DNA of 64,000 nt from an uncultured Bacteroidales bacterium (GTDB taxonomy: Bacteria > Bacteroidota > Bacteroidia > Bacteroidales > WCHB1-69): assembly GCA_947165685.1 (NCBI GenBank), contig CAMVBK010000005.1, forward strand, positions 23,071 to 87,070, given 5' to 3'. A model generated the notes under the pieces. That model saw nothing but the letters and a program-made list of their open reading frames with translations. It was not told the origin of the DNA and did not search any database. This document shows, piece by piece, positions 1-64,000 of the stretch. Within the stretch, counting starts at the first letter, position 1; each line of letters begins with the position of its first letter. Made by a program: the position numbers and the translations under genes.

Positions 1-1
1 T

Positions 2-745
2 TTCAACTGGCAAAATGGTGACGGTTCTGCCAATGGCAACACTTCTTACTACAACTATGCTATTGCCAACCCGTCTGTCGCTACTGCCGGTAACCACTTC
101 CCGAACACGAACCTCGGTTTGTCGAACACGAACGTTTACGACGATTTGTGGATGCACTTCCTCGCTAACCGTCCTGTGACGAAGACCATCGTTCCGTTCA
201 GACTGCATGGTGACTACAAGATTGTCTATAGACTGTATGCTACTGACCATCCCGATGACTTCGAACATCTGTATCTCGCTGAAGGTGCTGCTTCTGACGG
301 TTCCGACACGACGATGCACCTCGGTGGCCAGAACGCTTTCATGGGTAATCTGACTCTCCTTGCCAAGGATTCTGTCCATATCGCTGTTACGGGTACAGAT
401 ATCCCGAACACTACTCCTAACGAGTTTGTTACTCCTGAGGTTGCTCCTGCCCTCGTTGTTGACGAGACCACGGTTGCTCCTGACATGGAAGTTTGGCCGA
501 ACCCGGCTCCCGCTGTCACCACGACCCTCAAGGCTCGCGTCCACAACATGGCCGGTGAGGCTACGGTCACGCTGACCAACCTGAATGGTAAGAACGTCTA
601 TACTGGCAAGACCTTCGTTGACAATGATAACTACTACTTCGAGTTCGATGTGAACAGCCTGTCCGTCGGTTCCTACATCTTGACGGTCCGCACGAACGAC
701 GCTGTCGTCACGAAGAAGGTTATCGTCACTGTCTTAGCCCGATAG
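2..745 (+). CDS. secreted protein, 3' part only (gene starts upstream of window), with T9SS type-A C-terminal sorting domain
   Basis: Frame 2 is open from base 2 (FNWQNGDGSANG...), so the TTG at 119 in the ORF track is internal. The last ~80 aa (VWPNPA..TLTNLNGKNVY..GSYILTVRT..KKVIV) look like a Por/T9SS CTD. Confidence 0.75.
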   Translation, partial: FNWQNGDGSANGNTSYYNYAIANPSVATAGNHFPNTNLGLSNTNVYDDLWMHFLANRPVTKTIVPFRLHGDYKIVYRLYATDHPDDFEHLYLAEGAASDGSDTTMHLGGQNAFMGNLTLLAKDSVHIAVTGTDIPNTTPNEFVTPEVAPALVVDETTVAPDMEVWPNPAPAVTTTLKARVHNMAGEATVTLTNLNGKNVYTGKTFVDNDNYYFEFDVNSLSVGSYILTVRTNDAVVTKKVIVTVLAR

Positions 746-766
746 TCAGATAACTGAATAAAGCAA

Positions 767-804
767 AGGAGTTGTGCGCACACAGCGTGCAACTCCTTTT
801 TTGT
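767..804 (+). terminator. hairpin plus T-run downstream of the T9SS cargo gene
   Basis: AGGAGTTG..(GC-rich arm, loop)..CAACTCCT followed by TTTTTT. Confidence 0.6.
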
Positions 805-882
805 TTAGTTCAGAGTTCAAAGTTATAGTTATTAGTTATAGTTATAGTTAATTGTTATAGTTATTTGTTATTGTTTAAGTTA
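805..882. repeat. short tandem repeat array (AGTTAT/TAGTTA-like units)
   Basis: agttatagttattagttatagttatagttaattgttatagttatttgttattg, read directly. Confidence 0.85.
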
Positions 883-885
883 ACG

Positions 886-2667
886 ATGCGTCGGGGTTTT
901 GTAAGTGATTTCATGAAGCAGTATGCGGGGCGTTTGGCAGGGATGTTCCTGTTGAATGGGCTGTATGTTGTGCTCACGATCTTCACTTTCTTGATGATTG
1001 AGCCGTTTGTGAAGCTCTTGTTCAGAGGGACGTTGGAGGGGTTGAGCACCTTGTCGGCCTATATGGTGGGCGTGCTTTCCAAGGTGCTGCCGCTCGACAG
1101 TGCGGGGCATTCCGTTGTGGCGCTCATTTTGGCCGCTGCAGGGCTCTTTCTGCTGCGTAATCTGTCGTATTATGCTTCGCAGTGGATTATGGGGCATGTG
1201 CGCAGCGATTTTCTCTATTCGTTGCGCAACCGGTTGTACGACAAGATGATTTCGCTGCCGTTGGGCTATTTCACGAAGGAGAGTCGCGGCGATGCAGTGA
1301 CCCGTGCCGTGAACGATGCCCAAGAGGTGGAGTACACGGTTTTGGCTTCGATCCAGAAATTCCTTACCGACCCGATTGCGTTGCTTTGTTACTTGGGCTT
1401 TCTTTTCTATATTGACTACCAGCTGTCCCTTTGGGCTGTTCTGCTGATGCCGGTCTCGTTTTTGGTTATCGGTTTTCTTTCCCACCTGTTGAAGCGCTCC
1501 TCCAAAACTTACCGTCAGCGGTTGGGGGTGCTGCTTTCGCATGTGGAGGAGACGTTGTCGGGGCTTCGGGTGATTTACGGCTTCAACGCGCAGGAACACG
1601 CCTATCAGCGTTTTTCGGAGTTGAACCAGCAGTTCCACAGCCATCAGAAGCGAGTTTATCGGCAGAGCTATTTGGCTAATCCGTTGAGCGAGTTCCTCGG
1701 AGTAGCATCCGTGATGGTGGTTTTGGTGATTGGCGGCACGCTGGTGTTGTCGGACCGTTCGGGTTTGTCGGCGGAGTTGTTCATCACCTACATTGCCCTT
1801 TTCACGCAGATCATCACGCCGGTGTCGAACATCTCCTCCGCTTTCGCCGACTACAAGCGCGGCGAGGCGGCCCTTGACCGTATCCGTGCTTTCCTTGCTG
1901 TCGAGGACAACGTGGAGGAGGCGGACGGAGCGCAGGCGTTGTCGGATTTCCGGGAGAGTGTCGTTTTCGAGGATGTTTCGTTTGCATACGATGAAACGGC
2001 GGTCTTGCAGCATGTCGATCTGACGATTCGGAAAGGGGAGACGGTGGCGTTTGTGGGGGCTTCGGGAGCGGGGAAGACGACGCTCGCCGACCTGCTGATG
2101 CGCTTTTACGAGCCCACTTCCGGCAGAATCCTTTTGGATGGGGTGGATGTTCGTGGCTACCGCACGCGCGACTACAGGAGCCTCTTTGCGCTCGTTTCGC
2201 AGGATGTGATGCTGTTCCACGACACCATCTACCGGAATATCACGTTGGGTTGCGATGCCACGATGGAGGAGGTGGTGGCGGCGGCGAAAGCGGCCAACAT
2301 CTACGATTTCGTTATGTCGCTGCCGGACGGTTTCCAGTATATGGTGGGCGACCGTGGGCTTTCGCTCTCCGGCGGTCAGCGGCAGCGTGTGAGCATCGCG
2401 CGGGCGGTACTGCGGGACGCGCCGGTGTTAGTGTTGGACGAGGCCACCTCCGCCATGGACACGGAGTCGGAGCGGTTGGTGCAGCAGTCCGTCGAGATGT
2501 TGTCGAAGCAGCGCACGGTGGTGGTGATTGCGCACCGCTTATCGACCGTGCGCCATGCCGACCGCATCTGCGTGATGGACGGCGGCCGGATTGTGGAGCA
2601 GGGCACGCATGAGGAGTTGATGGCGAAGGAGGGGGTGTATTTTCGGTTAGTTGGGTTAGTGGGTTAG
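886..2667 (+). CDS. ABC exporter, fused permease and ATPase (MsbA/lipid-export-like)
   Basis: N-terminal 6-TM region, then Walker A GASGAGKTT, signature LSGGQRQR and Walker B VLVLDEATS. The first ATG is 886; ATG 913 (MKQYAG) is also possible. The track start at 865 is TTG inside the repeat array. Confidence 0.9.
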   Translation: MRRGFVSDFMKQYAGRLAGMFLLNGLYVVLTIFTFLMIEPFVKLLFRGTLEGLSTLSAYMVGVLSKVLPLDSAGHSVVALILAAAGLFLLRNLSYYASQWIMGHVRSDFLYSLRNRLYDKMISLPLGYFTKESRGDAVTRAVNDAQEVEYTVLASIQKFLTDPIALLCYLGFLFYIDYQLSLWAVLLMPVSFLVIGFLSHLLKRSSKTYRQRLGVLLSHVEETLSGLRVIYGFNAQEHAYQRFSELNQQFHSHQKRVYRQSYLANPLSEFLGVASVMVVLVIGGTLVLSDRSGLSAELFITYIALFTQIITPVSNISSAFADYKRGEAALDRIRAFLAVEDNVEEADGAQALSDFRESVVFEDVSFAYDETAVLQHVDLTIRKGETVAFVGASGAGKTTLADLLMRFYEPTSGRILLDGVDVRGYRTRDYRSLFALVSQDVMLFHDTIYRNITLGCDATMEEVVAAAKAANIYDFVMSLPDGFQYMVGDRGLSLSGGQRQRVSIARAVLRDAPVLVLDEATSAMDTESERLVQQSVEMLSKQRTVVVIAHRLSTVRHADRICVMDGGRIVEQGTHEELMAKEGVYFRLVGLVG

Positions 2668-2772
2668 TGGGTTAGTTGGGTTAGTGGTTTAGTGGGTTAG
2701 TGGTTTAGTGGGTTTAGTGGGTTTTGTGGTTTAGTGGGTTAGTGGTTTAGTGGGTTTAGTAAGTTTAGTGGA
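2645..2772. repeat. tandem repeat array, GGTTAGTG-like 8-9 nt units, about 15 copies
   Basis: ggttagttgggttagtgggttagtgggttagttgggttagtggtttagtggg... It overlaps the last codons and the stop codon of the ABC exporter. Confidence 0.9.
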
Positions 2773-2799
2773 TTAATTTTCAACTTTCAATTAAAAAAG

Positions 2800-3477
2800 A
2801 TGGCAAAGCATAAGTTAGAGAGGTTCGCGGAGAATGCGACATTTGGGAATTTGTTCCAGCATACGGAGTATGACAGGATAGGGGAGGCGTTCCCGTTGCG
2901 GGGGCGATGGCGGGAGGATTATTTCCACAATGACCGGCCGATTGTGCTGGAGTTGGGTTGTGGCAAGGGGGAATATACGGTTGCGATGGCGAAGCGTTTT
3001 CCGGAGCGCAACTACATTGGCATCGACCGGAAAGGGGCGCGTTTGTGGCGGGGCTGCAAGGACGCGCTGGAGCAGGGGTTGTCGAACGTGGCGTTCCTGC
3101 GCATCACCATCGACCACATCGGGCTCTATTTCGGGCCGGGCGAGGTGGATGAGATTTGGGTGACGTTCCCGGACCCGCAGATCAAGAAGGAACGGAAGCG
3201 GTTGGTGGGACCTCATTTCGTGAACGACTACTACCGCCCGATTTGGCCCGCAAACGGCGGTCTTTTGCATCTGAAGTCCGACAGCGACTTCTTGTATGAA
3301 TATCTCCTTGAAACGGCGGAAAAGGAGCGTTGGAACGTTTTGGAGAACATCCCCGACGTGTATGCCGGCGGTGCGGACCCGCTGCTCACGGAGGTGCAGA
3401 CGTTCTACGAGCGGAAATGGTTAGAGGAGGGGAAGACGATACATTATGTGCGGTTGAAGGTTGGGGACGTTGAGTAA
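2800..3477 (+). CDS. trmB: tRNA (guanine46-N7)-methyltransferase
   Basis: LELGCGKGEYT SAM motif and IWVTFPDPQIKKERKRL motif, 225 aa. Confidence 0.9.
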   Translation: MAKHKLERFAENATFGNLFQHTEYDRIGEAFPLRGRWREDYFHNDRPIVLELGCGKGEYTVAMAKRFPERNYIGIDRKGARLWRGCKDALEQGLSNVAFLRITIDHIGLYFGPGEVDEIWVTFPDPQIKKERKRLVGPHFVNDYYRPIWPANGGLLHLKSDSDFLYEYLLETAEKERWNVLENIPDVYAGGADPLLTEVQTFYERKWLEEGKTIHYVRLKVGDVE

Positions 3478-3499
3478 GTTTAGGGAGATTAGAAAGATT

Positions 3500-3533
3500 A
3501 AGGCCTGGGGCGGATGCCTCAGGCCTTTTTTGA
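3500..3533 (+). terminator. rho-independent terminator after trmB
   Basis: AAGGCCTGGGGC-GGAT-GCCTCAGGCCTT (12 bp stem) followed by TTTTTT. Confidence 0.8.
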
Positions 3534-3534
3534 G

Positions 3535-3607
3535 TCGGGGTGAGAAGACTCGAACTTCCGGCCTCTACGTCCCGAACGTAGCGCGCTACCAACTGCGCCA
3601 CACCCCG
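3535..3607 (-). tRNA. tRNA-Pro (anticodon CGG)
   Basis: The reverse complement folds as a cloverleaf: acceptor CGGGGTG/CACCCCG, D stem GCGC/GCGC, anticodon stem CTACG/CGTAG with loop TTCGGGA, T arm GGAAG-TTCGAGT-CTTCT. It is 73 nt with no encoded CCA. Confidence 0.9.
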
Positions 3608-3622
3608 TCTGTTTTGCGGCTG

Positions 3623-3630
3623 CAAAAATA
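3623..3630 (-). promoter_or_regulatory. Bacteroidota -7 box (TAnnTTTG) upstream of tRNA-Pro
   Basis: Minus strand reads TATTTTTG, 16 nt upstream of the tRNA 5' end. Confidence 0.5.
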
Positions 3631-3747
3631 CACTTTTTTTGAAATAAAAAACGCGTGTCGAAAAAAATATATTTTTGTCTTTGCAAGGTTAATTTTCTTT
3701 GCCACAACAGACGGGCGATTTCGTTAAAAGACAAAATACTTACGAAT

Positions 3748-6666
3748 ATGAAGAAGAATATTGTTGCGGTTTTGCTGGCATTGGCCGTTGCTTTGTTTTG
3801 CCAAACTGCTGTAGGACAATCGATTATTATGGGCTCGGCACCATTGGTGGCCGACATTGACGATATGCCCCGCGACTTTTACGACCCAGGCGGCGTTCCA
3901 GGCGACATGGGTGACAACCAGGACCCGGACGGCTATTTTGCCCAGAACTTGCGCGACACGATGACCTTGCGCACGAACATGTCGGGCACGTTGATGTACA
4001 TCATCTTCACCGAATTCGCCATGAGTCCGGGCGACACGCTCTACATCTTTGACGGCCCCAACACCGACGCCCCGCTGATCGGCGCTTACAATTTGGTGCA
4101 GAATCCCGGTGAAATCTATGCGTCGGACCGTATGTTGACCTTCGTGTTCCATTCCGACGACGAGGACATCTTGGGGTTGCGTGCAGGCTGGCGGGCGCAG
4201 GTGTATGCCTACTCCGTCACGCCGGACAACCGTATCTGGCCTACGGAAGACGGTACCGGTGCCATTCAAGCGGTGACCTGCAATGCTTGGTTCTATGACT
4301 CCGGCGGCGCGAACGGCAACATCGCCTCGAACAACCCAAACGGTGGCGCAAACCCTATATACGCCAACTTTATCTCCCCTGTAGGTTCGCACGTCAAGTG
4401 CGAGTTTTCCCAGTTTTCTGTGAATGGGGTGATGGAGATTTACGACGGCCAGTATGCCGACCCCAACAAACGCCTCATCGGGCAGTTTTGCAACTCCACG
4501 TTGGATGCTTCCACTAACAATATGCCGCCCACGCTGTTCTCCTCCGGCAACGCGCTGTCGTTTATCTACCGGGGCAAGGCGGGTGACACGCAGAAAGCCG
4601 GCTGGAAGGCGGAGATTACCTGCGTGCCGGAACTCTTCGAGACCGAGGACGGCAACCCCTGTCCAGGGGTGACCAACGATGTGGCGGAGATGTATGCCGA
4701 TCTTTTCAATGCGGAGACCAAGACCATTGAGTGGGACTGCGACATTCCCATCATTATGCTTCGGGCCGGTGTCATCGCCACCGGGCAATATACCAGCGAC
4801 TACAAGGTGGAGCAGATTCCGTATGATGAGAATAACATGCTGTTCGGGTATGATGAGGGAACCCCTATAGGTGCCAGCTCCGACGATCACTGGGAGAGTG
4901 GTGTTCAGCTTCCTTTCACGTTCACATTCTTTGGAAAGCAATATACAACAGTTTATCCTGGCACAAACGGCTTGATTTCGATGACACCGCAGTCGGGTTA
5001 CTGTACGTATTCGTATAATGCTCCAGCTACAGCACCGGATTATTCTGCTATCCCATACGTGTACAAAAACTGTGTTTATGGCGTGTATGAGGACATAGAT
5101 TGTCGATATTATACCAATAAAAATGATGGATTGGGCATGGGTAATGTACGTGTTGGTGTGTTGGGGGCTCCTCCTTGCCGTGCGTTCGTGTTCAATTATT
5201 TGAACGTGGGTTTATATGGACTGACCAGCACCAGTACGGGTAGCCAGTACAACAATTACAATACCTATCAAATGGTGTTGTATGAGGGAACCAATATTAT
5301 AGATGTCTATATTAAGCATAGAAAATGTTGTGCCACGACCAATTCTCATGGAGAGGGCATTATAGGTCTCCAAAACACCACATCTTCGCAGATTCTCTTA
5401 GCTCCAGGGCGTGGAATGACCAGTTGGTCTGCCGACAACGAGGCCTGGCGCTTCACCCCGATCACGCCGTTGGACGAGCAGGGTGAGCTTCGCTGGTTCG
5501 TGAACGACACCAACAGCGCGGTCTATAGCCGCGACAAGATGATCACCGTCAGCAAGCCCGATGCCCCGGTCACGAAATACATCTCCGTGTATAGTTATAC
5601 GGATGCTGCCGGTGTCCATAGAACCTATATGGACACGACCACCATCTTAGTGAAGGTGCCGACCGTGCACCTCGCCTCCTCCACAGGCAACAATTTCATC
5701 TGTCCGAACGACCCGGCCACGCTGTCGGCCACTTTCACGGGATATTCGGACATTCTGCCGGAGTCCTACCTGTGGAGCACGGGCGACACCACGGCGACCG
5801 TCACGGTGAACCCCACGGAGTCGAGCACCTACACGCTGACGGTCACGTTCGACAACCGGTGCGACAACAAGGACACGGTGCGCGTGAAGGTCACCGAGTT
5901 GGAACTCCCTGACATCACGGGCACTCCGGAAATCTGCTACGGCGAGTCCTCCACGTTGTTGGCTACGCACGCCACGTCGAACGAGTTCCATTGGAGCAGC
6001 GGGCAGTCGGGTGCCACGATTACGGTGTCGCCGCAGGTGACCACCACCTACACGGTGACGGCCACGATGGAGGGCGACTGCGAGGTCACGGATACGTTCA
6101 CGGTGAACGTCATCCCGCTGCCCACGCCGTCGTTCATGGCGGATCCCACGGAGATTTACGTAGAAAACGGGGTCGGAACGGTGACCTGCACGAACCTCTC
6201 GCCCGCCGGTTATCACTTGGTGTGGAATTTCGGCGATGTCTTCTCCAACATGAACGAGATGGTGGACGTGGAGGTGGCGACCCACGAATACACGCGTTCC
6301 GGCTACTACACGATCACCTTGACGGCCTCCGATTCGGCGGGCTGCACCGATTCCGTGAAGGCGCGCGTGTCGGTGGAGGTGCCGTATTTCTTCTACATCC
6401 CGAATGCGTTCTCGCCCGATGGCGACGGTGTGAACGAGACGTTTGCCCCGAGCGGCGAGGGCGTCGACCCCGACCAGTACTCGATGCAGATTTTCGACCG
6501 CAACGGTATTTTGATTTACAGCACCCATACCCCTTACGATTATTGGGACGGCCGCAACAAATATGGACAGATGTGCCCCGAAGGCGTGTATGTCTATATC
6601 ATCCGCTTAGTCAACCTCAACGGCGACGACAAGGAATACACCGGTTCGGTGACACTGGTGAAGTAA
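3748..6666 (+). CDS. large secreted multidomain protein with T9SS type-B (gliding-motility-associated) C-terminal domain
   Basis: Signal peptide MKKNIVAVLLALAVALFCQTAVGQ at ATG 3748. Contains a PKD-like segment (FGDV..HEYTRSGYYTITLTASDSAGC). C-terminal motif YIPNAFSPDGDGVNETF...GVYVYIIRL is typical of the type-B CTD. Confidence 0.85.
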   Translation: MKKNIVAVLLALAVALFCQTAVGQSIIMGSAPLVADIDDMPRDFYDPGGVPGDMGDNQDPDGYFAQNLRDTMTLRTNMSGTLMYIIFTEFAMSPGDTLYIFDGPNTDAPLIGAYNLVQNPGEIYASDRMLTFVFHSDDEDILGLRAGWRAQVYAYSVTPDNRIWPTEDGTGAIQAVTCNAWFYDSGGANGNIASNNPNGGANPIYANFISPVGSHVKCEFSQFSVNGVMEIYDGQYADPNKRLIGQFCNSTLDASTNNMPPTLFSSGNALSFIYRGKAGDTQKAGWKAEITCVPELFETEDGNPCPGVTNDVAEMYADLFNAETKTIEWDCDIPIIMLRAGVIATGQYTSDYKVEQIPYDENNMLFGYDEGTPIGASSDDHWESGVQLPFTFTFFGKQYTTVYPGTNGLISMTPQSGYCTYSYNAPATAPDYSAIPYVYKNCVYGVYEDIDCRYYTNKNDGLGMGNVRVGVLGAPPCRAFVFNYLNVGLYGLTSTSTGSQYNNYNTYQMVLYEGTNIIDVYIKHRKCCATTNSHGEGIIGLQNTTSSQILLAPGRGMTSWSADNEAWRFTPITPLDEQGELRWFVNDTNSAVYSRDKMITVSKPDAPVTKYISVYSYTDAAGVHRTYMDTTTILVKVPTVHLASSTGNNFICPNDPATLSATFTGYSDILPESYLWSTGDTTATVTVNPTESSTYTLTVTFDNRCDNKDTVRVKVTELELPDITGTPEICYGESSTLLATHATSNEFHWSSGQSGATITVSPQVTTTYTVTATMEGDCEVTDTFTVNVIPLPTPSFMADPTEIYVENGVGTVTCTNLSPAGYHLVWNFGDVFSNMNEMVDVEVATHEYTRSGYYTITLTASDSAGCTDSVKARVSVEVPYFFYIPNAFSPDGDGVNETFAPSGEGVDPDQYSMQIFDRNGILIYSTHTPYDYWDGRNKYGQMCPEGVYVYIIRLVNLNGDDKEYTGSVTLVK

Positions 6667-6790
6667 CTCTCAGACTTAGACTAAGGACTTAGACATAGAC
6701 TAAGGACTTAGACTTAGACTTTGAACCTTGAACCTTAAGCTGTTGGCTGTTAGCTGTTAGCTTGAAACCTGAAACTTGAAACTTGAAACC
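6667..6790. repeat. composite tandem repeat array (ACTTAG/ACTAAGG, TGAACCT, GCTGTTAG and CTTGAAA blocks)
   Basis: Read directly. It starts at the base after the stop codon of the preceding gene. Confidence 0.9.
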
Positions 6791-6818
6791 AACAGGGGGC
6801 CCGTGCGGACCTCCTTTT

Positions 6819-7751
6819 TTATTGCTTGACGGTTTTCAGGTCGCGGACGCGGAAGTTGTTCCACATCGGCTTGGTGTCGGGGTTGTAGTAGGTCTCGTCG
6901 ATTTGGAGTTTGGGATTTTTGAAGACGATTTCCTCGATGAACTGGTCGATGACAGGAAACTCGTCGTTGTAGAAGCCTGCCACCTGGTGTCCGAGGCCGG
7001 GGTAGCGGCGGACATGGTGTCCGTAGCCGTTTTTCTTAAACCCTTTGACGATGGAGTTCGTGCCGAAGAGGCCCAGGTTAAAGACATTGGTCTGCTTGTA
7101 GATGACCAGCTTGTCGTCGGTGCCGTGGCAGAAGAGGGTGGGGGCGGGCGAGTGGAGCTTGTATTTGGGTCTTCCGTGGTGGGAGAAGATGGCGCCCGCG
7201 TAGGAGATGACGCCTGCGGGGCGGAAGCTGGCGGGCAGGATGGCGCTGTTGTAGTAGCCGTTGCAAAGCGCATAGTCGGTCTGCAGCACCGCGATGGCAC
7301 CCGCACTGCTGCCCATGAGGATGAAATGGTTGGGGTCGAGCTTGTATTTTTTCGTATCCAAGAGGTTCTTCAGGGTGTAGTCGATGGCGGAGATCAGGTC
7401 TTCTGCCGCCATCTGGATGGACTGGTCGAACCGCTTGACGGAGGCCAAGGCCGAGAAGTTCTTCTGCCCGCGCATTCCCAAGCGGTAGTCGATGGCGATG
7501 ACCACATAGCCCTGGTCGGTGTAGTATTTCTTGACTTTCTGCACCTGGTTGTCGTCGCGCTTGCCGCCGATGAAGCCGCCGCCGAACACAAAAAACAGGC
7601 AGGCCTTCCGGTCGTTCTGCACCTGCGGGACATACACGTCCATGTATAGCTTGTGCGTGTCTTTCTGCGCGTAAAGGTAGGTCTCCTTCTCCTGCGCAAA
7701 AACAGAGAAAAGACACGAGAAACTGGTGAGAAGGATGAGTAGTCTTTTCAT
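6819..7751 (-). CDS. secreted alpha/beta hydrolase (esterase/lipase fold)
   Basis: Signal peptide, oxyanion-type FVFGGGFIGG, nucleophile elbow GSSAG, and a later HGTDDKLV motif. Confidence 0.8.
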   Translation of the reverse strand: MKRLLILLTSFSCLFSVFAQEKETYLYAQKDTHKLYMDVYVPQVQNDRKACLFFVFGGGFIGGKRDDNQVQKVKKYYTDQGYVVIAIDYRLGMRGQKNFSALASVKRFDQSIQMAAEDLISAIDYTLKNLLDTKKYKLDPNHFILMGSSAGAIAVLQTDYALCNGYYNSAILPASFRPAGVISYAGAIFSHHGRPKYKLHSPAPTLFCHGTDDKLVIYKQTNVFNLGLFGTNSIVKGFKKNGYGHHVRRYPGLGHQVAGFYNDEFPVIDQFIEEIVFKNPKLQIDETYYNPDTKPMWNNFRVRDLKTVKQ

Positions 7752-7756
7752 TTTAT

Positions 7757-7828
7757 TAGTTTAAGGTTTAAGGTTTAAGGTTCAAGGTTCAAAGTCTAAG
7801 TCCTTAGTCTAAGTCTAAGTTCTTAGTT
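7757..7828. repeat. tandem repeat array (TTAAGGT, TCTAAG units), inverted relative to the 6667-6790 array
   Basis: 7775-7802 is the exact reverse complement of 6711-6738 (28 nt). Confidence 0.9.
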
Positions 7829-9085
7829 CTAAGTTCTACATTTCACCATCAGCAGTGGAATCATGATGGCGAAGAAATCGACACCGAAGCGGCGGTCGAA
7901 GACGCATTCGAAGCAGCTGTTCACGGCCAGGAGGATGAAGAGGGTGAGGAGGAGAATGTCGCGGTGTTTGATGGCGGTGCCGAGCGGGGTGTAGAAGTAG
8001 AGCAAAAGGAGGAGGATGCCGGGGATGCCGTTGGTGACCAAGGCCTGCAGATACTGATTGTGGGCATTGTAATTGTGGTTGAAATCGCGCCAGTAGCCGT
8101 GGGCGCGGTATTTCTCGCGGATAGCGTCGAAGCAGTCGCCGGTGCCGGTGCCGAAGGGCAGGTTCTCGACCGCTGCCTCCCAGGAGGCTTGCCAGATGAT
8201 TAGGCGTACGTCGCTGTGCTTAGTGTTCGTGCTGTCCTTTTCCAAGGTGTATTTCGACTCCGTAAAGCGGTTTTTCGGCGCGATGTCGGTGGTCATCAGG
8301 ATCACGAAAAGGCCTGCAATCAAGCTGATGACGAACAGCATGGCTTTCCAGTCTGCCCGGCGTTTGTGGACCGCGTAGAGGCTTAGTGGCAGGTGGATGA
8401 GGATGAAGGTGATGATGCCGGCGCGGGAGTAGAGGCAGAAGACACCGACCAGCAGAACCGCATCGACGATGTAGAGGGTGATCTTTTGCAAAGGGGTGGT
8501 CGTGTCGTGGTGGTCGATGAGATAGACAAGGATGAGGACGTATGCGAAAGTGGTGTAGAGGGCCACGTAGGTGGGATGCCGCAGGAAGGAGAAGGAGGAG
8601 TAGTAGAAGTAGGTATTGTCGCCGGTGGTGGCGAATTGGTAGAGGCCGTGGCCGAATAGAATCAGGATGTGCAGCAGGGTGCTTGCGGTGAATAGGGCGA
8701 GGAGTAGATGTATATGTTTTTTTGTCAGTAAGTTACGAGATATGGTCAGGAGGATGGTCGGGGCGATGAGGAACCAGAGGTAGCATTCCACGGTGCGCCA
8801 GGCATAGTTTTGGTGGGTGGAGTTGAGGAGCCCCAGCAGAGGGATGAGACAGATGCCGAGCAGGAAGATGCCGTAGGGGATGCCGTCGTTGGCCTTAAAG
8901 TTCGCCCATTTCTCGCGCCAGTGCCCTTGCGCAATCCACAGCAACATCAGCAGGATTCCGATGGGCCACATGAAGTAGGTGGTGAAGGGCAGCAACGCCA
9001 CCATGGGAATCATGAGCAGGAAGCTGACGTTGAAGAGCTTGTCGTCTGTTCGGAGAGACTGGCAGTATGCGGTGAATTTATTCAT
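7829..9085 (-). CDS. O-antigen ligase (Wzy_C) family membrane protein
   Basis: Polytopic membrane protein with an [17 protein letters not shown] loop motif. Confidence 0.75.
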
Positions 9086-9758
9086 GGTCGAGCAGGTCGG
9101 GGCGTCGTTCGCGGGTTCGGGTGAGTTGCTGGTCCATGCGCCACTCGTCGATGAGCTTGGGGTTGCCGGAGAGCAGCACGTCGGGCACGCGGTGGCCGCG
9201 GAAGTCGGCCGGGCGGGTATAGACCGGGGCGGAGAGCAGGTTGTCCTGGAAGGAGTCGGAGAGGGCGGAGGCCCCGTCGCTGATGACGCCGGGAATCACC
9301 CGCGCGATGGCGTCGGTGATTACCATGGCCGCCAGCTCGCCGCCAGAAAGCACATAGTCGCCGATGCTGAGTTCGCCGGTGACAAACAACTCGCGCACAC
9401 GCTCGTCCACCCCCTTGTAGTGGCCGCACAGCAAGATGAGGTTCTGTTTCAGCGAAAGCTCATTGGCAATCTGTTGGTTGAAGGTGACCCCGTCGGGGGC
9501 CATGAGGAAGACGCCGTCGTACTCGCGCTCGCTCTTCAGCTGCTCGATGCACCGCGCGATGGGCTCCACCATCATCACCATGCCTGCGCCGCCCCCGAAC
9601 GGGTAATCGTCGGCGCGATGGTGCTTGTCGTAGGTGTAGTCGCGGATGTTGTGGACGTGCACTTCCAGGTACTGCTTCTCCACGGCGCGTTTCAGAATCG
9701 AGCTGCCGAACACGCCGGGGAACATTTCGGGGAAAAGGGTCAGTATGTCTATTCTCAT
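9078..9758 (-). CDS. trmD: tRNA (guanine37-N1)-methyltransferase
   Basis: [13 protein letters not shown].., [23 protein letters not shown]. The upstream 111 codons in the ORF track have an Arg/Pro-rich out-of-context composition, so ATG 9758 was chosen. Confidence 0.92.
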
Positions 9759-10411
9759 TGGGTCAGTTTCTGAATCATCATGATGCCGTCGCGGAAGGGC
9801 AGCAGCAGGTTGCGCACACGGGAGTCTTGTTGCACTTTGTCGTTGAAGGCCATGACGGCCTGCGTGTCTTTGTCGTTCCCACGCACTTCGTGAACCACTT
9901 TGCTGTTCCACAACGTGTTGTCTATCAGTATGAAGCCGTGTTCTCGGACTTGCGGAAACACGATTTCGTAGTATTCGTCGTAGTCGGTTTTCTCGGCATC
10001 GATGAACACCAGGTCCCAGAGGTCGCCGAGCGAAGGCACGATGGTCTTGGCATCCCCGATGTGGAGGCGGAGCTTTTGGCTGTCGGGGCATTCCGCGAAA
10101 TAGCGGCGAATACGCTCCTCGTACTCTTCGTTGATTTCGATGGTGTGCAGTAGGCCGTCGTCGGTGAGCCCTTCGGCCAGGCAGATGGCGGAGTAGCCTG
10201 TGAAAGTGCCGATTTCGAGGATCCGGCGCGGCCGCAGCATCCGGGAGACGAGCGACAGGAACTCGCCCTGCAGCTGACCGGAGGCCATGCGCGGGTTGAG
10301 GGTCTGCAGGTGTGTCTCGCGGTACAGACGGTGGAGCAGTTCTGTCTCCGCTGTCGTGTGCGCCTCGCAGTACTCCTCGATGGCGGGTTCTATGAGCTCG
10401 AAGGTGGACAT
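9755..10411 (-). CDS. class I SAM-dependent O-methyltransferase (caffeoyl-CoA OMT-like)
   Basis: [15 protein letters not shown] motif, FIDAEKTDY, 218 aa, 4 nt overlap with trmD. Confidence 0.8.
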
Positions 10412-10611
10412 TACGACAGTTCGGCGATGGTCTTATTGACTTCCTCCTCGGTTTTGGTCAGCTTGTCGCGGCAGATCTTCATCAACGCCGTAGCACGTTT
10501 CATCTTCTCGGTCAGCTCATCCACACTGATGCTGTCGTTCTCCAACTGGTCCACGATTTCCTTCAGCTCCTCGAAAGCAGCGGTGTATGTAAGGTTTTCT
10601 TGTTGTTTCAT
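10411..10611 (-). CDS. xseB: exodeoxyribonuclease VII small subunit
   Basis: 66 aa, [19 protein letters not shown]...L.K.C...L pattern. Confidence 0.8.
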
Positions 10612-10629
10612 TTAAGAAAGAATTTCAGG

Positions 10630-10695
10630 TTATAGTCATAGTCATAGTCATTAGTCATAGTCATTAGTCATAGTCATTAGTCATAGTCATAGTCC
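10630..10695. repeat. tandem repeat array (TAGTCAT / TAGTCATTAGTCA units)
   Basis: tatagtcatagtcatagtcattagtcatagtcattagtcatagtcattagtcatagtcatagtc. Confidence 0.9.
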
Positions 10696-10696
10696 G

Positions 10697-11317
10697 CTAA
10701 TACATGATTCCGAGTTTCACGCCGGCGAAGTGGTAGAGTGCGTCTTTCCGGGCGTTGGTGGAGTAGGCGGAGAAGTCTTGTTCGTCGGGTTTGGGGATGG
10801 TGTAGCGGATGTCGGTGTATTGGTTTTTGTAGCAGGCGGCGATGATGATGGAGAGGCGGTCGGTGAGGTTGAGGCGTATGCCGAGGCCTGCCTCGCCCAT
10901 CGGTCCGGTCTTGGTCCCGTGGATCACACGGTCCATCTTCTCGGGTGACGACGACACGTACCACTTGAAGCTGTAGCCCATGTTGGCGTAGAAGAGGGGT
11001 TGGATCTTGGTGTCGGTGAAGTTGACAGTGAGGTTAAGGGCCACGGGAATGAAGGCGGTGTAGCGCCAGAAGTCAAAGCCGGCCACTAACCCCATCTGGA
11101 AGTAGGGATTGAACTGGTAACCAAGCAATTGGTTGACGGAGATGTTGAAGTTTTTGTTCTGGACGGTTTTGGTTTCGAGCTCAATTTGTCCCAGGCCAGT
11201 GGCATAGCCCACGGAGGTCATGTAGATGAACTTCCGTTCGGGGGTCGCGCGTCGGCCTTGCGGGTAAGCACTGAGGCCAAGAATTATTATAAAAAATATA
11301 AGAATCGTCTTTTTCAT
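10697..11317 (-). CDS. small outer-membrane beta-barrel protein
   Basis: Signal peptide, alternating amphipathic strands, C-terminal ..GVKLGIMY aromatic end. Confidence 0.6.
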   Translation of the reverse strand: MKKTILIFFIIILGLSAYPQGRRATPERKFIYMTSVGYATGLGQIELETKTVQNKNFNISVNQLLGYQFNPYFQMGLVAGFDFWRYTAFIPVALNLTVNFTDTKIQPLFYANMGYSFKWYVSSSPEKMDRVIHGTKTGPMGEAGLGIRLNLTDRLSIIIAACYKNQYTDIRYTIPKPDEQDFSAYSTNARKDALYHFAGVKLGIMY

Positions 11318-11331
11318 CGGTATCTTATTTA

Positions 11332-13011
11332 TTATTGGGTTGGTTGCATTGATTTCAACATTTCGCGGGCGGTGAGTATGGCCGATTCCGTACGGCTTTC
11401 GCCGCTCATCATGGTGGCGATCATCTCCTCGCGTTCGGGCATGGAGAGGGTTTTGATGTTTGTGGAGGTGCGGTTTTCCGTCGTTTGCTTATAGACGAGG
11501 AGGTGCTGGGTGCCGCAGGCGGCAATCTGCGGCAAATGGGTGATGGCGATGACCTGGTGGCGGCCGGCCAGCAGCCGCATCATCTGGCCCACCTTCGAGG
11601 CTGTCTCGCCGGAGATGCCGGTGTCGATTTCATCGAAGATGATGGTGGGCAGGTACATGGAATCGGTGATGATGGACTTGAGGCAGAGCATGATACGCGA
11701 CATTTCGCCGCCGGAGGCGATCTTGGCGATGTCGGCGGGGGCAACGCCGGCGTTGGCGCTGAACAGGAAGGTGGCCGTGTCGATGCCGTTGTCGCGCGGC
11801 TCGCCGCTGTCGTCGAGGGTGACGGCGAATCGGCTTCCGGACATGCCGAGGCGATGCAGGCGTTCCTCCATGGCGTTGACGAGGGCGGGCGCAGCCTCCT
11901 TGCGGGAAGCGGAAAGCCGTGCAGCCTGTCGGCGCACTTCGGCCTCCAAGTTCTGCACTTCGGCCTCAGCCTCGGCGAGTTGCTCCTTGTTGTCGGAATA
12001 GGTCGCCACCTCCTGTTGCAGGTTGGCGAGAAGCTGAAGCAACGCCCTGTTGTCCTCGGCGCGGTATTTGTTCTGCAGCGAGAAGAGAAGGTCGAGGCGT
12101 TCGTTGAGCTGGTCGGTAAGGGCGGGGTTCACCTCCACGGTATCGTTTTTCCGCGACATCTCGTAGGCGAGGTCCTGCGTTTCGGTCAGCAGGTCGTCGA
12201 TGCGTCGGCCGAAGGCGGCGTATTCCGCGCCCACGCTTTCCAACGGGCGGCATTCCTGCTGCAGCATTTTCAACCTATATAGTATATTGTCATCCTCCTG
12301 CTCCGACAGGATCCTTGTGGCGTTGTAGAGATGGCTCTTGATGCTTTCGGCGGATGACAACTCCTTGATTTTCTGTTCTATTTCGGATTGTTCGTCCGGT
12401 TGTAGGTCGGCTTTTTCCAGTTCCTCGATGGTGTAGAGGTTGTAGTCGTAGCGTTGGGCGGCCTCGTCGCATTTCGTGCGCAGGGTCTCTAAGGCGGCCC
12501 TCTTTTCCTGCCATTGGCGGAGGACCTGACGGTATTGTTCCCGTTGCTCCTGGTTCTGGGCGAACTGGTCGAGGAGGAGCAGGCGGAAGCCGGCGTTCTG
12601 GAGCATCAGGGTCTGGTGCTGCGAATGGATATCGACCAAGAGGGAGGAGATGGCCTTCAGGGTGGCGAGGTTCACGGGCGTGTCGTTGACGAAGGCGCGC
12701 GACTTCCCGTGCTCGTTGATTTCGCGCCGGATGAGGGTCTCGTCCTGATAGTCGAGGTCGTATTGCCGGAAAAGTTCCTGCAGGTTCAGTCCTTGGATGT
12801 TGAAGGTGGCCTCCACGATGCACTTCTTGGACTTGTCGTGGAGCACGTCGGTGTCGGCGCGGTTGCCGAGAATCAGCGAGAGGGCGCCCATGAGGATGGA
12901 CTTTCCTGCGCCGGTCTCACCGGTAATGACCACTAAGCCTGATTGGAAACGGATTTCCAAAGACCTGATAATGGCATAGTTCTCTATTTGTAGGGAGGTC
13001 AGCATCGCCAC
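11332..13011 (-). CDS. recN: DNA repair protein RecN
   Basis: N-terminal Walker A GETGAGKSI, long coiled coil, C-terminal SGGE signature and IFDEIDTGISG. Confidence 0.93.
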   Translation of the reverse strand: MAMLTSLQIENYAIIRSLEIRFQSGLVVITGETGAGKSILMGALSLILGNRADTDVLHDKSKKCIVEATFNIQGLNLQELFRQYDLDYQDETLIRREINEHGKSRAFVNDTPVNLATLKAISSLLVDIHSQHQTLMLQNAGFRLLLLDQFAQNQEQREQYRQVLRQWQEKRAALETLRTKCDEAAQRYDYNLYTIEELEKADLQPDEQSEIEQKIKELSSAESIKSHLYNATRILSEQEDDNILYRLKMLQQECRPLESVGAEYAAFGRRIDDLLTETQDLAYEMSRKNDTVEVNPALTDQLNERLDLLFSLQNKYRAEDNRALLQLLANLQQEVATYSDNKEQLAEAEAEVQNLEAEVRRQAARLSASRKEAAPALVNAMEERLHRLGMSGSRFAVTLDDSGEPRDNGIDTATFLFSANAGVAPADIAKIASGGEMSRIMLCLKSIITDSMYLPTIIFDEIDTGISGETASKVGQMMRLLAGRHQVIAITHLPQIAACGTQHLLVYKQTTENRTSTNIKTLSMPEREEMIATMMSGESRTESAILTAREMLKSMQPTQ

Positions 13012-13913
13012 TATTTTGAGGTGGAGTTGATGGCGTCGTAGGCGGAGGAGTTGGTGGGGTCGATCTGTTTCATGATGTTGATGACCTGAGTTTTCTCCGA
13101 CGGCATGCCTTCCTTGAAGATGTTGATGATTTCGTCCTTTTTGGAGTTCAGGATGATGCGGAGTACGGCGAGGTTGGACTTCTGGGCGTTCACCTGTTGC
13201 AGGAGTTTGAGGCTTTCGAGGATGACGGCACGACCGGCGTCAGGGGTCTCGTACATGACGTCGAGGCCTAAGCGGTGATACTGGTAGTAGAAGTCGTGGA
13301 TTTTGCTGTAGGTGGAGTTGGTGAAATTCTCGGAGATCCAATAGCGGTTGTTCTGTCCGCTTTCGGCCACGTTCCATCCGGTCTCCTTGAGGTTGAGGTT
13401 CACGATGTTCTGGCACTTCGTGAAATAGGGGTCGCCGCCGTTCTGGGAGAAGGAGTCGAGCTCCACGGCGATGAAGAGGTTGAGGTAGTAGGCGATGAGG
13501 GAGGTGAGTTCGGAGAGGGCGGAGTTCTCGTCATATTCCAGCGGGTCGCCGTCGGCGTAGCGGAACTTCACCTTCTTGTCCTGGAAGCTCATCAGGGTGG
13601 TCTTGTAGCTGGCCTTATAGACGGGGCGTTGCAGCACTAAGGTGGCGGTGCCTTCGTATTCGTCGCCCGAGGCCTTGGTCAGGTTGATGGTGATAGAGCA
13701 CTCGATGCGCTCGTTTTGCTTCAGGTTGTACTGGCACCATTTGCGGTCGTGCACAAAGGTGTAGAGTTTCTGCCGTAGCTCGTTGTACCGCTCCTGGTTG
13801 CCCGTGCTTGAGATTTGGGTGGAGTTGATGGAGACCGAGCATTGGAAGTCCTGGGCCTGGAGGGTGGAGAGGGTAACGAGCATGAGGGCGATGAGTCCGA
13901 TGATGCGTTTCAT
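13011..13913 (-). CDS. DUF4835-family secreted protein (conserved recN neighbour in Bacteroidota)
   Basis: Signal peptide and position between coaBC and recN. The family was assigned from memory of this synteny. Confidence 0.6.
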   Translation of the reverse strand: MKRIIGLIALMLVTLSTLQAQDFQCSVSINSTQISSTGNQERYNELRQKLYTFVHDRKWCQYNLKQNERIECSITINLTKASGDEYEGTATLVLQRPVYKASYKTTLMSFQDKKVKFRYADGDPLEYDENSALSELTSLIAYYLNLFIAVELDSFSQNGGDPYFTKCQNIVNLNLKETGWNVAESGQNNRYWISENFTNSTYSKIHDFYYQYHRLGLDVMYETPDAGRAVILESLKLLQQVNAQKSNLAVLRIILNSKKDEIINIFKEGMPSEKTQVINIMKQIDPTNSSAYDAINSTSK

Positions 13914-13928
13914 AGTTTTGTTTTTTTG

Positions 13929-15122
13929 TTATTTGATGTACAATAATGCGGTTTGCAGAATCTCCTCTGCGATTTCCTGCTTGCTTTTGAGTTCGCTGGC
14001 GAACTCGCGGCCGTCCTTGCTGAAGATGGTCACCTGGTTGGTGGCGGTGCGGAAGCCGGCGCCGGCCGTGCGCAGGGAATTGAGAACGATGAGGTCGGCG
14101 TTTTTAGTGTGCAGTTTTTTCTTGGCGTTCTCCACCTCGTTCTCCGTTTCGAGCGCGAAGCCGATGAGCAGCTGGTCGTCGCGTTTGATTTTCCCGACGG
14201 AGGCCAGGATGTCTTTCGTCTTAACCAATTCCACCGACAGCTGGGCGAAGTCCTTCTTGATTTTTTCGGGGGCCACGTGTGCGGGCGTGTAGTCGGCCAC
14301 GGCGGCGGACATGATGATGATGTCCTGGTCATCCACGATTTGCATGCACTGTTGGTACATTTCCCCGGCGGTTTTCACGTCGAGGCGGCGGATGTTGCGG
14401 TGGCGGGCGGTGCAGTGGCTCGGTCCGGTGACGAGGGAGACCTCGGCGCCTTTGCGGGCGGCGGCTTCGGCGAGGCAGAAGCCCATGAGGCCGGAGGAGT
14501 GGTTGCCGATGAAGCGCACGGGGTCGATGGGCTCGTAGGTGGGGCCGGCGGTGATGAGCACTTTCTTGCCTTGCAGCGAGTGGTCGCTGGAGAGGAACTC
14601 ATCGACGGCCGCGAAGATTTCCTCGGGCTCCTGCATGCGTCCGCTGCCAGAGGTGCCGCAGGCGAGGAAGCCTTCGTTGGGGGTGAGCAGATGGCAGCCG
14701 CGATCGCGGAGGATGCTCAGGTTGTGCTGCACGGCCTCGTTGGCGAACATGTGGCTGTTCATGGCGGGGGCGAGGAACACCGGCTTTGTGACGGCGAGGA
14801 AGAGGGTGGAGAGGGCGTCGTCGGCGATGCCGTTGGCGAATTTGCCGAGGATGTTGGCGGTGGCGGGGGCCACCACGAGGGCGTCGGCCCATTCCGCCAT
14901 GCTGATGTGCTCCACCTCCATCGTGCGGTGCGGGTCGAACATGTCGGTGTAGAGCCGGTTCTGCGACAGCGTCTCGATGGTCAGCGGGGTGACGAACTGC
15001 AGGGCGTTGCGGGTGGCGGTCACGCGCACCTCATAGCCGTTCTTCTTGAACAGCCGGATGAGGGACATCGTCTTGTAGGCCGCGATGCCGCCGGAGATGC
15101 CGATGGCGATGTGCTTGCCCAT
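13929..15122 (-). CDS. coaBC: bifunctional phosphopantothenoylcysteine decarboxylase / phosphopantothenate-cysteine ligase
   Basis: N-terminal flavoprotein GISGGIAAYK, PAMN motif, C-terminal ITAGPT..IDPVRFI.N.SSG. Confidence 0.93.
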   Translation of the reverse strand: MGKHIAIGISGGIAAYKTMSLIRLFKKNGYEVRVTATRNALQFVTPLTIETLSQNRLYTDMFDPHRTMEVEHISMAEWADALVVAPATANILGKFANGIADDALSTLFLAVTKPVFLAPAMNSHMFANEAVQHNLSILRDRGCHLLTPNEGFLACGTSGSGRMQEPEEIFAAVDEFLSSDHSLQGKKVLITAGPTYEPIDPVRFIGNHSSGLMGFCLAEAAARKGAEVSLVTGPSHCTARHRNIRRLDVKTAGEMYQQCMQIVDDQDIIIMSAAVADYTPAHVAPEKIKKDFAQLSVELVKTKDILASVGKIKRDDQLLIGFALETENEVENAKKKLHTKNADLIVLNSLRTAGAGFRTATNQVTIFSKDGREFASELKSKQEIAEEILQTALLYIK

Positions 15123-15132
15123 GACGATGGAT

Positions 15133-15465
15133 TTACTGGTTGTCGGTCACGTCTTTGAAGTAGATCAGGCCGTTCTCGAACTCGTAGAGGGCCAGCTGTG
15201 TGGGTTTGGGAAGCTGCTCGTAGAGTTTGGAGAGCTCGATTTGTTCGCGGTTTTCATAAACCTCCTCGCCGGTGCGCTCTTGCGGGGTGTTGAGGTGCGA
15301 GTTCTCCTGGAACTCCTGCTTCAGCTCCGCTGCAATCTGGTCGGCACGTTTCGACATGATGACAATGCTCTTGTAGAAGTTGCCCGTGTCTTTGTCGTAC
15401 TTGCGGATGTCCTTCGTTTTGGCGTAGAGGTCGATTTTCAATTTTTTGTAGTCTAAAGCTTTCAT
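15133..15465 (-). CDS. rpoZ: DNA-directed RNA polymerase subunit omega (Bacteroidota type)
   Basis: 110 aa, ..SKRA.QI..ELKQE....ENREQIE.S..YE.LPKPT pattern, located between bamD and coaBC. Confidence 0.8.
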   Translation of the reverse strand: MKALDYKKLKIDLYAKTKDIRKYDKDTGNFYKSIVIMSKRADQIAAELKQEFQENSHLNTPQERTGEEVYENREQIELSKLYEQLPKPTQLALYEFENGLIYFKDVTDNQ

Positions 15466-15467
15466 TA

Positions 15468-16436
15468 TTAACTATTTGATTTGTTTTTGTATTTTTCTAA
15501 CTGTTTGGTGACATCGGCGGCGATTTTTTCCGTCTCTTTGGCGTATTTGCAGTCGGGGTAGTTGTCGCGCATTTTCTGGCAGGCTTCGAGGCAAGCCTTG
15601 TATCGTTCGGGTTTACGGCGTTCGGTGCTCCGCTTGGCGTATTCGAGATTGTTGAGCACGAGGTAATAAACGGCCTCGGGCATGAGCGGGGAGTAGGCGT
15701 ATTCGGTGAAGAACTGCTTGGCGGCGATCTGGCAGGCCTCGTAGTGGTCGGTGTTGTAGTAGAGTTTCACGATTTCCAGCGACTTGCGTGACAGTTTCAG
15801 GCGCAGGTCGTCGAGCATGAGGTTGCATTCCTCCACGTGTTTGTTGTCGGGGTAGGCTTGGAGGAAGGTTTTGATTTGTTCGATGGCGTAGTTGGTGTTG
15901 GACTGGTCGAGGTAGTATTCCGGGCTGGTCTTATAGACGGCCTGGATGCAGCGGAAGAAGGCGTCCTGGGTGCGGTCGGAGTTGGGGTAGCGGCGCACAT
16001 AGTCGCGGAAGTGGAGGGCGGCCATGTTGTAGTCGCCGTTCTGGTAGTAGGAGTCGGCGAAGAGGAAGAGGATGGTGTCGGCGCGGGCGGTGCCTAAGGA
16101 GAGGGGGTAGAGTTCTTGGAAGAGGCCGGCGGCGGAGAGCCACTGCCGGTTGTTGTAGTACTTCATGGCGCGTTCGTAGTGCTGGTCGAAGGTCTCGAAG
16201 GTGACGCGCTTGTTGCCCACGCGGCTCAGGCTGGTCTTCTTTTTGGAGGGTTTGCCGACGTTTTTGATGGGCGGGAGGGCGTCAGGGGCCGCGCTTTTTG
16301 CGGGCACGACGGTGTCCCGTGCCGCCGGGGTCGTGGGCACAATGGTGTCGGCTTTCGCGCGAAAGTCGGATGCATAAGCACCCATCGCAAAAGCTAACAA
16401 TATAACAATCAGTATGTTACAAGTCTTCTTTGCCAT
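15468..16436 (-). CDS. bamD: outer membrane protein assembly factor BamD (TPR lipoprotein)
   Basis: TPR-like repeats, YPNS..T.DA, YPD.KY motifs. ATG 16436 was chosen because a -7 box (CAAATATA on plus, 16452-16459) lies inside the longer ORF. Confidence 0.8.
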   Translation of the reverse strand: MAKKTCNILIVILLAFAMGAYASDFRAKADTIVPTTPAARDTVVPAKSAAPDALPPIKNVGKPSKKKTSLSRVGNKRVTFETFDQHYERAMKYYNNRQWLSAAGLFQELYPLSLGTARADTILFLFADSYYQNGDYNMAALHFRDYVRRYPNSDRTQDAFFRCIQAVYKTSPEYYLDQSNTNYAIEQIKTFLQAYPDNKHVEECNLMLDDLRLKLSRKSLEIVKLYYNTDHYEACQIAAKQFFTEYAYSPLMPEAVYYLVLNNLEYAKRSTERRKPERYKACLEACQKMRDNYPDCKYAKETEKIAADVTKQLEKYKNKSNS

Positions 16437-16538
16437 AATAAAAAATCCGCGCAAATATAGTATTTTTTGCGGATTTTTCAAGGCATTTGTTCCGAAATGT
16501 GAATTTGTCGCGAAACTCTTCCCGTCGGCGAGCCGTCT

Positions 16539-18851
16539 TTAGTCGAAGTCGAGTGTCATCACGGAATCTCTCTTGGTCTCGTTGCAGCCCGACGGGTCGC
16601 CGATGTATGCGCTCGGAATCGTGAAATTATATCCCGGCTTGTTGTAGCGGTCGTCGCCGCTCACAATGTTGAGGTAGGGCAGTTTCGGGTCGGCATAGAC
16701 CTTGCTCATGAAGAGGCCGAACACGGGCATGGCCGTTCTCGCGCCCTGTCCGAGGGCAGTGCTGCGGAAGTGCGCGGCGCGGTCCTCGCAGCCCACCCAC
16801 ACGCCGCAGGTCAGCAGCGGGGTGTAGCCCACGAACCAGCCGTCGGACTGGTTGTCGGTGGTGCCGGTCTTGCCCGCAAGCGGGAAGGAGATGCCGTACT
16901 GGCTGCGCAGGCGGCCGCCGGTGCCGTAATCCACCACGCCCTGCATCAGGCGCACCGTCTTGAAGGCCGTGATCTGGTCCATGGCCTCGTTGGTCTTCGG
17001 CACCTTGGTGTAGATGACGTTGCCCTCCTTGTCGCAGATGTGGGTGATGAAGATGGGTTCGACATAGACGCCCTGGTTGGGGAAACAGTTGATGGCCCCG
17101 ACCTGCTCGTAGAGCGTTAATTCGCAGGCTCCCAAGCAGATGGAAGGCACGGCGGGAATGTCGGAGGTCATGCCCATGTTGCGGACCAGGTCGATGACGG
17201 CGTTGGGACCGTAGCGTTTCATCAGGTAGGCGGACACTTGGTTGAGGGAGTGCGCCAGGGCCTCGCGCAGCGGCAGCATCTGCCCCTCCTTGTAACCGCC
17301 GGAGTTGTGCGGGGTCCATTTCGCGCCCGTGGCGGTCTCGATGGTCACCGGCACGTTGGGCACCATGGTGCAGGGGTCGAAGTCGCCGCTCTGCATGGCC
17401 ACGGTATAGACGTAGGGCTTGAAGGTGGAGCCGACTTGCCGTTTGGAGAGCTTCACGTGGTCGAACTGGAAATACTCGTAGTTGGTGCCGCCGACGTAGG
17501 CCTTCACGTGGCCCGTCGCGGCCTCCACGCACATCAGTCCGCACTGCAGGAACGACTTGTAGTAGCGGATGGAGTCCATCGGGGTCATCACCGTGTCAAT
17601 CATGCCTTTGTAGCTATAGACGGTCATCTTGGCCTTCTTGTTGAACGCCGCCTCGATTTCCGCGTCGGTCTTGCCGGCGTCCTTCATCTGCTCATAGCGT
17701 TCGCTCTGTTTCACGGCGCGCCACAGGATGTTGTGGGTCTGTTCCTCACTGATGTTCACGAACGGGGCGTTCTTCGCGCCTTTGATGTGGTTGAAGAAGA
17801 GCGGCTGCAGGTAGTCGCAGACATGCTCCTGAACGGCGGCTTCGGCGTGCTGTTGCATGCGGGAGTCGATGGTGGTATAGATCTTCAGTCCGTCGCAGTA
17901 GAGGTCGTAGCGGGACCCGTCGTTCTTGGGGTTCTTGTCGCACCAGTCTTTGAGGACAAGTCGCAGGTATTCACGGAAATAGGTGGCAATGCCGGCGGTG
18001 TGGGCCTGCGATTTGAAGTGGCTCATGTCGATGGGGATTTCCTTGATGGAGTCGAACTGGGCCGGGGTGATGAAGTCGTATTTCTTCATCTGGCCGAGCA
18101 CGGTGTTGCGGCGGTCGAGGGCGGCCTGCGGGTGTCGCCGCGGACTGTATTTGGAAGGGGCCTTGAGCATGCCCACGAGCAGGGCGGCCTCCTCGGTGTT
18201 GATGTCGGCCGGATCCTTGTCGAAGTAGGTGCGGGCGGCGGACTTGATGCCGACGGCGTTGTTGCCGAAATCGACCGTGTTGAAGTACATGGCGAGGATT
18301 TCATCCTTCGAGTAGGCGCGCTCCAGTTTGGTGGCCACCACCCACTCTTTGAATTTGGTGAACACAATCTTGATTTTCCCTGCCTTGGGGTCGCGGGGGA
18401 AGAGGTTTTTGGCCAACTGCTGGGTGATGGTGCTGCCGCCGCCCTTGTGGTGGCGGGTGGCCACGCCGACGGCCACGCGGAACAGGGCCTTCACGTCAAC
18501 GCCGGAGTGATTGTAGAACCGCGAGTCTTCCGTGGCAATCAGCGCGTTACGCAGCTCTTCGGAAAGGTCCGCGTATTTGCAGTTGGAACGGTTCTCACGG
18601 TAGTAGGTGCCCAAAAGGACGCCGTCGGAGGAGATGACCTCCGTGGCGAGATTGGAGTCCGGGTTCTCCAGCTCCGCGAACGAGGGCATGTAGCCCATCC
18701 ACCCCAAAGAGATGAACAGGAACATCAGGCATACGAGACCGAACAGGATGAAATAGACCTTCCAGAAGGTCTTGGCCCATTTTGGGAGGCTTCCCTTCGA
18801 CGGTCTCTTTTTCGTGTCGTCATGCGACGAACCGGATTTCGCAGTGTACAT
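16539..18851 (-). CDS. mrcA: penicillin-binding protein 1A (bifunctional glycosyltransferase/transpeptidase)
   Basis: GT51 motifs EDSRFY.H.G, GGSTITQQ and RKxxE-like; transpeptidase STFKP and KTGTT. The start was moved to ATG 18851 because the track start (TTG 18878) lies inside the -7 box. Confidence 0.92.
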   Translation of the reverse strand: MYTAKSGSSHDDTKKRPSKGSLPKWAKTFWKVYFILFGLVCLMFLFISLGWMGYMPSFAELENPDSNLATEVISSDGVLLGTYYRENRSNCKYADLSEELRNALIATEDSRFYNHSGVDVKALFRVAVGVATRHHKGGGSTITQQLAKNLFPRDPKAGKIKIVFTKFKEWVVATKLERAYSKDEILAMYFNTVDFGNNAVGIKSAARTYFDKDPADINTEEAALLVGMLKAPSKYSPRRHPQAALDRRNTVLGQMKKYDFITPAQFDSIKEIPIDMSHFKSQAHTAGIATYFREYLRLVLKDWCDKNPKNDGSRYDLYCDGLKIYTTIDSRMQQHAEAAVQEHVCDYLQPLFFNHIKGAKNAPFVNISEEQTHNILWRAVKQSERYEQMKDAGKTDAEIEAAFNKKAKMTVYSYKGMIDTVMTPMDSIRYYKSFLQCGLMCVEAATGHVKAYVGGTNYEYFQFDHVKLSKRQVGSTFKPYVYTVAMQSGDFDPCTMVPNVPVTIETATGAKWTPHNSGGYKEGQMLPLREALAHSLNQVSAYLMKRYGPNAVIDLVRNMGMTSDIPAVPSICLGACELTLYEQVGAINCFPNQGVYVEPIFITHICDKEGNVIYTKVPKTNEAMDQITAFKTVRLMQGVVDYGTGGRLRSQYGISFPLAGKTGTTDNQSDGWFVGYTPLLTCGVWVGCEDRAAHFRSTALGQGARTAMPVFGLFMSKVYADPKLPYLNIVSGDDRYNKPGYNFTIPSAYIGDPSGCNETKRDSVMTLDFD

Positions 18852-18875
18852 TTTTCCTAATTTAAAATCAGGCTG

Positions 18876-18883
18876 CAAAAGTA
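18876..18883 (-). promoter_or_regulatory. -7 box TAnnTTTG for PBP1A
   Basis: Minus strand reads TACTTTTG. Confidence 0.55.
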
Positions 18884-18961
18884 CAAAAAAATCGAAATCG
18901 ATGCCTCCCCCGATGCGGCCGGTGGTTTGTTTCCGAAACTTGGTTGATTCGGATTAATTTG

Positions 18962-18969
18962 TATTTTTG
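18962..18969 (+). promoter_or_regulatory. -7 box TAnnTTTG for the response-regulator/kinase operon
   Basis: TATTTTTG, 66 nt upstream of ATG 19035. Confidence 0.5.
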
Positions 18970-19034
18970 CCACCGTTTTTCCGACAAGTCAAAAAAAACA
19001 TGATTGTTCGGGCGTTCAAGAAACCTTCAAAAAG

Positions 19035-20369
19035 ATGAACAAGCACAGAATCCTTGTTGTGGATGACAATGCGGGCATCCGCGAGACGCTGAAAATCCTT
19101 CTTCCCGCACATTTCGAAGCGGTGGAAACTGTGGCTTCCCCGAAAATCCTTGCGAGTACAGTCAGGACCTTCAAGCCTGATGCCATCTTGTTGGACATGA
19201 ATTTCGAAACCGACATCAACACGGGCAATGAAGGATTATTTTGGCTGACCGAAATAAAACGTCAATATCCTGAAATAGAGGTTGTTCTGATGACCGCATA
19301 CGCAGATATTGCCCTCGCGGTGGAAGGCATGAAACGCGGTGCATTCGACTTCATTGTGAAACCGTGGGACAATGAAAAGCTGATGGAGACTCTTGAAGCC
19401 GCTTGCGGGAAACGGTCCGCCAAACGCACTGTTGAAGAACGTCCGGCCGCCCCTGTTATGTTATGGGGCGACTCTGTGGAAATGAGTGAGATACATCGTA
19501 TGGTGGAGAAAATTGCCCCTACCGACGCCACTGTGCTGATTACCGGGGAGAATGGTACTGGTAAAGATATGTTGGCCAATGAGATACATCGGATTTCCTC
19601 CCGTTCCGGCAAACCGATGGTGAGTGTGGATATCGGATCTTTGTCGGAGACGTTGTTCGAAAGCGAGTTGTTCGGGCACGTGAAAGGGGCTTTCACCGAT
19701 GCTCGCGCCGACCATACCGGGAAGTTCGAGTTGGCCAATGGCACCACGCTTTTCCTCGACGAAATCGGCAACATCCCATTGCACCTGCAATCCAAGCTGT
19801 TACGAGTGCTGCAGAACCGATGCGTCACGAAGGTGGGCGATACGAAGTCCGTGCCCATTGACATCCGGCTTATCTGTGCCACCAACCGCGACCTGCCCGC
19901 CATGGTCCGTGACGGCCGTTTCCGCGAAGACCTCTATTATCGCATCAACACGGTGACGCTGAACTTGCCGCCCTTGCGTGAGCGTGCGGATGAGATAGAA
20001 CCGTTAGTGCGCTTGTTCATAGAACGTTACGCTGCAAAATATCATCGCAACGTTACGGGCGTTTCTTCTGAAGCGTTGAATCTGCTGCAGAATTGCAGAT
20101 GGTCGGGGAATGTGCGCGAGTTGCAGAACAGCGTGGAGAAAGCCGTCATTATGTCAGACGATGAAACCCTGCAACCCGAGGATTTCAAGATTTCTGAAAA
20201 CCAACTTGTTACAAATGCCAGCACGACGGATAACACTTTGGAAGCGGCAGAGGAGCGCGTGATACGGGCGGCGGTGAAGAAGTACAACGGCAATCTTTCA
20301 TTGGTGGCGAAATCGTTGAATATCAGTCGCCCGACGTTGTATAACCGGCTCAAAAAATACGGGATATGA
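19035..20369 (+). CDS. sigma-54-dependent response regulator (NtrC family: REC, AAA+, Fis-type HTH)
   Basis: REC domain (ILVVDDN..ILLDMNF), Walker A GENGTGKD, ESELFGH, GAFTDA (GAFTGA variant), C-terminal HTH ..SRPTLYNRLKKYGI. Confidence 0.92.
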   Translation: MNKHRILVVDDNAGIRETLKILLPAHFEAVETVASPKILASTVRTFKPDAILLDMNFETDINTGNEGLFWLTEIKRQYPEIEVVLMTAYADIALAVEGMKRGAFDFIVKPWDNEKLMETLEAACGKRSAKRTVEERPAAPVMLWGDSVEMSEIHRMVEKIAPTDATVLITGENGTGKDMLANEIHRISSRSGKPMVSVDIGSLSETLFESELFGHVKGAFTDARADHTGKFELANGTTLFLDEIGNIPLHLQSKLLRVLQNRCVTKVGDTKSVPIDIRLICATNRDLPAMVRDGRFREDLYYRINTVTLNLPPLRERADEIEPLVRLFIERYAAKYHRNVTGVSSEALNLLQNCRWSGNVRELQNSVEKAVIMSDDETLQPEDFKISENQLVTNASTTDNTLEAAEERVIRAAVKKYNGNLSLVAKSLNISRPTLYNRLKKYGI

Positions 20370-21223
20370 GTACTGGGATTTGGATAGTTGTTGTGGTGGC
20401 AGCGGGTCTGCTATCCGCGTTGGCTGCGGCATGGTGGATGTCGCGGCGCAATGTGGAGAAAGTCGCTTTCCTGATGGACGCATTGGAGGATGGCGACACG
20501 AACTTCCGTTTCCGGGAAAATTCTGCCCTGAACCGAGAACTCAACCGTTTGCGCGGCATCATGGATCGGAAAACCATTCGGAATGAGGCTATTTCGTGGA
20601 ACAAGCTTTTCCGTGTCATCACGCATGAGATCATGAACACGGTCACCCCTATCGCCGCCTTGAGTGACGCCTTGTCCAAAGACGACCGCTTAGACACCAA
20701 GGCGGGACTTGCAACCATCTCCGCATCCTCCAAGGAACTCATACGTTTCGTCGAGTCCTACCGCACTTTCACCAAGACGGAACCGCCGGTCTTCAAGTCC
20801 GTTATGGTGGATGATCTCGTCAGCAGAGTGATTCAGCTCAACGGTGCCAACACCCGTGGGCAAGGCGTGGCATTGACTTACCGTGCCACCGTGCCCGACC
20901 TGCTGGTCTATGTCGATGAAGGACAGATTATGCACGTATTTAATAATCTGATAAAGAACGCGATAGAAGCTGGTGCCACCGCTATCGACATCTCTTCTGA
21001 ACTCGATATGGAGGAGCGCACCGTGATCAGGGTTCGCAATAACGGGCAGCCGATTCCGCTTCGCAAGCAGGAGGAAATCTTTGTGCCGTTCTTCACCACC
21101 AAGTCTAACGGTACTGGGGTGGGGCTGAGCCTTTCGCGCCGCATCATGGCCGCGCACCACGGCACCATCCAGCTCGTCCAAAGCGACGCTACCCGTACGG
21201 TTTTCGCGCTGGTGTTCGCCTGA
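20366..21223 (+). CDS. histidine kinase with a single N-terminal TM helix and no sensor domain
   Basis: ATGA overlap with the regulator gene. Contains TM MSTGIWIVVVVAAGLLSALAAAWW, H-box HEIMNTVTPI, N-box NLIKNAIEA and G-box GTGVGLSLS. It is only 285 aa. Confidence 0.88.
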   Translation: MSTGIWIVVVVAAGLLSALAAAWWMSRRNVEKVAFLMDALEDGDTNFRFRENSALNRELNRLRGIMDRKTIRNEAISWNKLFRVITHEIMNTVTPIAALSDALSKDDRLDTKAGLATISASSKELIRFVESYRTFTKTEPPVFKSVMVDDLVSRVIQLNGANTRGQGVALTYRATVPDLLVYVDEGQIMHVFNNLIKNAIEAGATAIDISSELDMEERTVIRVRNNGQPIPLRKQEEIFVPFFTTKSNGTGVGLSLSRRIMAAHHGTIQLVQSDATRTVFALVFA

Positions 21224-21225
21224 TT

Positions 21226-21262
21226 TGTAAAATTCTCTTACACGCTGTAAGATTTTCTTACA
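21226..21262 (+). promoter_or_regulatory. tandem dyad TGTAA-N7-TTACA x2 (candidate enhancer/UAS), copy A
   Basis: TGTAAaattctcTTACAcgcTGTAAgattttcTTACA. The same architecture occurs at 29415, 33508 and 45339. Confidence 0.55.
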
Positions 21263-21315
21263 CTTTCCTTTCGCCTTCTTCCGCTGACCATTTCACAATC
21301 AGCACATTACAGTTT

Positions 21316-21331
21316 TGGCATGTTTTTCGTC
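21316..21331 (+). promoter_or_regulatory. candidate sigma-54 promoter (-24 TGGCAT, degenerate -12), copy A, upstream of tolC
   Basis: TGGCATgttttTCGT, 54 nt after the dyads. Confidence 0.4.
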
Positions 21332-21336
21332 AAACC

Positions 21337-21364
21337 GTAGAGACGCAATACATGGCGTCTCTAC
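21337..21364. repeat. GTAGAGACGC palindromic hairpin, copy 1
   Basis: GTAGAGACGC-aatacatg-GCGTCTCTAC. It lies in the tolC leader, and the ORF-track ATG 21352 sits in its loop. Confidence 0.8.
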
Positions 21365-21384
21365 AACGGCAAAAACGAGAAAGT

Positions 21385-22719
21385 ATGGCAAGAAGAATGA
21401 CGATAACCCTATTGACGACACTCTTGTTCGGGGCGGCGAACGCGCAGGACACGGTGGTGATGACCCTGCGCGACTGTGTGCGTTACGCCCTGGCGCATTC
21501 GGCGGAGATGCGCGTGCTGCAGGCCGACCTCGGCGACGCGCAGCTGGCCCGCCGCAACGCCATCCTCAACGCCTTCACCCCGTCCGTCAGCGGCGACGTT
21601 TACGCCTACTCCAACTTCGGCCGCTCCATCGACCCCGAAACGAACACTTATAGCACCACCACCTCTTTCCACAATGGTTACGGCCTCTCCGCCGGCATCA
21701 CCCTTTTCAACGGATTCCGTGCGGTCAACAATATGAAAATCACAAAGTTGGCGGAAGAAACGGGCGTGACGAGAATACAGCAGGGCGAAGACCGCATTCG
21801 TCTCGCCACGATGGAAGCCTACTGCAACGTGCTTTATTACACGGAGTTGCTGAAAACAATACAGGCGCAAACGGAGACGGCGGAGACGGCCTTGCGGCTT
21901 GCGCAGAGACAGGCGGAGTTGGGGCAGAAGTCGCAGGCGAACGTCCTGCAGATGGAGGCCGACCTTTCCGACCGCCGCTACAAGCTCACCGTCTGTGAAA
22001 ACCAGCTTCAAAACGCCTATATCACCTTGAAGGACATTATGTTGTATCCGACAGACCAGCTGTTTTCCGTCACCGACGTAGAGGTGGACACAACGTTGTC
22101 GGATGGAATGCTCGCAATGGAGGCGGGTAGGGCGGCGGAGCGTCTGCCGGCCGTAATCATAGCCGAAAATGAGCGGCAGACCGCCCAGCTCGCCCTCAAG
22201 ACCGCGAAGTGGCAGCTGCTGCCGTCGCTGTCGCTGTACGGCGGCTGGTCCTCGACCTATTTCACCTATCCGGGTCGGGCGGGCTATGTGCCGGTCCCCT
22301 ACTGGCGGCAGCTTTCCGACAACGGCGGCGAGTACGTGCAGCTCTCGCTGAGCATCCCGATTTACGACCAGCTGTCGCGGCAGACGGAGATCGCGCGGCG
22401 GCGCCACGACTGCGACCGTGCGGAAGCCCGCTACATGCAGACGCGGCAGAGTGTGGAGGCTGAGGTTCGCCGCGCCCTCGCCGACCGCGACGGGGCCGCC
22501 GCCGCCCTGCGCCAGGCCGAACGGCACGCCGCCCTGCAGCAGCAGCTCTACGCGATGAGCACGCGCCAGTTCGAGCAGGGCCTCCTCTCCGCCCTCGAAT
22601 ACCGTACGGTCGCCGACAACCACCTCTCCTCCACCGCCGACCTGCTCAACGCAAGGCTGCAGCTGTTCCTGAAGACGTGGGTGGTGAGGTATTATTTTGG
22701 GTTGGTGAATGATGAATAA
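21385..22719 (+). CDS. TolC-family outer membrane efflux protein
   Basis: Signal peptide MARRMTITLLTTLLFGAANAQ, then two repeated coiled-coil/beta halves typical of the OEP family. Confidence 0.88.
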   Translation: MARRMTITLLTTLLFGAANAQDTVVMTLRDCVRYALAHSAEMRVLQADLGDAQLARRNAILNAFTPSVSGDVYAYSNFGRSIDPETNTYSTTTSFHNGYGLSAGITLFNGFRAVNNMKITKLAEETGVTRIQQGEDRIRLATMEAYCNVLYYTELLKTIQAQTETAETALRLAQRQAELGQKSQANVLQMEADLSDRRYKLTVCENQLQNAYITLKDIMLYPTDQLFSVTDVEVDTTLSDGMLAMEAGRAAERLPAVIIAENERQTAQLALKTAKWQLLPSLSLYGGWSSTYFTYPGRAGYVPVPYWRQLSDNGGEYVQLSLSIPIYDQLSRQTEIARRRHDCDRAEARYMQTRQSVEAEVRRALADRDGAAAALRQAERHAALQQQLYAMSTRQFEQGLLSALEYRTVADNHLSSTADLLNARLQLFLKTWVVRYYFGLVNDE

Positions 22720-22727
22720 TTAGTTTT

Positions 22728-22799
22728 CCTTGAGCAGCCTCGAAGAGGCAAAACGCACGAAGTGCAATTAACTCCACACAGGCGAAGCGCAGTGTGGGG
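22728..22799 (+). ncRNA. triple-hairpin ~70 nt element, copy 1 (3' of tolC)
   Basis: gcctc-gaa-gaggc, gcac-gaa-gtgc, ctccacac-N12-gtgtgggg (one U-G pair on the plus strand only). Confidence 0.45.
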
Positions 22800-22880
22800 C
22801 GTGATGTGGGAGTTGGCTTTGGGCTGGTAACAGTGGAATCCGCAGTGGGATAGTGCGTCGGAAGCGCGAGAATGAACACA

Positions 22881-25800
22881 CTAACTCTTCACAAACTTCC
22901 TCATCAATAGGCCTTCTGAAGTATACACTTTTATCAAGTACGTTCCTCGTGCTAATTGCGACACATTGATTCCTAAGTCTTGGTCGCAATCGATAGTCTG
23001 TACGAGTCTTCCTGTCATGGAGTAAATCTCCATTCTTTGTATTTGGCAATCGATCGGAACAATCAAGTGGAAGCAGTCTGCTACAGGGTTGGGATAGAGC
23101 GAAACAGCGGGCGTTTCTTTTTCCTGAATTCCTGTTTCCCGAGAGACCGAAATGTGCAACCGATAGGTTCCCGTTGCACCATCTTGCTGTGGTAAAACGC
23201 GATAACAGAGTCTTCCTCCATGTTCAACAGTCATGGTGGGTATGTAGTTCCCATAAACCGAAGACCAGTTGACGCCATCGTCTGACACGGATATTTTTGC
23301 ATCCACGGAGCAGCTTGGATCATTCGCGCAATCGAATATCACGGCATCCACATAATATGTGTAATCAGCGGGAAAATCAATTTTGTAATGATCCACATCG
23401 GAAGATGTATGGAATGTTGCGTCAGCGACAACAGAAGAGGACTGTTCGCTGATTGTGGCCAACAAATAGGAAGTGTTCACTGTATTGTTCGGCTCGTACA
23501 TGTCCGGTTCTATTCCATCCAGCCGAGCAACACTAATCTGCAACTTGTAGGTTCCGATTTCATAGTTAGTATAAGGTAATACTCTGAAATACACAGTTCC
23601 ACCATCCGGAAGTGTCAATTCAGGCATTGAACTTCCATGATTTGAAGACCAATCATTCCCATCGGTGGAAGTGGCAAAATGTGCATCCGCTGTGTAATTA
23701 TTGTCATTATAGCTATCCAGCAAATCAGCATTTACAGTATATGAATATCCTGCCGGGAGGTTGATTTTGTAGTAATCATTATCGGTGGTGACATGGAAAT
23801 TCGCGTTGATATTGTAATTTTGGCTGTTGGAATTAACGGTGCCGAGATTGTAAGCAGCAGCAGAGGTATTGTTTGGTTCGTATTGGTCGGGATTGATAGA
23901 CCTAATTACGAGAGTATGCAATGAATACGTACCTATATCACCTTGACTTGTAGGAGTCACCTTGAAATATACAGTACCGCCATCACTCATCGTAGTTCCA
24001 CACTGATTCAAAATAGCTGTTAAAACACTTGCATCATAATCGAAAGGGCCTTGCCAAGATGTTGTATTGTCAACCGAGAAATAGAACTTCGCATCCACAG
24101 TATAAGATATGTCATCATTATAATACATATCTTGCAGGACGGGAACAAAATCATAGGAATAACCAGACGGAAGTACTATTTTATAATAGTCCACATCAGT
24201 AGTATTATGGAAGTTTGCCCCATTCGTATTCACTTCGGCCATATTATCAGTGAAAACCGGAGTAAGCGAATATGCGGTTGAAACTGTATTGTTGGTTTCA
24301 TAAATATCCGCCATTGGGGCATCAAGAATAGTGATTCGCACTGGATTTTGGTAGTATGTGCTTCCCGCATAAATCCAATATGACGATCCTTGCGGTTTAT
24401 AACGTAAAGCCAACAAATAGTCTCCCGATGGTGCGTTAATCACCCCAGTAAAATCAATCCCGTCTGGAGCGTATGACATGGCAGGAATAGGAGATGAAAA
24501 GATTGTGTCTTGGATGGTTTGGATATATGAACCAGTTAGAGAGAACAGTGCCACTGAAACAGCGCCATAATAAGGATACGTAGTCGCATTTGCAGGACTG
24601 ACATTAACTGTCAATGAATGACCTGAATAAATCGGTTCTTCGGACAAATAAAAGTCAGAATATGTTTCAATATCCGCCGAATAATGTACGGTAAACGATG
24701 TGAAATTGATGTTGTTGATATTATCTTTGACAATTCTTGATGTTGCAGGATCATTCAGATTGGTGGTAGATGTGATAAAGACATAATACACTCCAGGGCC
24801 TATTGGCAATCCGCCTTGAACTGTAAAACTTTTGTTCACATAGTGATTGGGAGTAATTGTGGTATAGTTTGATGGTATTTCTGCGACAACATTTCCATCT
24901 ATGTCAGACACGATTGCCACCAGATAACCGTTGAAATTGGCATTACCTGTATTTGCCACCGCGCAATTGATTGCAATTGGATGATTGGGACCAAACAAAT
25001 AGCTGGTATCGGATGTCGCCAATGTTCCATGCATAGTGAGATCGTATGCAGGATGAACCGTTTGGTTAATTGGCGAAATGTGAATAACAGCTTGCTGTTT
25101 ATACGAATAATTGCCCAAACCAGCACCGGAACCAACCTCTGTTGGTGTGAGGGCAGATAAGGTGTAGTAATACCCGTTTGCGACACCACCCCATCCCCAA
25201 TTAAAATGGAAATAATCATTACCTGTATACCCATCGCAGACAAACGAATGACCACCTTCTCCACTATTATTTCCCGCTCCCGAATACAAAACTACTCGAC
25301 CTGAATCCAATTCATTTTTTAAGATAGCTGTCCAAGTTGCATCCGAATAATCAGACTTCCGTATTCCTTGAATATTATCACTATAATTGAAATAATTCTT
25401 TAATGCATTTTCAGCACAAGGCAATCCAGGTATATATATTTCGTTTGCCCCTATATATTGTGTGTTATATGCACCAGATATTTGAGTTCCATATTGCATA
25501 TCAACACTCACTCCACACCTATACATTAGAGAGTAAATAGCATTTGCTTGCATTTGTGTGTAAGCTGAAGCATCGTAAGTGTTAAGCATTTCGTTCCATA
25601 AAAAGATTGTCTCAAAATTGGCACTTTGTACTCCATAATTTTGATCAACGTATGTATGAGACCCCATTCCCATTTGTGGGTGCTCCCAATATTTCATCAC
25701 TTGTGCCATGGCCGTGGCCACACATCCTGTCAATGTATTTGATCCAACATCATAATCGTATGGACAGGAATAATTGTAAGGGTAGCCTTGATTCCACTCG

Positions 25801-26282
25801 GTCGTCAGAAGTGGAGCCACACTGGTTGTACTTCTCGTGGGAAGTGCTTCTCCTGCCAACAATTTTCCCCATGTGCTTCGGACTTCATCTGTACCTCTGA
25901 CCATATCTGCACGTTGGATTTCTTGTTCGTAGCCTTTCAGCCAATCCCTGAGATTTGGCGGCATATTCTCAATTTGGAAAGGATTCTCCATGGAATACCC
26001 CAAGATAGGTACAGCATTGTCGTTTGCCGAGACAATGACAAAGCCTTTGCCGTCTTCCGCATTAAAGATGTAAAAACCCGAAAAAAGAGTGTCCATTGGG
26101 AGAAGACGAAATTCCGGTGTCTCCCGTTGGAAACGCAGTGTTTTGCCATTCACCGTTGGCCCCGTATTGTTCTGTTTCCAGAAATTGATGGCCACCCTTT
26201 TGGCTGTTAAGGTGTCAACAGGGTTGGCAACAGCCAAGTTGGCGCTGATAATCAGTGTTAACACCAATGTGATTTTCTTCAT
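22881..26282 (-). CDS. T9SS-sorted C10-family cysteine peptidase (streptopain/interpain-like) with three PPC-like repeat domains
   Basis: - Signal peptide, then an N-terminal propeptide-like region (FYIFNAEDGKGFVIVSANDNAVPILGYS).
- Catalytic Cys context TEWNQGYPYN..TGCVATAMAQVMKYW.
- His/Trp context GGHSFVCDGY..FHFNWGWGG.
- Three repeats of ~110 aa (YEPNNT..FH.T.D.DYYKI..P.GY.Y...GTY.L.I).
- C-terminal CTD VSLYPNPV..GTYLIKVYT. Confidence 0.88.
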   Translation of the reverse strand: MKKITLVLTLIISANLAVANPVDTLTAKRVAINFWKQNNTGPTVNGKTLRFQRETPEFRLLPMDTLFSGFYIFNAEDGKGFVIVSANDNAVPILGYSMENPFQIENMPPNLRDWLKGYEQEIQRADMVRGTDEVRSTWGKLLAGEALPTRSTTSVAPLLTTEWNQGYPYNYSCPYDYDVGSNTLTGCVATAMAQVMKYWEHPQMGMGSHTYVDQNYGVQSANFETIFLWNEMLNTYDASAYTQMQANAIYSLMYRCGVSVDMQYGTQISGAYNTQYIGANEIYIPGLPCAENALKNYFNYSDNIQGIRKSDYSDATWTAILKNELDSGRVVLYSGAGNNSGEGGHSFVCDGYTGNDYFHFNWGWGGVANGYYYTLSALTPTEVGSGAGLGNYSYKQQAVIHISPINQTVHPAYDLTMHGTLATSDTSYLFGPNHPIAINCAVANTGNANFNGYLVAIVSDIDGNVVAEIPSNYTTITPNHYVNKSFTVQGGLPIGPGVYYVFITSTTNLNDPATSRIVKDNINNINFTSFTVHYSADIETYSDFYLSEEPIYSGHSLTVNVSPANATTYPYYGAVSVALFSLTGSYIQTIQDTIFSSPIPAMSYAPDGIDFTGVINAPSGDYLLALRYKPQGSSYWIYAGSTYYQNPVRITILDAPMADIYETNNTVSTAYSLTPVFTDNMAEVNTNGANFHNTTDVDYYKIVLPSGYSYDFVPVLQDMYYNDDISYTVDAKFYFSVDNTTSWQGPFDYDASVLTAILNQCGTTMSDGGTVYFKVTPTSQGDIGTYSLHTLVIRSINPDQYEPNNTSAAAYNLGTVNSNSQNYNINANFHVTTDNDYYKINLPAGYSYTVNADLLDSYNDNNYTADAHFATSTDGNDWSSNHGSSMPELTLPDGGTVYFRVLPYTNYEIGTYKLQISVARLDGIEPDMYEPNNTVNTSYLLATISEQSSSVVADATFHTSSDVDHYKIDFPADYTYYVDAVIFDCANDPSCSVDAKISVSDDGVNWSSVYGNYIPTMTVEHGGRLCYRVLPQQDGATGTYRLHISVSRETGIQEKETPAVSLYPNPVADCFHLIVPIDCQIQRMEIYSMTGRLVQTIDCDQDLGINVSQLARGTYLIKVYTSEGLLMRKFVKS

Positions 26283-26314
26283 ATATGATAAAAATTGTTA
26301 ATGGGATAGTCTTG

Positions 26315-27469
26315 TTATTTGTCGGATTCGACAGGAACTCTGACCTGACGAGAAGAAATGTTCCTACGGACTTTGGCTACCTTTTGGTACTTTGGAACTA
26401 TCCGAGTTCGGGGATATTCCACGTCTTTGTAGGTTATGGTTTCAAGAAGAACCGCCACTTTAACATTCACTCTGATTTTTCCAATTGGATTATCATTTCG
26501 TAAACAGATGTAATACGTTCCTTGAACATCGTTCGCATCTACAAATCTTCCGCAAGCCCCCGGACCATCACCTGTTTGCATACAATAGGCACGTTCCCCA
26601 TTCACGAATGCATTTCTATCGCTCCTGTTAGAAATAATAGCCCATATAACATTACCCACATCACCTCTGTCAGGAACAAGTAAATTAGTGATTTCTCCTG
26701 CAACGAAAGCCCCTAACGGACTCATTGTTGTTCCTGCTATTGCTGAAGCACCTTTCACCAACATGTTCTTGTTTTTGCTCCACCAATTGTTAGAATGGTC
26801 TCCTACACATATCCAATACCCCCAACCGACCACTCTTTTTCTCTGGTTGGCACTGGCGGTATTTTGTGGTAAATTAAAGGTAATACATTTGCGAGGATTC
26901 TCATTTAATATCATTCCAGCAACTGAGCAGATTTCTTCATTTCGATCTAATAACATCTCTTCCGATACCTCTTTTGATGCCACTTCTTTCATCGTCTCTA
27001 CGTAATGCACAGTGTCATGCCCTACAAGCGAATCCTCCGAATAGTGTGTGTATGTCGTGTCATACAATGTCTTCCATTGCCAGCCTGTGTTAAAATTAAC
27101 CGTTTCTTGAGATTTAGGGATTCGTTTTATGTGCAGGGAGCACATTTTACCGCCCATACCGTTGGTTATCTTGAATAGATATACCTTCGTGGAGAAAACA
27201 TTGACTTTATAATCAGTCAGTCTTGCTGTGAACTGGCTTGTTTTAACTTGGTTAGGCAGTTCCACAATCTCGAATTGCACACCCTTTCCCTTAGCAAGTT
27301 CAAAGTCTACAACGATTACGTCTCCTTCAGCAAAACTGTAGTAGAATTCTTCAGTACTGCCTCCATTCATCTTAAAAGACAAATCAGCGACTTGAATGGA
27401 CGGCAGTGCTAACGCGAAGGTCGTACTCATTATCAAAGAAACACATTCTAAAAAGCGTTTTTGAATCAT
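26315..27469 (-). CDS. hypothetical secreted protein (384 aa), co-oriented and tightly spaced upstream of the C10 peptidase
   Basis: Hydrophobic N-terminus, 32 nt gap to the peptidase start, no recognisable motif. Confidence 0.6.
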   Translation of the reverse strand: MIQKRFLECVSLIMSTTFALALPSIQVADLSFKMNGGSTEEFYYSFAEGDVIVVDFELAKGKGVQFEIVELPNQVKTSQFTARLTDYKVNVFSTKVYLFKITNGMGGKMCSLHIKRIPKSQETVNFNTGWQWKTLYDTTYTHYSEDSLVGHDTVHYVETMKEVASKEVSEEMLLDRNEEICSVAGMILNENPRKCITFNLPQNTASANQRKRVVGWGYWICVGDHSNNWWSKNKNMLVKGASAIAGTTMSPLGAFVAGEITNLLVPDRGDVGNVIWAIISNRSDRNAFVNGERAYCMQTGDGPGACGRFVDANDVQGTYYICLRNDNPIGKIRVNVKVAVLLETITYKDVEYPRTRIVPKYQKVAKVRRNISSRQVRVPVESDK

Positions 27470-27498
27470 TTCTCTGGAATTTTTGACATGATATTTTT

Positions 27499-28008
27499 TT
27501 ACTCGTCTTGAGCTGTATTATTAGCTCGCATCAATTTAACAAATTTAATGGTAGTTCTGTTTACTGTTCCATCCTCAACAACAACGCATTCTTCAGAATT
27601 TTTTATGGCCTCTACTGTTCCTTTTTTGTATCCAAATATTGTTTTCCACATTACGTGGTCACCTACTTTGTACCCTTTATAATTAGCATTCTGTTTTAAC
27701 CCCCAAACATCTCCTTCTATAGCGAAATATTTCCCTTTAATCATATAAATCTTTGCGTTCATCAAAAAGACACCACCGGGAACTTCTCTTACAGTTTGTT
27801 CTAATGCGTCTTCCAATGTCTCTGCTTTGCTCTTTGTTATTTTCTTTTGATTTCCCCGTGCATACGCTGCGATGAGTTCATAATCTTCTAGATTACCAAT
27901 GTTTTTTGATGAAATCATGTTGATTTTACCAATTTGAATCACCTTTTGAGCGTCACTATAATTGACAATTACAAACAAGGCTATTATTGTCAAAACCAAT
28001 TTCCTCAT
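27499..28008 (-). CDS. hypothetical small secreted protein (169 aa from MRKLVL)
   Basis: Signal peptide MRKLVLTIIALFVIVNYSDAQ, 29 nt gap to the next gene, first gene of the three-gene minus-strand unit. Confidence 0.6.
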   Translation of the reverse strand: MRKLVLTIIALFVIVNYSDAQKVIQIGKINMISSKNIGNLEDYELIAAYARGNQKKITKSKAETLEDALEQTVREVPGGVFLMNAKIYMIKGKYFAIEGDVWGLKQNANYKGYKVGDHVMWKTIFGYKKGTVEAIKNSEECVVVEDGTVNRTTIKFVKLMRANNTAQDE

Positions 28009-28317
28009 TTTATTCCTCTGCCGTTTGTTTCCCTGTCGGCGCATCAGGGTTCAATCGCTCCCCAGTGCCACAAGAGCAAACCACAAAAGAAGCGTGGCAC
28101 TGACATACCACTTCTTCTATCGGAGGTCGTGAGAATTACCTTGTAACGGAGAATGTAATAATCAGCCCACGCTATACGCGCGAACCTTTACACTCTCTTG
28201 CGTTACAATTCTGGAAATTTCTCACGTTTCCGATAGCAAGACGAGCATAACGCTTCGTTTAATTTCAATAAAAATTTCGCCAACCGTTGGGCAAATCGCA
28301 CTTCCAGGTTGGCGAGG

Positions 28318-28325
28318 CAAAGATA
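28318..28325 (-). promoter_or_regulatory. -7 box TAnnTTTG, about 310 nt upstream of the first gene of the C10 operon
   Basis: Minus strand reads TATCTTTG. This implies a long untranslated leader. Confidence 0.4.
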
Positions 28326-28490
28326 GAATTTTTTTCATTCAGTCTTGCCAGAAAAAAGTGTGCGACATTTTTCCTCGCACACATGCAGAAAACCACACAA
28401 TAATGGCAGAAAAACATCGGAAAACAAACAGTTAGTCACTTTTTTGGAAAAAATCGGGTCGCTAGGGACTGGCTTTTCGGAAAATTGTTG

Positions 28491-28498
28491 TATTTTTG
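28491..28498 (+). promoter_or_regulatory. -7 box TAnnTTTG for the Panacea-domain gene
   Basis: TATTTTTG, 12 nt before ATG 28510. Confidence 0.55.
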
Positions 28499-28509
28499 CC
28501 GCGACAAAA

Positions 28510-28971
28510 ATGGAAGATATGGCATACAAAGCTATTGACATTGCGAAGAAACTGATCAAGATGGCGGATGACGACATAGCCAACGGCGGTGACAACATCA
28601 CCAATCTCAAGTTGCAGAAACTGTTGTATTATCAGCAGGGTTACCACCTGGCCGCCTTCGACACGCCTTTATTTGACGAGTCTGTGGAGGCATGGATATA
28701 CGGTCCGGTTGTGCCAGTCGTTTATGACTATTTCCAACCATACGGTGCCACAAGTCTGCCTGTTTGCGACGATGTTGTTGTTTTGGGAGACAAGGAAGAA
28801 TCCCTTTTCTATCAAGTATTTGACGCTTATAGGGAATTTTCAGCCATAGGTCTGATGAACAAAACACATACAGAACGTCCCTGGTTGAGCGTCAGCCCTC
28901 ATGACCGGGGCAGTGTAATCCCTGTGGAAACCCTGAAATCGTATTTCAAAACACAATATTTTGAAAACTAA
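28510..28971 (+). CDS. Panacea/DUF4065 domain protein (SocA/GepA-like putative antitoxin)
   Basis: NITNLKLQKLLYYQQGYHLAAFDTPLFDE..EAW.YGPVVPVVY is the characteristic DUF4065 core. Start placed at MEDMAYK because of the -7 box. Confidence 0.8.
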   Translation: MEDMAYKAIDIAKKLIKMADDDIANGGDNITNLKLQKLLYYQQGYHLAAFDTPLFDESVEAWIYGPVVPVVYDYFQPYGATSLPVCDDVVVLGDKEESLFYQVFDAYREFSAIGLMNKTHTERPWLSVSPHDRGSVIPVETLKSYFKTQYFEN

Positions 28972-29353
28972 CAATCTGATTCAGAAGCCCAACGAACATA
29001 ATGATCGTCAGAAAGTCGTTTTTGGATTCTCCGAAATCCGTGATGTAAGTTATGTGACGGCTCGTAATGATTCTAAATTCTTCATTGACTATATCCACCA
29101 TCTAAAGTCATTCTGTAGCATGACGTGGGATGAAATCAGAACCACCCAACGGCATGGTTTCGGTTCCGAGATCATAGATGTTCATCGTCTCACCCAGAAA
29201 GCTTTGCGGTGTGTTCCGTCTGGATTAAGAAAACTTATTGTATTGAGAGCAACTGGAAAAAACCACGTTTTTCTTGGCTATAGGGATGGCAGCGTGTTCC
29301 AGATTCTGTTTGTCGAGTATCATTTCGGCGACATATACGCTCACGAGGCATAA
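28961..29353 (+). CDS. hypothetical 130 aa protein, candidate toxin partner of the Panacea-domain protein
   Basis: TTG start overlaps the upstream stop by 11 nt, and there is no in-frame ATG until codon 54. The C-terminal segment LRATGKNHVFLGYRDGSVFQILFVEYHFGDIY resembles the RelE/ParE-type ..G.YR......i..i.hR.diY tail. Confidence 0.5.
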   Translation: MKTNNLIQKPNEHNDRQKVVFGFSEIRDVSYVTARNDSKFFIDYIHHLKSFCSMTWDEIRTTQRHGFGSEIIDVHRLTQKALRCVPSGLRKLIVLRATGKNHVFLGYRDGSVFQILFVEYHFGDIYAHEA

Positions 29354-29414
29354 AAGTACATGTAGCGACTCGCGCCTCTGTGTTGGCGGAGAAAATACAG
29401 TTTTTTTTCAGTCC

Positions 29415-29453
29415 TGTAAACATCCCTTACACCCACTGTAAGATTTTCTTACA
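29415..29453 (+). promoter_or_regulatory. tandem dyad TGTAA-N7-TTACA x2, copy B
   Basis: TGTAAacatcccTTACAcccacTGTAAgattttcTTACA. Confidence 0.55.
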
Positions 29454-29506
29454 CCCTCCATGTGCCAACATCCGTCGAACATCTCACAACCAGCATGTTA
29501 CGACTT

Positions 29507-29522
29507 TGGCATCCTTTTGGCA
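29507..29522 (+). promoter_or_regulatory. candidate sigma-54 promoter, copy B, upstream of the HlyD-family gene
   Basis: TGGCATccttTTGGCA has GG-N10-GC spacing and lies 54 nt after the dyads. Confidence 0.5.
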
Positions 29523-29547
29523 TCCTCTTACGGTACCGAACCCACGA

Positions 29548-29613
29548 CCAGCCTCGGAGAGGCTGAACGCACGCAGTGCAATTAACCCCACACAAGCGCA
29601 GCGCAGTGTGGGG
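29548..29613 (+). ncRNA. triple-hairpin element, copy 2 (leader of the HlyD-family gene)
   Basis: gcctc-gga-gaggc, gcac-gca-gtgc, ccccacac-N12-gtgtgggg; ends 24 nt before ATG 29637. Confidence 0.5.
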
Positions 29614-29636
29614 AAAACACCAAAAACCGAAAAGAT

Positions 29637-30887
29637 ATGGACAGAAAGATAGAACCAACCAAAGGAATCCGCAAACTCTTCACCCGCAAGGCACTGCCCT
29701 ACTGGGGCGGGGCGCTGATGCTCGTCTTCATCGGGTGGCTGCTGCTGCGGGACAACGCCTCGCGACTGCGCACGAACGGCGACACCTTCACCGTCGGCGA
29801 GGTGCGGCGCGGCGAGTTCAACGACTATATCCGCGTCACCGGGCAGGTGGTGCCGATGACCACTGTGCAGCTCAGCCCATTGGAGGGCGGTGTGGTGCAG
29901 CAGATTGTGACGGAGGAGGGCTCGCACGTCCGCGAGGGCGACATCATCCTGATTCTCAGCAACGAAGCGCTCGACATGCAGATTCTCAACGCCGAGGCCG
30001 ACCTCGCCGAAAAGGAGAACATCCTCCGCAACACGATGATCGCCATGGAACAGCAGAAACTGAACCTCCAGCAGGAGAAGCTGCAGCTGCAGATGGAGGT
30101 GCGCCGCAAAAAACGCACCTACGAGGCGAAAAAGTCGCTCTATGACGACAACCTCGTCGCGAAGGAGGAGTATTTGCAGGCCGAGGAGGAGTACCAGTTG
30201 GCCACCGACCGGCTCAAGCTGGTCGAGAACCGCGCCAAGCAGGACAGCCTCTACCGTTCGGTGGAAATCCGGCAGATGCGCGAAAGTTTGGAGAACATGC
30301 GGCTCAACATGCAGATGATACGTCATCGCAAGGAGAACCTTACCATCAAAGCCCCGATTGACGGCGAGCTTGGCCTTGTGGATGTGGTGCTCGGACAGTC
30401 TGTTGCGGCGGGCAGCAAGGTCGGGCAGATCAACAACCAGGACAACTACAAGCTCGAAGCTCTGATTGACGAGCACTATATCGACCGGGTGAGCGCGGGA
30501 CTGACCGCCGATTTCGAGCGGCAGGGCGAAAAGTGCAACGTGCTGATACGCAAGGTCTATCCCGAGGTGCGCGACGGCAAGTTCAAGGCCGACTTCAAAT
30601 TCCCCGACGGTCAGCCAGAGAACATCCGCACCGGCCAGACCTTCTACCTGAACCTGCAGCTCGGTCAGCCGGTGGAGGCCGTCCTCATTCCGCGCGGCGC
30701 CTTCTACCAAAAGACCGGCGGTAAGTGGATCTACGTGGTCTCCCCCGACGGCAAGCGTGCCGTGAAGCGCGACATCCGCATCGGTCGCCAAAATCCGCAG
30801 TACTACGAGGTTTTGGAAGGTCTTGAACCGGGCGAGAGGGTGATCACGTCGTCGTATGACGGGTACGGGGAGGCGGAAGTATTGGAA

Positions 30888-30899
<12 letters not shown>
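29637..30899 (+). CDS. efflux periplasmic adaptor (HlyD/MacA family membrane fusion protein)
   Basis: N-terminal TM, lipoyl-like motif, long coiled coil (LQQEKLQLQMEV..), beta-barrel C-terminal part. Confidence 0.88.
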
Positions 30900-30943
<44 letters not shown>

Positions 30944-30987
30944 GGAGAGTAAATACTTTTTTCTAAAAATGGAATGCAGAGTAATAC

Positions 30988-31018
30988 GAAAAGTGTTGTC
31001 TGTGGGCAACACTTTTTC
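30988..31018. terminator. hairpin between convergent genes
   Basis: GAAAAGTGTTG-tctgtggg-CAACACTTTTTC. Confidence 0.5.
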
Positions 31019-31025
31019 GTGAAAA

Positions 31026-32453
31026 CTACTGGTTGTAGGCAACACTTTCCTCTGCCAAACGGTTAAGTGCATCAATGTCAAGGTCTGGGAGTTCTATTTC
31101 GTCGTCATCGTCAAGATCAAGCAGGAAACCCATGTAAAGAGGAAGTGTCAGCACCGCGTCGTGACGTCCTACATTATAATTGCCGAACTTTATGGCATGG
31201 GTTACGTGGTAATGATCGGGATTGCCTAAGACGGTGGAAAGACTTTTCGTTTTACCCGATTTTGCTTTGACTTCCAAGGGCAGGCATTCGCCGTGATGAC
31301 GAACCAGAAAGTCGAGTTCAAGTCCGAACTCCTTGTGGAAATAGTAAAGGCGTTTCCTTTTTTTGCAGAGGAAGTCGGCCATCAGATTTTCAAAGATAGC
31401 CCCTTTGTAACCATACAAGTTGCCTTGAAGCACGTCGGCGCGAGTGCCGGGATCAAGCAAAGCTACCAAGAGGCCGATGTCTGTGACATAAACTTTGAAA
31501 CAGTCTTCGATTGCGTTACCGGATAAGGGAAGCTCGGTCGTCGTGGTGTTGTAGCAGCGGCGTATGATACCGGCATCCTCAAGCCATTGCAGGCATCCGA
31601 GATATTGAGAGGAACGGGCACCTTTCTTGATAGTCGCGTATTGGAATTTCTTATTCTCTTTGGCCAGTTGCCTCGGTATGGATTCAAAACATTCCCGTAT
31701 ATGCGGCTTGTCGTTGTCATCTGCGTATTTAACCATATCATCCTCATATTCAGCGATAATCGTACTGAACACCTCGCCTACCTGGCCGATATGTTTGGTT
31801 TCAAGAAACTTGTTGACCACCTCTGGCAGACCGCCCACAACGATGTACCGGTAAAGTAATTGCATCAGGGTCTGATGTATGCCATCGGGGACGGGTGTTT
31901 CATGCAGCAAACAGTCCGATAATGTGTCAATAATACCTTGCCGGATGCCATTGGCCCAGAGAAACTCCTCGAAGTCAAGAGGATACATATCCACAATCGT
32001 CTCATACCCAACAGGGACGGAGTTTTTTCCAAGTTGCTCCTTGGCTTTTTTCTTCTGCTTTTCACCGTAACCTTTCACACCGAGCAGAGAACCTGTGGCT
32101 ATGACATCATACCGGCCGTCGATCTTGAACGATTTCAATGCGGTTCTGGCATCGGGGCAGTCTTGAATCTCATCGAAAATCAGGCATGTTTCGTAAGGTA
32201 TGAATTCCGCTTCGGGCATAATTGCGGAGAGATTCATCATCATCACATCCACCTCTTTAGAACCGGTGAAAGCAGCGGATTTTTCAGGCTGGAGTGCGAA
32301 GTTGATGTAAATAACACTTTTGTAGTTCACCTCCGCAAAATGTTGAACAATAAAGGTTTTTCCGCATTGCCTTATTCCTTTTATGACCAGCGGTTTGTGG
32401 TTTTCTGTGTTCTTCCATTTGATGAGGATATCCTCAATCTTTCTCTTCAGCAT
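31026..32453 (-). CDS. solo AAA ATPase with DUF4143-type C-terminal region
   Basis: Walker A GIRQCGKTF, Walker B LIFDEIQ, C-terminal ..ELDFLV..G...PLEVKA..G pattern. Confidence 0.85.
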   Translation of the reverse strand: MLKRKIEDILIKWKNTENHKPLVIKGIRQCGKTFIVQHFAEVNYKSVIYINFALQPEKSAAFTGSKEVDVMMMNLSAIMPEAEFIPYETCLIFDEIQDCPDARTALKSFKIDGRYDVIATGSLLGVKGYGEKQKKKAKEQLGKNSVPVGYETIVDMYPLDFEEFLWANGIRQGIIDTLSDCLLHETPVPDGIHQTLMQLLYRYIVVGGLPEVVNKFLETKHIGQVGEVFSTIIAEYEDDMVKYADDNDKPHIRECFESIPRQLAKENKKFQYATIKKGARSSQYLGCLQWLEDAGIIRRCYNTTTTELPLSGNAIEDCFKVYVTDIGLLVALLDPGTRADVLQGNLYGYKGAIFENLMADFLCKKRKRLYYFHKEFGLELDFLVRHHGECLPLEVKAKSGKTKSLSTVLGNPDHYHVTHAIKFGNYNVGRHDAVLTLPLYMGFLLDLDDDDEIELPDLDIDALNRLAEESVAYNQ

Positions 32454-32476
32454 AATGACACGATTTTTTCAGCCTG

Positions 32477-32484
32477 CAAAAATA
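32477..32484 (-). promoter_or_regulatory. -7 box for the DUF4143 ATPase, embedded in GAAAAGTGTA iterons
   Basis: Minus strand reads GAAAAGTGTATTTTTG. The 18 nt direct repeat TTTCTGACGGAAAAAATC occurs at 32489 and 32521. Confidence 0.55.
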
Positions 32485-32604
32485 CACTTTTCTGACGGAA
32501 AAAATCACAATCCAAACATTTTTCTGACGGAAAAAATCGCGGACGCTACACTTTTCTTGTCAACCAAAACTCCGGCAGAAGCACTGAAGCAGCAGCAGGG
32601 GCGT

Positions 32605-32632
32605 GTAGAGACGCAAAATTTTGCATCTCTAC
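32605..32632. repeat. GTAGAGACGC palindrome, copy 2
   Basis: GTAGAGACGCAAAATTTTGCATCTCTAC. The single mismatch is a G-U pair only when read on the minus strand. Confidence 0.8.
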
Positions 32633-32829
32633 CATGCAAACAACGCGTCACCCTTCACCTCGCGGGGAATCTTCCGGGCGTACATATTGTCCAAAAGACC
32701 ATTCGGCGTGATGAATGCCGGCAGCAATGATTTCTTCGTTTGGGTGACCTTCCGGAAAATACGCATCCGGCGGGCGAGTTGGCTGTCATAGCTTTTGGTG
32801 ATTTCGTATTCGTCTGTGGAGAATTTCAT
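32629..32829 (-). pseudogene. 3' fragment (about 66 codons) of a DUF234-type ATPase gene, paralogous to 42640-44061
   Basis: KFSTDEYEITKSYDS..FRKVTQTKKSLLPAFITPNGLL.N.Y......V.GDALFA aligns with the C-terminus KYTQSEYTITSDEDL..FVRETKTRNGILPTWITPYGLSQNEY...V.MDDLFA. The N-terminal ~400 codons are absent. Confidence 0.6.
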
Positions 32830-32960
32830 TTCGCAACTCAAGAATTTTGGCGCAAAGACACAAAAAATATGAGATTGCGCCAACCTTGTGGTAGAATTCT
32901 GGCGTAATCTCTGTTTTTTTATGAGATTGCGCCAAGGAAGTTGTTTTGCAAAAAAGCGAA

Positions 32961-33310
32961 TTACAGCAGAACTTCCGTCGGTGGGGTTGACGGAATGAAA
33001 AACATGACGTAGTATATCGGAAGATAAGTCACCTTCCCGTTTTGCTTGACTTCGCGCTCGTTCGACATTACAAAAGCTTGTTCGATGTGGTAGTCGGGAG
33101 TGGCGACAAAGGCATCCAACGAAGCGTGCTCATTGTAGTTTTTCCCCGATTTAACCTCGATGGGAAGAACCGAAAGCAAAAACGTTTTTGCCCTTCATAC
33201 CGAATGATAAAAGACTTCCCTATCTGACGAGCTCCATCAAGAACTAGTATCTTATCAGATCCATTATCAAGATAATCAGCTATTTCCGTTTGAATCTTTC
33301 TTTTTAACAT
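32961..33310 (-). pseudogene. internally deleted and frameshifted DUF4143-type AAA ATPase gene
   Basis: N-terminal MLKRKIQTEIADYLDNGSDKILVLDGARQIGKSFII (compare MLKRKIEDIL..GIRQCGKTFIV) is joined in another frame to the C-terminal LPIEVKSGKNY.. segment. The middle ~350 codons are missing. Confidence 0.7.
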
Positions 33311-33507
33311 ACACTTTTCCGTTAAATTCAAATCTGCAAACATACACTTTTCTGGAAAACAATCGGATGAAATAATACACTTTTCCGTCAATCATACTTA
33401 GTTCTTGTACCAGCTCGAAAAAAGTGGACACGAGAGCCTTGTCCCAAAAATAGTATTTTTGCCATTATGAAAGTTTCAATGATGACCTTTAATAAAATGA
33501 TGATACC

Positions 33508-33546
33508 TGTAAAGAAACCTTACACCTGCTGTAAGAAATCTTTACA
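33508..33546 (+). promoter_or_regulatory. tandem dyad TGTAA-N7-TTACA x2, copy C
   Basis: TGTAAagaaaccTTACAcctgcTGTAAgaaatctTTACA. Confidence 0.55.
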
Positions 33547-33598
33547 GCGGCCCTTTTGTTAGATGTTTAGAGAATTGACAACCAATGGTTTATGTTTT

Positions 33599-33614
33599 TG
33601 GCACGGAAAATGAT
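33599..33614 (+). promoter_or_regulatory. candidate sigma-54 promoter, copy C
   Basis: TGGCACGgaaaATGA, 53 nt after the dyads; the -12 region is weak. Confidence 0.4.
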
Positions 33615-33664
33615 GTATGAGAATGATGAAGAACGATGTATGGATGTTTATAAAAAAAATAAAT

Positions 33665-33736
33665 CCTTAAGCAGCCTCGGAGAGGCAAGACGCGCGAAGC
33701 GCTAATAACCCCATACAAGCGAAGCGCAGTGTGGGG
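33665..33736 (+). ncRNA. triple-hairpin element, copy 3 (leader of permease 1)
   Basis: gcctc-gga-gaggc, gcgc-gaa-gcgc (compensatory relative to gcac/gtgc), ccccatac-N12-gtgtgggg (U-G pair on the plus strand). Confidence 0.5.
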
Positions 33737-33752
33737 CTTAAAACAAAAAAAT

Positions 33753-36128
33753 ATGAAAAGTTACCTCAAATTCCTCAGTCGCAACAAACTCTACACCGCC
33801 GTCGAAGCGGTGGGCCTGGTCGTGAGTCTCGCGTTCGTGATCTTGATTGGCAGCTACGTGGCCCAACATCTGGCCGTCGTGAATGAGAATCCCGCCCATG
33901 ACCGCATTTACAGCCTCGGTAACACGTTACACTTGGGACTGTCTGTTTGGGATAAAGAGTCTCTGGAAACCAATATTCCTGAAATTGAGTTGATCAGCAG
34001 AATCACGGGGAAGGATGGAAAATTAGTTTACCAAAGTAATGCCTATCCTGCCAACATCAAGTTCGTTGACCAAGACTTTTTCAATCTTTTTCCGTATTAC
34101 ACGTTTGTGGAAGGAAGCAGTGACGGATTTGACAAATCCAACAACGCCATTATCAGTGAAACTATGGCCAGACAGTTTGAGGACAATGGGAACTTGTTGG
34201 GCAAAACCATCATCATCGATGAAAAACCATACATCATTTGCGGCATCATGAAAGATGTCCAAAATTCCTTGATTCAGTATTTTGACGTGCTGCTTCCTTT
34301 TGATGACAAAAGCTATGAGGGACAAAAACCTTTCAAGATAATCCAGGGTGTGCTCACCCTCTTTCAGAGAATGGAGAACACGGATGAGGAGGCTTTCAAA
34401 AACAAGGTACTTGACCTCTGCAATCAAAATTATAGTTCTTGGGGTGAAGAGTGGTTAAAAGGGCTTGTGGTGTACAATTATAAGGAGATGTTCTTCAATT
34501 CCTATTCCCATTCGAATAAAAGTATTCACACGGGGAACCTCACCAACATCTGGATCCTTACGGCCATCGTTATCCTTCTTTTGCTGTCGGCTGTCATCAA
34601 CTACATCAACCTCAGCATGGCTTTGGTGAGAAAACGTGCCAAGGAGATGGCCACCCGCCGGCTTTTGGGAGCACAGAAACTGTCCGTCATGGGCAAACTT
34701 ATTGCCGAATCTGTGTTGTTCACAGCAGTATGTTTCGGTTTTGCCTTTTTGTTGGCTTACGCTCTGGTGCCCACGATGAATCGGCTGTTAGTCAGCAATA
34801 CCCCTGATGCCGACATCCAGCTACGGCTGTTGATGACGCCTGCATACATAGTGGCGTATGTGAGTGGTGTCCTGCTACTGGGAGCGCTTTCGGGCTGGTT
34901 GCCAGCTTTGTTCGCCTCCCGTTATGCCCCGATTGAGGTGGTTCGCGGCGCGTTCCGCCAATACAACAAAATGTGGTTCAACAAGATATTCATCGTTTTT
35001 CAGAGCGTGCTTTCGTTTGTGCTGATCGCCTTGGCTATCGTGATGGAGGTGCAGATGCGGCACATGGTTAACCGCCCTATTCATCTTCAGACAACAGATC
35101 TTTTTGTGATTGATGAACTTTATCCTCCAAGAGCGTATTTGCCCGTTGTAGAAGAACTCAGGTCGTTGCCATGTGTTGAGGAAGTCGGTATCGGACAAGG
35201 TTATCCTGGGAAAATCAACTATAGCTTTGGCATTCCGACTATGGAAGACGATTCAAAAAGCGAGATAAAAATGGTAACGGTTCTGTGCGATTCAATCTAT
35301 TTCCAGTTGTTGGGGTTTGAGGTGGTTGAAGATTTCGGCCATCCCAAAGCCAATTCGCTATGGTTAGGAGAGCATGTTTTGATTGAAAGCGGTATTTCCG
35401 ACACTTCCACTTCGTTTTTGAACAATATAGCTGCATATTTCAGCAACTATTATTTCATGAACGTGGATTATATTGGCGGTGTTGTGCATGATTTCCCGGT
35501 TAAAACGGCTGCCTGTGCCGACGGCGACTATAATTTAAATGGTGGAGTTTATGTGTTTGATACAGAGAAGTTTGGTTATGGGGTCGGCTTGCTCGTCAAG
35601 ACCACAGGCGACCATGCGGAAGCTGAAAGGCAGATTATGAACCACTACAATCAGTGGGTGGAGAAAAAGGAGGGCGTAGGCAAGGATGTCAAGTGCGGGT
35701 ATGCGGATGATTTGATGTTGGAGCAGTTGGAGCCTGCCAAGCGCACCGTGCGGCTGTTGGAGCTTTTCATGGGGCTGTCGGTGCTACTCTCCTTGCTCGG
35801 CCTCATCGCCATGAGCACCTACTACAGTGGCGAGAACACCCAGGGCATCGCCATCCGCAAGGCTTTCGGCAGCGATGTGCGGCGCGAGCTGTGGCGCACG
35901 GTCAGAGGCTACATGCTCCTCGTCGGAATCGCGGCAACGATCGGTGTGCCTGTCGCTGTCTGGCTAAGCGGGAAGTACTTGGAACGTTTCGCCTACCGCA
36001 TCGAGCATTACGGCTGGATCTTTGTCGTGGCCGTCCTACTCACCGCGCTGATGGCCTTCCTCTCGGTGTTATGGCAGACGCTTCGCGCCGCGAGGACGAA
36101 CCCTGCGGAGGCGTTGAAGAAGGAGTGA
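33753..36128 (+). CDS. ABC transporter permease, long FtsX/MacB-type (permease 1)
   Basis: MKSYLKFLSRNKLYTAVEAVGL.. N-terminal TM, two FtsX 4-TM modules, two large extracytoplasmic domains, C-terminal ..LRAARTNPAEALKKE. Confidence 0.9.
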   Translation: MKSYLKFLSRNKLYTAVEAVGLVVSLAFVILIGSYVAQHLAVVNENPAHDRIYSLGNTLHLGLSVWDKESLETNIPEIELISRITGKDGKLVYQSNAYPANIKFVDQDFFNLFPYYTFVEGSSDGFDKSNNAIISETMARQFEDNGNLLGKTIIIDEKPYIICGIMKDVQNSLIQYFDVLLPFDDKSYEGQKPFKIIQGVLTLFQRMENTDEEAFKNKVLDLCNQNYSSWGEEWLKGLVVYNYKEMFFNSYSHSNKSIHTGNLTNIWILTAIVILLLLSAVINYINLSMALVRKRAKEMATRRLLGAQKLSVMGKLIAESVLFTAVCFGFAFLLAYALVPTMNRLLVSNTPDADIQLRLLMTPAYIVAYVSGVLLLGALSGWLPALFASRYAPIEVVRGAFRQYNKMWFNKIFIVFQSVLSFVLIALAIVMEVQMRHMVNRPIHLQTTDLFVIDELYPPRAYLPVVEELRSLPCVEEVGIGQGYPGKINYSFGIPTMEDDSKSEIKMVTVLCDSIYFQLLGFEVVEDFGHPKANSLWLGEHVLIESGISDTSTSFLNNIAAYFSNYYFMNVDYIGGVVHDFPVKTAACADGDYNLNGGVYVFDTEKFGYGVGLLVKTTGDHAEAERQIMNHYNQWVEKKEGVGKDVKCGYADDLMLEQLEPAKRTVRLLELFMGLSVLLSLLGLIAMSTYYSGENTQGIAIRKAFGSDVRRELWRTVRGYMLLVGIAATIGVPVAVWLSGKYLERFAYRIEHYGWIFVVAVLLTALMAFLSVLWQTLRAARTNPAEALKKE

Positions 36129-36185
36129 ACGGCGAACAAACGTCGGCGAATTTTACGAATTATGCGAATTATATAAAGACATATT

Positions 36186-36251
36186 CCTTGAGCAGCCCCG
36201 AAGGGGCAAGAGCTTGGTAGCCCCATACAAGGCGAAGCCGCAGTGTGGGGG
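36186..36251 (+). ncRNA. triple-hairpin element, copy 4 (intercistronic; middle hairpin degenerate)
   Basis: gcccc-gaa-ggggc (compensatory relative to gcctc/gaggc), ccccatac-N13-gtgtgggg. Confidence 0.45.
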
Positions 36252-36283
36252 ACATCAGAACGAACAATTTAATACCCATTATT

Positions 36284-36964
36284 ATGATCAAAGTACAAAA
36301 CCTCACCAAAATCTTCCGGACGGAAGAAATCGAGACCCTCGCGTTGGACGGTGTCTCGTTCGAAATACAGGACGGCGAGTTCGTCGCCGTGATGGGGCCG
36401 TCGGGCTGCGGCAAATCCACGCTGCTCAACATCCTCGGCCTCTTGGACAACCCCACCTCGGGCAGCTACGAGCTGTTGGGGCAGGAAGTCGGCAAGTTGA
36501 AGGAGCGGGAGCGCACCAAATTCCGCAAAGGCAACATCGGCTTCGTGTTCCAGAGCTTCAACCTCATCGACGAGCTGAACGTCTATGAGAACATCGAGCT
36601 GCCGCTGAAGTACCTGAACATCAGCGCCACGGAGCGCAAACAGCGCGTGACCGCCCTCATGGAACGCATGGCCATCAAGCACCGGGCCAAGCACTTCCCG
36701 CAGCAGTTGTCGGGCGGACAGCAGCAGCGTGTGGCCATCGCCCGCGCCGTGGTCGCCAACCCCAAGCTCATCCTCGCCGACGAGCCCACCGGCAACCTCG
36801 ACTCCAAGAACGGCAAAGAGGTGATGGACCTGCTCACCGAGCTGCACGACGAGGGCACCACCATCGTGATGGTCACCCACTCGCAGCGCGACGCGGGCTA
36901 CGCCGGCCGCGTCATCGACCTCTTCGACGGCCGCATCGTGGAGGATGTTCTGCCCGAACTGTGA
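36284..36964 (+). CDS. ABC transporter ATP-binding protein (MacB/LolD-type)
   Basis: Walker [11 protein letters not shown]-loop, [14 protein letters not shown], Walker [13 protein letters not shown]. Start placed at MIKVQNLTK. Confidence 0.93.
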
Positions 36965-37004
36965 TGCCATATTAAATTTGGTTAATAACATATTGAAGGG
37001 ATTT

Positions 37005-37033
37005 TGTAGAGACGTACCATGCGCGTCTCTACA
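37005..37033. repeat. GTAGAGACG palindrome, copy 3 (leader of permease 2)
   Basis: TGTAGAGACG-taccatgcg-CGTCTCTACA. Confidence 0.8.
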
Positions 37034-37071
37034 GACCCACCTTAAATTGCAGAAACCAAACATCAATTAAT

Positions 37072-39414
37072 ATGTTTCGAAAAAGTAATCTCTTAATCCA
37101 AATACTCTCCCTCGGGGTGGGTCTTGCAATCGGCATCGTGCTGATTGCCAAAGTGTGCTTCGAGTTGTCGTACGACAGTTTCTATAAAGACGTGGACCGT
37201 ATATATTGTATCCGTTCTGGTTACGAACTACAGGGCGAATCCAGAGATTTCCCTCAGGTGAGTGGTGCGGTAGCATTTGGCTTCAAGGCAGAGGTGCCGG
37301 GAGTGGAAGAAGCCACTCGAATGACTTTCTATTTCAATAGTGACCGTTATTTGGACGAGGATGGCAATGTCATCACCGGAAATCTCCGTTTAGCCGATTC
37401 ATGCTTCTTCCGCGTTTTTGACCGTCCCATTCTGGCTGGCAATCCGGAGAAAGTGCTGTCAGAGCCGCTATGTTTGATGGTGTCGGAGTCGTTTGCCAAA
37501 AAAATGGGTGGCGTGGAGGAATGTATTGGCAAAATCATCTACAACGAGGATGTCCCTTTGTTGAAAATGACTATTGAGGGCGTATTCAAGGATTTTCCTA
37601 AAAATGGTTCTATAGACGCCGACATTTTGCTGTCGATGGAGAGTTATTCAAAAAGCAGCACGGAGAACTGGGTCGGTAACGACCGCTATGTGGGATTTGT
37701 GAAATTGCAACAAGGTGTTGATCCGCAATCGCTTAACGATGCCATCCGTAGGATGCAGGAGGCTCATCAGCCTTTGGAGGAGTTTGAGAAGAACGGCATG
37801 AAGCTGTGGTATTATCTTGCACCATTTGGTAAAACCCACCTCAAAGAGTCTTCGGTGCATTCAATGGTAATACTGCTTTCCGTTATTGCAACAATGCTGA
37901 TTGTCATCAGCTTACTCAACTATATCCTGATCACAATTTCATCTATGGTGCATCGAGCCAAAGAAATTGGGGTACGAAAGTGCTATGGTGCGAACGCTTT
38001 CAGTATTTATGGATTATTGGCTCGGGAGTCGATAATACATCTATTATTGGCACTCGTTTTGGCAGCTGCCATTATTTTTGCCACAAAAGGATTGATACAG
38101 AACTTGTTGGGTGTGCCATTTGGGACATTACTTGTTCCCCAAAGCATTTGGACTATTGTGGCTGTGCTGTTGCTTGTGCTGTTCGTTTCCGTTTTCGTTC
38201 CTGCGCAGCTTTACATGCGCATTCCCGTTTCGGTGGCCTTCCGCAATTATACGGAAAATTCGCGGCGATGGAAAATAGGACTGCTTGGCGTTCAGGTGTT
38301 TGTCAATGTATTTGTCATTTCGATGCTGATGGTCATCGCTTCGCAATATCATAAAATGATGAACGACGACCCGGGCTACAATTATGAGAATGTGTTGTTT
38401 GTGGACATGTACGACGGAAATCAAGAGGCTCAACAACGTGTGGTGAATGCTCTTGGCCAACTTTCTGAAGTGACACACATTGCAGCAAGCTATGGTCTTC
38501 CTTATATTTGGTCGAATGGCGACAACATATATCTTCCCGGTGATGATCGTGAATTGTTCAACGTGGCCGACCAATACGAGGCCACAGAGCAATTCTATGC
38601 TCTTTTCGGGATGGAGTTTGTTGACGGTCGCGCACCGGCCGATTCCAATGAAGTGGTGGTGAGCGAGAGTTTTGTGAAACGAATGAATGACTTCACGGAC
38701 TGGAGCGATGGAGCGGTGGGGAAACAGATTATGATTACCGGACACGAAAACTCTTTGACAAATCTTAAATCATTCACGATCACAGGTGTTTACCGTGACT
38801 ATCGTCTGGGTAGCCTCTTGGATATGGATACCCGACCGAGCGTGCGTTTCTACGGCAGTTTGGAGGACGGAGAGTCTTATATGCCGCATCTGGTTTTCAA
38901 AGTGAATAAAATGGATGAAACCACGATTGGGAAGCTGAAGGAAGCCATTTCTAAGGCCCTTGATGGAAAAGATGTACAGTTGAAAGTATATGCGGACGAA
39001 ATGCATTCAGCATACGAAGATAGTCGCAAGATGCGCAACACCGTTTTCATCGGTTCCATTTTTGCATTGATGATTGCCATGTTGGGCCTCATCGGTTTCA
39101 TACGCGATGAGTCGAGTCGTCGGAGCAAAGAAATGGCCATCCGCAAAATTAACGGTGCTACAGAGAGAGATGTACTAAGTATTTTTGCTTGGGGTGTGTT
39201 GAAGTTATCTCTTATTATGTCGATTTTTGCGTGTGCTTTCGCCTATTTCGTTGCCGACAAATGGCTTGAACAGTTCGCCGAGCACATCAGCCTCTCGCCG
39301 TTGTATTTCATCTTTGGCGCAACGGTGGTTCTTCTCATCGTAGCAGTCGTAGTCGTTATGAGTAGTGTCAGAATTGCGAGGACTAACCCTGCTGAGGCGT
39401 TGAAGAAGGAATAG
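37072..39414 (+). CDS. ABC transporter permease, long FtsX/MacB-type (permease 2)
   Basis: Same architecture as permease 1; C-terminal ..IARTNPAEALKKE. Confidence 0.9.
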   Translation: MFRKSNLLIQILSLGVGLAIGIVLIAKVCFELSYDSFYKDVDRIYCIRSGYELQGESRDFPQVSGAVAFGFKAEVPGVEEATRMTFYFNSDRYLDEDGNVITGNLRLADSCFFRVFDRPILAGNPEKVLSEPLCLMVSESFAKKMGGVEECIGKIIYNEDVPLLKMTIEGVFKDFPKNGSIDADILLSMESYSKSSTENWVGNDRYVGFVKLQQGVDPQSLNDAIRRMQEAHQPLEEFEKNGMKLWYYLAPFGKTHLKESSVHSMVILLSVIATMLIVISLLNYILITISSMVHRAKEIGVRKCYGANAFSIYGLLARESIIHLLLALVLAAAIIFATKGLIQNLLGVPFGTLLVPQSIWTIVAVLLLVLFVSVFVPAQLYMRIPVSVAFRNYTENSRRWKIGLLGVQVFVNVFVISMLMVIASQYHKMMNDDPGYNYENVLFVDMYDGNQEAQQRVVNALGQLSEVTHIAASYGLPYIWSNGDNIYLPGDDRELFNVADQYEATEQFYALFGMEFVDGRAPADSNEVVVSESFVKRMNDFTDWSDGAVGKQIMITGHENSLTNLKSFTITGVYRDYRLGSLLDMDTRPSVRFYGSLEDGESYMPHLVFKVNKMDETTIGKLKEAISKALDGKDVQLKVYADEMHSAYEDSRKMRNTVFIGSIFALMIAMLGLIGFIRDESSRRSKEMAIRKINGATERDVLSIFAWGVLKLSLIMSIFACAFAYFVADKWLEQFAEHISLSPLYFIFGATVVLLIVAVVVVMSSVRIARTNPAEALKKE

Positions 39415-39427
39415 TTACTTGAAAAGA

Positions 39428-39751
39428 TCAATTGATATGTGCAAAATGGTCCAAATAACGGTTGAGCGCGGCAAGGGTGTCCAAATCCCCATCAAGGAAA
39501 GCCCCGCAGTAAAGTTCCCGGAATCGGCAGAGCTCTTTCAGGAGGGCTCTGTGGTTGGGTTGCCCAAGCCTTCCGTATGCGATGGTCAGGTCGACGAGCT
39601 CTTGCATCCTTTCGAAAGCCTTCTCAGCGTTGTCACGACGGCCTTTAGCGAGCCATTTCGTGGCACGATAAGTTTCGCTCCCAATATTGGCCATCTGTTT
39701 TGCAAAGGGCATCTCGGCCCATGCTCCGTTACTGAGTGTCTCGTGCTGCAT
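39428..39751 (-). CDS. hypothetical 107 aa helical protein
   Basis: Intact ORF. A conserved 24-codon 3' relic of a paralogue occurs at 44123-44208. No motif recognised. Confidence 0.5.
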   Translation of the reverse strand: MQHETLSNGAWAEMPFAKQMANIGSETYRATKWLAKGRRDNAEKAFERMQELVDLTIAYGRLGQPNHRALLKELCRFRELYCGAFLDGDLDTLAALNRYLDHFAHIN

Positions 39752-39920
39752 TATTCAACGAATTTTGAAACGATGGATTTTATTTGTTCCCTGACTTCCG
39801 GATTCTCAACATCACGGCTGCGGTTGCCTTATCGGCCACACACTTAATCATATCAATGAAAGTATTGGATGCCAATTCTTTAAGTTGTTCTCTTGATATT
39901 TTTTCAGTAAGTACCTGCAT
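39752..39920 (-). pseudogene. possible decayed small gene (DUF5674-like N- and C-terminal pieces in different frames)
   Basis: MQVLTEKISREQLKELASNTFIDMIKCVADKA.. in one frame and ..RDVENPEVREQIKSIVSKFVE* in another. The family resemblance is from memory only. Confidence 0.3.
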
Positions 39921-39958
39921 AAATCATTTTTTCGGCAAAAATAATAAAATATCAACTT

Positions 39959-40029
39959 CCTTAGAGCAGCCCCGGAGGGGCAAAACGCGCGCAGCGCAAT
40001 TAACCCCACACAAGCGCAGCGCAGTGTGG
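39959..40029 (+). ncRNA. triple-hairpin element, copy 5 (leader of permease 3)
   Basis: gcccc-gga-ggggc, gcgc-gca-gcgc, ccacac-N12-gtgtgg; ends 18 nt before ATG 40048. Confidence 0.5.
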
Positions 40030-40047
40030 AACCTAAAACCAAATGAT

Positions 40048-42420
40048 ATGAAAAGCTACCTCAAATTCCTCAGCAGAAACAAACTCTACACCGCCGTGGA
40101 GGCGGTGGGACTGGTGGTGAGCCTCGCGTTCGTGATCATCATCGGCAGCTACGTGTGGCAGCAGTACGCCATCGCGCATTCCACCCCTGATGGCGAACGT
40201 GTCTATGCCGTGAGCGCTGACAACTACTTCTTCGGACTCTCGTGGTGGGACAAAGCCTGCTTCGAGGAGGAAATTCCCGAAGTGGAGACGGCCTGCCGGA
40301 TAGGCTCTACCGACGAAGATGCCATTGTCACGTATAAAGGCGAACCATTTAATGCCATTGTGACGTATGGAGACCCAGAGCTGTTCGAGATTTTCTCAGA
40401 CCACCCCTTGGTGGATGGCAGTCTTGAACCTTACCGGTTGAAGGGACAGTGCCTTGTCTCTGAGTCTTTTGCGAAGCGCGTGCTGGGTGAAAACCCTGTG
40501 GGCAAGCAGGTCTCGATGCGTTTTTTTTTCGAGAACGTAGGCGAATACACAGTATGTGGTGTCTATCGTGACTTCACGAACTCGATGATGCCGACCACGG
40601 AAGTCCTCCTCAACCCCGAATTTGAGCCGACACATGTCGGGAACGTGCCGTTCAGTTCTGTCGGGAATTTCACGACCTTGCTCAAGGTGCACGAAGGCAC
40701 AGACAGAGAACTGTTTGCCCAAAAGATAAAAGCTGTCTGCCACAAAAACTACGACCGCATTGGTTTAGTCAAAGATTTTCTCATCCATACGCTACCCGAG
40801 GTCTATTTCAACGATAACCAGTTCCATTTCAAGAGCGGCAGTCGGCAAGTGCTGAGGGTTTTGTCGGTTGTGGTGCTTCTGCTCTTCGTCTCCGCGTTGT
40901 TCAACTATATCAACCTGAACATGGCCTTGTCGGGGAAACGGGCCAAGGAGATGGCCACGAGACGTCTTCTCGGCACGCAAAAGTCCAGAATCATATTCAA
41001 CTATATGGTCGAATCCGTTTTGTTTACCGCAGTATGTTTCGTGGGTGCGCTGTTGTTAGCCTATGCGCTGCTCCCAATGATGAACAGCCTGCTGGGGATT
41101 TCAGGCGACGACGGCTTCCACGCATGGCAGTTCGCGGCGATTCGGATAGGCATGTCGGCGGCCTGTCTCGTGACCTACCTTTTGGTCATTGTGCTGGCAG
41201 GTTGTTTGGCGGGTTTGGCTCCGGCGGCCATGGCGTCGCGATTCGCACCCATAGATGTTGTGCGCGGCCGCTACCGGCTTCGGAGCAAAATGCTGTTCAG
41301 CAAGGTGTTCATTGTCTTTCAGAATGTGATCACCGTCGTGATGATTGCCTTGGCGCTGCTGATGGAAGTGCAGATGCGCTATATGCTCAACCGTCCTCTC
41401 AACGCTCGCTCCGAAGGGCTGTACTCGCTTCAGTTTTTCACTCAGAGCTACACAGAAATGCAGCCGCTTATCGACCGTTTGGAGATGATTCCCGAGGTGG
41501 AAAGCGTTGGCTGCGGGCGCGGTTTCGCCGGGCAGATCCAGCAGCTTTTCGGTTTTCCGGACATGGAAGGAGAAGAAATCTCCGTCTGGTCCATTCTTTG
41601 TGATGATGTCTATTTCAACCAGCTCGGACTGCATGTCATAGAGGATTTCGGGCATCCCAAACCCAATTCCGTTTGGTTTTCCAAATCGTTGGCGGACAAA
41701 CTGCTTCTGAACGATTCCTCAATGAACTATTATAGCCAAAGGTTCAACTTCAACGGGGCAAAGGTGGAATGTGTTGGAGGTGTTTATGAAGACATTCCCA
41801 CAAGTGTCTCCTCGGCTAATGAGGAACAGTCGCTGATTGTCGTTGCTCCGAGGAAAGATATTGCGTTTGCAGAAGGTATAATGATTGAAGTTTCAAGTAA
41901 TTACAAGGAAGCAGAAGCGGCGGTCATGAATGCATACGAAGAGTATTCTGCCGAAGAGAACAGTTTTGTGGTGCCACCGGCCCGAAACGGCTATGTGCGG
42001 GACTTGTTGGACAGGTCTTTGCTGCCCGCCCAAAAGGCCATGCGCCTGCTCGAACTGTTCATGCTGCTATCCGTCTTGATCTCCCTGCTCGGCCTCGTTG
42101 CCATGAGCACCTACTACAGCGGCGAGAACACCAAGAGCATCGCCGTGCGGAAAACCTTCGGCAGCGATGTGCGGCGCGAGCTGTGGCGCACGGTCAGAAG
42201 TTACATGCTGCTCGTCGGAATCGCGGCTATGATCGGTGTGCCTGTCGCTGTCTGGCTAAGCGGGAAGTATTTGGAACGTTTCGCCTATCGCATCGAGCAT
42301 TACGGCTGGATCTTTGTCGTGGCGGTCCTGCTCACCGCGCTGATGGCCTTCCTCTCGGTGCTTTGGCAGACCCTCCGCGCCGCGCGGACGAATCCTGCGG
42401 TGGCGTTGAAGAAGGAATAG
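40048..42420 (+). CDS. ABC transporter permease, long FtsX/MacB-type (permease 3)
   Basis: Starts MKSYLKFLSRNKLYTAVEAVGL, identical to permease 1. The longer track ORF from 39784 runs through the hairpin element and the antisense of minus-strand genes. Confidence 0.9.
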   Translation: MKSYLKFLSRNKLYTAVEAVGLVVSLAFVIIIGSYVWQQYAIAHSTPDGERVYAVSADNYFFGLSWWDKACFEEEIPEVETACRIGSTDEDAIVTYKGEPFNAIVTYGDPELFEIFSDHPLVDGSLEPYRLKGQCLVSESFAKRVLGENPVGKQVSMRFFFENVGEYTVCGVYRDFTNSMMPTTEVLLNPEFEPTHVGNVPFSSVGNFTTLLKVHEGTDRELFAQKIKAVCHKNYDRIGLVKDFLIHTLPEVYFNDNQFHFKSGSRQVLRVLSVVVLLLFVSALFNYINLNMALSGKRAKEMATRRLLGTQKSRIIFNYMVESVLFTAVCFVGALLLAYALLPMMNSLLGISGDDGFHAWQFAAIRIGMSAACLVTYLLVIVLAGCLAGLAPAAMASRFAPIDVVRGRYRLRSKMLFSKVFIVFQNVITVVMIALALLMEVQMRYMLNRPLNARSEGLYSLQFFTQSYTEMQPLIDRLEMIPEVESVGCGRGFAGQIQQLFGFPDMEGEEISVWSILCDDVYFNQLGLHVIEDFGHPKPNSVWFSKSLADKLLLNDSSMNYYSQRFNFNGAKVECVGGVYEDIPTSVSSANEEQSLIVVAPRKDIAFAEGIMIEVSSNYKEAEAAVMNAYEEYSAEENSFVVPPARNGYVRDLLDRSLLPAQKAMRLLELFMLLSVLISLLGLVAMSTYYSGENTKSIAVRKTFGSDVRRELWRTVRSYMLLVGIAAMIGVPVAVWLSGKYLERFAYRIEHYGWIFVVAVLLTALMAFLSVLWQTLRAARTNPAVALKKE

Positions 42421-42463
42421 AAACCTTGGATCACCTCGCGAAAGGTATGACTTTTTGGGCATT

Positions 42464-42490
42464 GTGAGATGCAAAATTTTGCGTCTCTAC
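42464..42490. repeat. GTAGAGACGC-type palindrome, copy 4
   Basis: GTGAGATGCAAAATTTTGCGTCTCTAC. The mismatch is a G-U pair on the plus strand. Confidence 0.75.
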
Positions 42491-42607
42491 CGGCTGTATC
42501 CGTCGCCAAAACTAATCAAGAACTTTGAAAATGGCGATTTATATATCTTATATTTCGCCATTTTAGGTTATTTTTATTTGTTTTGGCGGACTATCTGAAT
42601 AAAATTG

Positions 42608-42615
42608 TATCTTTG
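42608..42615 (+). promoter_or_regulatory. -7 box for the DUF234-type ATPase
   Basis: TATCTTTG, 25 nt before ATG 42640. Confidence 0.55.
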
Positions 42616-42639
42616 CACCTGTCATAAAACGGTATTGTT

Positions 42640-44061
42640 ATGGATAAAAATTTTATCGGCAGAAAACAGGAAATCAAAATGTTACAAGACATTAAAGATT
42701 CTGGAAAAGCTGAATTTGTGGCCGTTTACGGGCGTCGGCGCGTGGGCAAGACTTATCTGATACAACAATTTTTCGACAACAAGTTCGCCTTCTCCGCCAC
42801 GGGTATCCTAGAAGGCACCCGTGAAGAGGAACTCTTTGCCTTTACGAGTGCCATGATTGCTGTCGGTTATACAGGACCCCTGCCCAAGACTTGGCTCGAA
42901 GCATTTGAAGCACTCAAATCTGTTTTAGAGAAACAGTCGCGCAAAGGTCGTCTGGTCATCTATATTGACGAACTCCCTTGCTTTGATACGCCCAAGTCAG
43001 GCTTTGTACGTGCTTTAGGGCATTTTTGGAACACCTGGGCCGCATTACGTAAAGATGTCATACTTGTTGTTTGCGGTTCCGCTACCTCTTGGATGATTGA
43101 GAACATTGTCAATGACCACGGTGGGCTCCATGATCGAACCACCCATACTATCTATTTGAGGCAGTTTACGTTAGCAGAAACGGAATCCTATCTGAAGACT
43201 AAGAAAATCCATTGGTCTCGTCAGATGATTGTTGAGACATACATGATGCTCGGGGGCATACCCTATTACCTCTGTTTGCTCAACCCTCAAGAGAGCCTTG
43301 CCCAAAACATCGACAGACTCTATTTTCATAAAAACGCTGAACTCGGACAGGAATACCAACGACTTTACGCCTCTCTGTTCAAGTCGCCAGAATCTTACAT
43401 TCGCATCGTTGAGCTGTTAGGCAAGAACAAGCAGGGGCTCACGAGAGGAGAAATTGCAGAAAATCTGAAAATATCATCCAGCGGCACGCTGAGTAAACAG
43501 CTTGAAAATCTGGAATATTGCGACATCATTCGCCGTTATGTGACCAAGATGGGTGGCAAACCTAAAACCAACGAGGCCTATTTCCAATTGGTGGACCTCT
43601 TCACGCTTTTCCATCTCACTTTCTCCAAGAAACTTACCACTGAAGACTATTGGGAGCAGCATCTCAATACTCCAGTCCTTAACACTTGGCAAGGACTTGC
43701 TTTCGAGCATGTCTGCATGGTACATATAAACCAGATTCGTCATGCCCTTGGCCTTGACAGAATTGCGGTGGAATACTACTCTTGGCGAAACTCTAAAGTT
43801 CCTCGGGCACAAGTGGATATGATTATCGAGCGTGCTGACCGTCTTATCAACCTCTGCGAAATCAAATACACCCAATCAGAATATACCATCACTTCCGATG
43901 AGGATCTGAAAGTCCGTAACCGTGCGGCAGCATTCGTCCGGGAGACCAAGACCCGAAACGGTATCCTTCCCACTTGGATTACCCCTTACGGCCTTTCCCA
44001 GAACGAGTATTCTTCAAATGTCCAATATCAGGTGACGATGGACGACCTGTTTGCCGACTGA
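42640..44061 (+). CDS. solo ATPase (archaeal-type AAA / DUF234 family)
   Basis: F.GR..E...L......G...FV.VYGRRRVGKTYL Walker A, Walker B VIYIDELP, winged-helix-like middle part, C-terminal DUF234-like region. Confidence 0.85.
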   Translation: MDKNFIGRKQEIKMLQDIKDSGKAEFVAVYGRRRVGKTYLIQQFFDNKFAFSATGILEGTREEELFAFTSAMIAVGYTGPLPKTWLEAFEALKSVLEKQSRKGRLVIYIDELPCFDTPKSGFVRALGHFWNTWAALRKDVILVVCGSATSWMIENIVNDHGGLHDRTTHTIYLRQFTLAETESYLKTKKIHWSRQMIVETYMMLGGIPYYLCLLNPQESLAQNIDRLYFHKNAELGQEYQRLYASLFKSPESYIRIVELLGKNKQGLTRGEIAENLKISSSGTLSKQLENLEYCDIIRRYVTKMGGKPKTNEAYFQLVDLFTLFHLTFSKKLTTEDYWEQHLNTPVLNTWQGLAFEHVCMVHINQIRHALGLDRIAVEYYSWRNSKVPRAQVDMIIERADRLINLCEIKYTQSEYTITSDEDLKVRNRAAAFVRETKTRNGILPTWITPYGLSQNEYSSNVQYQVTMDDLFAD

Positions 44062-44065
44062 ATTG

Positions 44066-44208
44066 TCAGCTACGTTGCGCGCCGCGAAAACGAACCCGGC
44101 GGAGGCGTTGAAGAAGGAGTAGTTACTTGAAAATGTTAATTGATATGTGCAAAATGGTCCAGATAACGGTTTAGAGCGGAAAGGGTATCCAAATTCCCAT
44201 CAAGGAAA
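44066..44208. pseudogene. relic: last ~18 codons of an FtsX permease gene (plus strand) and last ~24 codons of a paralogue of the 107 aa gene (minus strand)
   Basis: ..cgcgccgcgaaaacgaacccggcggaggcgttgaagaaggagtag encodes (L)RAAKTNPAEALKKE*. It is followed by ttacttgaaaatgttaattgatatgtgcaaaatggtcc.., collinear with 39370-39510. Confidence 0.75.
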
Positions 44209-44236
44209 CAACATGCATTGATATCATAATATTTTG

Positions 44237-44244
44237 TACTTTTG
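44237..44244 (+). promoter_or_regulatory. -7 box
   Basis: TACTTTTG, 23 nt before ATG 44267. Confidence 0.55.
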
Positions 44245-44266
44245 CAGAAACAATTCCTATGTCAAG

Positions 44267-45334
44267 ATGAGATACAACAGATCTTTAATCCATGACGGCT
44301 TGTTAATGATGGTCGTTATCTTGTTTACTTCCATAGCTTTTTCGTTTAAACTTCATGCTCAGCGGGTGTTTGCCCCGTATTACGATGACAAAGACGCCAG
44401 ATTCCTTTATTGGGATTCATGTAGAAAAGACTATTTGCTCGTCAAGGACTATGATTTCGGATGCCTCTACATTCCAGGGATTGAAAAACCTGATTACGGT
44501 TACTCCTATAGCCATAAGACTCATAAGTTGACGCTGGTGGAGTGTAAGACGTTTATTGACATACCCGGTGTTCGCCTGAATCCAGATGGTTCCGCGATGA
44601 TCGATTCGGCTGGCAATCCAATCTTTGAAGAAGTAGAGAAGGTAAAGACCAAACGTCGTTCGATCAAGTTACCCGATAGTTTGGCGGCTCCTTTGACGGA
44701 ACTTTACCGTTTGGCTGTGAAGACCGCCCGTCCCGACACTTGTGTCAGCGATGAGCCGCCAATTTTGGATGGATGGGGATGGTCTTTTTATTCAGGAGCA
44801 TTCCCTGGCGGTGTCGCGAATGACCCGTTCCGTCATTCTTGTTCAAACGACACGGTTCGGAATGTTCAGCGTTTCAATAGGATTCATTTCTCTGTGGAAA
44901 AAGCTGTAAGAGAAGGGAATGTGAAACCTATTGTGAAGGTGATGCCTGTAGTGTGGGATTTGATTGAGGCATGGGGCGGGAAAACTGGGGGAAAAAGTGA
45001 AAAATTGTCTTTTGCGGATAAAATCAAAGAAGTTCGATACTTTGGAAATGTTATCCCAATTGAAGATTTTCACGTCAAAGAGGAGCGGAAGTGTTTCGAA
45101 GTTGCATGTAAAATGTCTTACGGTCGCTGGAAAGTAAAAACCGTTATCCCGGAGTGGCTGGTTCGCGATGCGGAGTCGATTGAAATTTGGATTGTCCCGG
45201 ATCGGCATGACAAAACCCCATACGTTGATTTGACGCGATGGTATAATGCAGGGACTCTTCCTGTAGGAGTATGTGTCCAATGTCAGGATGGGGCAACTGG
45301 CCATTTGGATATTTATTTCAATTGTAAAGAATAG
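44267..45334 (+). CDS. hypothetical secreted protein (355 aa)
   Basis: Signal/TM LLMMVVILFTSIAFSFKLHAQ. Three collinear weak similarity blocks with the 50064-51098 product. Confidence 0.6.
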   Translation: MRYNRSLIHDGLLMMVVILFTSIAFSFKLHAQRVFAPYYDDKDARFLYWDSCRKDYLLVKDYDFGCLYIPGIEKPDYGYSYSHKTHKLTLVECKTFIDIPGVRLNPDGSAMIDSAGNPIFEEVEKVKTKRRSIKLPDSLAAPLTELYRLAVKTARPDTCVSDEPPILDGWGWSFYSGAFPGGVANDPFRHSCSNDTVRNVQRFNRIHFSVEKAVREGNVKPIVKVMPVVWDLIEAWGGKTGGKSEKLSFADKIKEVRYFGNVIPIEDFHVKEERKCFEVACKMSYGRWKVKTVIPEWLVRDAESIEIWIVPDRHDKTPYVDLTRWYNAGTLPVGVCVQCQDGATGHLDIYFNCKE

Positions 45335-45338
45335 GGCG

Positions 45339-45376
45339 TGTAAAGAATCCTTACACTGCTGTAAAGGATGTTTACG
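45339..45376 (+). promoter_or_regulatory. tandem dyad TGTAA-N7-TTACA x2, copy D
   Basis: TGTAAagaatccTTACActgcTGTAAaggatgtTTACG. Confidence 0.5.
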
Positions 45377-45428
45377 CTTTTTGCGGTATTCATATTGTAT
45401 TCTGCTTAACGTCAATGACTTCACAGTT

Positions 45429-45444
45429 TGGCACGGTTGCTGTA
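45429..45444 (+). promoter_or_regulatory. candidate sigma-54 promoter, copy D
   Basis: TGGCACGgttgCTGT, 53 nt after the dyads; the -12 region is not canonical. Confidence 0.4.
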
Positions 45445-45472
45445 TGGGATTTGCAGCTGTAGATTTACCCTT

Positions 45473-47887
45473 ATGCGAATCATCCAAAAATCCAAAACCG
45501 AGATGGTCTCCGCCATCCTCAACATCGTCGGGCTGGCAGCCGCCTTCGCCGCCCTCTACATCATCCTCGTGCAGGTTCGCCACGACCTGATCTACAACAA
45601 GGCGCTCAAGGACAGCGACCGCATCTATTGCATGATGGTCGGCGACCAGTTTGCGGACCATGGCGCCTCGTCGTGGATATGCCGCCCGATTGCCGAAGCC
45701 GTCATTGCGGCCTCGCCAGACGTGGAGGCTGGCGGCTGCGGCTATGTGGGCAAGAACTGCCCGACCGCCCACATCATCCTTGAAGACAACCGGCAAATGC
45801 AGGTGAAAATCGGGGCCTTCAGCGATGGAGGCAAGGATGTTTTCGGCCTCGAACTCGTCGCTGGCAACTGGGACGACTGGGTCAACGGCGTCACCTACGC
45901 CGTTTCGGAATCGGCCGCCCAACGCCTTGGCGTGCAGATAGGTGATGTGGTCAAGCTGCGCACCAAGACTTGGCGTGGCGTTGGTGTGGAAGATGCCCAA
46001 ATCGTTGCCATTTACAAGGACATGCCCGCCAACAGCGACGCGGCCTCTTTCGATATGTGCTACAACATCGGCAAGCAAGGTTTGGAGAACTGGAGCGAAT
46101 GGGGCTACAACTATTTCGTGAAACTCCGCGAAGGTGCCGACCCTGTAGCTTTCGACGAGGCCGCCAAACCCGCCATGAAGGAGGCCAATATGCGCGCAAA
46201 CGGCATTGACCCCACCTCGCTTTCCGAAGAGGAACTGGCGCAATGGGAGGAGTCGGTCGGCAACATCAAACTCCACTTGATGAAACTCACCGACACCTAT
46301 TTTGCCAAAAACATCACCGCACCGGGCAAGACGGGCAACCGCACCACCACGGTGACCCTGTTGGCCGTCGCCATTTTGGTCGTCGTCATCGCGTTCATCA
46401 ACTACATTAACTTCTTCTTCGCGATGGTGCCCATTCGCCTGCGCAACATCAACACGCGCAAGATATTGGGCAGCAGCCGTTTCTCGTTGGTGATGTCGTT
46501 TGTGGGCGAGTCGGTGACGATGGTCGTCATTGCCTTGGCATTGGCCGTGGCCGTGGTTACGCTGTTCCGGCAGTCCACCTTGGCCGCGCTCATCGACACA
46601 CCGCTCTATTTCGGCCAAAACTGGGGCATCGCCGCCCTGACCGTCGGCTCTGGCTTGCTTGTTTCAGTGGCCGCCAGCCTTTATCCGGCCTTGTTCGCCA
46701 CCTCGTTCAATCCCGCCTTCGCCTTGAGAGGCACCCTTGGCACCACGCAAAAGGGCAAGGCCTTCCGCATCGGCTTGATTGGCTTGCAGTTCACGGTTTC
46801 CATCGTGCTGATTATCTGCGCGATATTCGTCCACGAGCAACGCCGGTTCATGCTCAATCGCGACATGGGTTTCGACAGGGAACAACTGCTCACGGTGATG
46901 ACCACGGTGAAAATAAGCTACTTGGAGCGCGAAACCTGTGAGAACCGCCTCAAATCCGATGCCGCCATCAAGGACGTGGCTTGGGGTGACGGTCCGTTTG
47001 TCAGTGCTGAGCGCATGGGCTGGAATCGCGACTTCAAGGGGAACAAGGTGCATTGGGATTGTTATCCTGTCTCTTGGAACTTTCTCGATTTTATGGGAAT
47101 AGAAATCGTGGAAGGACGCAAATTCACCCCTTCCGACGAACAATCGGAAAACGGCGTGTACATTCTCAACGAGACGGCTCAGAAGATGTATGACATTCAT
47201 TTGGGCGACCAGATCCAGGGACACACCGACGGCTTGGCCGAAGTTGCTGGGATTTGCAAGGACTTCAACTATTCCGCCTTGCGCAACGAGATTGGGCCGT
47301 TTGCCTTGTATGTCTTCGGCAAGAAACCGTGGCGGCCTTGTATGCAACTGTTTGTGCGCACCGAGGCCGGCGCGGATGTGCCCGCCGTGATGAAGCGCGT
47401 GCAGGCCACCCTCCACGACCTTGACCCGACCCTTGCCCCCGAGGACTTCGACGTGCAGCTTTTCGACCAAACGCTTCAAAGCCAATACCAAAAAGAGAAC
47501 AATCTCTCGAAGCTCATCACCTTGTTCACCATTTTGGCCATCGTCATCTCGCTGATGGGCGTGTTTGGGTTGGTGATGTTCGAGACGGAACACCGCCGCA
47601 AAGAGATTGGCATCCGTCGTGTGCACGGGGCCACGGTAAAGCTGATCTTGGCGATGTTCAACTCCCGTTTTGTGAAGATCGTGCTGGTCTGCTTCGTCAT
47701 CGCCGTGCCCCTGAGTGTCGTCATCATGCAGCGCTACTTGGAAGGTTTCGCCTACCGTATCCGGCTGTTCGGGTGGGTGTTCGCGGTGTCGTTATTCGCT
47801 GTCCTTATCGTTACCGTCGCGGTGGTGACGCTTCGGAGTCTGCGTGCGGCAACGATGAATCCTGTGAAGTCGCTGAGGACGGAGTAG
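45473..47887 (+). CDS. ABC transporter permease, long FtsX/MacB-type (permease 4)
   Basis: Same architecture as the other permeases; C-terminal ..LRAATMNPVKSLRTE. ATG 45473 chosen because the track start 45428 is TTG overlapping the TGGCAC box. Confidence 0.88.
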   Translation: MRIIQKSKTEMVSAILNIVGLAAAFAALYIILVQVRHDLIYNKALKDSDRIYCMMVGDQFADHGASSWICRPIAEAVIAASPDVEAGGCGYVGKNCPTAHIILEDNRQMQVKIGAFSDGGKDVFGLELVAGNWDDWVNGVTYAVSESAAQRLGVQIGDVVKLRTKTWRGVGVEDAQIVAIYKDMPANSDAASFDMCYNIGKQGLENWSEWGYNYFVKLREGADPVAFDEAAKPAMKEANMRANGIDPTSLSEEELAQWEESVGNIKLHLMKLTDTYFAKNITAPGKTGNRTTTVTLLAVAILVVVIAFINYINFFFAMVPIRLRNINTRKILGSSRFSLVMSFVGESVTMVVIALALAVAVVTLFRQSTLAALIDTPLYFGQNWGIAALTVGSGLLVSVAASLYPALFATSFNPAFALRGTLGTTQKGKAFRIGLIGLQFTVSIVLIICAIFVHEQRRFMLNRDMGFDREQLLTVMTTVKISYLERETCENRLKSDAAIKDVAWGDGPFVSAERMGWNRDFKGNKVHWDCYPVSWNFLDFMGIEIVEGRKFTPSDEQSENGVYILNETAQKMYDIHLGDQIQGHTDGLAEVAGICKDFNYSALRNEIGPFALYVFGKKPWRPCMQLFVRTEAGADVPAVMKRVQATLHDLDPTLAPEDFDVQLFDQTLQSQYQKENNLSKLITLFTILAIVISLMGVFGLVMFETEHRRKEIGIRRVHGATVKLILAMFNSRFVKIVLVCFVIAVPLSVVIMQRYLEGFAYRIRLFGWVFAVSLFAVLIVTVAVVTLRSLRAATMNPVKSLRTE

Positions 47888-47930
47888 AGACCAACCTAAC
47901 TTTTTCCGCCCGAGGGTATCGTTTTTTTTG

Positions 47931-47938
47931 TACTTTTG
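47931..47938 (+). promoter_or_regulatory. -7 box for kamA
   Basis: TACTTTTG. Confidence 0.55.
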
Positions 47939-47977
47939 CACCCCAAATTATTCCAGATTAAATCAATAAGAATCAAT

Positions 47978-49216
47978 ATGGCAAGCAGAAGAAAAGAACT
48001 TTTCCCCAACGTTACCGATGCAGAATGGAACGATTGGAGATGGCAAGTCCGCAATAGAGTGGAAACTCTTGACGAACTGAAAAAATACATTGAGCTCACC
48101 CCTGAAGAGGAAGAAGGTGTGAAGAAGTCGCTGCAGACGCTCCGTATGGCCATCACGCCGTACTACCTGAGCCTCATCGACCCGAACAACCCGCACTGCC
48201 CGATCCGCCGCCAGGCCATCCCGACCGGCGCGGAGGTGCACCAGTCGCCGGCCGACCTGCTCGACCCGCTGCACGAGGACGAGGACTCCCCGGTGCCCGG
48301 CCTCACCCACCGCTATCCCGACAGAGTGCTGTTCCTCATCACCGACATGTGCTCCATGTACTGCCGTCACTGCACCCGCAGACGTTTCGCCGGCCAGCAT
48401 GACTGCGAATCCACGCAGGACCGCATCCAGGCCGCCATCGACTACATCGCCCGCACCCCGCAAGTGCGCGACGTGCTGCTCTCCGGCGGCGACGCCTTGA
48501 TGGTGGGCGACAAGATGCTCGAATCCATCATCCAACGCCTGCGCGCCATCCCGCATGTGGAGATCATCCGCCTCGGCAGCCGTACCCCCGTGGTCTGCCC
48601 GCAGCGCATCACCGACGACCTCGTCAACATGCTCAAGAAATATCATCCGATCTGGCTCAACACCCACTTCAACCACCCCAACGAGGTGACCGAAGAGTCC
48701 ATGGCCGCCTGCGCCAGATTGGCTGACGCCGGCATCCCGCTCGGCAACCAGACCGTGCTGTTGCGCGGCGTGAACGACGATACCGAGATCATGAAGCAGC
48801 TCGTGCACGACCTCGTGCGTATGCGCGTGCGCCCGTACTATATTTATCAATGCGACCTCTCCATGGGTCTGGAACACTTCCGCACGCCCGTCTCCAAGGG
48901 CATCGAGATCATCGAGAACCTGCGCGGACACACCTCCGGCTACTGCGTGCCGACCTTCGTGGTGGACGCTCCTGGCGGCGGCGGCAAGATTCCCGTGATG
49001 CCCCAGTACGTCATCTCCCAGAGCCCGCACAAGGTGATCCTCCGCAACTACGAGGGTGTCATCACCACCTACACCGAGCCCGAGGACTATCAGGAGAACA
49101 CCTGCAGCCCGCTGCCCGACAAGAAGCACGTCGAAGGCGTGGCCTCCCTCCTCCACGGCGAGCAGATGGCCTTGGAGCCCAATGAATTGGCGAGAAAGAA
49201 ACGCCACAGAAAATAG
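47978..49216 (+). CDS. kamA: lysine 2,3-aminomutase (radical SAM)
   Basis: W.DWRWQ..NR N-terminal motif, CSMYCRHCTRR cluster motif, LSGGD, PLGNQ.VLLRGVND, 412 aa. Confidence 0.9.
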   Translation: MASRRKELFPNVTDAEWNDWRWQVRNRVETLDELKKYIELTPEEEEGVKKSLQTLRMAITPYYLSLIDPNNPHCPIRRQAIPTGAEVHQSPADLLDPLHEDEDSPVPGLTHRYPDRVLFLITDMCSMYCRHCTRRRFAGQHDCESTQDRIQAAIDYIARTPQVRDVLLSGGDALMVGDKMLESIIQRLRAIPHVEIIRLGSRTPVVCPQRITDDLVNMLKKYHPIWLNTHFNHPNEVTEESMAACARLADAGIPLGNQTVLLRGVNDDTEIMKQLVHDLVRMRVRPYYIYQCDLSMGLEHFRTPVSKGIEIIENLRGHTSGYCVPTFVVDAPGGGGKIPVMPQYVISQSPHKVILRNYEGVITTYTEPEDYQENTCSPLPDKKHVEGVASLLHGEQMALEPNELARKKRHRK

Positions 49217-49247
49217 TTGGCAGTTAGTAGTTAGCAGTTAGTAGTTA
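49216..49247. repeat. short tandem repeat (GTTAGTA/GTTAGCA units)
   Basis: gttggcagttagtagttagcagttagtagtta, directly after the kamA stop. Confidence 0.7.
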
Positions 49248-49282
49248 CAGGGTGCGGTGAAATGAAATCGCACCCTGTTTTT
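49248..49282 (+). terminator. rho-independent terminator after kamA
   Basis: CAGGGTGCG-N12-CGCACCCTG followed by TTTTT. Confidence 0.8.
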
Positions 49283-49328
49283 GTGTTATTCCATCGCGTG
49301 GCTCAGCTCCTCCTATGAATTATCATCA

Positions 49329-49742
49329 TCAATTGAGCATCAACCCGTACGGTCGATAATAGGGAAACTTTCTGTCATGACTTATCAACGTACACTTATC
49401 AGCTATACTTTGCGCGATGATGATGCGATCAATCATATCAGAATGTCTGTCATTGCCAATGGTCAGAATCGGAATTTCATCTAAGACCTCGAATACCTTG
49501 TCTGTGATTGGCTCGAGACTAACATTCAAAGTTTCTATTGAATTAAGAATATCCCTTGCGCTTCCATTAATCTGAATTTTACCAAGTTGCTTAAGATGAA
49601 GTAGTTCCAAAAGGACAAATTCTGAAGTGACATATTGATTACCACTAGGATATTCAATATCATACCTCAATTCTTCGTCTAATTTTGGACTATTGCTCAG
49701 GAGCCAGCCAACAATGTGTGTGTCAAGAAAATATCGAGACAT
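49329..49742 (-). CDS. vapC: PIN-domain toxin (VapC-like)
   Basis: MSRYFLDTHIV.WL (first acidic residue), ..SE..LLEL.., ..DR.II.Q.. and HD..F pattern, 137 aa. Confidence 0.75.
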   Translation of the reverse strand: MSRYFLDTHIVGWLLSNSPKLDEELRYDIEYPSGNQYVTSEFVLLELLHLKQLGKIQINGSARDILNSIETLNVSLEPITDKVFEVLDEIPILTIGNDRHSDMIDRIIIAQSIADKCTLISHDRKFPYYRPYGLMLN

Positions 49743-49743
49743 A

Positions 49744-49857
49744 TTAGTTGAGGTTGTATGGGTCTTCAGTCAACTCAACGATTTTGATGTATTTGAATTT
49801 TTTTCTAAGCCCTTTTGCCTTCTTTGCGTTATCCTTCGAATTTCTTTTTGGTGCCAT
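49744..49857 (-). CDS. 37 aa basic mini-ORF in the antitoxin position upstream of vapC
   Basis: MAPKRNSKDNAKKAKGLRKKFKYIKIVELTEDPYNLN. Its stop lies 1 nt before the vapC ATG. It is below the length cutoff of the ORF track. Confidence 0.4.
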   Translation of the reverse strand: MAPKRNSKDNAKKAKGLRKKFKYIKIVELTEDPYNLN

Positions 49858-49900
49858 AACGGGTAGGTTCTTCTATTGTTTTATTATTCTATTTCGGCTG

Positions 49901-49908
49901 CAAAAATA
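49901..49908 (-). promoter_or_regulatory. -7 box for the mini-ORF/vapC pair
   Basis: Minus strand reads TATTTTTG. Confidence 0.5.
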
Positions 49909-50063
49909 CATTTTATTCTTTAATATCAGCACTGTTGTTTTCAAAATATTTTTCATTTCGCTTCTTAACTGTTAATTGTTAAATTCAAGAATCGCAAGTC
50001 TCGAGGAAAAAATGTATTTTCGCGGCCAAAATAAAGCCGATATAAAACGAAACCACTATCATC

Positions 50064-51098
50064 ATGCGCAAAACCACCTTGATTCTCGCATTGTTGGCCG
50101 CAGTATTGTGCGGCAGGGCACAGGATTTCCTCACTCCGGAGTCATACGGGATATACAGCAGCGTCAGACACGGCAATGAAACTTTGTTTCAACTGTTGTT
50201 CCCGGAACACAAAAGCGACAATGTCATTTGGGACATGAAATATGAGACCTTCTTTCTCTGCGCACCCTCGTTCTCTGAGGAATATGCACTGGAAATCGGC
50301 AAGAACCAATTGATTTTGACAAAAGCGGACCAGAACATTTATATGGCTCTGAGCAGACATCTACAGGATCGACAACCCAACCCGTTGAAGGTGGTTTCCG
50401 TGGATATCAAGAAAATGTCTGTTTCTGAAGAGGTTTGCAAAAGATTGTCCGCGCTTTTCAATCTCGCCACGATGACAGCCACGCATATTGAGAGTAAACA
50501 TTCTGGTTTGGACGGCACAACATACTATTTCAACCACAAGAGAAAATTGGCATCCGCCTGGATGCCGGAATCTGGGCGCACCACCCGATTGGTGCAGATG
50601 GCTGATAGTCTCTGTTACGCCGTAGAGCACAAAGACACGACCGTGCTGAACCAGCAGATGAAGAAGTGCAGCAACTTAATTCAAGAGTTCAAAAAGGAGT
50701 GGCCCGCAAGATTTTTCAAGCCGATTCAAGGTGTGACACGACACTCGAACGGCTTATATTGTGAATTGTACTGCACCGATTGCATACGCCTTAAGGTTCC
50801 CTACGGCAACACGTCAAACAATGACACTTGTGCGATGATAGTCGCCAACTACGTGGACAGCCTTTCGGTTTGGTCGCGGGAACTTTTCCTGATGAACGAC
50901 CGCCCGGAATATCCGACCGTAGTGCTTGACAACAGCCGAGACACCGCCTTCTGCGAAGCAAAGATATACGAAAATCACACGGTTCGGAAAATCACGCTAT
51001 CCGACCGGTTCTGGCGCCGAGACGTCATCCTCTCCGCCGCGATGCTGCCGCCAGGGAGATACTATTTTGTGGAAGGGCAATGGAAAAAGGAAGAATAA
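50064..51098 (+). CDS. hypothetical secreted protein (344 aa)
   Basis: Signal peptide MRKTTLILALLAAVLCGRAQ; no motif recognised. Confidence 0.6.
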   Translation: MRKTTLILALLAAVLCGRAQDFLTPESYGIYSSVRHGNETLFQLLFPEHKSDNVIWDMKYETFFLCAPSFSEEYALEIGKNQLILTKADQNIYMALSRHLQDRQPNPLKVVSVDIKKMSVSEEVCKRLSALFNLATMTATHIESKHSGLDGTTYYFNHKRKLASAWMPESGRTTRLVQMADSLCYAVEHKDTTVLNQQMKKCSNLIQEFKKEWPARFFKPIQGVTRHSNGLYCELYCTDCIRLKVPYGNTSNNDTCAMIVANYVDSLSVWSRELFLMNDRPEYPTVVLDNSRDTAFCEAKIYENHTVRKITLSDRFWRRDVILSAAMLPPGRYYFVEGQWKKEE

Positions 51099-51370
51099 TC
51101 TGTCCCGTTTGCGGATATGACCTCTTGCCGGAGCCTCCGCACGACGAACATGGCTGCCCCACTTACGTGATCTGCCCGTGCTGCGGCTTCGAGTTCGGCT
51201 TCGACGACGACTCCGAAGGACACACCTATTCCACCTACCGGAAACATTGGATTGACCGAGGATTCCCGTTCTTCAATGCCAAGAAACGGCCCGCCAGCTG
51301 GAACATTCGCGCGATGAAACGGCAGCTGGAGAACATCGGGGAGGGAAATATCTCCGCGAGTTCCTTGTGA
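51080..51370 (+). CDS. small cysteine-rich zinc-ribbon-like protein
   Basis: CPVCGY...(20 aa)...CPCCGFEFGFDDD; overlaps the upstream gene by 19 nt. Confidence 0.6.
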   Translation: MEKGRIICPVCGYDLLPEPPHDEHGCPTYVICPCCGFEFGFDDDSEGHTYSTYRKHWIDRGFPFFNAKKRPASWNIRAMKRQLENIGEGNISASSL

Positions 51371-51483
51371 TCCGCGGAAGTCATTTTATTCCACGTATCG
51401 CGCGAATCACGCGGAAAACATTCCGTGAGATACGAGCGATCCGAGGACCGTTACTCCACGCAAATACATGCGATACGTGGAAT

Positions 51484-52284
51484 TCACCTTACTAGCACGG
51501 CATCGGGAACGGAGAGCTTTGCGTAGTGCTCGTTGGCGAATTTCAACGAGCAAAGAAAATACTCCTGCACACATCCTTCTGAGAATATGGACGGGAAAAG
51601 ACCCGGGTTCTCGCGCAAGTACTCCTGCAGCATCTCATTATGGACCAGTCTGTCCTGATATCCCAACTGCCGGCAATCAAACGTATCGACATTTACCACC
51701 TTGTCTCCTATTTTAAAATGCTGGCAATGTTCTGACAAGGCTAACGGATAGCCTGACAACTGCACATACATCCGAGTCGTGGGGGCAACCGTAGCAACAT
51801 ATTCTGCCGAATTGACTTTTTCCAACGTATAATAGGAAACATTCAGTTTCGTTGTCAAAGAAATCCCTTCATGCGGAGTTAACATCAATGTGTCAAACGG
51901 GAAAACTTGCGGCTCTTGCCCCAGACGAGTTGTCTCAAGACAATTCCAAAAGTGTTTGAAAGAGTGGGAATGCCAACGACCTCCATCATAGTGTAATTGA
52001 CCGAGGCGAAGACTGTCGTAAAGTAGCGTAAGAGTTGAATCGGTGGTGTTCGTGATCGTAAAAGAATATTGCATCACCACATCAGACATCAGAACACAAT
52101 CAAAAGGGGCGCTCATGCACTGCGGGAGTTTCTCCAAACTGACATGGTTAACACCAAGAGTGTCGAAGGAGATAGCAAGCTGAGTATATCCGAACTTCGG
52201 AACAAGATGTACAACGGCCATCAACAGCATGATTTTTCGAATAGTATTCATCGCTGAAAATAATTTATAATTCCACTTCTTCAT
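51484..52284 (-). CDS. hypothetical secreted protein
   Basis: Start set to MKKWNYKLF.. because the -7 box at 52314-52321 lies inside the longer ORF. Has a hydrophobic signal segment. Confidence 0.55.
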   Translation of the reverse strand: MKKWNYKLFSAMNTIRKIMLLMAVVHLVPKFGYTQLAISFDTLGVNHVSLEKLPQCMSAPFDCVLMSDVVMQYSFTITNTTDSTLTLLYDSLRLGQLHYDGGRWHSHSFKHFWNCLETTRLGQEPQVFPFDTLMLTPHEGISLTTKLNVSYYTLEKVNSAEYVATVAPTTRMYVQLSGYPLALSEHCQHFKIGDKVVNVDTFDCRQLGYQDRLVHNEMLQEYLRENPGLFPSIFSEGCVQEYFLCSLKFANEHYAKLSVPDAVLVR

Positions 52285-52313
52285 GTTATAGATATACATT
52301 TGAAATGCACGCC

Positions 52314-52321
52314 GCAAAGAT
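52314..52321 (-). promoter_or_regulatory. -7 box
   Basis: Minus strand reads TATCTTTG. Confidence 0.5.
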
Positions 52322-52390
52322 AGCATTTTTATTAGCATGATACAAGAAATGCAAAAGATTGCGGCTCATGCTTCCTATCCGCGGAGAACA

Positions 52391-54619
52391 CTACCTCCGC
52401 TCCCCCTGGCCCTGACCGGCCTGCGAACCCTCCAACTCCATCTTCCCGAACTTGAACGACAGCCCGAACCGCACCGTCCGCGCCCGATAGCTCACACGCG
52501 TGGAGTCGCTGTAACTGTAATAGGGATTGGCGTTTACGGTCGCGTTGCGGTTCCAGTCGAAGAGGTCGTCCACATTGACCCACACCGCGATGCGCCGCTT
52601 CCAGAACTCCGCCCGCAACCCGAGGTCGATGCTGTAGCTCGGCCGCACCGTGGTGAACAGGAACACGTTCTGCGACTGATAGTTGGCAGCGGCGTTCACC
52701 TCCAAGACCTTCCACAACTTCGCCCAAAAGTTCAGCCGGAAACTGTAACCCAAATTTTCCGTCGTGTAGGGCTGATCCTCGTCGCGGAACTGGAACACCG
52801 ACTTTGTGTAATAGACATTGCCGTAAAACCGGATGTTCATGAAGCTCTTGAGCTGGTACGTAACATTCACCTCCGCACCCGTGTTCAGGGTCTTGCCCGC
52901 GTTGATAGGCTGCGAAAAATAGACCATCCTTCCGAAAAACGGGTCGTAGCAGACATCCGCAAGGCTGGAGAACTCGTCTTTCGTGTTTTTGAACCACGCA
53001 TTGACGCCCACATTGCCGAACTTGTTGATATACTTCGTCCAGCCCGCCTCCACGGAGTTGGTAAACGCCTGTCGCAAGTCGGGGTTGCCCGTACTGAAGC
53101 TGTCCTCCCCGTATCTGCGGTAGGTGGTCAGGTCGGAGGCCTGCGGATTGTTCACCCGCCGCGTGTAGCTCAACTTGAAGTTGTGCATGTTCTTCGTGCG
53201 GTAGCTCAGGTGTATCGACGGGAAAAGCCCCCAATAGAGCTTCCGCACGTTATCGGCAGGGGAATCGGGATAGTCTAAGTTCAGCGACAGCAGCTCGGAG
53301 CGCAGCCCGCCCTTCAGCGTGAAGCCGCCGAAACGGTGCTGCAGGGTGACGTATGCGTCGAAAGCCCCGTCCTGATTGCGCGCGTTCATCGAACGCACTG
53401 CGTCATTCACATAGTAACGCCCCAAATCGGCTGCCACCAACGTGTCCACAGTCAAAAGCTGCTTGTTGTAAGAATAGCTTCCCGAGACCCCCGTCTCCAC
53501 CTCGCCGTTCTGATGATATGGGATTGTGTAATCGACTGACACACTTCCCCTATGATACTGGTAATCATTTGTTTGCAGCCAGTCACGATCCGCAAGCCTT
53601 GGTGAAAGATAGTCGCGTTGGAGATCACCGCTCAAACGGTAGCCCTGCCCCGCATATATGGCTGAAGTACTCAACTTATGCCCTTGGTTGTTGAATTTAT
53701 GCTCATACCACAACCCCACGTAGCCCGACAAAATCCCGGATCTGTTGTGCACCGTATTATGATAGGAATAATCCCCGGGATTGTAGAGATACTCCGTCCA
53801 AAAAGTGGTGTCCACAGCGTTATAATGCGTCAGTTGCGGGTAAAAACCGCCGTAAAAATAGACCGTGTTCGTGGTATCCGGTGTCCAAGAGGCGTTGAGG
53901 AACAGCCCGGTTTGGTCTTCTCGGAACCGTCTGATAGAATGCGAGGAATCTGTGGAAGAAAGCCTTCCCGAATCGTCGTAAATGGCTGATTCTGAAAGTC
54001 TGTCGTGCAGGGAAGTGCTATACCAATATTGCAGATAGGTGCTGATGGTGAACTTTTTGTTGGCATAAACGTAGGAGAGGAAGGGAATGGCCTCGGGCGC
54101 GGAGGATCCCTTCGCCCCGAAGCTCAGGAAGCTGTTTTTCCTGATGTCGGAAACGGTGACGATGTTGATGATGCCGCCCGCACCCTGCGCACTGTACCGC
54201 GCCGAGGGGTTAGTGATGACCTCAATCTTCTCGATGTCACTGGCCGGCATCTGCTGCAGAAGGATTTTGAGGGCTTCGGCGTTCATGTTGGCAGGTCGAT
54301 TGTTAAGCCATATCTGTACCGATGAGACTCCGCGTAGGGTGATATTGCCCTCCACATCGACCTCCACGCCCGGCGCGTTCTGCAGCGCATCCGCCGCCGT
54401 ACCCGACTGAACCGCAGGGTCTTCCGAGACATTGTACATCGTCTTTTCCCCGTCGGTCATATAGACGGGCTTCTTCGCGGTGATGCCCACCTCGGGCAGT
54501 TCCGTGGTCTTCTTCGGGACAATCGTGTCCGACTTTGCGACTGAAACGGTATCGTTTTGCTGCGCGAACGCCATTCCTGTCACCACCATCACGAGGATGG
54601 CCACCATGATTCTTTTCAT
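52391..54619 (-). CDS. TonB-dependent receptor / outer-membrane beta-barrel family protein
   Basis: Signal peptide, plug region (DALQNAPGVEVD..GNITLRG, IEKIEVITNPSARY), long beta-barrel ending ..RFGLSFKFG then a tail. Confidence 0.85.
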   Translation of the reverse strand: MKRIMVAILVMVVTGMAFAQQNDTVSVAKSDTIVPKKTTELPEVGITAKKPVYMTDGEKTMYNVSEDPAVQSGTAADALQNAPGVEVDVEGNITLRGVSSVQIWLNNRPANMNAEALKILLQQMPASDIEKIEVITNPSARYSAQGAGGIINIVTVSDIRKNSFLSFGAKGSSAPEAIPFLSYVYANKKFTISTYLQYWYSTSLHDRLSESAIYDDSGRLSSTDSSHSIRRFREDQTGLFLNASWTPDTTNTVYFYGGFYPQLTHYNAVDTTFWTEYLYNPGDYSYHNTVHNRSGILSGYVGLWYEHKFNNQGHKLSTSAIYAGQGYRLSGDLQRDYLSPRLADRDWLQTNDYQYHRGSVSVDYTIPYHQNGEVETGVSGSYSYNKQLLTVDTLVAADLGRYYVNDAVRSMNARNQDGAFDAYVTLQHRFGGFTLKGGLRSELLSLNLDYPDSPADNVRKLYWGLFPSIHLSYRTKNMHNFKLSYTRRVNNPQASDLTTYRRYGEDSFSTGNPDLRQAFTNSVEAGWTKYINKFGNVGVNAWFKNTKDEFSSLADVCYDPFFGRMVYFSQPINAGKTLNTGAEVNVTYQLKSFMNIRFYGNVYYTKSVFQFRDEDQPYTTENLGYSFRLNFWAKLWKVLEVNAAANYQSQNVFLFTTVRPSYSIDLGLRAEFWKRRIAVWVNVDDLFDWNRNATVNANPYYSYSDSTRVSYRARTVRFGLSFKFGKMELEGSQAGQGQGERR

Positions 54620-54655
54620 AATCCTTTGGTTTTAAGTTCATAATCAATTACGCGG

Positions 54656-54663
54656 CAAAGATA
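54656..54663 (-). promoter_or_regulatory. -7 box for the TonB-dependent receptor, start of a 49 nt block shared with 60293-60341
   Basis: Minus strand reads TATCTTTG. Confidence 0.55.
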
Positions 54664-55077
54664 CAACTAATTTTTTAATTATACGACTAAATAATTAGTT
54701 TATGGTTATTTTATTCGTTTTATTGTTTATTTGGGCGTTCCGACGCGTAGGAGACGACGCTTCAATCCCTAACGCACACCGTCAAGTGTGCAGACCCGCA
54801 TTGTTGGCGTGTCCGGCGGCGTGTATGCGATTCTGTGTCCATTTTTTTAAATTTTCTCCGAAATAATCTCCAAATGTGTTTTTTTTGAAAAGAGGCAATC
54901 TAAACCCATATAATAACTTTGTCTATTTTTATCTCTCTAACTGCAACAAAGTTACCGCAAATGGTAACTTATGACAAAATCACAAGAGACGATTTCTGTA
55001 CAGTTTGATTTCGTATCTTTGGCCGTGAAAAATTTAAACAAGAAAACAAGAAAATTCCCAATATTAGGAATTTTTAT

Positions 55078-55085
55078 TACTTTTG
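55078..55085 (+). promoter_or_regulatory. -7 box for higBA
   Basis: TACTTTTG, 16 nt before ATG 55101. Confidence 0.55.
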
Positions 55086-55100
55086 CAAACTCTCAAAACA

Positions 55101-55415
55101 ATGAACGTATCATTTGAAGATGTTGAATTAGAAAAACTTATAACGACTCACAATAGCAAAAGGTACAAAAAATACACCCGAGACAAGAAATTCTTATGGG
55201 CTTTAGACCGTGTGTTTAACGATTTGCAGGGTGTTGCCAAGTGCAGCGACTTGAAACAGTTGAGCTATCTGCATTACGAGCAGCTCAGGAAAATTGGATT
55301 GAGCTCAGTGAGAGTGATGAATGGAAGAGTAGAACGGCTTTTATTTCAGGAATTGGAAAATGGAATAAGAATAATCGTCATAGAACTTGATGAATCACAC
55401 TATGGACAACGATAA
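55101..55415 (+). CDS. higB: HigB-like killer toxin (RelE superfamily)
   Basis: MNVSFED.ELEKL......KRYKK..........L...L.....DL......H.E.L.....G..S.R.N...RL.F pattern, paired with a HigA-type antitoxin. Confidence 0.8.
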   Translation: MNVSFEDVELEKLITTHNSKRYKKYTRDKKFLWALDRVFNDLQGVAKCSDLKQLSYLHYEQLRKIGLSSVRVMNGRVERLLFQELENGIRIIVIELDESHYGQR

Positions 55416-55740
55416 CAGAATCACAGCTTTCCGGGCGGTGCATCCCGGAGAAACACTTGCCGAGGAGCTGAAAGAGCGCGGCATCAAACAAAAAGAGCTG
55501 GCCAAAGCAATAGGCATCCAGCCCAGCCATCTGAACGAGCTTATCAAGGGCAAGCGCAGTTTCACCACCGCAGTGGCGATGGCACTGGAGAAGGAGTTGG
55601 GCATTCCTTACGATTTCTGGATGCGCCTGCAATACGGCTACGAACACGATTGCCTTGTCATTGCGCAGCGCGAAGTGGAAGAGCAGCAGCGCACCCGACG
55701 TGAACCACCCCTTCTGAACAAGGTGGCCACAATCCTTTAA
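55390..55740 (+). CDS. higA: HigA-family antitoxin (XRE-type HTH)
   Basis: VHPGETLAEELKERGIKQKELAKAIGIQPSHLNELIKGKRSFT...A..L...LG....FW..LQ. The start could be 55390 or 55402. It overlaps the higB 3' end. Confidence 0.88.
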   Translation: MNHTMDNDNRITAFRAVHPGETLAEELKERGIKQKELAKAIGIQPSHLNELIKGKRSFTTAVAMALEKELGIPYDFWMRLQYGYEHDCLVIAQREVEEQQRTRREPPLLNKVATIL

Positions 55741-55787
55741 TATCGACAGATAAAACCGACAACCCTAACGGCTCTTCATCGTTTTGT

Positions 55788-56729
55788 TCATGCCCGAGGC
55801 TTAAAATACACGACCTGATTCGGGAAATCGATCACCACCTCGCCCATGCGCTGTAGCAGACCGAAACCGAAGTAGCCGATGACATCCTTGGAGGGGGCTT
55901 TGCTGGCGTGGCCGGATGCATCCGTCGTGGCCCTGATGGCGGCAGAGTCCGCCGTGAAGTTCTGAATTACAATGCGTTTTGCAATAAAGGACTCGCTCGT
56001 GCTGTTGCCTGACGCACCCTTGGATACTATCGTATCCCGATCTATATCCAAACTTTCGAGATTCAGTTTGCGGGTAACATCCGAGAAAAGGCGCACATCT
56101 GTTCCCATACCGGAATCGAACAACAACTTGCCGGAGACCTTCACGCTGTCCGTCAGGTACAGTGTGGCGGGTGCCTCAAAATAGTACATCTTGTCCCGAT
56201 AAAACAGCTTCAAGGCATGCCAGTTCCGCTTCACCGAATCGGGCACAACCGGCAGAATATCAAACGACTGCGTTTTAAAATCGAATGCCCAAACATACTT
56301 TTTGATAAAGACCAGCCCTATCACCCCGTCAACGCTGTCGCAAAACGTGCTTCGCAGGTTAGGGGCCGGGATTATCGGGAATTCCTCGCGCTTACCCGCA
56401 ATTGTGACGTCCCAGTCCTGGAACGCCTTCACCACCTGCCGTCCTTCCGTCCCGATGCCCTCGAACGCCATAGTCAGCTTGCTCTCATAACCGTAATGAT
56501 TGTCCACAAACGTGCTGTCCAACCATACGAAGGACGCAGCGCAGTCGTAAACCATACGGAGGGGCAGGCTGTCGTTCAGGAAGGCATCCACATAGATGTG
56601 CGGAGTGTAGGTATGAAAGCGGAAGGGGTGCTTTTGAACAGAAGTCCCGTTCGCACCGCCCTCGCTTGGCTGACCAAAGCCGGCCAGCACACTTCCTAAG
56701 AAAACGATGATAATGAGGTGCTTTTTCAT
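55788..56729 (-). CDS. secreted retropepsin-like (aspartyl protease fold) protein 2
   Basis: Signal peptide. First lobe LRMVYDCAASFVWLD (Asp present; the Thr/Ser-Gly positions are replaced). Second lobe LLFDSGMGT. ATGA overlap with the upstream paralogue. Confidence 0.6.
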   Translation of the reverse strand: MKKHLIIIVFLGSVLAGFGQPSEGGANGTSVQKHPFRFHTYTPHIYVDAFLNDSLPLRMVYDCAASFVWLDSTFVDNHYGYESKLTMAFEGIGTEGRQVVKAFQDWDVTIAGKREEFPIIPAPNLRSTFCDSVDGVIGLVFIKKYVWAFDFKTQSFDILPVVPDSVKRNWHALKLFYRDKMYYFEAPATLYLTDSVKVSGKLLFDSGMGTDVRLFSDVTRKLNLESLDIDRDTIVSKGASGNSTSESFIAKRIVIQNFTADSAAIRATTDASGHASKAPSKDVIGYFGFGLLQRMGEVVIDFPNQVVYFKPRA

Positions 56730-57625
56730 TGCCTGTTAGGTTTAAGGTAAAGTTTGTTGTGAGGATAGTCGAAGATGACATTGTAATGTCTTAGGAAATC
56801 TATGCCTATTACGCCGTTCTTGAAGTTGTCCACATGGACAGTGTCCGCAAAAGTGTCCATATAAACGGATTCTATCATAGGGCATTGATTTAACAGCGAA
56901 TAGATTATTGAAGCAGTGTCATTTATCATTGATTTACTTTTTGCGATGTCGATTTTGTCGCAGAATGGGTAATCAATATTGTTTGTGACACTGCCTAAAT
57001 CAATGAGGAAATTGGAAGATACCGGCTCTCCGTTTTTGTCATATAGTCCATCTATGGTCAAAAATCTGAATTTATGATAGTAGGGGTCTCCTTGTTTATG
57101 CGAGAAAATCATATCATACTTTTGATAATCCTGAATGTTTTCGGGCAAATGGTCGCATATAAAAATCTTTTGATTTTCGAAATCAATGCCAACAATGCTT
57201 TTATTAAACAGTTCTACCCCTATCATTCCTTTGAGAGATAATGAGGAAAAATAGTTTTGTGAATATTTTTCCGAAGCGACATAGATAGTGTCAATAGAAT
57301 AACAATAATCCGATAAAGATATGGTTGTAGGGCAATAATAATAGTCGTAATTTCCACTTTTTTGGACAAAATGCGGAGTGTTTTGTTGTTTGAATGACTG
57401 CCAAAAAGTGGAGTCAAACATAGTTGTAGAGGCACCATTATCCAACATAAAACGCAGAGAATCCATATCATTGATTTTTGCATAAATGACGATTCTTCCC
57501 TGTTCTAATTTGAAATCAAACGCACATTCCTCTTTCTGAGGAATACTTTGGGCTTCTTTTTCTCCCATATATGAGCAACCTGTAATAACAAGTGGAATCA
57601 GGATGAACAAAGCATGTTTTTTCAT
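56726..57625 (-). CDS. retropepsin-like lipoprotein 1
   Basis: Lipobox LVITGC, first lobe FMLDNGASTTMFD, second lobe FLIDLGSVTN. Confidence 0.6.
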   Translation of the reverse strand: MKKHALFILIPLVITGCSYMGEKEAQSIPQKEECAFDFKLEQGRIVIYAKINDMDSLRFMLDNGASTTMFDSTFWQSFKQQNTPHFVQKSGNYDYYYCPTTISLSDYCYSIDTIYVASEKYSQNYFSSLSLKGMIGVELFNKSIVGIDFENQKIFICDHLPENIQDYQKYDMIFSHKQGDPYYHKFRFLTIDGLYDKNGEPVSSNFLIDLGSVTNNIDYPFCDKIDIAKSKSMINDTASIIYSLLNQCPMIESVYMDTFADTVHVDNFKNGVIGIDFLRHYNVIFDYPHNKLYLKPNRQ

Positions 57626-57641
57626 AACTGCTAACGGCCAA

Positions 57642-59252
57642 CTAAAATTCTACCACCACAGTCTCGGGTGGAATGGTATCGATTTTAAGATGCAAGACGC
57701 GGGGGCCGGACAGCCCATCGGATGTGACATGGTCTCCGTATGTGAATGCGACAGGCAGACGTAGCCTGCAACGCACCGGCTGTCCGTCCTTCATGGCGGG
57801 CTTGCAGGCGGCTGCGGCGCGGAAGGCACGGTTGACTTCCGTCTCGATGGGCTCCATCAACTGCCGCACAACCTCATTCCGCGCTTCCTTATCTTCGGGT
57901 GTGTCCTCACCGAAATAAAAACACGCGGACGCAACGCTGTCTTTACTTCCGATAATAGGCGACATAGCCACTATCATTTCCGAAGTAGGCTTCCATTTGA
58001 GTTCGGCCGTATCCAACTCCGTATAGAGGACACGCCCATCCTTCTCTACGACAAAACGAACCGTGAAAAGCCCTGTAAGCTTGTATTTCTTGGATAATTC
58101 AGGGTACTGCATGCTGTCGTAGAGATTATTGGCATACTGCTGGATGCCACCTGGAAACTGCGGCATCGTATCGGGATCCATGCAAACGGGCTCGTCGATA
58201 ACTTCCTCAACCGCCTCTTCCTCAGCAACCATCTCCTCTTTCGGATGGCAGTTCACCAACAAGAGTCCTGCGATAATGGGAACAAGCGCGAGCAGCCACC
58301 ACGCTGACACTCTGCGTTTTACCGGCTGATTCATCATCAGAATCCGTTTCTTGGTCAGCAGGTGGCGGAAACTGTTGCCCACTGGCACGAACTTGCCCAC
58401 GCACAGTTGTTTGTACAGCAGCTCTAAGTAATCGCGGCGAGAGAATCCGCACGAGAGCACCGCCTCATCGGCCAAATACTCATGGACGCTGCTCAACTCC
58501 CTGGCATACAAGTAAATGACGGGGTTGAACCATTGCAGCACCCGCACCGCTTCCGTGAAGAGCAGATCCCACGTGTGACGCTGGCGGATGTGCGTCCTCT
58601 CATGCCGCAGCACCTGTTGCAACTCGCTCTCTGTGAACACTTCCGGATTTACGAACACCGAGCGCAGGAACGAGAACGGAAGGTTGCCGTCGGGCTCGCC
58701 TAACACCCGCACGCACATGTCGCCCGTCGAAAGCTCATCCGACAACTCACTGCGCCGATAGTACCTGAAAGTCTTAAAAAGTTTGACAACCAGCAGAATA
58801 AAGGCCACCCCGCAACCAAGAACATACCCATAACATACCATATCTTTAAAAGACAACTTTTTTGTCGCCCCTGTTGTCAACGTTGTCCCTGTTGTCGTTG
58901 ATTGACCCGCCTTTGTTGTCAAAGTTGTCCCAGTTGTCGTTGATTGACCCGCCTTTGTTGTCAAAGTTGTCCCAGTTGTCGTTGACTCAACCGCTCCTGT
59001 TGTCAAAGTTGTCCCAGTTGTCGTTGACTCAACCGCTCCCGTTGTCAGAGTTGTCCCAGTTGTCGTTGTTTTAACTACGGCGGCCACGCGGCTCGGCATC
59101 TCGATCGAAATAAACGGCAGCACCAACGAAAGTGCCAATGTGCCCACAAGATAGAACCGGCGCAAGCGGAACAGGTTGCTCCTGCGCAAGGTGGCGGCAT
59201 ACAGCCCGAAAAAGAGGGCGATGGCGACGGCGGAAAAGAGAATCGTTTTCAT
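57642..59252 (-). CDS. BlaR1-like M56 metallopeptidase signal transducer fused to a TonB C-terminal domain
   Basis: Zinc motif HERTHIRQRH in a polytopic N-terminal part. C-terminal MPQFPGG....Y....M.YP......K..G...V.F.V..DG is TonB_C-like. A Thr/Gly tandem repeat lies in the first extracytoplasmic loop. Confidence 0.85.
   Translation of the reverse strand: MKTILFSAVAIALFFGLYAATLRRSNLFRLRRFYLVGTLALSLVLPFISIEMPSRVAAVVKTTTTGTTLTTGAVESTTTGTTLTTGAVESTTTGTTLTTKAGQSTTTGTTLTTKAGQSTTTGTTLTTGATKKLSFKDMVCYGYVLGCGVAFILLVVKLFKTFRYYRRSELSDELSTGDMCVRVLGEPDGNLPFSFLRSVFVNPEVFTESELQQVLRHERTHIRQRHTWDLLFTEAVRVLQWFNPVIYLYARELSSVHEYLADEAVLSCGFSRRDYLELLYKQLCVGKFVPVGNSFRHLLTKKRILMMNQPVKRRVSAWWLLALVPIIAGLLLVNCHPKEEMVAEEEAVEEVIDEPVCMDPDTMPQFPGGIQQYANNLYDSMQYPELSKKYKLTGLFTVRFVVEKDGRVLYTELDTAELKWKPTSEMIVAMSPIIGSKDSVASACFYFGEDTPEDKEARNEVVRQLMEPIETEVNRAFRAAAACKPAMKDGQPVRCRLRLPVAFTYGDHVTSDGLSGPRVLHLKIDTIPPETVVVEF
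58863..59072 (-). repeat. in-frame 42 nt tandem repeat, 5 copies, inside the BlaR1-like gene
   Basis: Encodes (S)TTTGTTLTTGAVE x2, STTTGTTLTTKAGQ x2 and one partial copy. Adjacent DNA units are near-identical. Confidence 0.9.
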
Positions 59253-59254
59253 GA

Positions 59255-59641
59255 CTATTCGGTTTTTGTGGGTGAATCATCTTGCGGAACGGCATCGATC
59301 ATGCGACGGATGTCGTCCAGCTCTTCCAACGTAATATCCTGGTTGTTAGCGAAAAAGGAGACCATCGACTTGAAGGAGTTGTCGAAGTAGTTGCGCACGA
59401 ACTGCTGCATGAACGACTCCGAGTACTGTTCCTTGCTCACCAACGGGTAGTAGCGGTTCGACTTCCCGAAGGTCTCGTGCGACACGAACCCCTTCTTTTC
59501 GAGAATGCGCACCACGGTAAGCATGGTGTTGTAGGCCGGCTTCGGTTCCGGGAAATTGGCGATGATGTCGGCGGCGAATCCCTGTTTGATCTGCCACAGC
59601 ACCTGCATCACCTGTTCTTCTGCTTTGGTTAATTCTTTCAT
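59255..59641 (-). CDS. BlaI/MecI/CopY-family transcriptional repressor
   Basis: LTKAEEQVMQVLW.., winged helix ..YNTMLTVVRILEKKGFV.H, 128 aa, 2 nt before the M56 gene. Confidence 0.9.
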   Translation of the reverse strand: MKELTKAEEQVMQVLWQIKQGFAADIIANFPEPKPAYNTMLTVVRILEKKGFVSHETFGKSNRYYPLVSKEQYSESFMQQFVRNYFDNSFKSMVSFFANNQDITLEELDDIRRMIDAVPQDDSPTKTE

Positions 59642-59725
59642 TGTTCTTATTGTTTTTGTTTGTTATTTATCGTCATTCGTCCCAGGGCTCACTTCGTTCA
59701 TCCTGGGTTGACATACGTTGGGCTT

Positions 59726-60265
59726 TCAGCCCTGAATGTTGGCTGTTGCATCTAACGGAACCGCTTTCTCCCACTTTAATACTGTAATCTCCGTCAGCCA
59801 AAAGACAAGGAGAAGATAAACCGCATGACCGAAACAGAAGACCAACCGCCACACCACTCGCCAAGCCATATCTGAGATGTCGTATTTCAAGGCAATAAAA
59901 ATAGGCAAAGTAAACAATCTGCCCGTCGAAGCAGCCATAATGGTAATCATATCAGCACCATAATCCATTCCCTCCGTGATGTCATAATGCGCCAACAGCA
60001 AGAATAAAATCAGTATTACAAGTGGCACAATGAATATTCGCCAACGCCTACCTTTAATCATCACACAACTTTGAAGGAGAGCCAACATCCCTATAAACAA
60101 AAAAGAACCGACATCAAAACCATCAATATAAATATAGGAGAATGGCTGTTTCCAAAACAGTGTGATGAGATACGATATCGCATTTAGTATCATCATCAAT
60201 GAAGCAAGGACGACAAAACGTCGTGCCCATAACTTCAACTCTATCAAACCATTACCATTCATCAT
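59726..60265 (-). CDS. hypothetical polytopic membrane protein
   Basis: At least five hydrophobic segments. Lies 85 nt upstream of blaI on the same strand. Confidence 0.55.
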   Translation of the reverse strand: MMNGNGLIELKLWARRFVVLASLMMILNAISYLITLFWKQPFSYIYIDGFDVGSFLFIGMLALLQSCVMIKGRRWRIFIVPLVILILFLLLAHYDITEGMDYGADMITIMAASTGRLFTLPIFIALKYDISDMAWRVVWRLVFCFGHAVYLLLVFWLTEITVLKWEKAVPLDATANIQG

Positions 60266-60293
60266 TTTTAATTCTTCATTTAAATTGGCGCTG

Positions 60294-60301
60294 CAAAGAT
60301 A
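60294..60301 (-). promoter_or_regulatory. -7 box, start of the block shared with the TonB-dependent receptor promoter
   Basis: Minus strand reads TATCTTTG. Confidence 0.55.
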
Positions 60302-60601
60302 TAATTTATTTTTTAATCATACAACGAAAAAAATAGTTTTTATATTGTGTGGTAGGATTTTTTTTGGAACAGCCTGTGAATCAATTTGAAACAGAATGTG
60401 TTTTTGCGTTCAAAACGTTAACATGTAAAATTTTGAGAAAGAAAAAAAGATTCTGGAAAATGGACAGAAAGCGTTTGTGCATCACGTTAAGCTGCCACAA
60501 CGGGATGATCGGGTGCAGCTTCTGGCCGGTGTCGGTGCGCTTCGGGGTGTAGAGGTGTCTCTGGCGGCGAATATAGGGGGATCCGCTGTGGGGAAGGATG
60601 G

Positions 60602-61792
60602 TTAATACAGAAAATTATTGTACGGATATATTTGGATATGCAGTTTTTTGATTTCTTCGTATAGGAAATCTTTCATTTCGTTGACGTTTTCCTTGGTTTT
60701 CGCAGAGATAAAGAGCGTTTTGGGGCCGAGTTTCGCCATCCAGGTGGCCTTAAGTTCGTCCAGCGTGACGTTCTCCTTGGTTTTCGGGGTGAGGTCGTCG
60801 TCGGCTTTCTCTATCCAAGCGTATTGGTCGATTTTGTTGAAGATGATGACAGTGGGTTTGTCGCCGCAGTCGATTTCATCCAAGGTCTTCTGTACAGTCT
60901 GGATTTGTTCTTCGAAATCGGGGTGGCTGATATCGACCACGTGAAGCAGCAGGTGCGTCTCGCGGATTTCGTCCAAAGTCGATTTGAACGATTCCACCAG
61001 TCCATGCGGCAGCTTGCGGATGAATCCGACCGTGTCGGACAGCAGGAAAGGCAGGTTCTGGAACACCACTTTGCGGACAGTGGTGTCGAGGGTGGCGAAG
61101 AGTTTGTTCTCGGTGAGCACGTCGGAGTTGCTGAGTAGGTTCATAATGGTCGATTTCCCGACGTTGGTGTAGCCGACTAAAGCCACGCGGACGAACTGCT
61201 CGCGGTGTCCGCGCTGGGTCTTCTTCTGCCGGTCAATGTCCTTCAATCGTTTTTCTAACAGGGAGATGCGGTCGCGGATGATGCGGCGGTCTGTTTCGAT
61301 TTCCTTTTCACCGGGCCCCCGCATGCCGATGCCGCCGCGCTGTTTCTCCAGGTGGGTCCACATGCCGGTGAGGCGCGGCAGCAGGTACTTGTACTGCGCC
61401 AGCTCCACCTGCGTCTTGGCATGGGCGGTCTGTGCGTGCTTGGCGAAGATGTCGAGGATGAGGTGCGTGCGGTCCATTACCTTGCAGCCCATAAGTTGCT
61501 CGATGTTGCGTTGTTGCGATGGCGGCAGCTCATCATCGACCACCACCATGTCGATGTCGTGCTCGTGCACATAGTCGGCCACCTCACGGATTTTGCCGGA
61601 GCCGAAATAGGTGCGTGTGTCGGGGTGCGCCAGGTTCTGGATGAACTTCTGCACGCATTCGCCGCCGGCGGTCTCCACCAAAAAGGCCAGCTCGTCAAGG
61701 TACTCCATCGTCTTGGCTTCTGCCACGTCGGGTGTCGAGACGGCAATCAGCACGGCCGTTTCGCGGTAATTGTCAGGGTATTCTATCGCCAT
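60602..61792 (-). CDS. hflX: GTPase HflX
   Basis: HflX N-terminal and helical domains (LEKQRGGIGMRGPGEKEIE.DRR), G1 GYTNVGKS, G3 DTVGF, G4 NKID. ATG 61792 chosen because the -7 box lies upstream. Confidence 0.92.
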   Translation of the reverse strand: MAIEYPDNYRETAVLIAVSTPDVAEAKTMEYLDELAFLVETAGGECVQKFIQNLAHPDTRTYFGSGKIREVADYVHEHDIDMVVVDDELPPSQQRNIEQLMGCKVMDRTHLILDIFAKHAQTAHAKTQVELAQYKYLLPRLTGMWTHLEKQRGGIGMRGPGEKEIETDRRIIRDRISLLEKRLKDIDRQKKTQRGHREQFVRVALVGYTNVGKSTIMNLLSNSDVLTENKLFATLDTTVRKVVFQNLPFLLSDTVGFIRKLPHGLVESFKSTLDEIRETHLLLHVVDISHPDFEEQIQTVQKTLDEIDCGDKPTVIIFNKIDQYAWIEKADDDLTPKTKENVTLDELKATWMAKLGPKTLFISAKTKENVNEMKDFLYEEIKKLHIQIYPYNNFLY

Positions 61793-61814
61793 TTCTCCGG
61801 TTTGAAATTTTCGG

Positions 61815-61822
61815 CAAAGGTA
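61815..61822 (-). promoter_or_regulatory. -7 box for hflX
   Basis: Minus strand reads TACCTTTG. Confidence 0.5.
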
Positions 61823-62170
61823 CAAAAAAAACAATTGTCAGCGGGTATGGGCGTGTTGGTTTTGAAGAAGGCCGTTCCGCGATGCTCCAAATTGTTCCAA
61901 TTTTTTCCACATTTATCTTCGGAGTTGGATGTGTTTTCGGGAGATATTTTCTATCTGTTTAATTATTATATTGATTGTCAAGTAAATAACAATGTTGTTG
62001 ACATTCGGTGCGCAAATACACGTTTTTTCAACATATTGCGGTTTGTGTTGAAACTTGTTGAAAACTTTTTTCCATTTATTTCCATATTGATATTCAGTAT
62101 GTTATATCTATTTTTAACTAACAATTGTTATTTATTGGTGCTTTTATGGAAATCTGGTTGGGAAAAATTA

Positions 62171-62178
62171 TATTTTTG
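62171..62178 (+). promoter_or_regulatory. -7 box for the mraZ/dcw operon
   Basis: TATTTTTG, 31 nt before ATG 62209. Confidence 0.55.
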
Positions 62179-62208
62179 TCGTCTTAAATTGAGTGACATA
62201 GGATCAGT

Positions 62209-62691
62209 ATGGCAACGGAATACGGATATTGGGAAGTCTCGATAGAGAAGAGTGGGCGACTGAAGCTGCCCACGGGGTTGTTGCGCGCGTTGCCGGAGGA
62301 GGATCGCAAGACGTTCTATGTCACGCACGGTTTCGGCGAATACATTATGCTTTGGTCGGAGTCGGCCTATCGCAAGCAGATGGACTACATGAATTCCCTG
62401 GACCGCAACCTCACGCGAGTGAAATTGTATCGCAACGCATTCCTTCGCAACACCGCCACGTTAGAGTGCGACGCGCAGCAGAGAATCGTGATTCCAAAGC
62501 CCCTAATGGAAATGTATTCCATTGACAAGGAGCTGGTTATGATATTGGACAACGGACAAATCGAAATGTGGAACAGTCAGAAGTACCACGACAAGTTCGA
62601 CATGAGTCCGGAAGATCTGGAAAAACTCAACGAGGAGATGCACCTCGGGCATTTTTTAGCGGAAAGGGAGGGCGCAAATGGACTATCATAA
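62209..62691 (+). CDS. mraZ: division/cell-wall cluster transcriptional regulator MraZ
   Basis: Two SpoVT/AbrB-like halves (GRLKLP..L, QRIVIPKPL), directly upstream of and overlapping rsmH. Confidence 0.85.
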   Translation: MATEYGYWEVSIEKSGRLKLPTGLLRALPEEDRKTFYVTHGFGEYIMLWSESAYRKQMDYMNSLDRNLTRVKLYRNAFLRNTATLECDAQQRIVIPKPLMEMYSIDKELVMILDNGQIEMWNSQKYHDKFDMSPEDLEKLNEEMHLGHFLAEREGANGLS

Positions 62692-63604
62692 CCCCGTGCT
62701 CCGTCAACTTTCGGTAGATTATTTGGTTACGAACCTTGATGGGGTCTATGTGGATGTCACCTACGGCGGCGGCGGCCATTCCCGTGCCATCTTAGACAAG
62801 CTTGGTCAGGGTCGCCTCATTGCCTTCGACCAAGACGCGGATGTGCAGCCCCAGCTCATTTCAGACGAGCGGTTCACTTTCGTGCCGTCCAACTTCAAGA
62901 ACCTCACCCGTTTTCTCCAATATCACCAGGCTTTTCCGGTTGACGGCATTTTGGCAGACCTTGGTGTCTCGTCGCACCAGTTCGACACCCCGGAGCGAGG
63001 TTTCTCGTACCGGGAGGACGGCGTGCTGGATATGCGTATGAACACGCGTACGGGAAATTCGGCGCAAGATGTTGTAAATCAGTATGATGAGAAGTCGCTG
63101 AGCGACATCTTCTACCGTTACGGGGAATTATCCGACGGCCGCGCTTTGGCCCGGCGCATCGTGAAGGCTCGCGCAGAACAGCCCATCGCCACCACCCGTC
63201 AATTGGTGGGAGTGCTGGAGCCCGGATTGCTTCGCGGCAAGGAAAACAAGACGCTGTCCAAAATTTTCCAGGCGATCCGAATCGAGGTCAACCAAGAGAT
63301 GGCGGCGTTGGAATCCCTTTTGGAACAGAGTGTCGGCGCGTTGAAGCCCGGCGGCCGTATAGTGGTGATTTCCTATCACTCCTTGGAAGACCGCATGGTG
63401 AAAAATTTCATGCGGTCGGGCAATTTGGACGGAGTGGTGGAGAAAGACTTCTTCGGCAATCCGTTAACCCCGTTCAAACTTATTACGAGAAAGGCATTAC
63501 AGCCTGATATTGAAGAAATTAATGTTAACCCCCGTGCTCGTAGTGCCAAGCTGCGTGTCGCGGAAAGAATCATCCCCACTACCCATGGAAACCACCTCTC
63601 ATAA
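62678..63604 (+). CDS. rsmH: 16S rRNA (cytosine1402-N4)-methyltransferase
   Basis: HNPVL..E......G.YVD.T.GGGGHS, DLGVSS.Q.D...RGFS, ISYHSLEDR.VK. Confidence 0.93.
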   Translation: MDYHNPVLRQLSVDYLVTNLDGVYVDVTYGGGGHSRAILDKLGQGRLIAFDQDADVQPQLISDERFTFVPSNFKNLTRFLQYHQAFPVDGILADLGVSSHQFDTPERGFSYREDGVLDMRMNTRTGNSAQDVVNQYDEKSLSDIFYRYGELSDGRALARRIVKARAEQPIATTRQLVGVLEPGLLRGKENKTLSKIFQAIRIEVNQEMAALESLLEQSVGALKPGGRIVVISYHSLEDRMVKNFMRSGNLDGVVEKDFFGNPLTPFKLITRKALQPDIEEINVNPRARSAKLRVAERIIPTTHGNHLS

Positions 63605-63998
63605 CCAGAACAGCCAACAGCGGGAACGGACGCGCTTCGGCGAGTTCTTCTCCAATATATTTGGAGGGGAGATACTCGCCCGGAAGCAGATGCGCCCGTG
63701 GTACCTTTATTTTTTCTTCGTCATCGTACTGGTCACTCTGTTGGTAATCAGCGAACAGCGTATTCGAGTCAAGCAGAAGAAAATCAATGAGTTGGAGAAT
63801 ACCTACAAGGCAGAAATCAGCAAGTTGAAGGCCAATAACCAGTTCATTCCTTACGAGAAAAACAAAATCCTCATCCAAAAGATGCAGGACAAGGGCTACA
63901 TTACGGACGAGAAGCATTGCTTTACGGTGAAGGAGACCCCCAAGCGGGAAGAGAAGCGCCGTTGGTTCAGAAGAAAGGAGAGCAAGCATGAAAAATAA
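63585..63998 (+). CDS. FtsL-like cell division protein
   Basis: Single TM (WYLYFFFVIVLVTLLVI) followed by a coiled coil; position after rsmH. Start set to METTSH (ATG 63585). Confidence 0.65.
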   Translation: METTSHNQNSQQRERTRFGEFFSNIFGGEILARKQMRPWYLYFFFVIVLVTLLVISEQRIRVKQKKINELENTYKAEISKLKANNQFIPYEKNKILIQKMQDKGYITDEKHCFTVKETPKREEKRRWFRRKESKHEK

Positions 63999-64000
63999 TG

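Follow-up and report, generated by a model that had tools for sequence, protein, structure and literature searches.

Four copies of a composite regulatory module, which occur in the window (the whole 64-kb stretch of DNA analysed here, from a rumen-type Bacteroidales genome), are best explained as classical enhancer-dependent sigma-54 promoters that would be driven by an adjacent two-component system and would serve a MacAB-TolC-like multi-permease pump, a reading to which we assign a probability of roughly four in five. Observed here were the motifs themselves, how they are spaced and conserved, and which genes lie around them. The design of such sigma-54 promoters is textbook, and the efflux regulon itself is new and recurs across Bacteroidales. 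The features of the locus are collected in Table 1.

By direct reading of the sequence, the window contains exactly four tandem TGTAA-N7-TTACA pairs, each followed by TTTGGCA(C/T) after 52-53 intervening nt, and the genes downstream of them encode TolC, the HlyD-type adaptor and, in two cases, a permease of the FtsX/MacB type. An earlier note had described the four modules, with dyad centres 20-22 bp apart and distances of 54, 54, 53 and 53 nt from the last dyad to TGGCA. When dyad and TGGCA coordinates were re-read, the description held: the centres are separated by 20, 22, 22 and 21 bp in modules A, B, C and D, and the distances to TGGCA are correct as coordinate differences, equal to 53, 53, 52 and 52 intervening nt. 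With up to one mismatch allowed, the dyad pattern has nine matches in the window versus 1.13 expected (none of 100 shuffles reached nine), eight of which make up the four tandem pairs, including the second dyad of module D, which ends in TTACG and thus has one mismatch. No further tandem pair with up to two mismatches was found in the window. The family consensus of the dyad is TGTAAAG-N3-CTTTACA. Modules A and B are 75% identical across 88 nt, in keeping with the spacer motif previously noticed in both, whereas modules C and D have only the motif positions in common with them.

Table 1. Predicted genes and regulatory elements of the efflux locus, in window positions
Feature	Position	Strand	Basis or details
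Sigma-A -7 box (Bacteroidota TAnnTTTG)	18961..18968	+	TATTTTTG, upstream of regulator-kinase operon; sequence
NtrC-family response regulator (bacterial enhancer-binding protein)	19035..20369	+	Pfam, sequence and structure matches
Cognate histidine kinase, 285 aa	20366..21223	+	Pfam, sequence, hydropathy
Module A enhancer	21226..21262	+	Dyads TGTAAAATTCTCTTACA (21226-21242) and TGTAAGATTTTCTTACA (21246-21262); centres ~-108 and ~-88 from predicted start
Module A IHF-like element	21285..21308	+	AATCAGCACATTA, 8/9 to WATCAANNNNTTR; contains A/B spacer motif CATTTCACAATCAGCA
Module A -24/-12 promoter	21316..21331	+	TGGCATGTTTTTCGTC, GG-N10-GT; T of TGGCA 21316; predicted start ~21342
TolC-family outer-membrane channel	21385..22719	+	Pfam OEP; NCBIfam TolC family
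Module B enhancer	29415..29453	+	Dyads TGTAAACATCCCTTACA (29415-29431) and TGTAAGATTTTCTTACA (29437-29453); centres ~-110 and ~-88
Module B IHF-like element	29476..29499	+	AACCAGCATGTTA, 7/9 to WATCAANNNNTTR
Module B -24/-12 promoter	29507..29522	+	TGGCATCCTTTTGGCA, GG-N10-GC; T of TGGCA 29507; predicted start ~29533
HlyD/MFP-type periplasmic adaptor	29637..30899	+	Pfam; NCBIfam RND_mfp above cut-off
Module C enhancer	33508..33546	+	Dyads TGTAAAGAAACCTTACA (33508-33524) and TGTAAGAAATCTTTACA (33530-33546); centres ~-109 and ~-87
Module C IHF-like element	33568..33591	+	AACCAATGGTTTA, 8/9 to WATCAANNNNTTR, forward; TTGAC at -24
Module C -24/-12 promoter	33599..33614	+	TGGCACGGAAAATGAT, GG-N10-GA; T of TGGCA 33599; predicted start ~33625
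Presumed operon, permease 1 to permease 3	33753..42420	+	Pfam, NCBIfam, ORFs
Permease 1	33753-36128	+	FtsX/MacB_PCD
ABC ATPase	36245-36964	+	Pfam
Permease 2	37072-39414	+	FtsX/MacB_PCD
Permease 3	40048-42420	+	FtsX/MacB_PCD
Module D enhancer	45339..45376	+	Dyads TGTAAAGAATCCTTACA (45339-45355) and TGTAAAGGATGTTTACG (45360-45376); centres ~-108 and ~-87
Module D spacer element	45398..45421	+	Weakest IHF-like match, 6/9; A(-15) and T(-9) kept
Module D -24/-12 promoter	45429..45444	+	TGGCACGGTTGCTGTA, GG-N10-GT; T of TGGCA 45429; predicted start ~45455
Permease 4	45473..47887	+	Duplicated FtsX/MacB_PCD, ADOP-like; Pfam, NCBIfam

Approximately 186,000 species genomes were scanned for the composite motif, using the tandem dyads alone as the search pattern, and 119 loci were retrieved. 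At 69 sites in 62 further loci of Bacteroidales (64 of the sites being unique), TGGCA was found 52-56 nt past the second dyad, and a generic sigma-54 consensus score gave 68 matches in the same 52-56 nt band versus 0.11 expected per position, together with a small second cluster at 62-66 nt, one helical turn further. Several genomes have two to three modules. The first downstream gene encodes an efflux component in 58 of the 69 sites (FtsX permease in 30, TolC in 20, ABC ATPase in 7 and HlyD in 1).

All four modules of the window contain GG at -25/-24 inside TGGCA(C/T), for which the family consensus is TTTGGCAC(G/A), and transcription starts were predicted about 26 nt past the T of TGGCA. The -12 region had been called degenerate, with a single invariant G and proper GG-N10-GC spacing in module B only, and this is what was found: G(-13) is present in four of four modules, T(-14) before it in two (A and B deviate), and C(-12) in module B only. 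In classical sigma-54 compilations, C at -12 is nearly invariant. Among the 64 unique family sites, C accounts for 45% at this position (C29/T22/A10/G3), and a G lies exactly 13 nt past the T of TGGCA in all 64, at a position that was not part of the search. Other unsearched positions are also conserved, including the preceding T at +12, i.e. T(-14) (56/64), C/T at +5 and G/A at +6. The universal G and the T before it yield the sigma-54 pattern TGGCAC(G/A)-N4-wTG(C/T), which makes the degenerate -12 a trait of the family, and these comparative data remove most of the doubt that it had raised. The sigma-54 reading of the four-promoter regulon, previously offered as tentative, is supported by the conserved G and T, by the band of consensus-score matches and by the efflux genes downstream. 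Neither rpoN nor an RpoN box was detected within the 64-kb window. In Flavobacterium, start sites have been mapped for sigma-54 promoters of the -24/-12 type (PMC9723704), and a computational study of 2025 found sigma-54 promoters to be enriched before FtsX-type (COG0577) permease genes in Bacteroidia (PMC12316311). The latter is the same sigma-54-promoter/FtsX-permease association at class level; in the portion of that source available to us, the -24/-12 link is reported without an enhancer motif, a cognate regulator, an IHF-like element or a multi-promoter organisation.

Matches above the cut-offs to Pfam FtsX, MacB_PCD, ABC_tran, HlyD_3 and OEP indicate that all parts of a MacAB-TolC-type tripartite system are present. 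Since the MacA, MacB and Dar equivalogs stay below their cut-offs (as do the DarC-like and MacA-like NCBIfam matches of the adaptor), the system should be regarded as a relative and not an orthologue. The three permeases of the presumed operon are ~790 aa long, have a duplicated FtsX/MacB_PCD arrangement and resemble the ADOP family. The 630-nt gap between permease 2 and permease 3 contains small minus-strand ORFs.

The neighbouring regulator had been credited with a sigma-54 interaction domain, which was confirmed by Pfam matches to Response_reg (4.8e-20), Sigma54_activat (3.2e-67) and HTH_8 (Fis-type, 9.1e-11) and by the presence of ESELFGH and a GAFTDA loop in its AAA+ domain. Its nearest solved structures (PDB) are of the NtrC family (NtrC4/NtrC1, LuxO and ZraR); it falls below every NCBIfam equivalog cut-off and is thus orthologous to none of NtrC, ZraR and AtoC. 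The loop reads GAFTDA and not GAFTGA, as in 117 of 120 homologues, including distant ones beside dyads. GAFTDA is listed among the loop variants that preserve activity (PMC4641369), and it is also the loop of VfmH, whose interaction with sigma-54 is unproven (PMC10714721). The start of the kinase gene overlaps the regulator stop codon, which suggests that the two form an operon; the kinase combines one N-terminal transmembrane helix with the H-box ITHEIMN and HATPase_c, and Pfam, sequence and hydropathy revealed no sensor domain in it, whether extracytoplasmic or of the PAS type. The dyad scan found no dyads upstream of this operon, and module A begins 3 nt past the kinase stop codon. In other genomes, regulator homologues (33-68% identity) directly adjoin dyads in Flavobacteriales, Prolixibacteraceae (L045 and L053), other Bacteroidota and one Desulfuromonadaceae MAG and, in at least eight loci of different orders and phyla, are separated from them by 20-300 nt; one Flavobacteriales locus (L039) has the dyads between a divergent regulator gene and tolC-hlyD-ABC-permease. 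The order regulator-kinase-module-tolC is kept in L068 and in a sister species (L120), where it continues contiguously into hlyD. Such adjacency is not universal, as the regulator-kinase pair in some relatives (L122-L125) is beside no efflux gene.

These last loci would agree with a reading in which the dyads are sigma-54 enhancer sites bound not by the neighbouring regulator but by another enhancer-binding protein encoded elsewhere, as would the fact that the TGTAAA half-site is common to TyrR-type proteins. However, the closeness of regulator homologues to dyads across orders and phyla, the position of module A directly after the kinase and the gene order kept in L120 and L068 make this improbable. 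Even less credit is due to the idea that a repressor or a sigma-54-independent regulator (cf. E. coli TyrR) uses the dyads as operators, with a housekeeping or ECF-type promoter and an incidental TGGCA. The near identity of the dyad to a TyrR box, the GAFTDA variant, the poorly conserved -12 C and a TATTTTTG box 54 nt upstream of module C point in that direction, but no TAnnTTTG housekeeping box is present between dyads and genes in modules A, B and D, the region where a -7 box would be expected has no information content family-wide, 64 independent sites have TGGCA and TG at +12/+13 with unvarying spacing, and centres at -88 and -108 are ill-placed for repression. It is hardly conceivable that the four modules are passive repeat copies (a by-product of duplication or a miniature mobile element) with no regulatory role. 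Although the locus is clearly rearranged and modules A and B are similar at length, modules C and D match them at motif positions only, it is these positions and not the intervening sequence that are conserved in dozens of species, and the family modules always stand in sense orientation with an efflux gene usually first downstream.

The spacer that separates enhancer and -24 box carries an A/T-rich palindrome (A-N5-TTGAT.ATCAA-N5-T) that is anchored to the promoter with its centre at ~-46 and fits the IHF consensus in either orientation; the motif shared by the spacers of modules A and B belongs, judging from sequence, to this conserved IHF-like element. At offset -19, the modules A, B, C and D match WATCAANNNNTTR at 8/9, 7/9, 8/9 and 6/9 positions, the match in D being weak. 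Across the family, A(-30), T(-24), A(-15) and T(-9) are found in 80-97% of sites, and matches of at least 8/9 occur at offset -20/-19 in 28 of 69 sites and, as the reverse complement, at -31/-32 in 26 of 69, while being essentially absent at other offsets. The palindromic form and the use of either orientation suggest a homodimer. In classical sigma-54 promoters, IHF acts in this same interval. No IHF/HU gene was detected in the 64-kb window; Bacteroides encodes an IHF/HU-family host factor, BHFa (PMC6606824). An alternative that concerns the spacer only, and which we consider a substantial though lesser likelihood, is that a different dimeric protein, acting as co-regulator, binds the palindrome, that the palindrome is intrinsically bent, or that it gives the activator or the sigma-54 holoenzyme a third point of contact. 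Its symmetry is unlike the asymmetric E. coli IHF site, and its TTGAT/ATCAA half-sites also resemble those of the FNR/CRP type; on the other hand, the fit to WATCAANNNNTTR holds for either half-site, with one and the same fixed offset, the element occupies the classical IHF location and it is unlike the regulator dyad.

In comparison with classical NtrC-type sigma-54 promoters (E. coli glnAp2/NtrC, ZraSR-zraP and AtoSC-atoDAEB), the locus has the same REC, AAA+ and Fis-type HTH activator, two 17-bp dyads ~90-110 bp upstream of GG-N10-G(C) and a kinase gene that is predicted to be co-transcribed with the regulator, but differs in its target (an ABC efflux regulon over four promoters), Bacteroidales host, half-site (TGTAAA vs TGCACC), relaxed -12 C and GAFTDA loop. 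The TyrR box of TyrR/PhhR/GcsR-type enhancer-binding proteins, an 18-bp TGTAAA-N6-TTTACA recognised by a Fis-type C-terminal HTH (PMC4894688), has the same half-sites (TGTAAA/TTTACA) and likewise occurs in tandem; identity with it was rejected because the 8 dyads of the window, like 116 of the family, all have an N5 spacer and a length of 17 bp, and, unlike TyrR, the regulator has a receiver domain and no ACT/PAS domains of the TyrR kind. A WATCAANNNNTTR-type element at a fixed position between enhancer and -24 box recalls IHF-assisted promoters (Pseudomonas Pu/XylR and Klebsiella nifH/NifA), whereas the present element is palindromic, found in either orientation and nearer the promoter. The pump resembles MacAB-TolC and DarBCD-type exporters and ADOP in its permeases with FtsX and MacB periplasmic core, separate or fused ABC ATPase, HlyD-type adaptor and TolC, but has four paralogous ~790-aa duplicated permeases per one ATPase gene, unlike MacAB-TolC/DarBCD, and all its NCBIfam permease matches are below cut-offs. 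Sensing of the BceRS-BceAB type was rejected, as the kinase has one transmembrane helix (two in the intramembrane-sensing Bce kinases) and the regulator is NtrC-type (OmpR-type in Bce), the only features in common being a kinase without sensor domain and an FtsX-family permease.

For the preferred reading of enhancer-dependent sigma-54 promoters, we infer the binding partners, the need for sigma-54, the DNA bending and the kind of inducing signal as follows. The sensor-less, single-helix kinase would phosphorylate the NtrC-type regulator, probably in response to an envelope or drug signal, and two dimers of the phosphorylated protein, bound to the TyrR-box-like 17-bp palindromes near -108 and -88 on the same helix face, would nucleate an AAA+ hexamer. 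The palindrome near -46 most likely binds an IHF/HU-family protein, and the resulting bend would allow the enhancer complex to touch the closed complex formed by sigma-54 holoenzyme on TGGCAC(G/A)-N4-wTG(C/T). The whole pump would thereby be switched on together, comprising TolC, a single adaptor, a single ATPase and the four paralogous permeases with duplicated FtsX. An ancestral operon (regulator-kinase-[module]-tolC-hlyD-...) has probably been broken up by inserted genes in this genome, each fragment carrying its own copy of the module. It is doubtful that the locus represents a distinct Bacteroidales architecture, in which an obligatory homodimeric IHF/HU-type protein at the symmetric ~-46 site and a relaxed -12 (TG, no required C) would be combined with a kinase reading FtsX/ADOP permease activity (transporter-coupled 'flux sensing' like that of the Firmicute Bce systems, with sigma-54 output).

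Two features merit specialist attention, namely the relaxed -12 and the symmetry of the IHF-like site. Base-level predictions are given for dyads, bend site, -24/-12 elements and start sites, and the composite pattern is specific enough to rebuild the regulon in any Bacteroidales genome. With whole enhancer-promoter units copied to each fragment, the regulon appears to outlive the break-up of its operon. The analysis would tie a two-component system of gut/rumen Bacteroidales to a defined DNA motif and target set, namely multi-permease MacAB-TolC-like efflux. Such efflux systems may contribute to the tolerance of dominant gut bacteria towards antimicrobial peptides, bile or xenobiotics, and knowledge of their switch would be useful.

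Direct reading of the four composite modules (A before tolC, B before hlyD, C before permease 1, and D before permease 4) matched the earlier description base for base, with two 17-bp palindromes, TGTAA-N7-TTACA, at every site and 20-22 bp between dyad centres; the final half of the second dyad in D reads TTACG. The distances of 54, 54, 53, and 53 nt from dyad to promoter box in the earlier note are coordinate differences, equivalent to 53, 53, 52, and 52 intervening nucleotides before TTTGGCA(T/C). When one mismatch was allowed, the dyad pattern had nine matches in the window versus 1.13 expected, a number reached in none of 100 shuffles, and eight of the nine were the four module pairs; with two mismatches, no further tandem pair was detected in the window. 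Module A starts 3 nt past the kinase stop codon, and module B is a copy of it (75% identical). The gene context was likewise as previously stated, based on open reading frames (ORFs), Pfam, and NCBIfam.

Features of the efflux locus and of the rest of the window
Feature	Position	Strand	Remarks
Tandem dyads of modules A, B, C, D	21226-21262, 29415-29453, 33508-33546, 45339-45376		
NtrC-type response regulator	19035-20369		REC, Sigma54_activat, HTH_8
Histidine kinase	20366-21223		overlaps regulator gene
TolC-family channel	21385-22719		
HlyD-type adaptor	29637-30899		
Four FtsX/MacB_PCD permeases	33753-36128, 37072-39414, 40048-42420, 45473-47887		about 790 aa, duplicated
ABC ATPase	36245-36964		single
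AAA_14/ATPase_2 + DUF4143 ATPase	31026-32453	-	among efflux genes
AAA_14/ATPase_2 + DUF4143 ATPase	42640-44061	+	among efflux genes
Block between tolC and hlyD	22881-29353		
C10 (streptopain-type) peptidase	within 22881-29353		1133 aa; I69 inhibitor prodomain, T9SS C-terminal sorting domain
Two ORFs	within 22881-29353		no confident family assignment
SocA/Panacea antitoxin-like gene	28345-28971		overlapped by 130-aa partner
Two small ORFs	39428-39920	-	in 630-nt gap between permeases 2 and 3
Hairpin at predicted tolC transcript start	21338-21365		10-bp stem, GTAGAGACGC...GCGTCTCTAC
Triple-hairpin repeat, about 68 nt, GCAGCCUCGGAGAGGC..GCACGAAGUGC..CCCCACACAAGCGAAGCGCAGUGUGGGG	22733-22800, 29548-29615, 33670-33737, 36186-36257 (variant), 39965-40032	sense	after tolC; before hlyD, permease 1, ABC ATPase, permease 3
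Duplicated segment	39364-39500 and 44072-44208		last ~50 nt of permease gene + downstream region
Tandem repeat	2622-2773		8-9-nt GGTTAGTG units, about 13 copies
Tandem repeat	10639-10690		13-nt TAGTCATAGTCAT unit, about 3-4 copies
Tandem repeat	58866-59075		42-nt unit, 4-5 copies

One genome from each of about 186,000 species was scanned with a pattern made up of only the tandem dyads (2-7 nt apart, no promoter included), which revealed at least 119 loci. TGGCA was located 52-56 nt after the second dyad in 62 of the 119 loci listed (69 sites), all belonging to Bacteroidales or Bacteroidia, and the matches listed numbered 7, 22, 17, 20, and 3 at 52, 53, 54, 55, and 56 nt, respectively, where the background is about one match per position. 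Scoring against a generic sigma-54 consensus gave 68 matches at 52-56 nt in the loci listed versus 0.11 expected per position, as well as a lesser cluster of five at 62-66 nt, which is another helical turn away. The gap between dyads was 4 or 5 nt at most sites listed. Several genomes among the matches listed have two or three modules each, indicating that a regulon with several promoters is the usual state of this system. No TGGCA was present at 52-56 nt in 57 of the 119 listed loci. Variants in other Bacteroidota (L045, L053, L039, L043, L119; L011, L097, L117, L014, L019; L-numbers denote loci of other genomes) have either the promoter one helical turn further (62-66 nt) together with an additional TTTACA half-site, or a -24 box reading TGGCC, AGGCAC, or TTGCAT with correct TG(C) spacing. 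Clostridia loci, many of them in Oscillospiraceae and Acutalibacteraceae metagenome-assembled genomes (MAGs), carry two copies of TGTAAC-N5-GTTACA, separated by 7 nt, immediately upstream of genes for XRE-type helix-turn-helix proteins (M.GLK.IRK.R..NQQKVA), and were rejected as unrelated to the sigma-54 modules (L009, L010, L013, L024, L028, L034, L040, L054, L063, L076, L077, L081, L088, L095, L104, L114).

In all of the 64 unique sites listed, the base 13 nt past the TGGCA T is G, although this position was not searched for; the preceding base is T in 56, and the following base is C in 29, T in 22, A in 10, and G in 3. Position +5 is only C or T and position +6 only G or A. These counts define the family promoter TTTGGCAC(G/A)-N4-wTG(C/T)T, which appears to follow the sigma-54 -24/-12 pattern, with less constraint on the C at -12. 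The single invariant G that had been noticed in the four window copies is exactly this rule, and their relaxed -12 region represents the family pattern rather than decay. No rpoN gene was found in the 64-kb window.

When the listed sites were aligned on TGGCA, positions within the spacer were sharp and the dyads blurred, indicating that the spacer element is tied to the promoter and not to the enhancer. A(-30), T(-24), A(-15), and T(-9) are each present in 80-97% of listed sites, and the symmetry centre is 19.5 nt upstream of the TGGCA T (A-N5-TTGAT.ATCAA-N5-T). The IHF consensus WATCAANNNNTTR, at a threshold of at least 8 of 9 positions, occurs at offset -20/-19 in 28 of the 69 listed sites and, as its reverse complement, at -31/-32 in 26, and only 0-5 times at any other offset; modules A, B, C, and D match it at 8/9, 7/9, 8/9, and 6/9 positions. 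The motif CAT(T/C)TCACAA(T/C)CAGCA, previously seen to be shared by A and B, is this IHF-like element. If transcription starts 26 nt past the TGGCA T, as predicted, the element is centred near -46 and the dyads near -88 and -108. The 64-kb window has no IHF/HU genes; an IHF/HU-family host factor, BHFa, exists in Bacteroides (PMC6606824). Based on the consensus match, an IHF/HU-family protein may bind the -46 element, and the identity of this protein is the least secure step of the model.

With regard to regulon members, the first gene downstream of each of the 69 listed sites was compared with the proteins of the window by blastx. An FtsX/MacB permease was found at 30 sites, TolC at 20, an ABC ATPase at 7, HlyD at 1, and an AAA_14/DUF4143 ATPase at 1. 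Ten sites had no match, five to six of which are at contig ends, and the rest lie upstream of genes for lipoproteins, outer-membrane barrels, or esterases. At five loci (L005, L021, L062, L060, L079), the first gene after the module encodes either a lipoprotein of ~230-315 aa in which GxG beta-strand motifs recur or an outer-membrane barrel of the CarboxypepD_reg type, followed by a permease-4 orthologue; these genes may be additional regulon members that are absent from the window. The 366-aa ORF 5' of module D, which has no family match, was considered as a relative of such lipoproteins (L005, L062) and proved unrelated.

Homologues of the regulator (33-68% identity) are encoded within a few hundred nucleotides of the dyads in several lineages among the loci listed, including Prolixibacteraceae, other Bacteroidota, a Desulfuromonadaceae MAG, and Maribacter, in which the order is regulator <- dyads -> tolC-hlyD-ABC-permease. 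Regulator, kinase, module, tolC, and hlyD are uninterrupted in locus L068 and in the sister species (L120), whose regulator is 77% identical to that of the window, and 100%-identical regulator proteins are present in Bacteroidales MAGs. These identical proteins, the T9SS sorting domain of the C10 peptidase, and the CAAAnnTA promoter boxes in the window identify the source as a member of Bacteroidales. The sigma-54 contact loop, GAFTDA, is kept in 117 of 120 homologues, distant ones included; it is among the substitutions compatible with activation (PMC4641369), and for VfmH the activation compatibility of a GAFTDA loop is unproven (PMC10714721). The regulator scores below the cut-offs of all NCBIfam equivalogs and thus has no orthologue among the named regulators. 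The dyad consensus of the listed sites, TGTAAAG-N3-CTTTACA, is similar to the TyrR box (TGTAAA-N6-TTTACA; PMC4894688), but its spacer is one base shorter.

Several other explanations of the modules were considered. Since conservation across dozens of species is limited to motif positions, a passive repeat is excluded. The operon of regulator and kinase has a sigma-A box of its own, TATTTTTG, and lacks dyads. A housekeeping promoter with repressor operators at the modules themselves is unlikely, considering that the upstream regions of A, B, and D contain no TAnnTTTG box, that no conservation signal is observed family-wide at the expected -7 position, and that dyads at -88 and -108 fit activation better than repression. 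It could also be assumed that the dyads are bound by a different activator encoded elsewhere, which is disfavoured by the cross-phylum adjacency of regulator and dyads.

The predicted architecture of the modules corresponds to IHF-assisted sigma-54 promoters of the classical NtrC type. In the proposed sigma-54 mechanism, the kinase, a protein with a single transmembrane helix that lacks a sensor domain, would phosphorylate the regulator, and two regulator dimers bound on one helical face would nucleate an AAA+ ring. Bending of the DNA near -46 would bring the ring to the sigma-54 holoenzyme, sitting as a closed complex at TGGCAC-N5-wTG, and ATP hydrolysis would open the promoter, so that all components of the tripartite exporter would be induced together. 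In its statements on Bacteroidia, a 2025 computational survey finds an enrichment of sigma-54 promoters upstream of COG0577/FtsX permease genes and terms this link the first such evidence (PMC12316311). Apart from this class-level computational note, no experimental description of the system was found in the literature, and the searches yielded no account of its enhancer motif, its cognate two-component system, its IHF-like site, or the way its promoters are dispersed.

The locus also contains RNA-level features. The hairpin located exactly at the predicted tolC transcript start is retained in the sister species with changed loop and stem, and could be a 5'-terminal stabilising stem-loop. An Rfam gathering scan of the whole window detected tRNA only, and a scan by E-value that covered module C with its leader gave no match, implying that the modules and leader hairpins are not a known RNA family. 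The triple-hairpin repeat between efflux genes, whose stems carry compensatory changes, has no Rfam match; its covariance model detected five copies in the window, two in a near relative (L048), and none in 69 other loci. It was therefore rejected as part of the conserved module and regarded as lineage-specific and outside the regulatory unit, and may have served in the ancestral operon as an intercistronic element for stabilisation or processing.

Traces of rearrangement are found among the efflux genes. The second copy of the duplicated segment, which follows the plus-strand ATPase_2/DUF4143 gene with no attached permease ORF, was left behind by a rearrangement or insertion within the permease array. 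ATPase genes of this type also adjoin modules elsewhere (L094, L096), and in L094 one of them occupies the first position after a module. The two small ORFs between permeases 2 and 3 (107 aa, no family match; 46 aa, weak DUF5674 match) interrupt the presumed permease operon. Between tolC and hlyD, the window has 6.7 kb occupied by unrelated genes, and the block lying there is missing at the tolC-hlyD junction of the sister species, whose arrangement indicates that the two genes were once adjacent. Together with the origin of module B as a copy of A, this split implies that the regulon has been kept whole by duplicating the entire enhancer-promoter unit.

Follow-up and report, generated by a model that had tools for sequence, protein, structure and literature searches.

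A triple-hairpin element repeated in a Bacteroidales efflux gene cluster belongs to a dispersed repeat family, probably of the REP type

We analysed a 64-kb stretch of DNA from an uncultured Bacteroidales bacterium, hereafter called the window, in which the spacers of a MacAB/TolC-type efflux gene cluster carry a short triple-hairpin element. An initial annotation had claimed five copies on the same strand, and pattern scans as well as covariance-model scans of the window indeed gave five copies on the + strand and none on the - strand. With its filters off, the covariance model returned the same five copies only over the 64 kb, at 62-100 bits. The hairpin-1 pattern had five exact matches on the + strand and none on the - strand (0.73 in shuffles), and the hairpin-3 pattern had 4 matches (0.00 expected). 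A single match to the hairpin-1 pattern with 2 mismatches, at 11589 on the - strand, is unrelated to the element. The features are listed below, the span of each copy being measured from the 5' box or the first stem through the end of hairpin 3.

21352-22719: TolC-like gene; copy 1 starts 7 nt past its stop codon
22726..22799, + strand: copy 1, covariance model 97.7 bits
22726-22734, + strand: copy 1, box TTCCTTGAG
22737-22749, + strand: copy 1, hairpin 1, GCCTC-GAA-GAGGC
22755-22765, + strand: copy 1, hairpin 2, GCAC-GAA-GTGC
22772-22799, + strand: copy 1, hairpin 3, CTCCACAC ... GTGTGGGG, apical GC-GAA-GC
22881-26282, - strand: gene convergent to copy 1
29549..29613, + strand: copy 2, covariance model 87.6 bits
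29549-29565, + strand: copy 2, hairpin 1, 7 bp extended form CAGCCTC-GGA-GAGGCTG
29569-29579, + strand: copy 2, hairpin 2
29586-29613, + strand: copy 2, hairpin 3
29637-30899: HlyD-type gene, ATG 23 nt past the end of copy 2
33663..33736, + strand: copy 3, covariance model 100.3 bits
33663-33671, + strand: copy 3, box ATCCTTAAG
33674-33686, + strand: copy 3, hairpin 1
33692-33702, + strand: copy 3, hairpin 2, GCGC-GAA-GCGC
33709-33736, + strand: copy 3, hairpin 3, CCCCATAC ... GTGTGGGG, one T·G pair
33753-36128: FtsX/MacB permease gene, ATG 16 nt past the end of copy 3
36184..36250, + strand: copy 4, covariance model 62.3 bits
36184-36192, + strand: copy 4, box TTCCTTGAG
36195-36207, + strand: copy 4, hairpin 1, GCCCC-GAA-GGGGC
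36210-36220, + strand: copy 4, truncated alternative hairpin 2
36221-36250, + strand: copy 4, hairpin 3, CCCCATAC, apical GGC-GAA-GCC
36284-36964: ABC ATPase gene, ATG 33 nt past the end of copy 4
39957..40031, + strand: copy 5, covariance model 86.5 bits
39957-39966, + strand: copy 5, box TTCCTTAGAG
39968-39980, + strand: copy 5, hairpin 1
39987-39997, + strand: copy 5, hairpin 2, GCGC-GCA-GCGC
40004-40031, + strand: copy 5, hairpin 3, 3' arm GTGTGGAA
40048-42420: second FtsX/MacB permease gene, ATG 16 nt past the end of copy 5

As had been noted, four copies lie shortly before a start codon (copy 2, 23 nt; copies 3 and 5, 16 nt each; copy 4, 33 nt); copy 4 is also 55 nt downstream of the FtsX stop codon (36128). 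Copy 1 has no gene downstream in the same direction and faces the convergent gene after the TolC-like stop codon (22719). A sigma-54-type match (29507-29522) is found immediately 5' of copy 2.

The stem variants of the first two hairpins are those first described: GCCTC/GAGGC in three window copies and GCCCC/GGGGC in two for hairpin 1, GCAC/GTGC in two and GCGC/GCGC in two for hairpin 2. For hairpin 3 the arms also stand (CCCCACAC...GTGTGGGG; variants CTCCACAC and CCCCATAC), but the plain 12-nt loop does not, as it holds an apical mini-hairpin (GC-GNA-GC or GGC-GAA-GCC) set between AA and GCA, both of them fixed. In copy 4, what was previously called a degenerate hairpin 2 is really a shortened version of another hairpin, AGCTC-GGTA-GAGCT, found intact in locus L080. 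All loops of the window copies are C-GNA-G. Copies 1, 3, 4 and 5 have a 5' extension composed of an AT-rich box followed by TTCCTTRAG, the latter being absent from copy 2. Throughout the family the C-GRA-G loop is invariant although the stem of hairpin 1 covaries, and hairpin 3 is conserved in sequence, with a TTAA foot, an AA/GCA internal loop and one T·G pair.

Compensatory stem changes had been proposed from the five copies, with a larger alignment as the check, and they hold in 139 distinct copies gathered via a protein and not via the element's own sequence. In this set 98.8% of the cells are paired, and both partners vary in 13 of 19 pairs. The stems score 0.312 for covariation, compared with 0.154 for shuffles, none of 500 attaining the observed value, and no more than 0.074 with the partners slid. 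Covariation was strong in both copy sets analysed. The strand-specific wobble is likewise real, with 114 G·T cells versus 17 A·C cells, and one strand, the +, is the folded one. The preference for RNA over DNA drawn from it does not follow, since 82 of the 114 G·T cells come from one pair, in what is its commonest state beside the Y1 genes described below, so that wobble cannot separate RNA from + strand single-stranded DNA. The three hairpins are predicted to fold in + strand RNA (-27 to -33 kcal/mol, z -2.0 to -3.9) and also in + strand DNA (z -1.2 to -4.8).

The element is widely dispersed. It is present in at least 114 stretches from about 40 rumen/ruminant-gut Bacteroidales MAGs, single MAGs having many contigs with it, and the covariance model gave 153 matches across 723 kb of element-bearing loci. 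Only 4 viral contigs carry it. Eighty proteins encoded downstream of family members match 133 Pfam families, among them TsaD, NadA, AcrB and HerA, with tallies of 4 for ABC_tran, 3 for HlyD and 2 for FtsX. Because the neighbours are so diverse, the association with efflux genes that had been put forward is local only and the element is not efflux-specific. A search of Rfam gave no matching family.

Some members of the family accompany genes for a Y1 transposase-like protein, a small nuclease of single-stranded DNA. In the loci L044 and L088, Y1_Tnp genes (Pfam E 4e-20) lie between inverted copies, and 80 metagenome loci gathered through the Y1 protein hold 302 copies in 266 kb, versus 5 in the 64-kb window, which has no Y1 gene. 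Upstream of the Y1 gene, 47 of 57 loci have a + strand copy as the closest one, usually at 79-95 nt from the ATG; downstream, the closest copy is on the - strand in 43 of 58 loci, usually at 42-50 nt from the stop codon. One locus, L121, has the complete layout H1-H2-H3-H4, Y1 gene, H4'-H3'-H2'-H1'. Such a bracket of inverted copies is the REP/RAYT ("REPtron") layout. The Y1-adjacent copies form a sister class of those in the window, with hairpin 3 of the type CACCATAC/GTGTGGTG and without the TTCCTTRAG box. The initial annotation had set random, REP-like dispersal against its own reading as a structured RNA; a dispersed repeat with inverted brackets of Y1 genes is what we found, its orientation, however, being non-random.

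The Y1 protein (149 aa, with DHVH, YIxxQKEHH and a conserved C-terminal tail) is a Y1 (HUH) transposase-like protein matching TnpAY1 subclass 1.2, judged by the agreement of motifs and length with Table 1 of Quentin et al. 2018 (PMC6006769). The NCBIfam RayT model gives it only 21-27 bits (cut-off 80), whereas its best score is with the IS200 model, 51-58 bits (cut-off 55), and it aligns with the IS200-type transposase structures 2f4f and 2fyx. These scores, with the strand-specificity of the hairpins, would suit a miniature IS200/IS605 derivative (a PATE-type MITE) whose orientation stems from insertion into the lagging-strand template and not from transcription. We give this very little credence. 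The Y1 genes are flanked by inverted repeats, where IS200/IS605 has two different ends on the same strand; two paralogues on one contig are only 60% identical and are not IS copies; and no tnpB was found among the neighbouring ORFs of the three Y1 genes of L044 and L088. Replication bias in Bacteroidales is too small to produce an orientation of 94-96%, the level at which copies track local gene direction. The subclass 1.2 signature in the Y1 gene (Y---Q--HH) also marks a group described as not IS-like (PMC6006769).

Between same-direction genes, copies in sense outnumber those in antisense by 72 to 3 in one count and by 63 to 4 in another, that is 94-96% in sense, a bias compatible with selection acting on transcripts. 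There is no depletion of divergent spacers (8 to 21 divergent versus 7 to 8 convergent), and dispersed copies have a median of 33 nt to the ATG and of 40 nt to the upstream stop codon. Only dispersed copies show the conserved 5' extension (TATATAAAA, 5 nt, TTCCTTRAG), which is absent beside Y1 genes, and the sequence 3' of the hairpins is rich in A (39%) and poor in T (13%). These traits could be those of a co-opted expression cassette, the AT-rich box and TTCCTTRAG class acting as a mobile promoter and/or 5'-terminal stabiliser for any downstream gene: it would supply a transcript start or protection, and therefore only sense copies near start codons would persist. The confinement of the box to dispersed copies, the sense orientation, the short distance to the ATG, a downstream sequence suiting the unstructured leaders of Bacteroidetes and the undepleted divergent spacers (21 versus 8 convergent in one count) all speak for it. 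Yet the copies are equally near the upstream stop codon, so that they just occupy short spacers; convergent sites occur, as for copy 1; and copy 2 is similarly placed but without the box. The Bacteroidetes -7 promoter motif is TAnnTTTG, and by sequence comparison the AT-rich box is unlike it. Since spacers, moreover, tolerate unrelated modules or none, we regard such a cassette as rather unlikely.

This tolerance was seen in contigs with an identical ABC ATPase: in the same spacers some have the triple hairpin, alone or joined by another module, and others have a GTAG palindrome or nothing but heptamer repeats. Orthologous spacers exist in filled and empty forms; no clean insertion with target duplication was found among those compared, the differences being replacements and not simple presence or absence. 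That strains with an identical ATPase differ in their hairpin modules or have none makes a dedicated role as leader, attenuator or riboswitch less likely, leader and attenuator being two of the roles that the initial annotation had considered possible. A cis-regulatory structured RNA controlling the efflux genes as leader, attenuator or protein-binding site would agree with the covarying stems, the well-defined + strand RNA folds, the position of 4 of the 5 copies 16-33 nt ahead of efflux-gene start codons, and a separate MacAB-like operon (L046) with one copy ahead of each cistron. It is nevertheless improbable: family members precede genes of 133 Pfam families, copy 1 precedes none, inverted copies bracket Y1 nuclease genes, tandem arrays exist (about 25 units in L166), Rfam offers no match, and the hairpins, followed by A-rich, T-poor sequence, show no alternative pairing of the terminator/antiterminator type. 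The observation in the initial annotation is confirmed; its interpretation is partly supported.

Comparisons of loci also revealed mosaics. Locus L024 and the window are 99.5% identical in the left flank and 87% in the right, in L204 the left flank of copy 5 is found joined to the ATPase gene, and the order of FtsX paralogues varies among strains sharing an identical ATPase. Near-identical left flanks joined to diverged genes, together with the location of all copies between cistrons in one orientation, might indicate a DNA-level site, either a recombination or cassette-exchange point (integron-attC-like, Y1-driven) or a putative binding site of a nucleoid or topology protein. Ordinary homologous recombination between repeats explains such mosaics, however, housekeeping genes and not cassettes lie beside most copies, and both an integrase gene and an attC-type bipartite palindrome are absent; we consider a DNA-level site very improbable.

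The five elements are members of a dispersed, modular repeat family of ruminant-gut Bacteroidales, which is most likely of the REP type and passively transcribed, any influence on the stability or processing of mRNA being generic at most. The unit is made up of three hairpins formed on one DNA strand. The RAYT and IS200/IS605 enzymes suggest by analogy that the folded + strand is recognised by the Y1 nuclease, which would thereby spread the copies or maintain them; recombination between copies would then reshuffle the spacers. The window copies, lying in sense in the efflux cluster spacers, are most probably co-transcribed, and their transcripts would form stable RNA stem-loops. Any effect on expression would be generic, such as mRNA-end protection or processing sites, as reported for REPs, and signal-responsive, efflux-specific control would not be expected. 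The elements would then be mobile-type repeats carried in transcripts and not a dedicated efflux-gene switch.

The best reading of what is new here is a REP-like variant departing from REPs in its sense orientation and added 5' box. Like the REP/BIME and RAYT/TnpAREP systems (REPtrons) of Proteobacteria, the family consists of multicopy hairpin repeats that are short and extragenic, with mosaic clusters and tandem groups, a low-copy Y1/HUH gene between inverted copies and presumed transcription along with neighbouring genes; REPs, also discussed as RNA elements, likewise contain G·T pairs in the stems and split into sub-families that differ by complementary changes there (PMC3733652). In contrast to REPs, which are single palindromes of 20-40 nt, the unit has three (or four) hairpins over about 75 nt, no GTAG or CGTC foot tag, and invariant C-GRA-G loops, and the Y1 protein is assigned to subclass 1.2 (IS200-like) instead of class 2 (RAYT). 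REPs described so far are located preferentially in unidirectional and convergent spacers, frequently as inverted doublets (PMC3733652); the near-absolute sense orientation of singletons, the undepleted divergent spacers and the AT-rich/TTCCTTRAG box are atypical of them.

Neisseria Correia, pneumococcal BOX and Stenotrophomonas SMAG elements, modular and intergenic like the present one, are co-transcribed, and their stable RNA hairpins can alter transcript stability or processing. None has the Y1-gene layout or the C-GRA-G triloops; Correia elements are bounded by terminal inverted repeats and show TA duplications, and no transposase is known for BOX. Integron attC sites are also strand-specific folded single-stranded sites in one orientation between promoterless cistrons, but an attC site comprises just one bipartite, imperfect palindrome, on which the tyrosine recombinase IntI acts. 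Concerning the Y1 protein, subclass 1.2 agrees in length (149 aa here, median 148), in the motifs DH[IV]H and YIxxQKEHH, in the C-terminal tail, and in low copy number, diverged paralogues and occurrence in Bacteroidetes, but the survey enters it without REPs and generally without terminal secondary structures (PMC6006769), whereas the genes here lie between inverted multi-hairpin units also dispersed genome-wide. Y1 genes flanked by atypical hairpins found elsewhere in the genome are described for subclass 2.6, which occurs in Bacteroidetes, and for class 3; their motifs differ (NH[LIV]H and YIH[QN]NP for 2.6, YV..EQ for class 3) and their proteins are longer, 178-179 aa (PMC6006769).

Individual copies also vary internally. 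Two have another hairpin module nested within the hairpin-1 loop. In copy 5 the two basal pairs of hairpin 3 are broken because its 3' end is GTGTGGAA; in relatives (L015 and L199) two 3' arms of hairpin 3 enclose an additional module, and copy 5 therefore looks like a deletion derivative.

The five copies of the element, a triple-hairpin unit of ~75 nt, are present in the window where the initial annotation had placed them, surrounded by an efflux gene cluster.

Element copies (+ strand) and efflux cluster genes in the window
19035-22719, NtrC-type sigma-54 activator, histidine kinase and TolC-like protein, in this order
19035-20369, the NtrC-type sigma-54 activator gene
22726-22799 (+), copy 1, directly after the TolC-like stop codon, no gene 3' of the copy
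after the TolC-like gene, convergent, C10 peptidase with T9SS sorting domain
29549-29613 (+), copy 2
start 29637, HlyD-type adaptor
33663-33736 (+), copy 3
start 33753, FtsX/MacB permease
36184-36250 (+), copy 4
start 36284, ABC ATPase
start 37072, FtsX/MacB permease
39957-40031 (+), copy 5
start 40048, FtsX/MacB permease
45428-47887, fourth FtsX/MacB permease gene, downstream of the others, without a copy in front

The hairpin-1 pattern CAGCCYCGRAGRGGC gave 5 exact matches on the + strand of the 64-kb window and 0 on the - strand, against 0.73 matches expected in shuffles with up to 2 mismatches counted in, and the hairpin-3 pattern gave 4 matches against 0.00 expected. A covariance model, R1, was built from 93 family members and used to scan the whole window with the filters off. 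It recovered the five copies with 62-100 bits and no other convincing match. The stem variants are as initially described, with some additions. C-GNA-G is the loop form throughout the hairpins of the window copies, and the apex of hairpin 3 holds a mini-hairpin, flanked by fixed AA and GCA, which are conserved unpaired bases like the CAG 5' of hairpin 1 and the TTAA 5' of hairpin 3. Hairpin 2 of copy 4, described before as degenerate, is actually the truncated form of another hairpin, which is intact in a related locus (L080). The 3' end of copy 5 is GTGTGGAA, and the conserved unit of copies 1, 3, 4 and 5 starts further 5', at an AT-rich box with TTCCTTRAG. Three independent hairpins form on the + strand, with z of -2.0 to -3.9 for RNA and, no less well, -1.2 to -4.8 for DNA; in four of the five copies the fold of the - strand is less clean.

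The stems are kept by covariation, as had been claimed, with paired changes in both sets of copies analyzed. The set selected by pattern contains four cleanly covarying pairs (UA 66/CG 25; GC 56/AU 32; CG 82/AU 7; CG 56/GC 33). The other set comprises 139 distinct copies gathered via the protein around genes for Y1/HUH single-strand DNA nucleases; in this collection, which is free of element-sequence bias but whose alignment was fitted to the model, paired cells amount to 98.8%, and both partners change in 13 of the 19 pairs. Covariation scored 0.312 versus 0.154 in shuffles (0/500 reach 0.312), and slid partners gave at most 0.074. The C-G-R-A-G loop of hairpin 1 is invariant and its stem freely variable. 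The structure of the element is under selection.

Strand-specific wobble pairs had been taken as a sign of a transcribed RNA. One strand is clearly the folded one, with 114 G·T cells versus 17 A·C cells, but RNA and single-stranded DNA are not distinguished by these counts, as 82 of the 114 G·T cells belong to one pair, position 6 of hairpin 3, whose commonest state is T·G (32 versus 13 outside this position). A conserved hairpin T·G suits recognition of single-stranded DNA as well as of RNA. Loops of the d(C-GNA-G) type form exceptionally stable DNA mini-hairpins, and their stability also fits single-stranded DNA, without being decisive. A DNA recombination or binding site is considered a very improbable reading, third among the four alternatives. 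Integron attC sites are bipartite imperfect palindromes with extrahelical bases, an adjacent intI gene and cassette ORFs, whereas the element consists of independent hairpins with mostly housekeeping neighbours, and no integrase gene was found in the region.

The initial annotation had not recognized a named motif, and none was found in Rfam: there was no match at gathering score in the window, nothing overlapping a copy in 22600-40200 at E up to 10 and no match at the element in five related loci at E up to 1. Hammerhead-like and boxA/boxB nut-like motifs, compared by eye only, fitted poorly. An attenuator or intrinsic terminator was not seen on the + strand, where A-rich, T-poor sequence and not a U tract follows the hairpins; the terminator scan gave no + strand call at any copy and a single - strand site, at copy 1 only.

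The dispersal scan covered one genome per species. Among the matches listed, more than 114 stretches bear the element, two of them by chance, and the carriers apart from these two are ~40 ruminant-gut Bacteroidales MAGs, in each of which it is present on many contigs. In the element-bearing loci R1 found 153 copies per 723 kb, situated in spacers. The neighbouring genes are mostly housekeeping genes, and the 80 proteins encoded downstream match 133 Pfam families (including TsaD, NadA, AcrB and HerA), with ABC_tran counted 4 times, HlyD 3 times and FtsX twice. Given this diversity, the association with efflux genes on which the initial annotation had built is local to the window and no property of the family.

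The second alternative, a riboregulator of efflux as originally put forward, would draw on the conserved fold beside efflux genes, and is improbable since spacer modules are exchanged beside an identical ATPase, unlike a dedicated leader. Among contigs encoding the identical ABC ATPase, both spacers of its gene differ: some hold the triple hairpin, some the triple hairpin with another module, others a GTAG palindrome and others nothing but heptamer repeats. Orthologous spacers occur both filled and empty, and repeat modules nest inside each other. Filled and empty spacers differ by replacement and heptamer repeats, and among the orthologous spacers compared no clean empty site with a target duplication, and hence no definable insertion boundary, was found. 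Such free exchange makes a dedicated regulatory leader unlikely and is compatible with a generic hairpin; any effect on the mRNA would probably be generic. The label of efflux riboregulator, tempting but wrong, is thereby removed, and the fast exchange of modules beside identical genes marks rearrangement hotspots in the efflux/permease gene repertoire.

Mosaic junctions were also observed at the copies. Compared with a related contig (L024), identity is 99.5% in the left flank of copy 3 but only 87% in the FtsX gene to its right (window 33445-33943). On another contig (L204) the left flank of copy 5 is joined to the ABC ATPase gene, and the FtsX paralogue following the identical ATPase varies among strains (L199-L203).

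Copies of the unit adjoin genes for Y1 nucleases in related genomes and metagenomes. In locus L044 a 145-aa ORF encoding a Y1_Tnp protein (Pfam E 4e-20) has five tandem + copies before it and two - copies after it; a second Y1 paralogue in this locus, 60% identical to the first, has the same kind of flanks, and a third Y1 gene, in L088, is flanked likewise. A metagenome search with these three proteins yielded 375 relatives, on contigs whose names suggest an origin from ruminants or other gut samples; 80 loci were retained. In these loci R1 found 302 copies per 266 kb, compared with 5 in the 64-kb window. Upstream, the copy closest to the gene shares its strand in 47 of 57 loci, usually 79-95 nt 5' of the ATG; downstream, the closest one is inverted in 43 of 58 loci, usually 42-50 nt past the stop codon. 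Symmetry is full in L121 (H1-H2-H3-H4, gene, H4'-H3'-H2'-H1'). Long same-strand tandem arrays of the unit were also seen 5' of Y1 genes, with ~25 units of period 82 nt in L166 (1-1925) and five units of period ~120 nt in L044 (4436-4983).

The Y1 proteins have 149-151 aa, a DHVH or DHIH motif, YIxxQKEHH, a W motif of GW[SGT] instead of WQ and a conserved C-terminal tail, EEYRxFLxENGxxIxEEYFLKD. They reach 21-27 bits with the NCBIfam model of RayT (REP_Tyr_transpos; cut-off 80) and do not match the RAYT/TnpAREP class 2 of REP-associated tyrosine transposases. Judged from its sequence, the protein fits TnpAY1 subclass 1.2 (~148 aa, DH[IV]H, Y---Q--HH, tail) by length, motifs, tail and the presence of few, diverged paralogues. 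A published survey describes this subclass as non-IS-like and of low copy number, places it in Cyanobacteria and Bacteroidetes, and lists it as "REP: no" (PMC6006769).

The inverted copies bracketing the Y1 gene in related genomes and metagenomes are the layout of a REPtron (PMC6006769). Many short extragenic hairpin repeats and a Y1/HUH gene with inverted flanking repeats are shared with REP/RAYT systems; the conserved GTAG or CGTC tetranucleotide that marks the base of REP palindromes is absent from the element. REPINs are two inverted REPs forming a long hairpin, whereas the window copies and most dispersed ones are singletons or same-strand tandems, so that an inverted-doublet mobile unit is not their form. 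The least probable of the four alternatives is a MITE of the IS200/IS605 type. The NCBIfam IS200 model gave 51-58 bits (cut-off 55), and the weak PDB matches of the Y1 protein are IS200-type transposases. However, IS200/IS605 elements have different ends on the same strand and near-identical copies of the whole unit, whereas the Y1 flanks are inverted repeats of one unit and the paralogues are diverged (60% in L044), and the neighbouring ORFs read for the three Y1 genes (L044, L088) did not include tnpB. The element is a multi-hairpin repeat of the REP type, which in ruminant-gut Bacteroidales is linked to a Y1 gene of subclass 1.2. No Y1 gene lies in the 64-kb window itself, and the copies adjoining Y1 genes form a sister class (CACCATAC/GTGTGGTG) without the TTCCTTRAG box; none of the sampled Y1 genes is cognate to the class of the window, which has CCCCAYAC in hairpin 3 together with this box.

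Orientation is informative only in spacers between genes of the same direction, and was assessed with two independent crude gene calls, the second by longest ORF. Sense and antisense copies numbered 72 versus 3 and 63 versus 4, and three of the 4 antisense cases resemble miscalls. Gene-strand bias is weak in this bacterial group, so ~95% sense orientation exceeds what replication-linked insertion could give and points to selection at the transcript level or a transcription-linked mechanism. The initial annotation had set its RNA apart from REP-type repeats lying in both orientations at random sites: the copies are indeed dispersed, and inverted where they bracket Y1 genes, but almost uniformly sense in the spacers. 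Antisense copies acting as terminators, which would explain the bias, are weakly supported, the consensus scan flagging the - strand of copy 1 alone. Median distances are 33 nt to the next ATG and 40 nt from the previous stop codon; with both so near, the copies fill short spacers. The two gene calls placed copies in 8 to 21 divergent and in 7 to 8 convergent spacers, so that divergent spacers are not depleted, unlike those of described REPs (PMC3733652).

We thus regard the element as a REP-type repeat whose copies would be spread by the Y1 nuclease and carried in sense orientation in presumably transcribed spacers, where they would themselves be transcribed. The first of the alternatives, a co-opted promoter or 5'-UTR cassette, would suit the short distance to the ATG, and is considered unlikely. 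Both may also be joined, in a reading that we hold with little confidence: a subclass 1.2 nuclease would spread the unit into the sense strand of transcribed spacers, and the dispersed class, scattered in spacers with its box, would have been co-opted as a portable 5'-UTR/promoter and cistron-reshuffling module. Insertion could then occur via transcription-exposed single-stranded DNA of the non-template strand, and operon cistrons, here MacB-type permease paralogues, would be reshuffled like cassettes. This would explain why the copies lie in sense orientation, carry the added AT-rich/TTCCTTRAG box and coincide with mosaic junctions, and would, if true, constitute a so far undescribed REPtron-like system.

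The results point to hairpin repeats as partners of a Y1 subclass published as being without REPs, and extend the REP/RAYT idea to Bacteroidales, where the enzyme lineage differs and the unit comprises several hairpins. In the literature searched, no description was found of REP-like repeats in Bacteroidales or of repeats associated with subclass 1.2. The near-absolute sense orientation raises the question of transcript selection versus insertion mechanism. The model of the element allows hundreds of spacers in rumen Bacteroidales MAGs to be masked or labelled. Repeats of this type also break assemblies of these MAGs, and two contigs (L206 and L207) begin within the element. Metatranscriptome 5' ends at the element in public contigs were rejected as a signal, the contig breaks being explained by repeat-induced assembly breaks.

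The sole exact sigma-54 -24/-12 match in the window, TGGCATCCTTTTGGCA (29507-29522), lies within an 11-nt direct repeat (TTTGGCATCCT x2, 29505-29526), 27 nt 5' of hairpin 1 of copy 2. With this match and the activator gene at 19035-20369, the HlyD-type gene may have a sigma-54 transcript with copy 2 at its extreme 5' end. A sigma-54 promoter before each copy was rejected, the exact match being present at copy 2 only and the total of 18 matches versus 15.6 being at chance level; a sigma-70 promoter scan is uninformative for Bacteroidetes. The efflux cluster is interrupted (28345-28971, 31026-32453, 42640-44061) by a SocA/Panacea-domain antitoxin-like ORF and two AAA ATPase genes (AAA_14/DUF4143 and ATPase_2).

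A second repeat family, a separate GTAG palindrome (GTAGAGACG-N9-10-CGTCTCTAC, perfect), has 29 further copies in 20 fetched loci and two in the window:
21337-21364, at the start of the TolC-like gene
37006-37032, before FtsX at 37072
Counting both this family and the element, almost all cistrons of the efflux cluster have a hairpin repeat before them. Many of the intergenic spacers are built of tandem repeats of 6-8 nt (821-864, 2645-2775, 6672-6790, 7759-7838, 10632-10694, 30887-30942, 49214-49247), namely AGTTAT x7, GGTTAGTG x13, AGACTT x8, GTTTAAG x6, GTTCTAA x8, ATAGTC x10, GAATGAT x6 and TAGTTAG x5. The 'empty' spacers of related genomes are filled by like repeats (AATGTAG, TTAGCAG, CCTTAAA, TTTGTGA), and several of the 6-8 nt spacer repeats include GTAG.

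The weak R1 match at 59679-59746 (-) is no family member but a different hairpin module, GGGCTGAAAGCCC followed by CCCAGG..GAACGAAGTGAG..CCCTGGG, which in other strains (L200, L202) replaces or accompanies the triple hairpin beside the identical ABC ATPase gene. A small palindrome, GCCCG(A/C)AGGGC followed by GGGGTAG, often lies just 5' of the triple hairpin (e.g. L034, L073, L079) and is nested in the hairpin-1 loop in two copies:
L021 6307-6427, L046 1092-1209 and upstream of many copies, GCCCG(A/C)AGGGC palindrome

A unit of ~190 nt occurs in many near-identical copies (L038 4670-4870; L006, L018, L019, L035, L042, L048, L052, L107; MAG UBA3816). It has a long closing stem (GCTCTAGTTTGATAAAAGACTGATT ... 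AATCAGTC..CTAGAGC) and an inner stem (TCTCAAT/ATTGAGA), holds hairpin 1, hairpin 3 and a GCGTGTC-GAA-GACACGC hairpin, gave no match in Rfam and may be related to the element as a larger structured form. In L038 it is followed by an ATPase similar to those interrupting the efflux cluster. Finally, a 42-nt tandem repeat (4.8 copies, 92% matches, 58866-59068) lies inside a long - strand ORF (57642-59252).
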